Under the pieces are notes generated by a model. The model searched no databases. It saw nothing but the letters and a program-made list of their open reading frames with translations, and had not been told where the DNA came from. Both the position numbers and the translations under genes were made by a program. A stretch of DNA of 64,000 nucleotides, taken from assembly GCA_002245135.1 (NCBI GenBank), contig NGBS01000894.1:62001-126000 (forward strand), read 5' to 3'. The stretch comes from Proteromonas lacertae. Lineage: Eukaryota. Of the stretch, positions 1-64,000 are shown piece by piece (position 1 is the stretch's first letter; each line of letters opens with the position of its first letter).

Positions 1-1
1 A

Positions 2-3000
2 ACTGAATATGGAACAGGTGATATTAATATTGAAACTGGTGAATCAAATATGACAAGTGGAAGTATATATTTTAACACTGGTAATGCAACTGAACAATCA
101 GGTAATATCAATATGAATGTTGGTGTTAGTAAAAATGATAGTGGAAGTGATATTACCTTTAAAAGTGGTGATTCTGAGAATGTTGGTGGAAATACACTTA
201 TTAAAGGTGGTGAAGGTGCATTAGCTGGTGGTAATGTTACAATTAAAGGTGGAAGTGGTGTTTTGAATGATTCTTTAGCTGGCGAAGGTGGTGATGTTGT
301 TATTCAAAATGGTAATACTGAAAGAAATCCACAAAATATCACTGTTAAAGGTGGTAATAGTAAGAATGAAACAGGTGGTAATATAAGAATGGAATCTGGT
401 GAAAGTAAAACTAAAAATAGTGGTAATGCTGAAATAATGACTGGCAATGAAGATGTGGATGGAATTAGTGGAAATATGTTATTTTCAACTGGTAATTCTA
501 CAGTTTCAGCTGGAAATCTTACTATTAAAACAGGAACAACAAAGAATGGTTATCCAGGTAAAATATCAATGAAAATAGGTAAAACATTGAAAGGATTACC
601 TGGAAATATTGAAATAGATGCAGGAAGCACAAATAATGGTAAAGAAGGTGGAAATGTTACATTTACTGGTGGTGATTCAACTTGTGAAATTGATGGAAAA
701 GGTGGATCATTCCACGCAGAAGCAGGTAGTACAACTAGTCAATCACCAGATTCAAAAGGTGGAGATGCAACTGTAGCTTCAGGATCAGCAGATAAAGGTT
801 CAGGAGGTGATGTAGTAGTATCATCTGGCTTTAGTCTCAGAAAGCACAGCGGTGATATTGTTATTAATACTCCTGAATCTGGTGTTTCTGGTATAAGTGG
901 TAATATTGTGATTGAAGTTGGTGATGCTAATAAAACAGGTAATATTACATTTAACACTGGTGATGCATTTAATAGTTCAGCTGGAGATTTCTATTTAGAA
1001 GTTGGACAAAGTGATGTTGAGAAATCAGGTGAAATAAAAATGGCAGCTGGAGATTCTGATGCTGTGAATGGTGTTGGTGGTAAACTATTAATTAAAGGTG
1101 GTGATGGTAAAGGAACAGCTATTACTGATGGAGGAAGTGGTGGTAATATTGATATGAATGCTGGTCATGGTAATGGACAAAGCAGTAGTAATTCAGGAGG
1201 AAGTATATTATCAGTAGCTGGTTCAGCATTTACTGGTTATGGTGGTAATGTTGCTGCTACATCAGGAACAAGTACAACTGGTAGTAGTGGATCTTTAACT
1301 ATGAAGACATCTGATGCTAAATACAGTGGTGCGAGTGGATCTTTAGCTTATAAGACGGGTGATTCAGCAACTGATACATCAGGATCTTTACTTGTTCATG
1401 GTGGTGATAGTGCTGATAATTCTGGTGGTAAAGTTGATTTACAAGTTGGTTCATCAGCTGTTAAAACAGGAGGAAGAATTATTATCAATGCTGGCTTAGG
1501 TAATAATAAAGGTGGTGATATTGTATTTGAAGCAGGTAATAGTGAATATGAAAAGAGTGGAGATGTTGATATGAAAACAGCTGATAGTGCTAAATCTGGT
1601 GATATTGCTGTTAATACTGGTGATTCTTCAGTTGGAAATGCTGGTACTATTGCTATTAATACTGGATCAGTTTCAAATGGTAAAAGTGGTGATATTGATA
1701 TGAAAGCTGGTGATAGTGAAAAAGAAGATGGAGGAAAAGTTGATATTGAAGCTGGTGAAACTAATGGTTTTGGTAAAACTGGAGGAAAAGTAGGATTTTA
1801 TGGTGGTTTAAGTTCTAACACTAGTAAAGTTGGAGATAATGGTGGTAGTGTTAATCTTCAAGGTGGTGATTCATTAGGTAGTAATAGAATTAATGATGGT
1901 GGTGATATTTTATTAAAAGGAGGTAATGCTACATTTGCAAGTGGTGGTAATATCCATATAGTAAGTGGTGAATCTAATCAAGGAAATAGCGGAAATATCA
2001 CTGCTATTACTGCAAATGGTGGTTTTAAAGGTGATAGTGGATCTATTTACACTGATACAGGTAATTCAACTGAAATTACTGGTGATATTAAATTCATTAC
2101 AGGAGATTCAAGTAAAGGATCAGCTGGATCATTTGAAGCAACAGTTGGTACTTCTGATTTATACAAAGGCGGAGATATTAGAATAAAAGCTGGTTCTACA
2201 AGTGAAACATTACCATCCAGAGGTGGTAATATTGAAATGGAAACTGGATTTTCTCTTCAGAAAACCAGTGGTTATATTTCTATTAATACTAATGAAGGTA
2301 ATTCAACAACTGGTGATATTTCGATGGTTACTGGTGATTCAATTCGTGGATCATCAGGTGAAATAACTGTACAATCAAGAGCTTCAGGAAATATCACAAT
2401 TAATACAGGAAATACTAAAGGTTCACCATCTGGCAATATTGGTATTAAAAGTGGAAAAACAAAATATGTTAAAGGATTACCAGGTGCTATTCAATTATCT
2501 GCTGGTCATGGATTAGCTTCTGATTCTAACCCACAAGGTGCATTTGGTGGTAACTTCAATGTTTCAGCTGGTAATGGTATAAATCAAGGTGGTAATATTA
2601 CATTGCAAAGTGGAAATAGTCGTGGTGGTATAAGTGGAAGTATTAATATGACAACTGGTAGTAGTAATGTATTATCATCTGGTACTTTTAATATTTCAAC
2701 ATCTTCAATAAAGAATGGTGAAACAGGTAATATTAATATGAAAACAGGAGATGCTGTTGATAGGAATGCTGGTTCAATTCGTATGGAAACTGGTGATAGT
2801 TTTGGTAATAAGACAGGAAATATTAATCTTAAAACAGCTCATAATGAAGGATATAGTTCAATTGTTCTTAAAGGTAGTGATAATTATTTCGCTGAAGGAG
2901 AAAGTGGTGCTATTCATATTGAAGCTGGAAATGGTAATGTTGGTGGTAACATCTCTGTTTTGACTGGTAATTCAACTATTAATAGTGGAAATATAACATT

Positions 3001-6000
3001 AAAAGGTGGTGATGCAATAATTGGAACAGGTGGTAATATTGAATTAAATACTGGAATTAGTGGTACATCCTCCACTGGAAATATTACTTTTAATACAGGT
3101 GATTCTATGTTAGATAGTGGAAATATTAATGTAGTAACAGGAGATTCTCATGATAAAACTGGTGAAATTGGTATTAAGAGTGGATCATCTATTGGTCAAG
3201 CTGGTAATATTACATTCAAAGTAGGATCCTCTTATAATACAACAGGTAGTAGTTTGTATATTAAAACAGGAGATGATTCAAATAAAGAAGGTACTGGTAG
3301 TTTGGATTTTACTTCAGGTTCATCACCAATACAATCTGGTAATATTGAATTTAATACTTCATCCTCTGAACAATCATCCTCTGGTAATATGACAATAGAG
3401 ACTGGTGATTCAAATGCTATATCTGGTGATATTGTGTTAAACACTGGTAATTCAAAACAAAGTGGAAATATTACATTCAAATCAGGTGATAATTCAGTTG
3501 GTAATGCATCATCAATTTATTTAGAAAGTGGTAATACTACATCAATGATTGGAGAAGCTGGTTCAATTCATGTTAAAGGTGGAGATATAGATTCACCAAA
3601 TTCAATAGATGCAAGTGGTTCAATCAAAATTAAAGGAGGAGAATCTGTTGAAGATGATGGTGGTGATGTTGAATTAAAAGCTGGATATTCAAATGGAGGT
3701 GTTGCTGGATCAATTGATATTATAACCGCAACAAGCACTGAGAATAGTTCAGGTTCAATTAAAATAAATACTGCTGATAAATTAGTTCCAATGAGTGGTA
3801 ATGTTTCATTAACAACTGGTAATGGTGATAATGAAAGTGGAAATATTACATTTAAATCAGGAGATTCAGTTAATTCAAATAGTGGTTCAATTAATATATC
3901 TACTGGAAATGCTGATAAAACATCAGGAGATATATCAATGGAAAGTGGAAATTCCTTATCTAATAAAGAAGGAGGTGATGTTATGATAGAATCAGGAAAA
4001 GGATTAACTAGTGGTGATATTTCATTTGAAACTGGATTATCAAAGAATGGTGTGTCTGGTAATATTGAAATACAATTAACAAATGGAACAAATGGTCAAT
4101 TAAATATTGAATCAGGTAAATCAAGTAGTAAGCAAGGTGGTAGTATTGAAATGAAAAGTGGTGATAGTAACAATGGTGATGGAGGTAATGTTTTAATGAA
4201 TGTTAATAAATTAAATATTACAAGTGGTGAAGGATATACTAAATCTGGTGATATTAATTTCAATACTCCAAATTCACAAATGACATCTGGTTCAATCAAT
4301 TTAGTTACTTCTGATGCTGATAATGTTACAGGAAATATTAATATTACAACTGGTAATACTGTAAATGGTGAAGCTGGAAGAATAGTATTTGAAGGAGGTC
4401 TTTCTAAAGAGAATCTATCAGATTCTATTAGTATTAATGCTGGTAATGTTAGTAGTAAAGATAATATAGCTGGATCAATCCATATCAATGCTGGTGATTC
4501 TGAAAAAGATGCTGGTTCAATAGTTATTCATGCTGGTGATTCAGAAAGTTTGAATTCTGAATCAAAAGGTGGAAAAGTTGGAATTAAAGGAGGTTTTTCA
4601 AATGACACAAGTGGTTCAATAGCAATGAAAACAGGTGATTCAATTCAAGATAGTGGTAGTATTATATTACAGACAAACAATTTAACAATTCCATTCAAAA
4701 GTGGTAATATTGACATAAAGACTGGTTTAGCAAGTAATATATCTGGAAGTATAGATATTTCAATTGGAGAAAGTAATAATACTGGAAATATTGAAATAGA
4801 AACTGGTGAAGGTGGTGTTAGTGGTGGTATATCCATTCAAACTGGTAATAGTAACAACCAAATAGGAAATGTTTCATTCATTTCAGGTAATGGTACTAAA
4901 GCTGGTGATATTAATATTTCAACAATAAAAGGTGAAAGTGGATCTGGAATGATTGATGTTTCTACTGGAAATGGTAATGATGTTGGAAATATTGAGTTTG
5001 TTACTGGTGAAAATAATATGAGTGATTCTGGTATGATTAAAGTAGCTGTTGGTAAAACAGGATCTAAACAAGGTAATAATCTTGTTATTGAAGGAGGAGA
5101 TAATACTGGAGGAGATGGAACAAGTATTGCTATGAAGAGTGGAAGTGGAAAAGAATCTGGTATTTTAGATGTTAATACAAAAGATTCACAAAAATCTGGC
5201 TCAATCTCATTTGAAGCTGGAAATGGTATTGAAAATGGAGGTAATATTGTTATTAATACTGGAAGTGGAATGAATGGTATTTCAGGAAATATCTCAATGC
5301 AAACTGGATCTGAATTAACAGGAAAGAAATCAGGTGATGTAAATGTATTAACTGGAAATGGTGCTGAATATAGTGGAGATCTAAGAATCAATACTGGAAA
5401 TGCAAATGGAAATAGTGGTAATTTATCATCTATCACTGGTAATTCAAAAGAATCATCTGGTTCTATTAATATATTGACTGGTGAAGGAAGTGTTGAAAGT
5501 GGAGAAATTGATATATCTGTAGGATTATCTGAGAATAATTTAGCTGGCAATATATTGATAGAAGCTGGTTTTACTAGTCATACATCATCTCAAGCAGTTG
5601 GAGGATCGATTGATATGAAAACTGGTGATTCTGAAGAAGTATCGGGTAGTATTAAACTACAATCAGCAAATTCTTCGTTATTGTCAGGATCAATTAATAT
5701 AACAACTGGTAATTCAGTTGATCAAAGTGGAGATTTGAATATTGAAATAGGAAGTGGTAAATCGACAGGTGATTTTATTGCTGAAATTGGTACATCTAAT
5801 GATATTAGTGGTAAAATTGAAATTAGTGGTGGAAATAGTAATCAAGGTGAAGGTGGTAATGTTACTTTTGAATCTGGTTCAGGTAAAGTTGGTGGAGATA
5901 TATTAATCAAATCAAATGATTCTAAATCAAGCGGTAAACTATCATTTACAACCGGAGAAAGTAACATCACTTCAGGATCAATCTCATTAACAACTGGTGA

Positions 6001-9000
6001 AGGTGCAATGAACAGTGGTTATATTAGAATGGAATCTGGATCATCAGAATCAGCAACTGGTGGTGATTTTGATATATCAACAGGAAATAGTGAAACAAAC
6101 CAAGGTGGTATTATTGATATAAAGACTGGTGATTCATTGAGTGGAAATACTGGATCAGTTAATATGAAATCTGGAGAAAGTGATAATGGTGTTTCTGGTA
6201 ATGTTGATATTAAAACTGGTGTTAGTGAAAATGAAATATCAGGAAATATTAACTTCCAAACAGGAAATTCATTAAATACTTCTGGTAATATTACCTTTGA
6301 AAGTGGAGATAGTGTTTATGAACCAGGTTCTATTAATCTAAAGACTGGATCAGATGATACAACAGGATTAGGTGGTTCAATTCTTATGCAATCAGGAAAA
6401 GGATTTACTGGTGGTAATATGACTATTATTACTAGAAGTGCAATGGAAAATGGTAATAGTGGTAGTATTAACTTACATACTGGTAATACCGAATTGAATG
6501 TATCTGGTTCAATAATAATCAATACTGGATCATCTGTATCAGGAAATGGAGGTGATATAATAATATTGACGAAAGAAAGTAAATCCAAATCTAATGGAAA
6601 TATAATATTTGAAAGTGGTTATAGTAAAGAAAATGTTGGTGGTTCAATATCTTTGAAGAGTAATGGAATAGATAGTTCAATTTCGATGAGAAGTTCAAAT
6701 ACTATAAAATATGAAACTGGTTCAAGTGTAAATGAATTAAGTGGTTCAATTCGACTAAAGAGTGGAGGAAGTGATTCGTTCAGTGGTACAATCTCTATTG
6801 AAGGTGGATTTAGTAATGATAAATCAGGTGGTTCAATCAAAATGATAGTAGGCTCAAGTAAATTGAGTGTTGGAAGTGATTTACGATTGGAAAGTGGTTT
6901 ATCTGAAGAAAAGAACAGTGGTTCAATAACAATAAAAAGTGGTGAAAGTGGTTATGGAAGTAGTGGTTCAATCTCAATAAAGAGTTTAGGTAAAAACCAA
7001 AGTGGATCAATTTCAATAATAAGTGGTGAAAGTGTTGATGGATCAAGTGGTTCAATAAAATTTGCCAATGGAAATGGTTTAAGTAGTGGAATAATAGCGA
7101 TAGTAAGTGGAGATAGTCGAAGTAATGAAAGTGGTTCAATCTCTTTCCAAAGTGGTGGATCTGATAAAGAAGGTGGTTCAATTTTAATGGAAAGTGGAAC
7201 CGGAATGTTAAGTGGTTCAATAAGATTGCAAAGTGGTGAATCATCTTCTTTAAGTGGTAGTTTGAATATCATAAGTGGAGATAGTAATAATTCCAAATCT
7301 GGTGATATTGAAATCAAGAGTGGAAATAGTAATGAAGTGAGTGGTGCAATCCGATTAAATGGTGGTAATTCATTGAAGAGTGGAGGTTCAATAATCCTTG
7401 AAAGTGGTAATGGTAAATTACTAGGTGGTTCAATAATGTTATCAAGTGGTTCAAGTGAAAATGGAAGTGGAAAAGTGGAGATGAATGGAGGTGAGATGTT
7501 AATAGAAAGTGGTAATTCCTTATCCAAATCTGGTTCAATAATGTTGAATGTAGGTGAAAGTGAAAAATCTGGTGGTTCAATAATCCTTGAAAGTGGAAAT
7601 GGCTTATTAGGTGGATCAATCATATTAAAGAGTGGTAATTCAAAGAATGAAAGTGGATCATTAAGATTAGAAAGTGGTTCTAGTAAAAAGACCAGTGGTT
7701 CAATATTAATAGCGAGTGGTAAATCCTCCAGAGAAAGTGGTTCAATAAGATTAGAAAGTGGTTCAAGTAATAATAAACCTAGTGGTTCGATTCAATTAAT
7801 AAGTGGAGATAGTTCAAGTGGACAAAGTGGTCGAATAATAATCTCTGTAGGTTCAAGTGAGAGTGAAGGAAGTGATTTAAGAATAAAAGGAGGTAAGAGT
7901 GAGAATGACAATGGTGGTAAAATCGAACTATTAAGTGGTAAAGGTAAATTTGGAAGTGGTATGATAATAATTAATACAGGTAGTTTAATAAAGAATGAAG
8001 GAATAAGTGGTTCAATTTATATAAACAGTGGTAAGAATGCTGAAGAGAAGAGTGGGTCAATATTGTTCCAAAGTGGTGAAGGTAAAAAATCAAGTGGTTC
8101 AATTGAAATCTTTAGTGGTTTATCCTCATCTGGAAATTATGGTTCAATCTCTTTAAAATCTGGTCTGAGTAAAATCGAATTAAATGGATTTGATAATAAG
8201 ATAGATGATAAGAAAGGAAGTGATTTAGAGATATCTAGTGGTTCTGGTTTATCTCAAGGTGGTAATATTTTAATAATCAGTGAATTAAAGAGTTCAATAA
8301 AATTGTCAAGTGGAAGTGGTTTATTAAGTGGTTCAATTTTAATAAAAAGTGATGATAGTGAAAATGAGAGTGGTTCATTGAAAATAAAGAGTGGAGATAG
8401 TTTGAAAGGTGATGGTGGTTCTGTGAAAATGCAAAGTGGATCCAGTGATAGTAATGTAAGTGGAAATGGAGGTAATATCATATTGAAAGGAGGTAAAAGT
8501 GAAAATGATGGTGGAAATGTCGAAGTGATAAGTGGTGATAGTTTATCTGGTGATGGTGGTAAAATGTTATTGAAAGGAGGTGATAGTAAAGGAAATGGAG
8601 GTAATATCACATTAGAAAGTGGAGATGGTGAAATGAATGGTGGAGATAGTTTATTACAAAGTGGATCAAGTACAAAATCAAGTGGTGAAATTTTGATTGA
8701 AAGTGGTTCCAGTAAAAAGACTAGTGGTGATATATCAATCGAAAGTGGTGATTCAGTTTCATCAAGTGGTTCAATAATAATGTCAAGTGGATTTGGAAAT
8801 GAAAGTAGTGGAAATATCGAATTTCAAACTGGTAATGCTTCTGTTCAATCAGGATCAATTTATATTAATGATACTAAATTAGTTAAAATCAATGTCCAAC
8901 CATCTACTCTATCTAATAACACTGTTAGTGCAGCTATTATTGTAGAAACTGGTAAAGTTCAATATGGAGGTAGTGGTAATATTTCCATAGAATCATTGAA

Positions 9001-12000
9001 TAATGTTGTTAGTAGCGAATCAATAAATTTACATACTGGTAATACCGAATTGAATGTATCTGGTTCAATAATAATCAATACTGGATCATCTGTATCAGGA
9101 AATGGAGGTGATATAATAATATTGACGAAAGAAAGTAAATCCAAATCTAATGGAAATATAATATTTGAAAGTGGTTATAGTAAAGAAAATGTTGGTGGTT
9201 CAATATCTTTGAAGAGTAATGGAATAGATAGTTCAATTTCGATGAGAAGTTCAAATACTATAAAATATGAAACTGGTTCAAGTGTAAATGAATTAAGTGG
9301 TTCAATTCGACTAAAGAGTGGAGGAAGTGATTCGTTCAGTGGTACAATCTCTATTGAAGGTGGATTTAGTAATGATAAATCAGGTGGTTCAATCAAAATG
9401 ATAGTAGGCTCAAGTAAATTGAGTGTTGGAAGTGATTTACGATTGGAAAGTGGTTTATCTGAAGAAAAGAACAGTGGTTCAATAACAATAAAAAGTGGTG
9501 AAAGTGGTTATGGAAGTAGTGGTTCAATCTCAATAAAGAGTTTAGGTAAAAACCAAAGTGGATCAATTTCAATAATAAGTGGTGAAAGTGTTGATGGATC
9601 AAGTGGTTCAATAAAATTTGCCAATGGAAATGGTTTAAGTAGTGGAATAATAGCGATAGTAAGTGGAGATAGTCGAAGTAATGAAAGTGGTTCAATCTCT
9701 TTCCAAAGTGGTGGATCTGATAAAGAAGGTGGTTCAATTTTAATGGAAAGTGGAACCGGAATGTTAAGTGGTTCAATAAGATTGCAAAGTGGTGAATCAT
9801 CTTCTTTAAGTGGTAGTTTGAATATCATAAGTGGAGATAGTAATAATTCCAAATCTGGTGATATTGAAATCAAGAGTGGAAATAGTAATGAAGTGAGTGG
9901 TGCAATCCGATTAAATGGTGGTAATTCATTGAAGAGTGGAGGTTCAATAATCCTTGAAAGTGGTAATGGTAAATTACTAGGTGGTTCAATAATGTTATCA
10001 AGTGGTTCAAGTGAAAATGGAAGTGGAAAAGTGGAGATGAATGGAGGTGAGATGTTAATAGAAAGTGGTAATTCCTTATCCAAATCTGGTTCAATAATGT
10101 TGAATGTAGGTGAAAGTGAAAAATCTGGTGGTTCAATAATCCTTGAAAGTGGAAATGGCTTATTAGGTGGATCAATCATATTAAAGAGTGGTAATTCAAA
10201 GAATGAAAGTGGATCATTAAGATTAGAAAGTGGTTCTAGTAAAAAGACCAGTGGTTCAATATTAATAGCGAGTGGTAAATCCTCCAGAGAAAGTGGTTCA
10301 ATAAGATTAGAAAGTGGTTCAAGTAATAATAAACCTAGTGGTTCGATTCAATTAATAAGTGGAGATAGTTCAAGTGGACAAAGTGGTCGAATAATAATCT
10401 CTGTAGGTTCAAGTGAGAGTGAAGGAAGTGATTTAAGAATAAAAGGAGGTAAGAGTGAGAATGACAATGGTGGTAAAATCGAACTATTAAGTGGTAAAGG
10501 TAAATTTGGAAGTGGTATGATAATAATTAATACAGGTAGTTTAATAAAGAATGAAGGAATAAGTGGTTCAATTTATATAAACAGTGGTAAGAATGCTGAA
10601 GAGAAGAGTGGGTCAATATTGTTCCAAAGTGGTGAAGGTAAAAAATCAAGTGGTTCAATTGAAATCTTTAGTGGTTTATCCTCATCTGGAAATTATGGTT
10701 CAATCTCTTTAAAATCTGGTCTGAGTAAAATCGAATTAAATGGATTTGATAATAAGATAGATGATAAGAAAGGAAGTGATTTAGAGATATCTAGTGGTTC
10801 TGGTTTATCTCAAGGTGGTAATATTTTAATAATCAGTGAATTAAAGAGTTCAATAAAATTGTCAAGTGGAAGTGGTTTATTAAGTGGTTCAATTTTAATA
10901 AAAAGTGATGATAGTGAAAATGAGAGTGGTTCATTGAAAATAAAGAGTGGAGATAGTTTGAAAGGTGATGGTGGTTCTGTGAAAATGCAAAGTGGATCCA
11001 GTGATAGTAATGTAAGTGGAAATGGAGGTAATATCATATTGAAAGGAGGTAAAAGTGAAAATGATGGTGGAAATGTCGAAGTGATAAGTGGTGATAGTTT
11101 ATCTGGTGATGGTGGTAAAATGTTATTGAAAGGAGGTGATAGTAAAGGAAATGGAGGTAATATCACATTAGAAAGTGGAGATGGTGAAATGAATGGTGGA
11201 GATAGTTTATTACAAAGTGGATCAAGTACAAAATCAAGTGGTGAAATTTTGATTGAAAGTGGTTCCAGTAAAAAGACTAGTGGTGATATATCAATCGAAA
11301 GTGGTGATTCAGTTTCATCAAGTGGTTCAATAATAATGTCAAGTGGATTTGGAAATGAAAGTAGTGGAAATATCGAATTTCAAACTGGTAAAGCCAATCT
11401 AACTAGTGGTGATTTCTTATTAGAAACTGGATCAACTGCATCTCCAAAACATAGTTCTGGTTCAATCAAATTAACTTCAGCACTAGCTAAAATTGCTTCA
11501 GGATCTATTCATATTGAATCATCCAATGCTACTTATAACTCAGGAAGAGTAATGTTTGCTACTGGTAAAGGTCAGGAGACTGGTAGTATTAATGTCAATA
11601 CAGGAAATTCAACAATTAAATCTGGTGATGTTTATATTCAAACTGGTGAGTCAGTATTAGCTACAAGTATTAATATCATTGCAGGAAACAGCACAAAGAA
11701 TAATGGAGGTAATATAACTGTTAATTCTGGTGCTTCTAATAATAGTATATCAGGATCAATTGGTCTTAGAACAGATAATGGTACTCAATCAAGTTCAATC
11801 TCATTTGAAACAGGAAATGCTACAAAGAAATCTGGTGCTATATTATTAGAAACAGGAGATTCAGAAAGTAAAGAGAGTGGTTCAATTAATATGAAAATTG
11901 GTGAATCAGATGTAGAAGGAGGCAATATTAATATTGATGTAGGAGATTCATCAGATAATGGTGGATCAATAGCATTAACATCTGGTTCTGGGGTAAAATC

Positions 12001-15000
12001 TGGTGAAATTGATATAGAAACAGGTTCAGGAGTTGGTATAAATAGTACAAGTTCAGAAATATCAATTCATTCAGGTGATTCAACAAAAGGAGTGGCTGGA
12101 GATATAAATGTTATTACTGGTTCATCTGAGAAGAATGTAGCAGGTAATATCAATATTAATCCTGGTTTAAGTAATAGAATTCATGGTGCTTCTCTAGATA
12201 TAAAATCAGGAAATGGATCATTGTTTAATGAATCAATTGGTGGAGATATTACATTTAGAGGAGGTAAAGGGTATAACATGAACAGTGGTGGTATAAGCGT
12301 GAATACTCCAAGTAGTTATGAATCTGGTAATAGTGGTTATATAAAATTAGCTACTGGTAATACATTGAACTTTTCATCTGGTAATATTGAGATAGAAACA
12401 GGTGGAGTTTATGAATCAGGAAAAAGTGGTGATATTGAAATGATGATTAAAGAATCAGAATTAAAGGCTGGTGATTTTATTTTAAGTACAGGAAATAGTA
12501 CAATTGGTAATTCAGGTGATATTTCAATAAAATCTGGTGAAGGAAATAAGACCGCTGGTGATTTATATATGAAATCAGGAAATGGTATGGAAAGTGGTTC
12601 TTTAACATTTGAAACTGGAAAATCATATAATATAAGTGGTAAAATTGTTATTAATTCAGGTGATTCTGAAAATAAAGTTGGAACTATCTATTTTGAAGCA
12701 GGAGATTCAACACTAAATAATGGAGGTGATTTATTAATCGAAAGTGGTAATTCATCTACTTCTGCTGGATCAAATGTTTCATTTGTCAGTGGTGAAGGTA
12801 ATAAAGGAAGAATAGTAATTAATAGCGGTTCAGGAAGTAAAAAAGCAGGACAAATCTCAATGAAATTAGGATCTGGAGTTATAAATGGTAAATTCGTGGT
12901 TGTTAATGCTGATAATACTTCAAGATTTGAAGTACAAAGAGATGTTGGCATGACATTTGAAACAGGTTATGGTAAGAATTTCAAAGAACAAATAGGTGGT
13001 GATGCAATTATTAGATTCTCAGAACCAACTTCTCAATTCATTGTAAGACATTCATATGCTGATTTAGATGGACCAACAAAGACAGTATTTAGAGTACAGA
13101 ATGATAAAATATATTCATATGTACCACATCAGGTAGTTGAAGATATATATCCATCTGATAGAAGAATTAAAGAAAATATCAAAGTTATTGATGTAGATAA
13201 TATCTTACAAAGATTACAGTTATTGGAATTAAAGAGTTATACATATACAAAAGAATGGCAAAATGTTCGTGAAATGAAAGCTGGCGATTGGGGTTCAGAT
13301 AGAGCTCATAAAGTTCGTGGTGTTATAGCACAAGAAGCTTATGAAGTATTCCCAGAATACATTGTGTTGGATGAAGAATACAATGTTCCAGAAAAATCAT
13401 TTACTTTGAAGAACTTTATGGAAGTTAATAAGATCAAAATGTCAATTGATTTATTAGCTGCTATACAGTCATTTAATTCACATTTCACACAATATCCAAT
13501 GACGAAATCTGCAACAGGAAGAATATTAATTTCTACTGCTTCTTACAATCAGTATGTTAATAGTGTAGATGGTAGTAACTCTGGTTTTATTTCAATAACA
13601 ACTGGAGATAGTATGAATGCAGAGTCTGGATCTATTAGATTTGAAACAGGAACATCATCAGGTAAAAGTGGTGATATAAAGGTTAAACCAGGTTTAAGTA
13701 ACTCTGGTAATGGTGCATCAATAAGTATAAAAGGTGGAGATAGTAAAAATGATAATGGTGGTCAAGTTTTATTCCAATCAGGTACATCTGATAGAACTTC
13801 AAGTGGAAGAATAGATATAAGTTCAGCTGATGGATCTGAAAGTGGAAATGTAGAGATTACTAGTGGATCTGGAAAAACAAGTGGTGAAATCAAGTTTGAG
13901 ACTGGTAATGGTATAATGGAGACAGGATCTTTAGAATTGTCAACAGGTAATAGTGAAAATAGTCAAAGTGGATCAATTAGATTAGAAACAGGAAAAGGAA
14001 CTAAAAGTGGAAGTGTTAGTATTGTAAGTGGATCAGGAGATAAAGAATCAGGATCAATCAATATGAAAACAGCTGATAATAATAATGGTAAGACAGGAGA
14101 AATTAAGTTTACATCTGGTGATTCAAAATCTAATGGAATTATTAATGTAAAGACAGGTGAATCAAAATCTCAATCAGGATCAGTGAATATTGAAACTGGT
14201 AATGGAAATGAAAAAGCTGGCAATATAAATGTAAAAGCTGGAAAAGGCATTGAAGGTGGAAATATTGAAGTAAGAAGTGAAAGTAGTGAAAAAGTAAGTG
14301 GAAATATTGATATATCAACAGCTGGAGAATCAAATAAAGGTAGTATTTATCTTCATACTGGAGAATCATCTACATCATCTGGATCTATTAATATTAAAGG
14401 TGGTGATGGAGGTGAAAATGGTGCATCAATAATGATGAAATCAGGTGATGGTACAACTCCTTCTCTTGTTGATATTTCAACAGGTGAAAGTAGTGATGAA
14501 AGTGGACTAATAAGAATGACTTCTGGATCTTCTACTAACGGGAGAAGTGGAGATATTATACTTAAATCAGCTAATGCAATGAGAATATCAGGTAATATAA
14601 TATTATCAACTCATGATTCATTAAATTCAGGAAGAATAAATATTGAAGGAGGTAATGGTGATAATGAGAATGGCATAACTGGGTCAATATCATTCAAAGT
14701 AGGCAATTCATTAAACAGTGTAGGTTCAAATATTTTATTGAAAGCTGGTGATTCAAAAATAGAAGGTGGTAATATATTGATGAATAGTGGAACAAGTACA
14801 TCTGATGTAAGTGGATCTATTGATATTAGAATATCTTCAGAAGGTATTACATCTGGATCAATAAATATCAATACAGGAAGTGGTATATCAGAATCAGGAA
14901 ATATTGATATATCAACTGGATATTCATCTCAATCAAGTGGAAATATTGCATTTGAAACTGGTGAATCTGATAGTTATTCAAAACCAATAACATTCAATAT

Positions 15001-18000
15001 TGGATCTCATAGTGAGAATAAGAAAGCCCAATTAATACTTGGATCTTCTTCAGATGATACTGAAGAAATGAAAACTAAATTAATTGCAGGTGAAACTGGA
15101 ATAATCAATATTGAAAGTGGTGTTAATAAAGATAGTGAAATAGGTGGAAGAATTATTATCAATACAGCCGGCGATTCGACAAGTGGAGATATCTACTTAT
15201 TAACCTCATCATCATCAACAAGTGGATCTGTGTATCTACATTCAGGTCATAATGATAATGAAGTAACCAAAATAATAATTGAAACAGGAAATAGTGGTAA
15301 TGGAGTAAGTGGTAATATATTATTCAAAACTGGTGTTTCAACATCAACTCAAAGTTCATCAATAGTAATAGATTCTAATGAAAATTATGATAAAGGATCA
15401 AGTATTTATTTACTAAGTGGATCTGGAAAGACTAGTGGATCAGTTGTAGTAGATTCATACAGAGAATTACAGATTCAAAGTGGAGAATCTCCATCAGTAT
15501 CAGGTAAAATAGATATATCTGTTTCTGAATCAACTGAGAGTGGAAATATTATGATGAAATCCAATAAAATATCAATGAAGACAGGGAAATCGAGTTTAGA
15601 ATCAGGTTCTGTTAAGATTAAATCAGGCGATTCAGAAAATGAACAAGGTGATGGAGGTGAAGTTAGAATAGAAACATTATCTGAAAGTTCAAGTAATAAT
15701 GGAATTAAAATATCAGGTGGTAATAGTAATGGCCAAAAAGGAGGTGATATTGTAATGGAATCAGGTAAATCTGGTTTATTAAGCGGTGATGTAAATATTG
15801 AAACAGGAAGTAGTGATGTTGAAAGTGGATCAATTGATATTAATACAGTTGGTAAAGGAGAATCTGGAAGTGTTTCATTATCAACTAGTGATTCGAATGT
15901 AGCAGGAAAAATAAGAATTGAAAGTGGTGATTCAATCGAAGCAGCTGGTAGTATTGAATTCCTAACAAGGAATTATGGTGGTATTTACATTAGTAGTGGA
16001 AAAGGAAATACTGATAATGGATCAATTAGAATAAAAGCTGGAAATGGTATAGATAATGGTGGTAATTTTATATTAAGTAGTGGTGATAGTATTAATGGAA
16101 ATACTGGAGATATTACCTTCTCTACTAATGAAAATAATGATGTTAGTGGTAATATAACAATCAAAGGAGGTGAATCAATAGAAAGACCTGAAACAATTCA
16201 AATTACTGCATCTTCAACATCCAATAAAGAAACTGCAATTTCGTTCAATACAGGTGAATCAAAGAATTCTGGCAATATTTCATTTGAAACTGGTAAATCA
16301 GATAATAAGATTGGTTCATTGAATATTGAAACAGGAAGATCAGATGAAGATTCTGGCTCAATTAAGATGCAAATTGGTGATTCAAAGAATGGTATTCATG
16401 GCTCAATTAGTATAACAGCAAACTCAACAGCTAATTCAAATGGTATTATAGAAATGAAAGCTGGTAATAGTGATAATGGAATTGCTGGTAGAATCGAAGT
16501 AAATGCTGGTAAATCTGATAGTTCAACAGGTGGATCTATAAACTTAATATCAGGTATTAGTAATACTGGAAATTCAGGATCAATTATGTTCAAGACAAAT
16601 AATGGTAGTATAAGTGGATCTATTAACATTCAAACTGGTAATTCAACAGAAGAATCTGGTGATATAAATGTTAAAACTGGAAAATCATCATATGATGAAT
16701 CAGGATCAATTATATTCGAAACAAATGGAAATACAGAAGCAAGTGGAGATATTGTAATAGACACAAATAATGTAGATGAAAGTATATCATTAGTTGATTT
16801 TAACAGTGGATCTGGAACAGAAAAAGGTGGTGATATTAAAGTTGCATCAAGCAAATCATTGTTATTAAATGCAACTGATTTAATTAGTATTAGAAGTGGA
16901 AATTCAACAAAAACTGGAGGTAATATTACTTTCGATTCAAATAGAATTGTAATTGAAACAAAAGGACCAAAATCTGGAAATATCGACATTGCAACAGGAG
17001 ATGCTGATAATAAAGCAGGAAATATTGATTTTAATGTTGGTTATGGAAATAGTAAATCTGGTTCAATTTCATTATCATCTAGTATGATTAATGTTACAAC
17101 TGGTTCATCTCTTAATGGAAAAGTAGGTGATATAAAGCTTAGAACATCCAATTATACCAATGGTTTATCTGGAGATATTACAATCGATGTACAATCATCA
17201 TTTAACTCTACAAAGACAGGATCGATATATTTTGAAGGAGGTAAATCTTTAGGAAGTGAAAAAGAAGGAGGTGAAATTAAATTAAAAGCTGGAGATGATA
17301 ATTCTAAATCAGGATCAAATGCTGGAAGTATTAAAGTAAATGCAGGAGATTCAATGAATCAAAATGGTGGTTCAATCAAATTAAAATCAGGTTTAGCTCC
17401 AATAACAGGATCTATTAATATTGAAACAGAAAATGCAACTACATCAAGTGGTTTATTAGAATTTAGAACAGGATATGGAAAAGTTACTGGTTCTATAAAT
17501 ATAGAAACTGGTTATAGTGATGGAGTTTCTGGACTTATACATATTGAAACAGGTTATGGTAGTAATAAAACTGGAAATGCATATATAAAGACTGGTAATT
17601 CTGCAAATGGAGTTAGTGGAAACATAACCATAATATCAGGTAATTCAAATGATACAAAAAGTTCATCGGTTGATATAAAAGCTGGTGATTTAGACAAGAC
17701 ATCTCAGAATGATAAAGCTGGTTCAGTTATATCCAATGCTGGAGGTTCAACCAATGGAATAGGTGGTGATTACATTATATCTGGTGGATCTAGTTCAAAT
17801 CATTCTGGTATTGTTAGATTTAATACTCCTTCTACAAATAATGGAAAATCAGGTTTAATTGGTTTTACAACTGAATCTAAGAATTCGAAATCTAATACAA
17901 TAAAAATATCAACTGGTTATGGAAAGATTAGTGGAGGAATAGAAATAAAGACAGGTGATTCAAGTAATGAAAGTGGTAAGATTGAAATAATATCAAGATC

Positions 18001-21000
18001 AAATCTTAACACAGGAAATATCAATATTCATACAAAAGAGAATAAGAATGATGTAGGAGGTGATATTAATATCAAATCAAAGAATGGAGGTGAAAAAACT
18101 GGTAATGTATTATTTGAAACAAAGAGTGATAGAGATACAGGATCTATTGAAATAGAGACTGGTTATTCTGATCTTCATTCAGGCAGCATTTCAATAAATG
18201 CAGGAAATGGTGAAGAACCTGGAAGTGTAGAATTTATATCTGGTTATTCAAATAGTAGTGAAATAGGAGGAAATGTTACAATAATATCCGGTTCAGGTAG
18301 AATAAATGGTGGTAATATTAATGTAGCTACAAGTGATTCAGCAGAATCCAATATAATAGGTATTAATACAGGAAAAGCAACCTCTAACAGTGGTGATATT
18401 AACGTAAAGACTGGTTCATCTTCAAGTGAATCTGGAAGTATAAAAATCAAGTCAGGAAGTGGTGTTATGAGTGGTAATATAGAATTTAAATCAGGAGATA
18501 GTAGTTTTGGAATAGCAAGTTCAATAATAATTGAAAGTTCAAAAAGTCCAATGAAAAGTGGTGATGTTGTATCTAAAACAGGTAATTCAAAAGAAAAGTC
18601 AGGATCAATTATATTAGCTACAAGTAATAGTTCTGTATTAAGTGGATCAATAGTAATACAAAGTGGAGAAAGTGCTAATGATAAATCAGGTAATATATTG
18701 ATAAAAGGAGGAGACTCTTTAAAGAAGAGTGAAATTCAATTCAAAAGTGGTGGAGGAAAAGAAAGTGGTAATATTGATATTAAATCAGAAGATGGTTTAT
18801 TAGGTAGTGGTGATATATCGATATTAACTGAAAATGGTAATGGAAATACTGGTTCTATAGATGTTAAAACTGGAAATAGTACAAAATCAGAATCAGGTAG
18901 TATTTATTTGAAGACATTATCTGATAATAAACAAAGTGGAAATATTAGTTTAACCACTGGTAGTGGTGATGAAAGTGGATCTATATTAATCAATGGTGGA
19001 GATAGTGTATCTTCGGTTGGAGGATCTGTTAATATAATAGGTAGTAAATCAGATAATAAAATAGGAGGAAATATAACTTTCAAATCTGGTTATGGTGATA
19101 TGAAATCAGGAAATGTTGATTTTAACACAGGAAATTCTACAATCAATAGTGGAGATATTATATTAGAAACTGGTGATAGTAAAGATGCAGTTGGTGATAT
19201 AATAGTTGAATCTGGAAGTGGTAATAGTAATGGCGATATTTTAATGAACAGTGCTGCACACAATTCAGAGGAAGGTGCTTCAATCAATATGATAACTGGT
19301 TCAGGTGGTGTATCAAGTGGTTCATTATTTATACAAACCAAAGAAGGTGATAAATCTGGTTCTATAACAGTAAATACTGGATCTGGTGATGTAGAATCTG
19401 GTGATATATCATTTGAAACAGGAAGATCAAATGAAAAATCAGCAAATATCAGTGTAATATCAGGAGATGGTGATAAATCTGGATCAATTAATATTCAAAC
19501 AGAATATTCTAAAGAAGAAAGTGGTTCTATTTATTATAAATCAGGGTCAGGCACAAACGAAGGAGGATCAATGACAATAAGAGGTGGATTAAGTAGTAAT
19601 ATAGGTGCTTCAATTATAATGAAAACTGGATCTGGTATTAATGAAAGTGGAGAAATTAAGATAACATCTGGAAATGGTGAAAGACAATCTGGAAATATAT
19701 ATTTAAATACAGGTAAATCAGATCAGACATCAGGATCGATTATTTTAGAAACTGGTGAATCACAATTATCTTCTGGTTCAATAAAGATTAAAACAGAATC
19801 AGGTGTAATAGCTGGTTCAATAATATTGAAGAATGGTGTTAGTAAATCTAATACAGTAAGTGGTATTATAGATATTAGTACTGGTAATGCTGAGAATGGA
19901 GGAAATATATTCATTCAGTCAAAGAAAGTTACTACAGGTGATTATTCAAGTGGTTCATTACAATTCAAAACTGGAGCTGGCGTATTAAGCAGTGGTTCAA
20001 TTAACATTGAATCAGGTTCAGGTATTACAAGTGGTGATATTACAATGTCTGCTGAAACATCTGAAACTGGTGGTAATATTCTATTAAAATCAGGTGATTC
20101 TAAATCATATACAGGAGGAAGTGTAATATTAAATGCAGGATATGGAGAAATACCTGGAGCTATACATATTGCTTCTACTTCAAGTAGTTATACAACTGGA
20201 GATATAAAAATATCATCAGGTGAAGGTAAATCTGGTGATTCAGGAAATGTGAATGTTACTACAGGTTCATCTGATAGAAATGCTGGTAATATAGAAATGG
20301 TTGCAGGCAGTTCGAAAGATCAAGGAGGTGATACAACATTCTATGGTGGTGATAGTAGAATGAATAATGGAGGTTCAGTAGTGATAGAAGGTGGATCAGG
20401 TAAAAGTAGTGGATCAGTTAGCATTAACAGTGCAGATGCGACACAATTATCTGGTTCAATTGATATATCAACAGCAAATGAAAATAATGATGGTAGTACA
20501 ACAGGATATATTGTTATTAACACAGGAAAAGCAGGTAAAACAGCTGGATCTATTTATTTTGTAGCTGGTGAATCACAATTTAAAGGAGCTGAAGTTTCAC
20601 TATTAGGTGGATTATCCAGATCATCTACAGGAGGAAAAATCATAGTAATTGCTGGTAATAGTAAAAGAGGAGTAGCTGGATCTATATATATTCAAGGTGG
20701 TGTTTCATATACAACTTCAAATCTTTACACAAGTTCATTAAAACTTGGAGGAGATGTCGATGTAACTAGTGGAAATGGAAATACAAAGTCAGGAAATATA
20801 ACATTTGTGACAAATAATGGTAATATGGATGCATTAAGTGGTGATGCAATAATGAAAACAGGAGATGCATTAGCAGCAAATTCTGGATCAATTGTAATAA
20901 CATCAGGTGATGCTAATGTTGCTGGTACAATATCAATAATTACAGGTAAAGGAAAAGTATCAGGAGATGTGGTAGTTAGTTCAGGAGAAAGTACAAATGG

Positions 21001-24000
21001 AGTTGGAGGTGGAGTATATTTAAAAACTCAACAAGCTCTTTCAGCTGGTATTTCAGGTGGAATTGTTTTACATACACAGAAATCAACAAGTAAATCAGGA
21101 GTTATTTCCTTCAGAACAGGTAATGCTCCTTCAGCAGTATCTGGTAAAATATCAGTAACAACAGGAAATTCAGAATCAGATCAAGCTGGTAATATAAATA
21201 TCAAATCAGGTGATGGTTATAATGGAGGATCAGTGTATTTTGTTGGTAGTAGAGCATCAAATGGTGTTGGTGGTAATGTAATATTTGAAGGAGGAGTAAG
21301 TCAAGGAAATGGAGGTTCAATTATCATTAATACTGGTAAATCAACTAATGCAGGATCATCTGGTTCAATATATCTCAAGACTGAAAATGATAATAATGCT
21401 GGTTCAATATACATAAAAGGTGGTGTGTCAAAATATGATGAAGATGGAGGTACAGGATTAATAGTAATAAATGCTGGTACTAGATTAGGAGGTAAAGGTG
21501 CAAATGTATATGCATATTCTGGTAAAGGTAAAAGTGTAGGTGGAAATATTAATTTCAGAACTGGTTTATCAACAAAATTAGGTGAATCTGGTTCAATTAT
21601 ATTAGGAACTGGTGATGCAAAACTTGCAGGAAATATATTCATAAGAGTAGGTAATACAATTGGAGAAAATACACAAGGATCTTCTGTATATTTAAAAGGA
21701 GGAGCAGGACAACCAGGAGGATCAGTATTAATTGCAGGTGGACAATGTGATGGAAAAGGTACATCAGGATCTGTTTATATTCACACTGAAGATGCTGGAA
21801 CAGCCGGTACAATAAACTTACTAAGTGGTTCATCTGATACATCTGATACAGGAGGATCTGTGATATTAAAGAGTGGTAGTGGTTCAAAATATGGTGGTAT
21901 TGTTTCATTTAAGACTGCTGATATGGTTTCAGGAACATCTGGTATGATAAAAATATCAACCGGATCTGGAATTCAATCTGGTGATATAGATATATCTCCT
22001 AGTTTATCAGAAGGATCACATGCTGGATTTGTATCAATCGAATCTGGTTATGGTAATACAGAAGGTGGTTCAGTTCTTGTTAAATCAGGATCATCTGGAA
22101 AATCAGGTGGTTCAACAGGTAGTATTATTATCGATTCTGGAAGTGGTACTAATAGTGGTTCTGTCAATATTAATACAGGAAGTTCAACAGTTGCTGGCTC
22201 AATAAATGTTTTAGGAGGAAGTGGAACTGCTATAGGTGGTTCAATCTATTTAGAATCAGGAAGTGGCTCTATATCTGGTTCAATTAATATTAAAACAAAA
22301 GGAAAAAATAATAGTGGTAGTATAGAAATAAATACTGGTTCAACAAGTTTAGAAAGTGGATCAGTTGATATAGTAACAGGAGGTATTGAAAAGAGTGGAT
22401 TAGTATATATAAAATCAGGAACAAGCAACCTTGGAGGATCAATAACAGTAAGTACTGGATCTGGTATTACAAGTGGTTCATTATATATTAAATCTGGATC
22501 AGCAGCAACAGCTGGATCTATTAATTTTAGTATTGATAGGAAGTACTTCTACAGGTGGTTCAATTTTCTTAAAATCAGGATCAGGAACAGTAGGAGGATC
22601 AATTAGTATAACAGGAAGTGATGGATCATTGATGGGAGGAAATGTGAATTTAGAAATAGCAGGTGGAACTATTCCTGGAAGTATAGTTATATCTGTTGGA
22701 AGTGGATCAACCTCAGGAAGTTTAGTTATAAATGGAGGAGAAGGTGGTTCAGGAGGTGATATAACAGTAACTTCTGGTTCAGGTACAATTACAAGTGGTT
22801 CAATATATATTAATAGCTCTGATAGTAGTGTAGTTGGAAGTATATTATTAAAAGGAGGAGATGGTTTAACAAGTGGTGGATTAATCTACTTAAAGAGTGG
22901 TAAAACAAATGGTTCAATATCATTGTTAAGTGGAACAGGAGGTAATACAAGTGGTAGTATTTTTATAAACAGTCATAAAAGTGAAGTAAGTGGAAGTATA
23001 TCAATAATATCCAAAAAAGATAAAATCAACATAGAAAGTGGAAGTGGTACAATGGGTGGTTCAATATTAATAATGAGTGATGGAAATGAGAAAAGTGGTT
23101 CAATAAATATAAAAACAAAAAGTGGTGATAGTAATTCTAGTGGTGGAAGTATAAATATGCAAAGTGGCAATGGATCAACAACAGGTGGTGAAATCCGTAT
23201 ATTAAGTGGAAGTGGTGTAAATACAGGAGGAGAAATCGAGATATTAAGTGGAAGTGGTATAACAAGTGGTTCGATATACTTGAAAGGAGGTGTAGGTACA
23301 ACAATTGGTGGTTCTATATTATTAGAGAGTGGAAATGGAAGTGATACAGTTGGTTCAATAAAAATCGAAAGTGGAAGTAGTTTAGAAAGTGGAAGTATAA
23401 ATATTTTAAGTGGAAGTAGTACTAAAGAAAGTGGTTATATATCTATAAGTAGTTCATCATCTTCAACAGTTGGTTTAATATCAATAAAAAGTGGAGATGG
23501 AAGTACAAGTGGATCTTTATCCTTTAAGAGCGGTGAAAGTAATAGTACAAGTGGAAGTATAAATATAAGTAGTGGAAATGGTTCAGAAGGTGGTTCAATA
23601 GAAATAAGTAGTGGTAATGGTATAACAGTTGGATCAATCTCCTTAAAAAGTGGAAATGGTTTAACAACTGGTGGAAGTATAATAATTGAAAGTGGTAGTA
23701 GTATTGAAGGTGGTTTAATAAAGATATTAAGTGGAAGTGGTAAAAGTACTTCTAGTTCAATAAACATTAAAACTTCTGAAAGTGTGATGAGTGGAAGTAT
23801 AAATATTTTAAGTGGTGATGGTAAAAATACAGGAGGTAATATAAATATTAAAAGTGGAAGTGGTAGTGATGAAAGTGGTTCAATATCTTTGAAGAGTTCA
23901 GGAAGTGTCACTAGTGGTTCAATCTTCTTAATGACTGAGAATAGTGAAACAGTTGGATCTTTACGAATAATAGGTGGTAAATCTAATAATAGTAATGGTG

Positions 24001-27000
24001 GAAGTATAATATTCTCCAGTGGAAGTAGTATCGAAGGTGGAAGTATCTTAATACTAAGTGGTTCAGGTGGAACAACCAGTGGTTCAATATATATTAATAG
24101 CTCTGATAGTAGTGTAGTTGGAAGTATATTATTAAAAGGAGGAGATGGTTTAACAAGTGGTGGATTAATCTACTTAAAGAGTGGTAAAACAAATGGTTCA
24201 ATATCATTGTTAAGTGGAACAGGAGGTAATACAAGTGGTAGTATTTTTATAAACAGTCATAAAAGTGAAGTAAGTGGAAGTATATCAATAATATCCAAAA
24301 AAGATAAAATCAACATAGAAAGTGGAAGTGGTACAATGGGTGGTTCAATATTAATAATGAGTGATGGAAATGAGAAAAGTGGTTCAATAAATATAAATAC
24401 TAGTAACAGCAATAAAAGTGGATCTATATTCTTTGAAACTGGTAATAGAAGTGATAATATAGGTGCTCCAATTATAATCTCTGCTGGATCTGGAGCTGAA
24501 TCTGGATCGGTATCTTTGCAGAGTGGATTAGGAAAAGTTGTAGGTGGTGTATACTTTCAGACATATAATTCTGCAAATAGTGGTAGTGTATCTATAAAAT
24601 CAGGTGATGGAACTAAAAGTGGAGCTGTCAACATAGAAAGTGGAAGTGGTACAATGGGTGGTTCAATATTAATAATGAGTGATGGAAATGAGAAAAGTGG
24701 TTCAATAAATATAAAAACAAAAAGTGGTGATAGTAATTCTAGTGGTGGAAGTATAAATATGCAAAGTGGCAATGGATCAACAACAGGTGGTGAAATCCGT
24801 ATATTAAGTGGAAGTGGTGTAAATACAGGAGGAGAAATCGAGATATTAAGTGGAAGTGGTATAACAAGTGGTTCGATATACTTGAAAGGAGGTGTAGGTA
24901 CAACAATTGGTGGTTCTATATTATTAGAGAGTGGAAATGGAAGTGATACAGTTGGTTCAATAAAAATCGAAAGTGGAAGTAGTTTAGAAAGTGGAAGTAT
25001 AAATATTTTAAGTGGAAGTAGTACTAAAGAAAGTGGTTATATATCTATAAGTAGTTCATCATCTTCAACAGTTGGTTTAATATCAATAAAAAGTGGAGAT
25101 GGAAGTACAAGTGGATCTTTATCCTTTAAGAGCGGTGAAAGTAATAGTACAAGTGGAAGTATAAATATAAGTAGTGGAAATGGTTCAGAAGGTGGTTCAA
25201 TAGAAATAAGTAGTGGTAATGGTATAACAGTTGGATCAATCTCCTTAAAAAGTGGAAATGGTTTAACAACTGGTGGAAGTATAATAATTGAAAGTGGTAG
25301 TAGTATTGAAGGTGGTTTAATAAAGATATTAAGTGGAAGTGGTAAAAGTACTTCTAGTTCAATAAACATTAAAACTTCTGAAAGTGTGATGAGTGGAAGT
25401 ATAAATATTTTAAGTGGTGATGGTAAAAATACAGGAGGTAATATAAATATTAAAAGTGGAAGTGGTAGTGATGAAAGTGGTTCAATATCTTTGAAGAGTT
25501 CAGGAAGTGTCACTAGTGGTTCAATCTTCTTAATGACTGAGAATAGTGAAACAGTTGGATCTTTACGAATAATAGGTGGTAAATCTAATAATAGTAATGG
25601 TGGAAGTATAATATTCTCCAGTGGAAGTAGTATCGAAGGTGGAAGTATCTTAATACTAAGTGGTTCAGGTGGAACAACCAGTGGTTCAATATATATTAAT
25701 AGCTCTGATAGTAGTGTAGTTGGAAGTATATTATTAAAAGGAGGAGATGGTTTAACAAGTGGTGGATTAATCTACTTAAAGAGTGGTAAAACAAATGGTT
25801 CAATATCATTGTTAAGTGGAACAGGAGGTAATACAAGTGGTAGTATTTTTATAAACAGTCATAAAAGTGAAGTAAGTGGAAGTATATCAATAATATCCAA
25901 AAAAGATAAAATCAACATAGAAAGTGGAAGTGGTACAATGGGTGGTTCAATATTAATAATGAGTGAAAATAGTGATAATGAAACAGGTATGATATATATG
26001 TCATCAAGTACATTATTAATAACTGGTGGAAGTGGAACAACAACAGGTGGTCCAATATTAATAAATAGTGGAGATGGTACAAATAGTGGTGATGTAGAAA
26101 TTAAAAGTAAGAATACTGTATTATTGAATAGTGGTTCCAGTTCTGTATCTGGAAGTATAATGTTAAAAACATCTGATGGTACAACATCCTCTGGTTTTAT
26201 TTTTGTTAAATCTGGTGCATCTGAAAATAATGAAATTATAGTAAGATCTGGATCTGGTAACTCATCTGGTTCAATAAACATTAAAACTTCTGAAAGTGTG
26301 ATGAGTGGAAGTATAAATATTTTAAGTGGTGATGGTAAAAATACAGGAGGTAATATAAATATTAAAAGTGGAAGTGGTAGTGATGAAAGTGGTTCAATAT
26401 CTTTGAAGAGTTCAGGAAGTGTCACTAGTGGTTCAATCTTCTTAATGACTGAGAATAGTGAAACAGTTGGATCTTTACGAATAATAGGTGGTAAATCTAA
26501 TAATAGTAATGGTGGAAGTATAATATTCTCCAGTGGAAGTAGTATCGAAGGTGGAAGTATCTTAATACTAAGTGGTTCAGGTGGAACAACCAGTGGTTCA
26601 ATATATATTAATAGCTCTGATAGTAGTGTAGTTGGAAGTATATTATTAAAAGGAGGAGATGGTTTAACAAGTGGTGGATTAATCTACTTAAAGAGTGGTA
26701 AAACAAATGGTTCAATATCATTGTTAAGTGGAACAGGAGGTAATACAAGTGGTAGTATTTTTATAAACAGTCATAAAAGTGAAGTAAGTGGAAGTATATC
26801 AATAATATCCAAAAAAGATAAAATCAACATAGAAAGTGGAAGTGGTACAATGGGTGGTTCAATATTAATAATGAGTGATGGAAATGAGAAAAGTGGTTCA
26901 ATAAATATAAAAACAAAAAGTGGTGATAGTAATTCTAGTGGTGGAAGTATAAATATGCAAAGTGGCAATGGATCAACAACAGGTGGTGAAATCCGTATAT

Positions 27001-30000
27001 TAAGTGGAAGTGGTGTAAATACAGGAGGAGAAATCGAGATATTAAGTGGAAGTGGTATAACAAGTGGTTCGATATACTTGAAAGGAGGTGTAGGTACAAC
27101 AATTGGTGGTTCTATATTATTAGAGAGTGGAAATGGAAGTGATACAGTTGGTTCAATAAAAATCGAAAGTGGAAGTAGTTTAGAAAGTGGAAGTATAAAT
27201 ATTTTAAGTGGAAGTAGTACTAAAGAAAGTGGTTATATATCTATAAGTAGTTCATCATCTTCAACAGTTGGTTTAATATCAATAAAAAGTGGAGATGGAA
27301 GTACAAGTGGATCTTTATCCTTTAAGAGCGGTGAAAGTAATAGTACAAGTGGAAGTATAAATATAAGTAGTGGAAATGGTTCAGAAGGTGGTTCAATAGA
27401 AATAAGTAGTGGTAATGGTATAACAGTTGGATCAATCTCCTTAAAAAGTGGAAATGGTTTAACAACTGGTGGAAGTATAATAATTGAAAGTGGTAGTAGT
27501 ATTGAAGGTGGTTTAATAAAGATATTAAGTGGAAGTGGTAAAAGTACTTCTAGTTCAATAAACATTAAAACTTCTGAAAGTGTGATGAGTGGAAGTATAA
27601 ATATTTTAAGTGGTGATGGTAAAAATACAGGAGGTAATATAAATATTAAAAGTGGAAGTGGTAGTGATGAAAGTGGTTCAATATCTTTGAAGAGTTCAGG
27701 AAGTGTCACTAGTGGTTCAATCTTCTTAATGACTGAGAATAGTGAAACAGTTGGATCTTTACGAATAATAGGTGGTAAATCTAATAATAGTAATGGTGGA
27801 AGTATAATATTCTCCAGTGGAAGTAGTATCGAAGGTGGAAGTATCTTAATACTAAGTGGTTCAGGTGGAACAACCAGTGGTTCAATATATATTAATAGCT
27901 CTGATAGTAGTGTAGTTGGAAGTATATTATTAAAAGGAGGAGATGGTTTAACAAGTGGTGGATTAATCTACTTAAAGAGTGGTAAAACAAATGGTTCAAT
28001 ATCATTGTTAAGTGGAACAGGAGGTAATACAAGTGGTAGTATTTTTATAAACAGTCATAAAAGTGAAGTAAGTGGAAGTATATCAATAATATCCAAAAAA
28101 GATAAAATCAACATAGAAAGTGGAAGTGGTACAATGGGTGGTTCAATATTAATAATGAGTGAAAATAGTGATAATGAAACAGGTATGATATATATGTCAT
28201 CAAGTACATTATTAATAACTGGTGGAAGTGGAACAACAACAGGTGGTCCAATATTAATAAATAGTGGAGATGGTACAAATAGTGGTGATGTAGAAATTAA
28301 AAGTAAGAATACTGTATTATTGAATAGTGGTTCCAGTTCTGTATCTGGAAGTATAATGTTAAAAACATCTGATGGTACAACATCCTCTGGTTTTATTTAT
28401 GTGGAAGCAGAAGAATATGTTAATATAAATACAGGTAATTCTACAACAACATCTGGTTCAATTTTCATAAAAGCAGTAAATTCAAACACAACTGGATTTA
28501 TATTAATTAATGGTGAAGGAAGAATTGAATTAAAATCCGGAGCTTCATCTTACTCTGGATCAATATCGTTACTGGCTCCTAAGATTAGTATATCAACTGG
28601 TGATTCTACAAATCCTGGCAAAATTTCCATTAAATCTAACAATGGAAATACTAGTGCAGGATCTATTTTTGTTGAAAATGGATCAGGAAATCTAGGTGGA
28701 TCAATTATGATAATTGGAGGAAATGAAAATGGATCTATTAATATACTTACACCTGATTCTACAACTAGTGGTAATATCAATTTTATTACAGGAGAAGCAA
28801 CAACATCTATTTCAGGTATTATTGAAATTGTTAGTGGAAGTGGTAAACATGGTGGATCAGTAAACATTATTTCTACCAAGGACATAAAAGTAAAGAGTGG
28901 TAGTAGTGGTAATGAATCAGGATCTGTATTATTGAATATTGGTTCAGGTACAACTACTGGAGGATCTATATTTGTAAGTTCAGGAACAATTAGTATATTA
29001 TCTGGTAGTGGTAGTAAGAATAGTGGATCTATATTATTCAGAGGTGGAGAAAGTACTACTGAAGGTGGTTCAATATCAATCATTAATGAAAATACCATAA
29101 ATATTATTACTGGTGATAGTTCTTCTACATCTGGATCAATTCAAATAGAAACAAAAGGAAAGAGTACATCAGGATCAATAAACATTTATTCAAATAATAC
29201 AATTGAAATATATTCTGGTTCATCAACAACATCAGGATCTATAGTAATTTCAACTGGTGATGGTAGTACAAATTCATCTGGTGAGATTGAATTAACTGCA
29301 AATTCTAATATATCAATTAAAACTGGAACTGGTAGTGATAGTAGTGGAAAAATTATAATAAAAAATCAATCAAGTTCTGGAGGTGATGATATATCAATTA
29401 AAACAGGTACTGGGACTGTGTCAGGTACTATTTCTATTAAATCAGGAAATGGAACTACAGTAGGAGGTATTAGTTTTGCTGGAAATGATGCAACTACTTC
29501 TGGTGGTTCAATCAAGGTATTGAGTAGTGAAGGAACAACTACTAGTGGTTCTATCTTTTTAGTTACTCAAAGTGATGGTTCAATTTCAATAGTTGGTAGT
29601 GGAGCCAAAACAAGTGGTTCAATAATAATAAAAGATGATAATGGAACAATAAATTTAGAAGGTGGAACAATCAAATTATTAAGTGGTGCTAGTAGTGATT
29701 CAAATGGTGGTTCAATATTATTATCTAGTTCAACAATTTCAATAAAAAGTGGAAATGGTTCAAGCGTTGGTGAAATTTCAATATCTAGTGGAGAAAATGA
29801 AAATAGTACAAGTGGTTCAATGTCAATAGACAGTAGTACAATATTAATAAGAATGGGTTCAAGTGGTGTGTCATCTGGAGAAATCTTGATAAAGAGTGGT
29901 GATGGTAGTACAACAGGCTCAATAAAAATTGAATCCAATAATGGATCAATAAATATAGAAGGTGGAAGTGGAAGTATAGGTGGATTAATAAAAATAGAGA

Positions 30001-33000
30001 ATGTAAATAGTGAAATCAAAATGGAAAGTGGAAGTGGTTCTTCAAGTGGTTCAATAATATTTAAAACAGAAAATGTAAAAGATATAAACCATGGAATAAA
30101 ATTTGTTGGTACTGAACTAATCTCAATGAAGAGTGGAAGTGGTAAATCTACAAGTGGTTCAATATCGATCATAAGTGGTGATGGTGGTGAAGAAGGTGGT
30201 AAGATTGAGTTAAGTAGTTCAACGATAAAAATCGAAAGTGGTATTGGAAAATCATCTAGTGGATTAATAAAAGTAACAGCGAAATCAGGTGAAAAGACAA
30301 ATGGTTCAATATTGATGTCTAGTGGAACAATCAAAATAGAAAGTGGAAGTAGTAGTAATACAAGTGGTTCAATTTTAATAAAAGGAAATTCAAAATCATC
30401 AATAGAATTGAATAGTTCCAAGTTAATCGAATTGAAAACCGAAGATGGAAGTGAAAGTGGAGGTGATATAGAAATGTTAAGTGGAAGTGGTGTGACAACA
30501 AGTGGTTCAATATTTTTGAACAGTGTGAATGGATCAATATTATTATTAAGTAACCGTGGTAAAGATACAAGTGGTTTAATTCGTTTAAGTAGTGGTTCAA
30601 TCGAAATATTTGGTGGTAATAAAGATGATAGTGTTGTAAATTTCGAAAGTGGTGATGGTCAAACAAGTGGATCAATAATTTTAACTTCTGGTTCAATAGA
30701 AATATCTACTGGAAGTGCTGATACTGTTGGTTATATAAGCATAAATACTGGTAATGGTAATACAAATAGTGGAAATATAAACTTAAGTGGTGAAACCATT
30801 CAAATTATCGGAGGAACTGCTAGTTATGGAGGATCAATTAATATATTTACAAAAAGTCTTGGTGGATCAATATCATTACTAACTAATTCTGAAGGATCAA
30901 TTTCTATATCTAATGGAGGTGGAAGTGTATCTGGAGGTTCAATATTAATCTCATCTACAAAAACAATTAATATAAATACAGGTGGTGGTTTAACTGCTGG
31001 TTCAATATCGTTTATAACTGGTGATGCTATGACAACATCTGGATCAATATTTATAAGAGAGGCGAAAGAAATAATATTCGATGCATCAGAAGGAGGAAAT
31101 AAATCAGGTTCAATTATTGTAGATTCTAATACAGGTGGATTAATAAATTTGAAAACAGGAAGTGGTAATTCTTCTACAGGTTCAATTATGATTAAAAGTG
31201 GTTCATCTATTTATGGAGGATCAATTAACATTATTACTGATCAAACATATGGCAAAATCAATATAGTTAGTGGTAGTGGAAATACTATTGGTTCAATTGC
31301 TTTTGTAGGTGGAAATAAAGGAGGTGATATAACTATTGATAGTGATGGTTCAATTTCAATAGTTGGTGGTAGTGGAGCCAAAACAAGTGGTTCAATAGTA
31401 ATAAAAGATGATAATGGAACAATAAATTTAGAAGGTGGAACAATCAAATTATTAAGTGGTGCTAGTAGTGATTCAAATGGTGGTTCAATATTATTATCTA
31501 GTTCAACAATTTCAATAAAAAGTGGAAATGGTTCAAGCGTTGGTGAAATTTCAATATCTAGTGGAGAAAATGAAAATAGTACAAGTGGTTCAATGTCAAT
31601 AGACAGTAGTACAATATTAATAAGAATGGGTTCAAGTGGTGTGTCATCTGGAGAAATCTTGATAAAGAGTGGTGATGGTAGTACAACAGGCTCAATAAAA
31701 ATTGAATCCAATAATGGATCAATAAATATAGAAGGTGGAAGTGGAAGTATAGGTGGATTAATAAAAATAGAGAATGTAAATAGTGAAATCAAAATGGAAA
31801 GTGGAAGTGGTTCTTCAAGTGGTTCAATAATATTTAAAACAGAAAATGTAAAAGATATAAACCATGGAATAAAATTTGTTGGTACTGAACTAATCTCAAT
31901 GAAGAGTGGAAGTGGTAAATCTACAAGTGGTTCAATATCGATCATAAGTGGTGATGGTGGTGAAGAAGGTGGTAAGATTGAGTTAAGTAGTTCAACGATA
32001 AAAATCGAAAGTGGTATTGGAAAATCATCTAGTGGATTAATAAAAGTAACAGCGAAATCAGGTGAAAAGACAAATGGTTCAATATTGATGTCTAGTGGAA
32101 CAATCAAAATAGAAAGTGGAAGTAGTAGTAATACAAGTGGTTCAATTTTAATAAAAGGAAATTCAAAATCATCAATAGAATTGAATAGTTCCAAGTTAAT
32201 CGAATTGAAAACCGAAGATGGAAGTGAAAGTGGAGGTGATATAGAAATGTTAAGTGGAAGTGGTGTGACAACAAGTGGTTCAATATTTTTGAACAGTGTG
32301 AATGGATCAATATTATTATTAAGTAACCGTGGTAAAGATACAAGTGGTTTAATTCGTTTAAGTAGTGGTTCAATCGAAATATTTGGTGGTAATAAAGATG
32401 ATGGTAATGGATCAGTGTTATTGAATAGTACCAAAGATCTAATAATGAGTTCTGGATCAATTGAAATTTCCAGTGGAAATGGAAGTACAGTTGGTGATAT
32501 AAAAATAAGTGGAGGATCGATAAATATTTTAAGTAAAGATAGTGATAATACAAACAGTGGAAATATAAAAATCCAATCAGGTGATGGTAAAACAAGTGGT
32601 GAAATCAAGATATCTAGTTCAACTATAAACATTTCAAGTGGATCTAGTTCATTAAATGTAGGTGGATTAATACAATTAAAAAGTGGAAGTGGAACATTTG
32701 GTGGTAAATTGTTAATTGAATCTGTTGAGACGATAGATTTAAAAAGTGGAAGTGGTACAAGTGAAAGTGGTTCAATCGAAATTTCTAGTGGAAGTAGTGA
32801 TAAAGAAAGTGGTTCAATTGAAATTTCCAGTAGTAGTATTAGTTTAATAAGTGGAAGTGGAAAAATAAGTGGATCAATCTTAATAAGAAGTGGTAAAAGC
32901 AGTACAAGTGGTGATATTCATATAAATTCTGCCTCAATTGAGATCGAAAGTGGTGATTATAGTAGTAGTAATAGTGGTGTAATCGAAATTTTGAGTGGAA

Positions 33001-36000
33001 GTGGAAGTGATTTATCTGGTTCAATCTTGTTAGTAAATGAAGAAATATTATTATCAAGTGGTAAAATCGAAATAATAAGTGGAAGTGGTTCAACCAGTGG
33101 TTCAATCGAGATATCTAATAGTGATTTAAAAATGAGTGGTGGAACATTATCAATTGAAGGTGGTAATAGTTCAAATGATATTGGTGGTTCAATAAAACTA
33201 TTGAGTGATAAAATGATAAAACTTGAAAGTGTGAGTAATTTGGGAAGTATTGAAATAATAGGTGGTGATAATAAAGGTTCAAGTGGTGGTTCAATCGACT
33301 TAAAAGATAAAAGTAGTGGAATTCTAGTAGAAACTCAGAATGATGGTTCAATTTCAATAGTTGGTGGTAGTGGAGCCAAAACAAGTGGTTCAATAATAAT
33401 AAAAGATGATAATGGAACAATAAATTTAGAAGGTGGAACAATCAAATTATTAAGTGGTGCTAGTAGTGATTCAAATGGTGGTTCAATATTATTATCTAGT
33501 TCAACAATTTCAATAAAAAGTGGAAATGGTTCAAGCGTTGGTGAAATTTCAATATCTAGTGGAGAAAATGAAAATAGTACAAGTGGTTCAATGTCAATAG
33601 ACAGTAGTACAATATTAATAAGAATGGGTTCAAGTGGTGTGTCATCTGGAGAAATCTTGATAAAGAGTGGTGATGGTAGTACAACAGGCTCAATAAAAAT
33701 TGAATCCAATAATGGATCAATAAATATAGAAGGTGGAAGTGGAAGTATAGGTGGATTAATAAAAATAGAGAATGTAAATAGTGAAATCAAAATGGAAAGT
33801 GGAAGTGGTTCTTCAAGTGGTTCAATAATATTTAAAACAGAAAATGTAAAAGATATAAACCATGGAATAAAATTTGTTGGTACTGAACTAATCTCAATGA
33901 AGAGTGGAAGTGGTAAATCTACAAGTGGTTCAATATCGATCATAAGTGGTGATGGTGGTGAAGAAGGTGGTAAGATTGAGTTAAGTAGTTCAACGATAAA
34001 AATCGAAAGTGGTATTGGAAAATCATCTAGTGGATTAATAAAAGTAACAGCGAAATCAGGTGAAAAGACAAATGGTTCAATATTGATGTCTAGTGGAACA
34101 ATCAAAATAGAAAGTGGAAGTAGTAGTAATACAAGTGGTTCAATTTTAATAAAAGGAAATTCAAAATCATCAATAGAATTGAATAGTTCCAAGTTAATCG
34201 AATTGAAAACCGAAGATGGAAGTGAAAGTGGAGGTGATATAGAAATGTTAAGTGGAAGTGGTGTGACAACAAGTGGTTCAATATTTTTGAACAGTGTGAA
34301 TGGATCAATATTATTATTAAGTAACCGTGGTAAAGATACAAGTGGTTTAATTCGTTTAAGTAGTGGTTCAATCGAAATATTTGGTGGTAATAAAGATGAT
34401 GGTAATGGATCAGTGTTATTGAATAGTACCAAAGATCTAATAATGAGTTCTGGATCAATTGAAATTTCCAGTGGAAATGGAAGTACAGTTGGTGATATAA
34501 AAATAAGTGGAGGATCGATAAATATTTTAAGTAAAGATAGTGATAATACAAACAGTGGAAATATAAAAATCCAATCAGGTGATGGTAAAACAAGTGGTGA
34601 AATCAAGATATCTAGTTCAACTATAAACATTTCAAGTGGATCTAGTTCATTAAATGTAGGTGGATTAATACAATTAAAAAGTGGAAGTGGAACATTTGGT
34701 GGTAAATTGTTAATTGAATCTGTTGAGACGATAGATTTAAAAAGTGGAAGTGGTACAAGTGAAAGTGGTTCAATCGAAATTTCTAGTGGAAGTAGTGATA
34801 AAGAAAGTGGTTCAATTGAAATTTCCAGTAGTAGTATTAGTTTAATAAGTGGAAGTGGAAAAATAAGTGGATCAATCTTAATAAGAAGTGGTAAAAGCAG
34901 TACAAGTGGTGATATTCATATAAATTCTGCCTCAATTGAGATCGAAAGTGGTGATTATAGTAGTAGTAATAGTGGTGTAATCGAAATTTTGAGTGGAAGT
35001 GGAAGTGATTTATCTGGTTCAATCTTGTTAGTAAATGAAGAAATATTATTATCAAGTGGTAAAATCGAAATAATAAGTGGAAGTGGTTCAACCAGTGGTT
35101 CAATCGAGATATCTAATAGTGATTTAAAAATGAGTGGTGGAACATTATCAATTGAAGGTGGTAATAGTTCAAATGATATTGGTGGTTCAATAAAACTATT
35201 GAGTGATAAAATGATAAAACTTGAAAGTGTGAGTAATTTGGGAAGTATTGAAATAATAGGTGGTGATAATAAAGGTTCAAGTGGTGGTTCAATCGACTTA
35301 AAAGATAAAAGTAGTGGAATTCTAGTAGAAACTCAGAATGATGGTTCAATTTCAATAGTTGGTGGTAGTGGAGCCAAAACAAGTGGTTCAATAATAATAA
35401 AAGATGATAATGGAACAATAAATTTAGAAGGTGGAACAATCAAATTATTAAGTGGTGCTAGTAGTGATTCAAATGGTGGTTCAATATTATTATCTAGTTC
35501 AACAATTTCAATAAAAAGTGGAAATGGTTCAAGCGTTGGTGAAATTTCAATATCTAGTGGAGAAAATGAAAATAGTACAAGTGGTTCAATGTCAATAGAC
35601 AGTAGTACAATATTAATAAGAATGGGTTCAAGTGGTGTGTCATCTGGAGAAATCTTGATAAAGAGTGGTGATGGTAGTACAACAGGCTCAATAAAAATTG
35701 AATCCAATAATGGATCAATAAATATAGAAGGTGGAAGTGGAAGTATAGGTGGATTAATAAAAATAGAGAATGTAAATAGTGAAATCAAAATGGAAAGTGG
35801 AAGTGGTTCTTCAAGTGGTTCAATAATATTTAAAACAGAAAATGTAAAAGATATAAACCATGGAATAAAATTTGTTGGTACTGAACTAATCTCAATGAAG
35901 AGTGGAAGTGGTAAATCTACAAGTGGTTCAATATCTTTAATATCTAACGATAATTTGAATGTTATGTCAAATAAAGTTAAAATAATTACTGGAAGCTCAT

Positions 36001-39000
36001 CTGATGAAAGCGGTAGTATATTGCTGTTTAGTAATAATGAATATTCAATTGAATCTTCAATATCTTTACTTCTAAATACTGGTACAGGAACTGTTATATC
36101 AGGTGCATTTATTCTTGGAAATAAAGATTCAAACATTTTAATATATAGTGGAAGCAGTAATATATCTGGTTCTATATCAATAATTTCTAGTGGTTCTAAA
36201 GATAGTACAATTGATATTCAATCTTCTAAATACACTGAAATTTCTAATGCTCTTGACGAAATTATAAATATTAGTAGTGGTAAAGCAAATAATGTTGGTA
36301 GTATACACTTAATTAGTAATGATGTAAATATAAATTCAGACAAATATATAAAACTGGAAACTCAAAGTGATGGTTCAATTTCAATAGTTGGTGGTAGTGG
36401 AGCCAAAACAAGTGGTTCAATAATAATAAAAGATGATAATGGAACAATAAATTTAGAAGGTGGAACAATCAAATTATTAAGTGGTGCTAGTAGTGATTCA
36501 AATGGTGGTTCAATATTATTATCTAGTTCAACAATTTCAATAAAAAGTGGAAATGGTTCAAGCGTTGGTGAAATTTCAATATCTAGTGGAGAAAATGAAA
36601 ATAGTACAAGTGGTTCAATGTCAATAGACAGTAGTACAATATTAATAAGAATGGGTTCAAGTGGTGTGTCATCTGGAGAAATCTTGATAAAGAGTGGTGA
36701 TGGTAGTACAACAGGCTCAATAAAAATTGAATCCAATAATGGATCAATAAATATAGAAGGTGGAAGTGGAAGTATAGGTGGATTAATAAAAATAGAGAAT
36801 GTAAATAGTGAAATCAAAATGGAAAGTGGAAGTGGTTCTTCAAGTGGTTCAATAATATTTAAAACAGAAAATGTAAAAGATATAAACCATGGAATAAAAT
36901 TTGTTGGTACTGAACTAATCTCAATGAAGAGTGGAAGTGGTAAATCTACAAGTGGTTCAATATCGATCATAAGTGGTGATGGTGGTGAAGAAGGTGGTAA
37001 GATTGAGTTAAGTAGTTCAACGATAAAAATCGAAAGTGGTATTGGAAAATCATCTAGTGGATTAATAAAAGTAACAGCGAAATCAGGTGAAAAGACAAAT
37101 GGTTCAATATTGATGTCTAGTGGAACAATCAAAATAGAAAGTGGAAGTAGTAGTAATACAAGTGGTTCAATTTTAATAAAAGGAAATTCAAAATCATCAA
37201 TAGAATTGAATAGTTCCAAGTTAATCGAATTGAAAACCGAAGATGGAAGTGAAAGTGGAGGTGATATAGAAATGTTAAGTGGAAGTGGTGTGACAACAAG
37301 TGGTTCAATATTTTTGAACAGTGTGAATGGATCAATATTATTATTAAGTAACCGTGGTAAAGATACAAGTGGTTTAATTCGTTTAAGTAGTGGTTCAATC
37401 GAAATATTTGGTGGTAATAAAGATGATGGTAATGGATCAGTGTTATTGAATAGTACCAAAGATCTAATAATGAGTTCTGGATCAATTGAAATTTCCAGTG
37501 GAAATGGAAGTACAGTTGGTGATATAAAAATTATTACAACCGACATTAGTAATTCTAGTGATATTGCTCTTAGTGCTTCTAGTTTGACAATTTCTACTCC
37601 TTTAAATTCGCATACAAATTCTGATATCCTATTTAAAATTGGTGAATCTAATGCAGGTGGATCAATATCTTTGTTGGCAGAAAACGAAATTAGCATTAGA
37701 AGTGGATCTGCAAGTACAAGTGGTTATATTCATATTATTACTAGTAATGAAGTTGATGTTGAAACTGGTAATAGTAAAACTAAATCTGGTATTATTTTCT
37801 TTGAAAATGAAAATGCCAGTACTAGTGGTAATATAGTTATTACTGGTACAGAATCTATTATGATTAATACAGGAAGTGGTGAAGTTAGTGGATTTGTAAA
37901 TATTAATAGTAATAATGGAATTTTAGATTTATTTGGAAATACTATAAATATAAACACAGGTAGTGGTAGTATTTCTGGAGATATAATAATTACATCAACA
38001 AGTGGAGGTAGTATATTATTTAATCCAATGAAGGATTTAATTGTTAAACCAAGGACAGCTGCATTTGTTGAATTGAAAACTAAGAATGATGGTTCAATTT
38101 CAATAGTTGGTGGTAGTGGAGCCAAAACAAGTGGTTCAATAGTAATAAAAGATGATAATGGAACAATAAATTTAGAAGGTGGAACAATCAAATTATTAAG
38201 TGGTGCTAGTAGTGATTCAAATGGTGGTTCAATATTATTATCTAGTTCAACAATTTCAATAAAAAGTGGAAATGGTTCAAGCGTTGGTGAAATTTCAATA
38301 TCTAGTGGAGAAAATGAAAATAGTACAAGTGGTTCAATGTCAATAGACAGTAGTACAATATTAATAAGAATGGGTTCAAGTGGTGTGTCATCTGGAGAAA
38401 TCTTGATAAAGAGTGGTGATGGTAGTACAACAGGCTCAATAAAAATTGAATCCAATAATGGATCAATAAATATAGAAGGTGGAAGTGGAAGTATAGGTGG
38501 ATTAATAAAAATAGAGAATGTAAATAGTGAAATCAAAATGGAAAGTGGAAGTGGTTCTTCAAGTGGTTCAATAATATTTAAAACAGAAAATGTAAAAGAT
38601 ATAAACCATGGAATAAAATTTGTTGGTACTGAACTAATCTCAATGAAGAGTGGAAGTGGTAAATCTACAAGTGGTTCAATATCGATCATAAGTGGTGATG
38701 GTGGTGAAGAAGGTGGTAAGATTGAGTTAAGTAGTTCAACGATAAAAATCGAAAGTGGTATTGGAAAATCATCTAGTGGATTAATAAAAGTAACAGCGAA
38801 ATCAGGTGAAAAGACAAATGGTTCAATATTGATGTCTAGTGGAACAATCAAAATAGAAAGTGGAAGTAGTAGTAATACAAGTGGTTCAATTTTAATAAAA
38901 GGAAATTCAAAATCATCAATAGAATTGAATAGTTCCAAGTTAATCGAATTGAAAACCGAAGATGGAAGTGAAAGTGGAGGTGATATAGAAATGTTAAGTG

Positions 39001-42000
39001 GAAGTGGTGTGACAACAAGTGGTTCAATATTTTTGAACAGTGTGAATGGATCAATATTATTATTAAGTAACCGTGGTAAAGATACAAGTGGTTTAATTCG
39101 TTTAAGTAGTGGTTCAATCGAAATATTTGGTGGTAATAAAGATGATGGTAATGGATCAGTGTTATTGAATAGTACCAAAGATCTAATAATGAGTTCTGGA
39201 TCAATTGAAATTTCCAGTGGAAATGGAAGTACAGTTGGTGATATAAAAATAAGTGGAGGATCGATAAATATTTTAAGTAAAGATAGTGATAATACAAACA
39301 GTGGAAATATAAAAATCCAATCAGGTGATGGTAAAACAAGTGGTGAAATCAAGATATCTAGTTCAACTATAAACATTTCAAGTGGATCTAGTTCATTAAA
39401 TGTAGGTGGATTAATACAATTAAAAAGTGGAAGTGGAACATTTGGTGGTAAATTGTTAATTGAATCTGTTGAGACGATAGATTTAAAAAGTGGAAGTGGT
39501 ACAAGTGAAAGTGGTTCAATCGAAATTTCTAGTGGAAGTAGTGATAAAGAAAGTGGTTCAATTGAAATTTCCAGTAGTAGTATTAGTTTAATAAGTGGAA
39601 GTGGAAAAATAAGTGGATCAATCTTAATAAGAAGTGGTAAAAGCAGTACAAGTGGTGATATTCATATAAATTCTGCCTCAATTGAGATCGAAAGTGGTGA
39701 TTATAGTAGTAGTAATAGTGGTGTAATCGAAATTTTGAGTGGAAGTGGAAGTGATTTATCTGGTTCAATCTTGTTAGTAAATGAAGAAATATTATTATCA
39801 AGTGGTAAAATCGAAATAATAAGTGGAAGTGGTTCAACCAGTGGTTCAATCGAGATATCTAATAGTGATTTAAAAATGAGTGGTGGAACATTATCAATTG
39901 AAGGTGGTAATAGTTCAAATGATATTGGTGGTTCAATAAAACTATTGAGTGATAAAATGATAAAACTTGAAAGTGTGAGTAATTTGGGAAGTATTGAAAT
40001 AATAGGTGGTGATAATAAAGGTTCAAGTGGTGGTTCAATCGACTTAAAAGATAAAAGTAGTGGAATTCTAGTAGAAACTCAGAATGATGGTTCAATTTCA
40101 ATAGTTGGTGGTAGTGGAGCCAAAACAAGTGGTTCAATAATAATAAAAGATGATAATGGAACAATAAATTTAGAAGGTGGAACAATCAAATTATTAAGTG
40201 GTGCTAGTAGTGATTCAAATGGTGGTTCAATATTATTATCTAGTTCAACAATTTCAATAAAAAGTGGAAATGGTTCAAGCGTTGGTGAAATTTCAATATC
40301 TAGTGGAGAAAATGAAAATAGTACAAGTGGTTCAATATCCTTAAATGGTAGTACAATATTAATAAGAATGGGTTCAAGTGGAAGTACATCTGGAACAATA
40401 ACAATCGATAGTAAAGATGAATTAAAAGTTGAGTCTAATGGAAATAAGATATCATTACAAAGTGGAAGTGGAAGTACAGGTGGTTTAATAAAATTAAATG
40501 GAAATAATGGAATAATAAAACTAGACAGTTCAACAATAACAATTGAAAGTGGAAGTGGTACAACTAGAAGTGGTTCAATCTATTTAAGTAGTGGTTCAAT
40601 ATCAATAATCAATGGAGAAAAGACAGAAATAACTGGATCTACAATCTTATTATCTGGAACAACTGTAAATATCGAAAGTGGAAGTGGTTCTACCAGTGGT
40701 GAAATAAAAGTAACTGGCACTATTAATATAAATGATTTTGATAAAGTGGATATAAAAAGTGGAAGTAATGGTAATACAAGTGGTATGATAAATTTAAATA
40801 ATAAAGATGAAACAATATCATTTATAGTTGAATCTGATGGAACAATATCTTTAATGAATGGAAGTGGAGCTGATAGTGGATCAATTTTAATTAACCATAC
40901 AAAAATGGAAATGAGTGGTGGTTCAATATTATTAAGTAGTGGTCGTATAAATATAGAATCATCTGATATAACAATAAAAGAGAATGAAGGTAAAGTATTA
41001 TTGTCAAGTGGAACAATAAAAATAAATAGTGCTAAAGATATAAATATAAATTCAAATGCTGAATTATTAGATATAAAGAGTAATAATGGAAATTTAGAAA
41101 TGTCTAGTAAAGATGGTATAATAAAACTTGATAGTTCAACAATTTCAATCGAAAGTGGAAATGGTTCAACTGTTGGTTCAATCTCGATATTCAGTACAGT
41201 CGATACAAGTAGTAGTAGTAGTGGTTCAATATCCTTAAATGGTAGTACAATATTAATAAGAATGGGTTCAAGTGGAAGTACATCTGGAACAATAACAATC
41301 GATAGTAAAGATGAATTAAAAGTTGAGTCTAATGGAAATAAGATATCATTACAAAGTGGAAGTGGAAGTACAGGTGGTTTAATAAAATTAAATGGAAATA
41401 ATGGAATAATAAAACTAGACAGTTCAACAATAACAATTGAAAGTGGAAGTGGTACAACTAGAAGTGGTTCAATCTATTTAAGTAGTGGTTCAATATCAAT
41501 AATCAATGGAGAAAAGACAGAAATAACTGGATCTACAATCTTATTATCTGGAACAACTGTAAATATCGAAAGTGGAAGTGGTTCTACCAGTGGTGAAATA
41601 AAAATATCAAGTGGTTCACTAAATTTAAGTGGAAGTACGATATCAATGAGTGTAGAAAATGATACTATAATAGGAAATAAAAAAGGAACAATAAACTTAG
41701 TTAGTAAATCTTCAATAGACTTAGAATCAATTGATATAACAATAAAAGAGAATGAAGGTAAAGTATTATTGTCAAGTGGAACAATAAAAATAAATAGTGC
41801 TAAAGATATAAATATAAATTCAAATGCTGAATTATTAGATATAAAGAGTAATAATGGAAATTTAGAAATGTCTAGTAAAGATGGTATAATAAAACTTGAT
41901 AGTTCAACAATTTCAATCGAAAGTGGAAATGGTTCAACTGTTGGTTCAATCTCGATATTCAGTACAGTCGATACAAGTAGTAGTAGTAGTGGTTCAATAT

Positions 42001-45000
42001 CCTTAAATGGTAGTACAATATTAATAAGAATGGGTTCAAGTGGAAGTACATCTGGAACAATAACAATCGATAGTAAAGATGAATTAAAAGTTGAGTCTAA
42101 TGGAAATAAGATATCATTACAAAGTGGAAGTGGAAGTACAGGTGGTTTAATAAAATTAAATGGAAATAATGGAATAATAAAACTAGACAGTTCAACAATA
42201 ACAATTGAAAGTGGAAGTGGTACAACTAGAAGTGGTTCAATCTATTTAAGTAGTGGTTCAATATCAATAATCAATGGAGAAAAGACAGAAATAACTGGAT
42301 CTACAATCTTATTATCTGGAACAACTGTAAATATCGAAAGTGGAAGTGGTTCTACCAGTGGTGAAATAAAAATAATGAGTAAAAGCTCATCAATAGAATT
42401 TAGCTCAAAAGATATAACCATAAACGAGAATGAAGGTAAAGTATTATTGTCAAGTGGAACAATAAAAATAAATAGTGCTAAAGATATAAATATAAATTCA
42501 AATGCTGAATTATTAGATATAAAGAGTAATAATGGAAATTTAGAAATGTCTAGTAAAGATGGTATAATAAAACTTGATAGTTCAACAATTTCAATCGAAA
42601 GTGGAAATGGTTCAACTGTTGGTTCAATCTCGATATTCAGTACAGTCGATACAAGTAGTAGTAGTAGTGGTTCAATATCCTTAAATGGTAGTACAATATT
42701 AATAAGAATGGGTTCAAGTGGAAGTACATCTGGAACAATAACAATCGATAGTAAAGATGAATTAAAAGTTGAGTCTAATGGAAATAAGATATCATTACAA
42801 AGTGGAAGTGGAAGTACAGGTGGTTTAATAAAATTAAATGGAAATAATGGAATAATAAAACTAGACAGTTCAACAATAACAATTGAAAGTGGAAGTGGTA
42901 CAACTAGAAGTGGTTCAATCTATTTAAGTAGTGGTTCAATATCAATAATCAATGGAGAAAAGACAGAAATAACTGGATCTACAATCTTATTATCTGGAAC
43001 AACTGTAAATATCGAAAGTGGAAGTGGTTCTACCAGTGGTGAAATAAAAGTAACTGGCACTATTAATATAAATGATTTTGATAAAGTGGATATAAAAAGT
43101 GGAAGTAATGGTAATACAAGTGGTATGATAAATTTAAATAATAAAGATGAAACAATATCATTTATAGTTGAATCTGATGGAACAATATCTTTAATGAATG
43201 GAAGTGGAGCTGATAGTGGATCAATTTTAATTAACCATACAAAAATGGAAATGAGTGGTGGTTCAATATTATTAAGTAGTGGTCGTATAAATATAGAATC
43301 ATCTGATATAACAATAAAAGAGAATGAAGGTAAAGTATTATTGTCAAGTGGAACAATAAAAATAAATAGTGCTAAAGATATAAATATAAATTCAAATGCT
43401 GAATTATTAGATATAAAGAGTAATAATGGAAATTTAGAAATGTCTAGTAAAGATGGTATAATAAAACTTGATAGTTCAACAATTTCAATCGAAAGTGGAA
43501 ATGGTTCAACTGTTGGTTCAATCTCGATATTCAGTACAGTCGATACAAGTAGTAGTAGTAGTGGTTCAATATCCTTAAATGGTAGTACAATATTAATAAG
43601 AATGGGTTCAAGTGGAAGTACATCTGGAACAATAACAATCGATAGTAAAGATGAATTAAAAGTTGAGTCTAATGGAAATAAGATATCATTACAAAGTGGA
43701 AGTGGAAGTACAGGTGGTTTAATAAAATTAAATGGAAATAATGGAATAATAAAACTAGACAGTTCAACAATAACAATTGAAAGTGGAAGTGGTACAACTA
43801 GAAGTGGTTCAATCTATTTAAGTAGTGGTTCAATATCAATAATCAATGGAGAAAAGACAGAAATAACTGGATCTACAATCTTATTATCTGGAACAACTGT
43901 AAATATCGAAAGTGGAAGTGGTTCTACCAGTGGTGAAATAAAAATATCAAGTGGTTCACTAAATTTAAGTGGAAGTACGATATCAATGAGTGTAGAAAAT
44001 GATACTATAATAGGAAATAAAAAAGGAACAATAAACTTAGTTAGTAAATCTTCAATAGACTTAGAATCAATTGATATAACAATAAAAGAGAATGAAGGTA
44101 AAGTATTATTGTCAAGTGGAACAATAAAAATAAATAGTGCTAAAGATATAAATATAAATTCAAATGCTGAATTATTAGATATAAAGAGTAATAATGGAAA
44201 TTTAGAAATGTCTAGTAAAGATGGTATAATAAAACTTGATAGTTCAACAATTTCAATCGAAAGTGGAAATGGTTCAACTGTTGGTTCAATCTCGATATTC
44301 AGTACAGTCGATACAAGTAGTAGTAGTAGTGGTTCAATATCCTTAAATGGTAGTACAATATTAATAAGAATGGGTTCAAGTGGAAGTACATCTGGAACAA
44401 TAACAATCGATAGTAAAGATGAATTAAAAGTTGAGTCTAATGGAAATAAGATATCATTACAAAGTGGAAGTGGAAGTACAGGTGGTTTAATAAAATTAAA
44501 TGGAAATAATGGAATAATAAAACTAGACAGTTCAACAATAACAATTGAAAGTGGAAGTGGTACAACTAGAAGTGGTTCAATCTATTTAAGTAGTGGTTCA
44601 ATATCAATAATCAATGGAGAAAAGACAGAAATAACTGGATCTACAATCTTATTATCTGGAACAACTGTAAATATCGAAAGTGGAAGTGGTTCTACCAGTG
44701 GTGAAATAAAAATAATGAGTAAAAGCTCATCAATAGAATTTAGCTCAAAAGATATAACCATAAACGAGAATGAAGGTAAAGTATTATTGTCAAGTGGAAC
44801 AATAAAAATAAATAGTGCTAAAGATATAAATATAAATTCAAATGCTGAATTATTAGATATAAAGAGTAATAATGGAAATTTAGAAATGTCTAGTAAAGAT
44901 GGTATAATAAAACTTGATAGTTCAACAATTTCAATCGAAAGTGGAAATGGTTCAACTGTTGGTTCAATCTCGATATTCAGTACAGTCGATACAAGTAGTA

Positions 45001-48000
45001 GTAGTAGTGGTTCAATATCCTTAAATGGTAGTACAATATTAATAAGAATGGGTTCAAGTGGAAGTACATCTGGAACAATAACAATCGATAGTAAAGATGA
45101 ATTAAAAGTTGAGTCTAATGGAAATAAGATATCATTACAAAGTGGAAGTGGAAGTACAGGTGGTTTAATAAAATTAAATGGAAATAATGGAATAATAAAA
45201 CTAGACAGTTCAACAATAACAATTGAAAGTGGAAGTGGTACAACTAGAAGTGGTTCAATATTCTTAAAAGCTGATTTTATAAGTGGAATTACCAAAATTG
45301 AATCAGGAAATGGAAATGAATCTGGTAGTATAAACATAAAAGAAATACAAATTGATGGTTCAACAATTGTTAAAACAGGAAATGGTGGTTCTATTAGTGG
45401 ATCTATAAATGTTAAAATTGGTGAAACTATAAGTATTGGTACAGTAAATGTGATAAATAATGGAAAAAGTATGTATAGTAATGGTATTAGTGCTAGGACA
45501 TTGACACTTGATAGTGGTACTAATAATATAATAACTGGAGGTACAATTAGTTTAAGTTCAACTGCGGTTGATATTTATAGTAATATAAAGTCAAAAGATG
45601 CTGTAGTTGATTCAGATAATATAATTATTAATTCCACATCTCCTGATAATTCTATTAATGTTATTGGAAGTGGTTTAGTTAATTTTAGTTCAGGAAGTAT
45701 TAATATTTATGGAAATATGAAGATTGATACAAATGCACTTACTGTTGGAACTATATTTGTTACAGGAGGTACTATTTCATTAGAAGCAAAGACACAAATG
45801 ATATTGAATGATTTAACAATAACATCCTCTACATTAACCATTGATTCTAGCTCAGTAGGTTCAATTGGAATGAATAAGTTAGATATATCGAGTGAGACAA
45901 TAAGTATAACAGGAAAAGCTTCAAATATATTTACATCTAAAATAACATCAAGTACAATCTCATTAAATTCAGATTACATTAATGTTGATTCTTCAATAAA
46001 GATAGAAGGTTCATCTAGTTTCGCAACTGATTATTCAACAAGTGGATCTATTAGTCTCTCCTATGGTAAGATTGGTTTATCGTCTGGTACTTTAACAATG
46101 AGTGGTAATAATGATAAAATAACTGGAACCACTTTAATCCTTAATTGGTACAACATCAATAGTTACTGCATCTACTATTAGTATATCTGCATCACAATTG
46201 GAATTATCAACTGGATCATTATCTGTAACTCAAGGTACATTTGAATTAAAAGAAACATCAACAATCACATCACCTTCATTATCAATAACTTCATCGACTG
46301 TAACTATTGATGATTTGAAGTCTATGTCAGTTACTACAGGAACAATAACATCCGATATAATTCAAATCACTTCAAGTGATATTAAATTGAATGGTTTAGT
46401 TTTATCTAGTGGAACAATTGTCATGAATGAAAAAATAGCAATCAATTCTTCTGATGATATTCAGATTTCATCAGGTAGTATATCATTACCTGGTACTGTT
46501 ACATTTTCTGCTGGTTCAGGAACAATAGGAGGATCAATATTAATAACTGGATTAGAAAATAGTATTTCTACAACTTCAACTACATCATTAAAGTCATTGA
46601 AATTATCAACATTAGACTCAAGAAATTCAGGAGATGTAAAATTTTCTAGTAAAACATTAAAAATGATTAGTAATTCTAATGAAGGTCCAGAAGGTGTAAG
46701 AATTACTTCAGGTGATGGTGAAGAGAATAGTGGAAAATTAGAATTAGGACATGAAGAAAGTATTACTGAATTGAAAGGAGGAGAAAGTAAAAAAGGTAAA
46801 GGAGGAAATACTATATTAGGAGGTGGTGAAGGAAAACAAGGTGGTGATATAATTGTACAATCTGATAGACCAGTAAATATAACTTCAATAGATGGAAATG
46901 TTGAAATTAAGAATAACTTTGATAATAGCCTAATATCTATAAAGAATATAAATAATGGTTCAATTAATTTCTCTAGTAAGAATTCAATAGAAATTTCAAA
47001 TGAAAATAATGATAGTACTATACTTGTTTCATCTACATCATTCAATTTCTTATCAAATGAGACAATATTGAATGGTAGTATAAGTATTGAAAGTGGTAAA
47101 GGTGTAAACAGTGGAAATATAATAATCGAAGGAATGGTAGATAAGAATACAAATAAAGAAGGTAGTTCAATAATATTAGAAAGTAATAAAGTGAATGGTT
47201 CTATTGAAATATCTAGTGGAAGTGGTTTAAAATCCAATGGTTCAATAATCTTTGAAAGTGGTTCAAACGATAACAAAGTCGGTGAAATATCAATAAACAG
47301 TGATAAGATGGAGATAGGTAAAGAATTGAAATTGGAAAGTGGTAAAGGTTTAATAAATGGCAATATAAATATTGAAAGTAAGATATTTGAATTAAATAAT
47401 AAAGAAAAATCTATGAAGATAGAAAATATGAATGGTAGTTTATTATTGAACAGTAGTAAATTAATATTAAATAATGATGAAATAATATTAGGCAACAAAG
47501 ATTTAGAGAGACTGGAAATCTCCTCTTCGAAAGAAAATATCGAAATGTCTAGTATAAATGGTAAGAAATCGATAAGAATCAATTCTACAAGTGAAGGTAA
47601 AATCAATGAAATAAAGATCGAAAATTCGGAGACAATAATCGATAGTGAAAAATTCGAGATAAATGGAAAAGAAAACAGTTCAATAATAATAGGAAACAAG
47701 AATTCTGAGACAAATCTATTTGGTTCAAAGATCTCAATAGAAAGTAATAATAAATTAGAGATATCAAATAATAACGATGAAAAATTAAAATTGAATGGAA
47801 ATAAGATATTAATAGGAAATGAAAATGAATCTAATATGAGTGAAACTAAAGTAGGTTCAATCTATTTCTTATCAAATGAGACAATATTGAATGGTAGTAT
47901 AAGTATTGAAAGTGGTAAAGGTGTAAACAGTGGAAATATAATAATCGAAGGAATGGTAGATAAGAATACAAATAAAGAAGGTAGTTCAATAATATTAGAA

Positions 48001-51000
48001 AGTAATAAAGTGAATGGTTCTATTGAAATATCTAGTGGAAGTGGTTTAAAATCCAATGGTTCAATAATCTTTGAAAGTGGTTCAAACGATAACAAAGTCG
48101 GTGAAATATTTATAAATAATGAGAATATAAAATTTAATAATGTAGTAAAGTTTGAAGATAATGAAAATGGTAAAATCATAATTAAGAATGATATTGTGAA
48201 GTTACATTCAAATAATCAAATAAAGATTGAATCAAAAAGTTCAAATATAGAATCTGCTGCAATTAATGTTAAATCTGCTAATACTATTATTGAATCAGAG
48301 TCTGCACATGCAAAATCAAAATCCACAGATATTCAATCAAACATATTAAGATTTGAAAATCAAAATTCAATTAAAATATCTACAAACAAAAATGGTTCAA
48401 TCAAAATGAATAGTGTATCTAGTTCGATCGAAATGAATGAAATAACAATTAGAGCATACGATGAATCTAATACTAAAGCTGATAAAATGAGAATTGAAAG
48501 TAGCTCAATCCATATCTTATCAAATGAGACAATATTGAATGGTAGTATAAGTATTGAAAGTGGTAAAGGTGTAAACAGTGGAAATATAATAATCGAAGGA
48601 ATGGTAGATAAGAATACAAATAAAGAAGGTAGTTCAATAATATTAGAAAGTAATAAAGTGAATGGTTCTATTGAAATATCTAGTGGAAGTGGTTTAAAAT
48701 CCAATGGTTCAATAATCTTTGAAAGTGGTTCAAACGATAACAAAGTCGGTGAAATATCAATAAACAGTGATAAGATGGAGATAGGTAAAGAATTGAAATT
48801 GGAAAGTGGTAAAGGTTTAATAAATGGCAATATAAATATTGAAAGTAAGATATTTGAATTAAATAATAAAGAAAAATCTATGAAGATAGAAAATATGAAT
48901 GGTAGTTTATTATTGAACAGTAGTAAATTAATATTAAATAATGATGAAATAATATTAGGCAACAAAGATTTAGAGAGACTGGAAATCTCCTCTTCGAAAG
49001 AAAATATCGAAATGTCTAGTATAAATGGTAAGAAATCGATAAGAATCAATTCTACAAGTGAAGGTAAAATCAATGAAATAAAGATCGAAAATTCGGAGAC
49101 AATAATCGATAGTGAAAAATTCGAGATAAATGGAAAAGAAAACAGTTCAATAATAATAGGAAACAAGAATTCTGAGACAAATCTATTTGGTTCAAAGATC
49201 TCAATAGAAAGTAATAATAAATTAGAGATATCAAATAATAACGATGAAAAATTAAAATTGAATGGAAATAAGATATTAATAGGAAATGAAAATGAATCTA
49301 ATATGAGTGAAACTAAAGTAGGTTCAATCTATTTCTTATCAAATGAGACAATATTGAATGGTAGTATAAGTATTGAAAGTGGTAAAGGTGTAAACAGTGG
49401 AAATATAATAATCGAAGGAATGGTAGATAAGAATACAAATAAAGAAGGTAGTTCAATAATATTAGAAAGTAATAAAGTGAATGGTTCTATTGAAATATCT
49501 AGTGGAAGTGGTTTAAAATCCAATGGTTCAATAATCTTTGATAGTGAAGTAAATGAGTTTAACTCAGAAATGGTTATAATAAAATCTCAAGAGATGAAAT
49601 CCAAACCTACTGGTAAAGCCAGTATTAATAGTAATAAGTTAACAATGACTATAAAAGATGATATTAAAATTAATAGTGATTCAATATCTATAAAATCTGT
49701 AAAACCAGCAGAAGTAAGATCTAAATTGACGAAACTACAAGGTGGATCATCATCAGAAAAAGGAGGTTCTATAATGGTATCTGAAATTTTATTAAATAAT
49801 ACTGAAAATTCAATTCATTTTACCGATTCTAATCGTTCTGTTGATCATGGAAGTGGTATAGAGCTGAAAATAAACGAAATTTTAAGTGATAATATAACCT
49901 TATCAAGCGGTGATGGTAATAATGAAAGTGGTGATGTATATATTCACAGTGAAAAGAAGTTGATATTAAATAATAATGACATAAAATTGAACAGTGGTAA
50001 TGGAAATAAGAATAGTGGTTCAATAAAGTTGAATAGTAGTTCATTGTTGCTAACTGTAAATGAAACAGTATTAAAGAGTGGTAATAGTGAAAAAGAAAGT
50101 GGTAATATCGAAATTAATAGTAAAGAATTGGTAAAAATGAATAGTGAAGATATAAATATATCATTAGGAAAGAATAATAAATTAAAAGAAGATAGTTCAA
50201 TAATAATATCTGGTGGAAATAATAATTCAAGTGAAAACAATGTTGGATCAATCCATATCTTATCAAATGAGACAATATTGAATGGTAGTATAAGTATTGA
50301 AAGTGGTAAAGGTGTAAACAGTGGAAATATAATAATCGAAGGAATGGTAGATAAGAATACAAATAAAGAAGGTAGTTCAATAATATTAGAAAGTAATAAA
50401 GTGAATGGTTCTATTGAAATATCTAGTGGAAGTGGTTTAAAATCCAATGGTTCAATAATCTTTGAAAGTGGTTCAAACGATAACAAAGTCGGTGAAATAT
50501 CAATAAACAGTGATAAGATGGAGATAGGTAAAGAATTGAAATTGGAAAGTGGTAAAGGTTTAATAAATGGCAATATAAATATTGAAAGTAAGATATTTGA
50601 ATTAAATAATAAAGAAAAATCTATGAAGATAGAAAATATGAATGGTAGTTTATTATTGAACAGTAGTAAATTAATATTAAATAATGATGAAATAATATTA
50701 GGCAACAAAGATTTAGAGAGACTGGAAATCTCCTCTTCGAAAGAAAATATCGAAATGTCTAGTATAAATGGTAAGAAATCGATAAGAATCAATTCTACAA
50801 GTGAAGGTAAAATCAATGAAATAAAGATCGAAAATTCGGAGACAATAATCGATAGTGAAAAATTCGAGATAAATGGAAAAGAAAACAGTTCAATAATAAT
50901 AGGAAACAAGAATTCTGAGACAAATCTATTTGGTTCAAAGATCTCGATAGAAAGTGATGAAATAATAATGAAGAGTGAAAAGTCGTCTGGAATAATAATG

Positions 51001-54000
51001 TCCGATATAAATGGTACAATCTCCCTAAATAGTATAAAAGAAAATATGAATAATTCAATAATAATGGAAAGTATGTCAAAAGGAGAAATCGAATTATCTA
51101 GTGAAAAATCAATCGAAATTTCAAGTGATAAGAAAGATAGTTCAATAATAATATCTGGTGGAAATAATAATTCAAGTGAAAACAATGTTGGATCAATCCA
51201 TATCTTATCAAATGAGACAATATTGAATGGTAGTATAAGTATTGAAAGTGGTAAAGGTGTAAACAGTGGAAATATAATAATCGAAGGAATGGTAGATAAG
51301 AATACAAATAAAGAAGGTAGTTCAATAATATTAGAAAGTAATAAAGTGAATGGTTCTATTGAAATATCTAGTGGAAGTGGTTTAAAATCCAATGGTTCAA
51401 TAATCTTTGAAAGTGGTTCAAACGATAACAAAGTCGGTGAAATATCAATAAACAGTGATAAGATGGAGATAGGTAAAGAATTGAAATTGGAAAGTGGTAA
51501 AGGTTTAATAAATGGCAATATAAATATTGAAAGTAAGATATTTGAATTAAATAATAAAGAAAAATCTATGAAGATAGAAAATATGAATGGTAGTTTATTA
51601 TTGAACAGTAGTAAATTAATATTAAATAATGATGAAATAATATTAGGCAACAAAGATTTAGAGAGACTGGAAATCTCCTCTTCGAAAGAAAATATCGAAA
51701 TGTCTAGTATAAATGGTAAGAAATCGATAAGAATCAATTCTACAAGTGAAGGTAAAATCAATGAAATAAAGATCGAAAATTCGGAGACAATAATCGATAG
51801 TGAAAAATTCGAGATAAATGGAAAAGAAAACAGTTCAATAATAATAGGAAACAAGAATTCTGAGACAAATCTATTTGGTTCAAAGATCTCAATAGAAAGT
51901 AATAATAAATTAGAGATATCAAATAATAACGATGAAAAATTAAAATTGAATGGAAATAAGATATTAATAGGAAATGAAAATGAATCTAATATGAGTGAAA
52001 CTAAAGTAGGTTCAATCTATTTCTTATCAAATGAGACAATATTGAATGGTAGTATAAGTATTGAAAGTGGTAAAGGTGTAAACAGTGGAAATATAATAAT
52101 CGAAGGAATGGTAGATAAGAATACAAATAAAGAAGGTAGTTCAATAATATTAGAAAGTAATAAAGTGAATGGTTCTATTGAAATATCTAGTGGAAGTGGT
52201 TTAAAATCCAATGGTTCAATAATCTTTGAAAGTGGTTCAAACGATAACAAAGTCGGTGAAATATTTATAAATAATGAGAATATAAAATTTAATAATGTAG
52301 TAAAGTTTGAAGATAATGAAAATGGTAAAATCATAATTAAGAATGATATTGTGAAGTTACATTCAAATAATCAAATAAAGATTGAATCAAAAAGTTCAAA
52401 TATAGAATCTGCTGCAATTAATGTTAAATCTGCTAATACTATTATTGAATCAGAGTCTGCACATGCAAAATCAAAATCCACAGATATTCAATCAAACATA
52501 TTAAGATTTGAAAATCAAAATTCAATTAAAATATCTACAAACAAAAATGGTTCAATCAAAATGAATAGTGTATCTAGTTCGATCGAAATGAATGAAATAA
52601 CAATTAGAGCATACGATGAATCTAATACTAAAGCTGATAAAATGAGAATTGAAAGTAGCTCAATCCATATCTTATCAAATGAGACAATATTGAATGGTAG
52701 TATAAGTATTGAAAGTGGTAAAGGTGTAAACAGTGGAAATATAATAATCGAAGGAATGGTAGATAAGAATACAAATAAAGAAGGTAGTTCAATAATATTA
52801 GAAAGTAATAAAGTGAATGGTTCTATTGAAATATCTAGTGGAAGTGGTTTAAAATCCAATGGTTCAATAATCTTTGAAAGTGGTTCAAACGATAACAAAG
52901 TCGGTGAAATATCAATAAACAGTGATAAGATGGAGATAGGTAAAGAATTGAAATTGGAAAGTGGTAAAGGTTTAATAAATGGCAATATAAATATTGAAAG
53001 TAAGATATTTGAATTAAATAATAAAGAAAAATCTATGAAGATAGAAAATATGAATGGTAGTTTATTATTGAACAGTAGTAAATTAATATTAAATAATGAT
53101 GAAATAATATTAGGCAACAAAGATTTAGAGAGACTGGAAATCTCCTCTTCGAAAGAAAATATCGAAATGTCTAGTATAAATGGTAAGAAATCGATAAGAA
53201 TCAATTCTACAAGTGAAGGTAAAATCAATGAAATAAAGATCGAAAATTCGGAGACAATAATCGATAGTGAAAAATTCGAGATAAATGGAAAAGAAAACAG
53301 TTCAATAATAATAGGAAACAAGAATTCTGAGACAAATCTATTTGGTTCAAAGATCTCAATAGAAAGTAATAATAAATTAGAGATATCAAATAATAACGAT
53401 GAAAAATTAAAATTGAATGGAAATAAGATATTAATAGGAAATGAAAATGAATCTAATATGAGTGAAACTAAAGTAGGTTCAATCTATTTCTTATCAAATG
53501 AGACAATATTGAATGGTAGTATAAGTATTGAAAGTGGTAAAGGTGTAAACAGTGGAAATATAATAATCGAAGGAATGGTAGATAAGAATACAAATAAAGA
53601 AGGTAGTTCAATAATATTAGAAAGTAATAAAGTGAATGGTTCTATTGAAATATCTAGTGGAAGTGGTTTAAAATCCAATGGTTCAATAATCTTTGATAGT
53701 GAAGTAAATGAGTTTAACTCAGAAATGGTTATAATAAAATCTCAAGAGATGAAATCCAAACCTACTGGTAAAGCCAGTATTAATAGTAATAAGTTAACAA
53801 TGACTATAAAAGATGATATTAAAATTAATAGTGATTCAATATCTATAAAATCTGTAAAACCAGCAGAAGTAAGATCTAAATTGACGAAACTACAAGGTGG
53901 ATCATCATCAGAAAAAGGAGGTTCTATAATGGTATCTGAAATTTTATTAAATAATACTGAAAATTCAATTCATTTTACCGATTCTAATCGTTCTGTTGAT

Positions 54001-57000
54001 CATGGAAGTGGTATAGAGCTGAAAATAAACGAAATTTTAAGTGATAATATAACCTTATCAAGCGGTGATGGTAATAATGAAAGTGGTGATGTATATATTC
54101 ACAGTGAAAAGAAGTTGATATTAAATAATAATGACATAAAATTGAACAGTGGTAATGGAAATAAGAATAGTGGTTCAATAAAGTTGAATAGTAGTTCATT
54201 GTTGCTAACTGTAAATGAAACAGTATTAAAGAGTGGTAATAGTGAAAAAGAAAGTGGTAATATCGAAATTAATAGTAAAGAATTGGTAAAAATGAATAGT
54301 GAAGATATAAATATATCATTAGGAAAGAATAATAAATTAAAAGAAGATAGTTCAATAATAATATCTGGTGGAAATAATAATTCAAGTGAAAACAATGTTG
54401 GATCAATCCATATCTTATCAAATGAGACAATATTGAATGGTAGTATAAGTATTGAAAGTGGTAAAGGTGTAAACAGTGGAAATATAATAATCGAAGGAAT
54501 GGTAGATAAGAATACAAATAAAGAAGGTAGTTCAATAATATTAGAAAGTAATAAAGTGAATGGTTCTATTGAAATATCTAGTGGAAGTGGTTTAAAATCC
54601 AATGGTTCAATAATCTTTGAAAGTGGTTCAAACGATAACAAAGTCGGTGAAATATCAATAAACAGTGATAAGATGGAGATAGGTAAAGAATTGAAATTGG
54701 AAAGTGGTAAAGGTTTAATAAATGGCAATATAAATATTGAAAGTAAGATATTTGAATTAAATAATAAAGAAAAATCTATGAAGATAGAAAATATGAATGG
54801 TAGTTTATTATTGAACAGTAGTAAATTAATATTAAATAATGATGAAATAATATTAGGCAACAAAGATTTAGAGAGACTGGAAATCTCCTCTTCGAAAGAA
54901 AATATCGAAATGTCTAGTATAAATGGTAAGAAATCGATAAGAATCAATTCTACAAGTGAAGGTAAAATCAATGAAATAAAGATCGAAAATTCGGAGACAA
55001 TAATCGATAGTGAAAAATTCGAGATAAATGGAAAAGAAAACAGTTCAATAATAATAGGAAACAAGAATTCTGAGACAAATCTATTTGGTTCAAAGATCTC
55101 GATAGAAAGTGATGAAATAATAATGAAGAGTGAAAAGTCGTCTGGAATAATAATGTCCGATATAAATGGTACAATCTCCCTAAATAGTATAAAAGAAAAT
55201 ATGAATAATTCAATAATAATGGAAAGTATGTCAAAAGGAGAAATCGAATTATCTAGTGAAAAATCAATCGAAATTTCAAGTGATAAGAAAGATAGTTCAA
55301 TAATAATATCTGGTGGAAATAATAATTCAAGTGAAAACAATGTTGGATCAATCCATATCTTATCAAATGAGACAATATTGAATGGTAGTATAAGTATTGA
55401 AAGTGGTAAAGGTGTAAACAGTGGAAATATAATAATCGAAGGAATGGTAGATAAGAATACAAATAAAGAAGGTAGTTCAATAATATTAGAAAGTAATAAA
55501 GTGAATGGTTCTATTGAAATATCTAGTGGAAGTGGTTTAAAATCCAATGGTTCAATAATCTTTGAAAGTGGTTCAAACGATAACAAAGTCGGTGAAATAT
55601 CAATAAACAGTGATAAGATGGAGATAGGTAAAGAATTGAAATTGGAAAGTGGTAAAGGTTTAATAAATGGCAATATAAATATTGAAAGTAAGATATTTGA
55701 ATTAAATAATAAAGAAAAATCTATGAAGATAGAAAATATGAATGGTAGTTTATTATTGAACAGTAGTAAATTAATATTAAATAATGATGAAATAATATTA
55801 GGCAACAAAGATTTAGAGAGACTGGAAATCTCCTCTTCGAAAGAAAATATCGAAATGTCTAGTATAAATGGTAAGAAATCGATAAGAATCAATTCTACAA
55901 GTGAAGGTAAAATCAATGAAATAAAGATCGAAAATTCGGAGACAATAATCGATAGTGAAAAATTCGAGATAAATGGAAAAGAAAACAGTTCAATAATAAT
56001 AGGAAACAAGAATTCTGAGACAAATCTATTTGGTTCAAAGATCTCAATAGAAAGTAATAATAAATTAGAGATATCAAATAATAACGATGAAAATTAAATG
56101 TGAAAAAGTCGTCTGGAATAATAATGTCCGATATAAATGGTACAATCTCCCTAAATAGTATAAAAGAAAATATGAATAATTCAATAATAATGGAAAGTAT
56201 GTCAAAAGGAGAAATCGAATTATCTAGTGAAAAATCAATCGAAATTTCAAGTGATAAGAAAGATAGTTCAATAATAATATCTGGTGGAAATAATAATTCA
56301 AGTGAAAACAAATGTTGGATCAATCTATTTCTTATCAAATGAGACAATATTGAATGGTAGTATAAGTATTGAAAGTGGTAAAGGTGTAAACAGTGGAAAT
56401 ATAATAATCGAAGGAATGGTAGATAAGAATACAAATAAAGAAGGTAGTTCAATAATATTAGAAAGTAATAAAGTGAATGGTTCTATTGAAATATCTAGTG
56501 GAAGTGGTTTAAAATCCAATGGTTCAATAATCTTTGAAAGTGGTTCAAACGATAACAAAGTCGGTGAAATATCAATAAACAGTGATAAGATGGAGATAGG
56601 TAAAGAATTGAAATTGGAAAGTGGTAAAGGTTTAATAAATGGCAATATAAATATTGAAAGTAAGATATTTGAATTAAATAATAAAGAAAAATCTATGAAG
56701 ATAGAAAATATGAATGGTAGTTTATTATTGAACAGTAGTAAATTAATATTAAATAATGATGAAATAATATTAGGCAACAAAGATTTAGAGAGACTGGAAA
56801 TCTCCTCTTCGAAAGAAAATATCGAAATGTCTAGTATAAATGGTAAGAAATCGATAAGAATCAATTCTACAAGTGAAGGTAAAATCAATGAAATAAAGAT
56901 CGAAAATTCGGAGACAATAATCGATAGTGAAAAATTCGAGATAAATGGAAAAGAAAACAGTTCAATAATAATAGGAAACAAGAATTCTGAGACAAATCTA

Positions 57001-58666
57001 TTTGGTTCAAAGATCTCGATAGAAAGTGATGAAATAATAATGAAGAGTGAAAAGTCGTCTGGAATAATAATGTCCGATATAAATGGTACAATCTCCCTAA
57101 ATAGTATAAAAGAAAATATGAATAATTCAATAATAATGGAAAGTATGTCAAAAGGAGAAATCGAATTATCTAGTGAAAAATCAATTCGAAATTTCAAGTG
57201 ATAAGAAAGATAGTTCAATAATAATATCTGGTGGAAATAATAATTCAAGTGAAAACAATGTTGGATCAATCTATTTCTTATCAAATGAGACAATATTGAA
57301 TGGTAGTATAAGTATTGAAAGTGGTAAAGGTGTAAACAGTGGAAATATAATAATCGAAGGAATGGTAGATAAGAATACAAATAAAGAAGGTAGTTCAATA
57401 ATATTAGAAAGTAATAAAGTGAATGGTTCTATTGAAATATCTAGTGGAAGTGGTTTAAAATCCAATGGTTCAATAATCTTTGAAAGTGGTTCAAACGATA
57501 ACAAAGTCGGTGAAATATCAATAAACAGTGATAAGATGGAGATAGGTAAAGAATTGAAATTGGAAAGTGGTAAAGGTTTAATAAATGGCAATATAAATAT
57601 TGAAAGTAAGATATTTGAATTAAATAATAAAGAAAAATCTATGAAGATAGAAAATATGAATGGTAGTTTATTATTGAACAGTAGTAAATTAATATTAAAT
57701 AATGATGAAATAATATTAGGCAACAAAGATTTAGAGAGACTGGAAATCTCCTCTTCGAAAGAAAATATCGAAATGTCTAGTATAAATGGTAAGAAATCGA
57801 TAAGAATCAATTCTACAAGTGAAGGTAAAATCAATGAAATAAAGATCGAAAATTCGGAGACAATAATCGATAGTGAAAAATTCGAGATAAATGGAAAGAA
57901 GATATCAATAGTCAGTATAAATGATAGTAAGTATCAATCAATTAAGACAAAATTACAATCTAAGAAAATCAAATTTAGTATGAACGTTAGTGAACCATTA
58001 GTAGTGAAATCACTTCATATTAGTAATAATGAAAATACATCTAATTTACATATATTATCAACCACTAATTCAAGTGAAGTAAATGTTATATCAAATTATA
58101 TTAATAATAAATCAAATATTATTACAATTTCATCCTTAAGTAGATCAAAATCTAATGTTCTTATTAATTCAAAGAATATATCTCTCAGTAGTGGAAGAAA
58201 TGGAAATGTTACAATAGAATCTGATGAAATGAGAATAAAATCAAATTCTGCTAAGAAGTCAAAGATAGTATTTAATGCAAGTAGTAATAACTTACACTCA
58301 AATAAATCTGTTTCAATTGATACAGGAAATAATTCAGTAAGTATAACAGAAGAAGGTTTAACTGTGAAGAGAAAGAATTTACCTGAAGGTTTAACTCCAT
58401 TTATATTAACTGGTTTAACAACATTTGAATATAATGTGAATGGTACTCTTCAAATATATGCATGTGAACGTCATGCATTCCCTGATAATAAGGTTAAATA
58501 CAATGATTTTGTTAAAATAACAGTTTCAGGAAAAGAATCAGAAAATGTTGATTCTTCTGTGTTTATAAATAAGAAGTTCAAAGGAGTAAGAATATGTAGT
58601 AGAGATAAATCAGTCAATTATGATTTAACAATAAAAGCATTAGTATATCAATCAGGAAACAAATAA
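2..58666 (+). CDS. Giant intronless Gly/Ser/Ile-rich beta-repeat (fibre-like) protein of at least ~19,500 aa with an internal Peptidase S74 autoprocessing domain; 5' end lies outside the window; five apparent indel errors
   Basis: The frame is open from base 2 (TEYGTGDINIETGESNM...). ORFs 50-22606, 22473-46181, 46198-56097, 56100-56342, 56284-57201 and 57173-58666 continue the same repeat grammar across breaks at ~22535, ~46146, ~56092-56105, ~56310 and ~57185. The last two are single extra bases relative to identical repeat copies. The gene ends at TAA 58664-58666, followed by AT-rich non-coding DNA. Confidence 0.85.
6473..11391 (+). repeat. Two apparently identical in-frame copies of a 2363-bp coding segment (6473-8835 and 9029-11391) separated by a 193-bp unique spacer
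   Basis: Offset of 2556 bp confirmed at both ends, and by duplicated antisense ORFs (6619 vs 9175, 8254 vs 10810). Confidence 0.95.
13154..13486 (+). other. Peptidase S74 / intramolecular chaperone autoprocessing (ICA) domain within the giant CDS
   Basis: YP|SDRRIKENIKVIDVDNILQRLQLLELKSYTYTKEW...VRGVIAQEAYEVFPEYIV...IDLLAAIQSF matches the SD.R.K.NI / G.IAQE...FP..V / L..AIQ consensus of phage tail-spike chaperones and MYRF. Ser codon 13154-13156, Lys codon 13169-13171. Confidence 0.92.
22794..28398 (+). repeat. Mosaic of identical in-frame coding modules (2-5 copies each) with short unique spacers (24398-24627, ~26203-26268)
   Basis: The SGSIYINSSDSSVVG module recurs 5 times. The long module recurs at offsets 1602 and 3798 (antisense ORFs at 23435, 25037, 27233). 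Confidence 0.93.
29565..40336 (+). repeat. 1998-bp (666-aa) unit: full copies at ~31343, ~33341 and ~38087, plus partial copies at ~29565, ~35339, ~36360 and ~40085, with unique spacers
   Basis: DGSISIVGGSGAKTSG start motif occurs 7 times. Offsets of 1998 and 6744 are seen in the antisense ORF track. Spacers at ~30630-31340, ~35936-36359 and ~37532-38082. Confidence 0.93.
40326..45259 (+). repeat. Higher-order coding repeat: 2340-bp unit made of 894+768+678-bp subunits, two copies plus a partial copy
   Basis: agtggttcaatatccttaaatgg starts at 40326, 41220, 41988, 42666, 43560, 44328 and 45006. Confidence 0.95.
47047..57897 (+). repeat. Higher-order coding repeat: 13 copies of a core (LSNETILNGSISIESG...) arranged as a 4155-bp pentamer (819+648+819+924+945) x2 plus three further units
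   Basis: tcaaatgagacaatattg starts at 47053, 47872, 48520, 49339, 50263, 51208, 52027, 52675, 53494, 54418, 55363, 56335 and 57281. Confidence 0.95.
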
Positions 58667-58775
58667 TTAATCTATATCATATTATTATTATTATTATAAA
58701 ATTATATTCATTATATTAATTGTGTTGTTTATTGGAAAAAGAAATAAAAATTTCAAACATATAAAAATTAATTAT

Positions 58776-59570
58776 TTATTTTCTTCTCATATTTCCCATT
58801 TTTCTTTTCATTGATTTTGTTTGGTATTTTGTTGGAGACATATATCTTGGATCTGAAGTTAAAATTGTTTGAAGTTCTTCTTGAGATTTAGGGAGAGGAA
58901 GTGAGTTTTCTGCTCTCTTCTTTATACACCTGTGAATTTCTATAAAAATTATTTGAAATTGTAAGATTTTTATATACGTTCTTGCATTTCATACATTTTT
59001 AAAACTGCATTTACAACTTCGACATCAACTTTAGAATTTTCAGCTATTCTAAGTTTCTCTTTTCTCTTTATTAAAGTATAATTATCCAATTCTTCTTTCT
59101 AAATTATAATTTACATATATAATAATAATACTTGACAATTATTCAGCACTGCCAGATAATTCTTCATATCTGTTACTTCAGGCTAACATTATATAACATT
59201 ATCATTATACTGACTTTTTTACTCCTGGAATGTATGATTTCCATCCATCTGCACCACTCATATCATAAGATTTCTATTATAAAAAAACATTATATTGACA
59301 TTAAATACCTTCATAAATTCTTTAAATTGAGCTAATGTGTATCTATCACACGTGCTCATTTCTTTAATAATTTCTGACATTAATTTCTCTAAAAATAATA
59401 AAAATGTTAATACCTTGTTTCTCCAAATTTGATTTTTCTAATTTGTCAGTAACACTATTTTTTATTGAATCAATAATCCCAAAATATCGAATATTGTATA
59501 ATGGCTTGTTATATTTCACATTCTGAATTGGTATACGAAACAATTTTATCGTACAAATTCTACTAAACAT
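58776..59570 (-). CDS. Mitochondrion/MRO-targeted stand-alone Ffh/SRP54 M-domain (SRP_SPB)-like protein, 211 aa, 6 exons
   Basis: Manual splicing with introns 59413-59389, 59308-59274, 59210-59183, 59131-59099 and 58977-58940 (25, 35, 28, 33, 38 nt) gives an uninterrupted ORF: MFSRICTIKLFRIPIQNVKYNKPLYNIRYFGIIDSIK...YTLAQFKEFMKKSYDMSGADGWKSYIPGV...MKNYLAVLNNCQKEELDNYTLIKRKEKLRIAENSKVDVEVVNAVLKMYEMQ...RRK*. It has a basic, acid-free presequence and the M-domain pattern (FTL..F...IPG; EE..N...RIA..S.V.V..VN..LK.F). Confidence 0.8.
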
Positions 59571-59683
59571 AATCTTTACAAAACTATTCCAAAATTCAAT
59601 TGAAAAATGAAAAAACAATTTCCAAGCTTTTTCGAACTTTTCTTATTTAAATTTAAATTTTATGATAAACCATCAAATTTGAG
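59571..59683. promoter_or_regulatory. Probable compact bidirectional promoter between head-to-head genes
   Basis: Only 113 bp of AT-rich sequence separate the divergent ATGs at 59570 (-) and 59684 (+). Confidence 0.5.
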
Positions 59684-60149
59684 ATGCCATACTATCATAG
59701 ATTGGATAGCGATTCTTTTGAAGATGATGGTTCAGAAGAAGCACAGCCTTTTAGTGTATTTTTCAGACTCAATTCTTTTGTAGTTAAGCTATCAACAACA
59801 AATTCAACATTTAGATGAATTGAACAGTCATTTAGAAGAAATTGGACATTTATCATTGGCAGTTGGAGATCGTTTAGAAGAACAAGGGAAGTATTATTTA
59901 TTGATTCAATATATTAGACTATTAGAGGGAGTAGATAGTACTGTTGCAAACGCTATAGAATCTCATCATTTACTCAATAGACAAATGAATAGTCACAATT
60001 TTTCTTCCTATTCATTTAGTCATGAACTTGATTGTATCATTTGTTTAATTTTAATAATTATAATATTACTTATAATAGCTATAATAAAATCAATTTATTT
60101 TTATGTTTTGTCTTTCAATCTATACAAAAACAATGGTAAAACAACATAA
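59684..60149 (+). CDS. Small tail-anchored Qc-type SNARE (syntaxin-6/8 or Bet1-like)
   Basis: ATG 59684, intron 59756-59783 (28 nt) and probable in-frame intron 59891-59917 (27 nt). Heptad QIQHLDELNSHLEEIGHLSLAVGDRLEEQGKLLEGVDSTV has a zero-layer Q, followed by the TM segment CIICLILIIIILLIIAII. Confidence 0.78.
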
Positions 60150-60153
60150 TAAC

Positions 60154-60195
60154 AATAATAATAATAATAATAATAATAATATATATATATATATA
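60154..60195. repeat. (AAT)n followed by (AT)n microsatellite between convergent genes
   Basis: Read directly from the sequence. Confidence 0.9.
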
Positions 60196-60239
60196 CATGT
60201 ATTATAACGTCTTTTACTAAAAGATATATTACATACATT

Positions 60240-61829
60240 CTATCTCAATATTGTCAATATCAATCTGCAATCTTGAGAAATATCATTTAAATATTCAGAT
60301 GAATTAGATTCTATGTCATTCAACTTCACCAAAAACTGAGTAAAACTATTTCTGTAAGAATAAAATAGATTCAAAAACGAAGATTCTTGACACCATAAAG
60401 ATAAATCATGAATAATTGGTTGACTTCCTTTTTTCAATATTTTGCAAAGTGCAATTCCCACTAAATCAACTATTTCATCATTCAATACTTTATCAAAATC
60501 TAATGTTAACTGTTTAATATAACAGAGGAACTTGGATTCCTATAAAAATAATAATATATAAATTATTATATTATAATACTTTTTCAATTGAAGAATTAGG
60601 CCAAAACTTTAAAAGATTTTTGAGGAACTATAGATATATAATATTATTTAATAATATATACAACTGGCAATTGTTCATTAGATTGTTTAACTATTTTGCA
60701 TATGATATTATAATATGGATCAGAAATAATCAAAAAATCATCTTTCTATTACAAAATATAATTACGAAAATTGAATACTTTAATTAATATATAAATAAGT
60801 TTAAGATAGCTAGAACCCATATCTGATTCGGGGTCAAATGTATTTGTTAAATAAATTCTATTTAATAATAATAATAATAATAATAATACTCTGCAGATAA
60901 ATTAAGTATATTAATAAACCCTACAATATTAATATCATTATAAATAAAATCATAAAAGACATGTAATATTTCATCTCTAAAATTAAACCTTGTCTCTGAA
61001 TATTTCTTATAAATAATCTGATTTAATCTGTATATTGATTGAGATTGTTCTGCTGGAATTGTACTTAATACTCTGATTATTAGCGGAACAAAACTTCTTT
61101 TACTAAGTAAATATGAAGTGTGGGTATGAGTTACAGCAACTAGTAACAGTGAATAACATATCTATATAACTATTAAAAAAAATATATTTTATACTTCTCT
61201 TATAGTGTATAGTGGAGTGTCTTTTACTGGTAACGATGTGCAGGACAATATCACTTCCATCTATTATAATTATGATATAATTAATAGATACGAGGTCTAT
61301 TAGTTGGGGTGTTGAATCACACAGCATTGTTGGATTAGGTTTATCACGAACTTGTTCAGCAACTGATTGAAGTATCTATTAATTATAAACGATATGCTCA
61401 AAATACAGTAACTACTTCAGCAGTATTAGTATTAGTCTCAGGTGGTTGATTTGAAGTAAATAGTGACTTTAAATATGTTTGGCATGAGATGAATTTCATT
61501 GATATTGGATTTAATAATGCTTGTTCTTCTACCATCGATAAGCTTCGTGGCACTAATGATGTTCTTCTATTACTTCTGCTTGTAAACGTAGAATTAGATC
61601 TACTAAAATTAGTCTTACCAAAGACGAAACCTGGTGATGATGGTCTTCTCATACTTGTGCTAACAAATTTCTTTGAGTTTTGTCTGTGAAAAGATAGAGG
61701 TGGTGACGTAGATCCAGGTTTGGGTGGAGTTGCTTTAATTGTTTGAGAAGATCTTTTAGATGGAACGATAGATGTTCCACTTGTAGAAAATTTAAATGTT
61801 GTAAAATCATCATCACAATCTTTCGACAT
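60240..61829 (-). CDS. Divergent PP2A B56 (B') regulatory-subunit-like protein with Ser/Arg/Pro-rich disordered N-terminus, 8 exons
   Basis: Seven ~31-40 nt GT-AG introns (e.g. 61406-61376, 61291-61261, 61194-61162, 60889-60858) splice into one frame. IIYKKYSETRFNFRDEILHVFYDFIY and FLKNLLKFWPNSSIEKESKFL resemble B56 (RIYGKF..LR..IR..I..IFY.FIY; LLKYWP..HS.KEVMFL). Confidence 0.7.
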
Positions 61830-61892
61830 TTATAAAACTGAAATTTAAAAAATAATTATTGTGAAACGAATATAATTTTTAAATATAAATGA

Positions 61893-63269
61893 TTAATTTA
61901 TAAGGTTTTCTTTTCTAGCTGCTAATATTTGATTTGAAAAACTGGCAAAATCACTTGGACTGCTTGCTTTAGATAAAAACGGGATGTAAAAGAAGTTGTG
62001 ATGCATTTGCTCTTTGTTTTGGCTATAATATATATTAGTAATAAATATAATAATTATACATCCATATTCAAACAATTAGACAAAAAATCCAATAATTCAT
62101 TTGACCATTTGTAAGGTTCTTTAACTGTTGGAGAATCTCCAGATATAATCTGTAATAATGCTTTCATAACTTGCAAATGTATCCATGGTGGTTCTCCATC
62201 TGCCATTTCTATTGCTGTTATACCCATAGACCAAACATCTACTTTATCATCATATTCATTACCTCTTATTAACTCTGGAGCCATCCAATATGGTGTACCT
62301 ACTATACTTTTTCTTTTTTGATTCTCTTGAGTCAATCCTATAGCAAAACCAAAATCTGCTATTTTTATCCTACCATCATGGTCTACTAAGATATTATCAC
62401 TCTTTATATCTCTATGAAGTCTATGATGTATATGCATTGTAGCTAACGCACTACACAAATTACTTGATACATATGAGATATAACTTTCTTCAAATCCTAA
62501 GCTTGAACCTATTATTTCAGTTAGAGGACCTCCAGCCATTAATTCCATTACGATCCATAACCGATTATCCCATTCAAAACTCTCAAAATATTGGACTATA
62601 CTTTCATGAATACAAGATGACTGTATGATTATTTCATTTTTAATTGATTCATATTCTGTCATTGGACATGTCTTAATTGCCCTTTTACAACCGTCTGACT
62701 TATTTATTGCTTCATATACTATACCTACAGCTCCTTGACCTATTTTTGATACTAAATTATAACTTTTATTCGGATCTTCTTTTTTAAACAGCAATTTCTT
62801 TTGTTCAGATGTCATTTCTGTTGATGATGTGTAATGAAGTTTTGAACCATTATTCGTTTGAAATCTTAGTACATCTAATACCTCCATTGGATGTGCCTTT
62901 ATATCATCAGGTGTTATTGTCGATGAGTTCAATAACTCTACCCATTCTTGAGGTAAGTTATCAAAGCCTAAAGGATTGCTGGAATTTACTGTCACATGTA
63001 TTTTTCTCACAAATCCTGTGGGTTTTGATATTTTTGGATCAGTATTTGTATCACTAACTTGTAATTCCTAATGCATTGGTCAAATTAAAATATAAATAAT
63101 ACAATTGGTAACGTCATTCCCTCACTAACTTTTGCACATTCTTTTAAGTGATCTGGTAGCTTTTCATAGATTTCTTTAGGTATATCCTATGGACAGTAAA
63201 TAGAATGTGTACCTGAAGATTATTATCGACGTGAAACACTCTTTTAAAAGCTATTACATTGTTGGACAT
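61893..63269 (-). CDS. PAK/STE20-family Ser/Thr kinase with CRIB/autoinhibitory region, 4 exons; apparent 1-nt insertion near the 3' end
   Basis: GQGAVG, AIK, HRDIKSDN, DFG, GTPYWMAPE and DVWSMGI motifs; CRIB ISKPTGFVRKIHV..GFDNLPQEW. Introns 63212-63187, 63102-63068 and 62059-62023. ATG at 63269. The typical HPFLSKA tail is reached only by removing one base at 61981-61983. Confidence 0.93.
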
Positions 63270-63644
63270 TATTCAATCAAAAGAAAAAAGGAATAAAAAA
63301 ATCAAGCCAAACCTATAAAAAAACTATATAATCATATTATGGATAAAGATATAAGTAAATTACAATCATTTATGTATATGCTTAAATGAAATATATCTAC
63401 AAAAATAAAAAAAATGAACCGTCATCAAAAATATATAATTGCTCACAAAGGAATTATTACCTAAAATAACAACAGCATTTTCATTTATAGTTTTCATGGA
63501 AATATTTCTTTTTGAGTAATTTTTGATACTTCAAGAAAAATCTGAAAAATGCAGTGAAACACAAATCCCAGCTTGTCAAGAGTTTGAGATTGAAATTGTT
63601 TATTTGAGTTTTTCTAAGTAATACTCATGAATAATTAAATCGAC

Positions 63645-64000
63645 ATGAATTGTAATATCGCTTTTATATTGTTTGTAATCCTTTTCACTTGGATATTGTA
63701 TTCATTACTTTTTAATCATTGTATAGGCAAGTCCTTCAAAGCTGAAATTACCGCTGATAGCCATGGACCTTTTGGAGAAAAACAATTACCTATCAAGATC
63801 AGAGTTGTATTTGAATAGTATACATTTCTTTCAATTACTTTTTACATAGTGCTGTTGTTGATTTACCAAAAGAAGGTTTAGTTGGTGCAAATTGGACAAT
63901 TGGTAATATTGCTGCTTCCGAAGATAACATGACATTTACTGTAGATTTAACTCCAGTAAACAAGTTAATATGGGGTGAAAGTCCAATTTATTTGAAAGAA
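63645..64000 (+). CDS. 5' part of a secreted/surface protein with signal peptide and bacterial-Ig-like (Big_13-type) domain; runs off the window
   Basis: MNCNIAFILFVILFTWILYSLLFNHCIG is a hydrophobic leader. A 32-nt intron at 63818-63849 removes the in-frame TAG and gives PIKIRVVFEYAVVDLPKEGLVGANWTIGNIAASEDNMTFTVDLTP. Confidence 0.62.

Follow-up and report, generated by a model that had tools for sequence, protein, structure and literature searches.

The 64,000-nucleotide stretch of Proteromonas lacertae DNA analysed here (the window; contig NGBS01000894.1) is largely occupied by a run of repeats, and the question it raises is whether this run is one gene and what its product would be. The reading that we favour, with reasonable but far from complete confidence, is that of a single nuclear gene whose product is a secreted structural protein, three copies of which are predicted to form a triple-stranded beta-helix fibre, with an internal S74/ICA domain keeping the chains in register and one likely cut at Pro4384/Ser4385.

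Reading frame, repeats and duplicated blocks

The repeat gene spans positions 2-58666 of the forward strand and comprises 19,537 codons with a stop codon at 58664-58666; an earlier note, made from the sequence alone, had put the repeat at no less than about 19,500 codons. The window does not reach its 5' end. Five frame breaks divide the codons into six in-frame segments: long open stretches at 2-22603, 22452-46178, 46138-56094, 56278-57198 and 57137-58663, and a short sixth segment near 56100-56310 (Table 1). GC3 of the gene is 0.12.

Table 1. Features of the repeat gene (positions in the window)
Feature	Position	Strand	Remark
Fibre piece upstream of the ICA, 4,384 aa or more, 5' end beyond the window	2..13153	+	Repeats, neck of about 90 aa, then cut site
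S74/ICA intramolecular chaperone with C-terminal helix	13154..13490	+	Predicted cut Pro4384/Ser4385, Ser codon at 13154
Downstream repeats, non-duplicated part	13491..22603	+	First frame break near 22535
Ser/Ile/Gly-rich repeats, a mosaic of blocks (0.6-2.7 kb) duplicated in frame	22452..46178	+	Second break near 46140
Degenerate, Asn/Lys/Glu-richer repeats, duplicated blocks up to 4.9 kb	46138..57897	+	Breaks near 56095, 56310, 57185
Unique end with C-terminal domain of about 110-160 aa, 3 Cys	57898..58666	+	No membrane anchor

The repeat is rich in Ser, Gly and Ile and has a period of 13-15 residues, with the pattern [SG]-G-x-I-x-I-x-[ST]-G-x-S in the upstream part. Of the strict motif G-x-I-x-I-x-[ST]-G, 188 copies were counted, where local shuffles gave 2.3 (maximum 6 in 100 shuffles); a looser form had 634 copies against 31.5. 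This motif had been described as near-continuous, which is true of roughly the first two thirds of the protein: its density per 1000 aa is 33-53 up to residue 10,000 and 21-34 up to residue 15,000, then it fades to 11-13, and the last quarter departs from it. Ser makes up 20.8% of the residues, and the near absence of Cys, Trp and Pro was borne out by the counts (4, 2 and 65 in the 19,537 codons). N-glycosylation, which had been deduced from abundant N-x-S/T sequons, found no such backing, since the 436 sequons are at the level expected from composition (shuffle mean 463), and enrichment was rejected. PDB sequence searches with the repeat regions gave no match.

Recent in-frame duplicated blocks of at least 95% identity cover 60% of the span, and the number of copies may therefore differ from the true one. 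Among the 62 listed duplicated pairs of at least 500 bp, all those wholly before 56,105 are offset by a multiple of 3, and the upstream piece carries a 2,556-bp tandem duplication (6467-8838 / 9023-11394). The copies differ by 25 synonymous and 57 non-synonymous changes (21% synonymous expected), with no strong purifying signal.

Such blocks, 95-100% identical, could have been inflated by the assembly, or the frame breaks could be true and the 3' part decayed or divided into separate genes; three of the breaks crowd into a 1.1-kb stretch of the last repeat block. One of these, near 56095, is a noisy junction of two block types. However, 10,905 non-redundant codons persist after removal of every later copy, stop-free segments reach 7,500-7,900 codons, the repeat continues in another frame past each break, and relatives fill loci of 15-20 kb end to end. 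A shorter or broken locus therefore appears unlikely. The breaks near 56310 and 57185 each contain one extra base relative to sister copies (five copies in one case, three in the other), therefore they are probably assembly errors. For the breaks near 22535 and 46140 there is no sister copy, and GT-AG pairs that would restore the frame lie near both. The intronless state of the gene is inferred across all five breaks.

The ICA domain and the predicted fibre

The gene contains one S74 match (Pfam PF13884, 13154-13360, E 2.9e-13, 50.3 bits against a cut-off of 22), in agreement with the single internal domain reported before. Pro-Ser with Ser4385 at the cut site, Lys4390 (+5) and Tyr at +28 and +30 are all kept, as in MYRF, which needs these residues for cleavage. 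The cleavage site thus appears intact and the domain is probably of the self-cleaving type, as had been claimed; each chain is likely cut once, near its front, with 15,153 residues following the site. The closest solved relative of the domain was MYRF (PDB 7dc3; E 2.2e-6 by sequence, 3.9e-16 by profile), and comparison of the ICA model with this structure gave Z 10.3 and an rmsd of 4.5 over 138 residues.

A three-copy model of a repeats-ICA-repeats segment, 333 of the 19,537 residues, scored 0.84, while the best of three controls scored 0.00. Of the solved homo-pairs, 21 of 30 attained the score mark, and of the single chains 0 of 23; in eukaryotes the counts were 17 of 29 and 0 of 30. This calibration used two copies, not three. 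The runs agreed in at least 93% of the contacts with pLDDT of at least 75, and the contacts included repeat residues 22-67 and 288-330. The score may come from the model's memory of solved ICA trimers. In the monomer model the C-terminal helix of the ICA was placed at 241-258, and the repeats were confident (block means 81-89, the ends apart), yet no intrachain strands were formed. Residues 1-102 of this model aligned with the triple beta-helices of VgrG (6sjl; Z 5.4, rmsd 2.3, 66 residues aligned) and HylP1 (2c3f; Z 3.8), although for the repeats a Z value below 8 may only mean that the arrangement is a common one. These models support the homotrimeric triple-beta fibre proposed in the earlier note.

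A possible course of assembly can be outlined. To judge from relatives, the chain would begin with a signal peptide that routes it to the secretory path, and a small Cys-rich PSI-like cap would come next. Three ICA domains are predicted to trimerise via their C-terminal helices, and on both sides of the ICA each repeat of 13-15 residues would form one short strand with an inward Ile and a Gly/Ser loop. Cleavage by the Ser-Lys dyad, if the conserved residues function as in MYRF, would yield two pieces. The N-terminal one would have no fewer than 4,384 aa and measure 0.15-0.35 micrometre or more; the C-terminal one, headed by the ICA and with a small knob at its end, would have 15,153 aa and measure 0.6-1.2 micrometre. 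By analogy with the TLP-12 glycofibril only, the loop serines might bear O-glycans. Fibre length would change through in-frame duplication of blocks, the duplications themselves being present in the DNA. The predicted total length, 0.8-1.6 micrometre, is of the order estimated before (0.5-1 micrometre).

The same trimeric fibre might also stay whole, the ICA serving only as a registering node, with the chain uncut or its pieces remaining intertwined. Of the 122 ICA domains in the family that span both sites, 26 are without the catalytic Ser (19 have Ala), and one relative of 5,046 aa (L009) combines two dead ICAs with two intact ones. Because such domains exist, the ICA is likely a registering node first and a cutter only optionally. 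For the window protein itself an uncut fibre seems improbable, since its own ICA has the full set of MYRF cleavage residues, and 96 of the 122 domains keep Ser and Lys.

Relatives, secretion and origin

The full HMMER search yielded 141 homologue clusters. Five are named and come from oomycetes, including Phytophthora infestans (PITG_01491), Aphanomyces, Achlya and Nothophytophthora, where they are listed as 'Peptidase S74 domain-containing' hypothetical proteins. These are direct homologues, sharing neck, ICA and flanking repeat with the window gene; unlike it, they are annotated as pieces of 300-860 aa. An internal ICA is the family norm and some members have two to four; the repeat is kept after the ICA in 52 of the 60 clusters with room downstream, and it fills 17 of 18 metagenome loci. 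When 300-aa pieces of the window protein were compared with seven loci by tblastn, repeat likeness was found without collinearity. Word-index protein searches with the ICA region (407-2000 aa; 4143-13183 aa) returned nothing, whereas HMMER did match, and a prokaryotic genome scan with narrow patterns gave no relative among 46 pattern matches. No description of this giant S74 repeat family was found in the largely open-access literature searched, and PITG_01491 is not named there.

In three relatives (L006, L011 and L021) the N-terminus is hydrophobic, a signal peptide as judged by hydropathy only, and is followed by a PSI-like domain whose scores of 19.4-22.9 bits are just below the Pfam cut-off of 23.1. 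This supports secretion of the window protein, which is probable, as claimed. At the C-terminus the absence of a transmembrane or GPI signal was confirmed: the 19-residue Kyte-Doolittle maximum was 0.59 in the last 120 positions of the sliding average and 1.53 overall. The small C-terminal domain also proved to be unique in the searches run, including a word-index protein search with the last ~160 aa; Atlas gave one 0.78 lead only, and a single-sequence model had a pLDDT of 35.

The contents of extrusomes also travel the secretory path, no anchor was seen, and the N-terminus is outside the window, so an intracellular or extrusome filament could account for part of these observations. That location nevertheless seems unlikely, because the Cys-rich cap and signal-like start of the relatives indicate an extracytoplasmic site, and because TLP-12, in the accessible part of its description, was found as a free glycan-coated fibril.

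An endogenised fibre gene of a polinton-like or giant virus is a very unlikely origin: according to the accessible part of PMC12220804, fibres that end in an S74 domain and reach 3.9 k aa are often encoded by polinton-like viruses, and the window ICA region matches phage tail fibre families, but intron-bearing host genes (introns of 33-38 nt) start about 110 bp after the stop, relatives have spliceosomal introns, the viral contigs gave 5 weak generic ICA matches among 28, all without the repeat, and in a quick tree of 116 rows and 118 columns the window ICA grouped with the repeat family, weakly, with no strongly supported set holding it. A Blastocystis-type motif occurred 0 times in the window against 5.65 expected.

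Known systems and meaning for the family

The ICA fold is shared with the phage K1F endosialidase (3gw6; Z 6.1) and the T5 L-fibre (4uw8; Z 5.8), where it stands behind a triple beta-helix. The phage-tail-fibre likeness noted earlier is valid for neck and ICA (PHROG tail fibre match, E 1.3e-17); it was not seen in the repeats, four of four non-ICA pieces matching no PHROG family, and the ICA is closer to MYRF. Moreover, the phage ICA is C-terminal and discarded, that of the window internal. With MYRF, as described in the accessible parts of PMC8326128 and PMC3742443, the window protein shares the internal ICA, the Pro/Ser cut site, the Ser-Lys dyad, the two Tyr and, by prediction, an upstream beta stalk and a trimerising C-terminal helix. 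MYRF, however, is a transcription factor bound to the membrane, and its single stalk is short. In the window no DNA-binding part before the ICA and no transmembrane helix after it, as in MYRF/MrfA, were found; repeats flank the ICA.

The earlier note knew of no characterised eukaryotic system of this architecture. This can no longer be maintained, as TLP-12 is a precedent. The accessible part of the preprint (bioRxiv 10.1101/2025.09.30.679562) describes a glycofibril with a strict 12-residue GSxxSx7 repeat and an intertwined three-chain beta stem; the gene behind it is only a candidate, the candidates being alveolate proteins of about 20,000 residues with a C-terminal ICA, e.g. Amoebophrya A0A8J1ZHD7. 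Its supplement, with about 150 candidates, may bear on the novelty of the present family. Size (about 20,000 aa), short Gly/Ser-rich repeats and an ICA are common to both, and so is the three-chain beta stem, here predicted. As far as that source goes, the differences are the period (13-15, not 12; none of 136 GSxx[ST] matches formed pairs 12 apart), the position of the ICA and the named relatives, which are oomycetes instead of alveolates.

Cryo-EM work on the tubular mastigonemes of Ochromonas reportedly exists. No S74 term occurred in the supplements of two proteomes, and gene number 1491 was absent from one flagellar list, all of these being homology-based or partial lists. It is a tentative and rather doubtful idea that the family provides the gene-length-encoded core or terminal filament of stramenopile tubular flagellar or surface hairs. 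Several internal ICA nodes would then register one giant precursor, live nodes cleaving it into fibres with defined lengths and dead ones acting as permanent clamps, so that the order of live and dead nodes would program length.

The product of the window gene is similar to sugar-coated fibrils, a class imaged recently in protists. The family of the gene is wide and consists of giant triple-beta fibre genes, among them those of Phytophthora and Aphanomyces. Its named members have been annotated as fragments only, and it offers sequence candidates for orphan fibrils now visible by cryo-EM. The view of the ICA as a chaperone at the chain end that is later discarded is thereby extended, since in this family it would be an internal node that may be repeated and does not always cut, and the gene provides a concrete test case for how the length of micrometre-scale protist surface filaments is set.

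Extent and integrity of the fibre gene

The giant repeat gene is tiled by five long open stretches and a short sixth one (see table). Trimming at the breaks left 19,537 codons, rich in Ser (20.8%), Gly (15.5%), Ile (13.1%) and Asn (9.3%) and including 4 Cys, 2 Trp and 65 Pro, in agreement with the earlier note, which had described at least ~19,500 codons with few of the last three residues. G+C content of the window is 30%. Since the frame is still open at base 2, the gene starts outside the window. The strict motif G-x-I-x-I-x-[ST]-G was found 188 times as compared with 2.3 in local shuffles, and a looser version 634 times (31.5 in shuffles); the most frequent motif spacings were 14, 13 and 15, and the consensus was [SG]-G-[SND]-I-x-[ILF]-x-[ST]-G-x-[SG]. 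These counts bear out the near-continuous repeats described before, except that motif density drops to 11-13 per 1000 aa beyond residue 15,000. The N-x-S/T sequons, formerly called abundant, numbered 436, which is not above the chance value of 463. No hydrophobic stretch of membrane length was detected across the 19,537-codon product, consistent with the lack of a C-terminal transmembrane signal noticed earlier.

The repeat carries on in a different frame across each of the five breaks. The first two sit in unique sequence, and frame-restoring GT-AG pairs are available at both. However, the repeat is readable on either side of these two breaks, whereas the introns of the neighbouring genes are 33-38 nt long and AT-rich. 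We infer that all five are probably assembly errors. Duplications of at least 95% identity, arranged as a mosaic of blocks as long as 4.9 kb, make up 60% of the span, and their offsets are multiples of three except for pairs extending into the last broken segments. Removal of every later copy left 10,905 codons, so that even then the gene is giant.

A gene with an exon resembling SRP_SPB, a SNARE-like gene and a PAK-type kinase gene all lie within 5 kb past the fibre gene, in a compact eukaryotic nuclear locus. The unspliced frame of the SNARE-like gene gave no Pfam SNARE match.

Features of the fibre gene and its neighbours (window coordinates)
Feature	Position	Strand	Remarks
Five long open stretches	2-58663	+	
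Segment modelled with AlphaFold2	12710-13708		
Pfam S74 match	13154-13360		
Break	~56095		noisy join between two block types
Short sixth open stretch	~56100-56310	+	
Break	~56310		one extra base relative to 5 sister copies
Break	~57185		one extra base relative to 3 sister copies
SRP_SPB-like gene	58779-59700	-	intron-split; exon match E 3.6e-5, below cut-off; apparently far shorter than full SRP54
SNARE-like small gene	59650-60146	+	C-terminal hydrophobic tail, judged by eye
Intron-rich gene	60240-61830	-	first exon rich in Ser/Arg/Thr
PAK-type kinase	62057-63067	-	PBD and kinase domains, then 37-nt intron
Edge of gene	63640-64000	+	faint Ig-like match (Big_12, E 0.011)

Chaperone domain and predicted fold

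The Pfam match confirmed the internal S74-type intramolecular chaperone domain (ICA) recognized earlier. By sequence, profile, Foldseek and VIA-align its closest solved relative is the ICA of the membrane-bound transcription factor MYRF (profile E 3.9e-16, runner-up 0.027; VIA-align Z 10.3 versus 6.1 for phage K1F). According to PMC8326128, MYRF is cut between P586 and S587, K592 is required, and Y615 and Y617 are used. The fibre gene has Pro4384 and Ser4385, together with a Lys (+5) and two Tyr residues (+28, +30); since these residues are present as in MYRF, the cut site, which is followed by 15,153 residues, looks active. The residues needed for the self-cleavage proposed earlier are thus kept, and the chain would be cleaved at the ICA.

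An AlphaFold2 monomer model based on an alignment of 85 sequences had a mean pLDDT of 87.4. Its repeats were confident yet without strands inside the chain, as expected for one chain of an intertwined trimer, and for model residues 1-102 structural alignments to triple beta-helices (VgrG, HylP1 and phi92 endosialidase) had middling Z scores of 5.4 to 3.6. The three-copy model scored 0.84 and the best control 0.00; the mark is passed by 21 of the 30 solved homo-pairs and by none of the 23 single chains. The three-copy runs showed at least 93% contact agreement and pLDDT of at least 75, with confident contacts reaching the repeats on either side of the ICA. Resemblance to ICA trimers already solved may have contributed to this pass. 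The modelling predicts a trimer with a triple beta-helix, in line with the homotrimeric fibre suggested before. Counting 0.48 nm for each of 1,613 strand-like cores gave a length of 0.77 micrometre, within the ~0.5-1 micrometre proposed originally; the rise of the cryo-EM-imaged protist glycofibril TLP-12 (0.96 nm per 12 residues; bioRxiv 10.1101/2025.09.30.679562) gave 1.56 micrometre.

The fibre gene would be expressed as a single transcript, its product would be secreted and, by analogy, may be O-glycosylated, and triple-beta zipping would run outward from the ICA both ways. The gene is real and giant, and it is probably a single gene for a secreted trimeric fibre.

Homologue family

A HMMER search over 1.84 billion representatives yielded 141 homologue clusters, a few at the tail being MYRF-like. 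Thirty clusters were looked up: five were named oomycete, two were from archaeal metagenome bins, one was from EukProt without organism and 22 had no taxon. An Atlas cluster, mostly Oomycota, scored 0.94. The named homologues suggest that the host may be a stramenopile. Two members (P0119 and P0040) are annotated as tail fibre proteins from archaeal metagenome bins and lie on 3-kb contigs, which are possibly eukaryotic and mis-binned. No relative was confirmed in the prokaryotic genomes scanned, and phage/viral matches were weak and limited to the ICA region.

At least two motifs were kept downstream of the ICA in 52 of the 60 proteins whose domain was complete and followed by at least 60 residues. 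The repeat fills 17 of 18 metagenome loci (about eight distinct genes, near-copies merged by eye), one of which, L015, is 20 kb. Several loci contain more than one ICA. Among 122 domains that span both sites, a set that includes the one in the window, the Ser is absent from 26, usually with Ala in its place. Locus L009 (1-15139) has a single open frame of 5,046 codons with four ICAs; the Ser-Lys dyad is present in two of them and absent from the other two. The family member P0001 has three ICAs, one intact. L011/L021 and L006 include the gene start, where a hydrophobic N-terminus is followed by a Cys-rich PSI-like domain, slightly below the Pfam cut-off, and then by the repeat; in L021 a 226-nt GT-AG intron separates the first two.

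In L007 (1-6652) and L008 (1-11334; both + strand, first frame) the fibre genes run in one frame across the whole locus. All in-frame stops are TAG (10/10 and 25/25), with no TAA or TGA. Because TAG is the sole in-frame stop, the sequence points to its being read as a residue in the eukaryote carrying these loci; judged from repeat positions, Gln is plausible.

Relation to known fibres

Although the earlier note knew of no characterised eukaryotic system of such architecture, a titin-scale protist ICA fibre is already in print, because the TLP-12 preprint (bioRxiv 10.1101/2025.09.30.679562) reports a glycan-coated three-chain beta fibril seen by cryo-EM and links it to Amoebophrya proteins of ~20,000 residues with a C-terminal ICA. 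In contrast to these candidates, the fibre gene fails the TLP-12 repeat test and has its ICA elsewhere, far from the C-terminus. According to PMC12220804, the S74 domains in fibres of polinton-like viruses are terminal, and these fibres can be as long as 3.9 k aa. A role in hairs is conceivable, since Ochromonas hairs have one to three terminal filaments and their assembly starts in the perinuclear continuum (PMC2108286); the supplements searched from three flagellar/zoospore studies gave no support for such a role.

No description of the fibre gene family was found in the papers searched, and the gene represents a variant of the ICA-templated triple-beta fibre. TLP-12 is the precedent for a titin-scale protist ICA fibre, from which the fibre gene is set apart by the position of its ICA and by its repeat.
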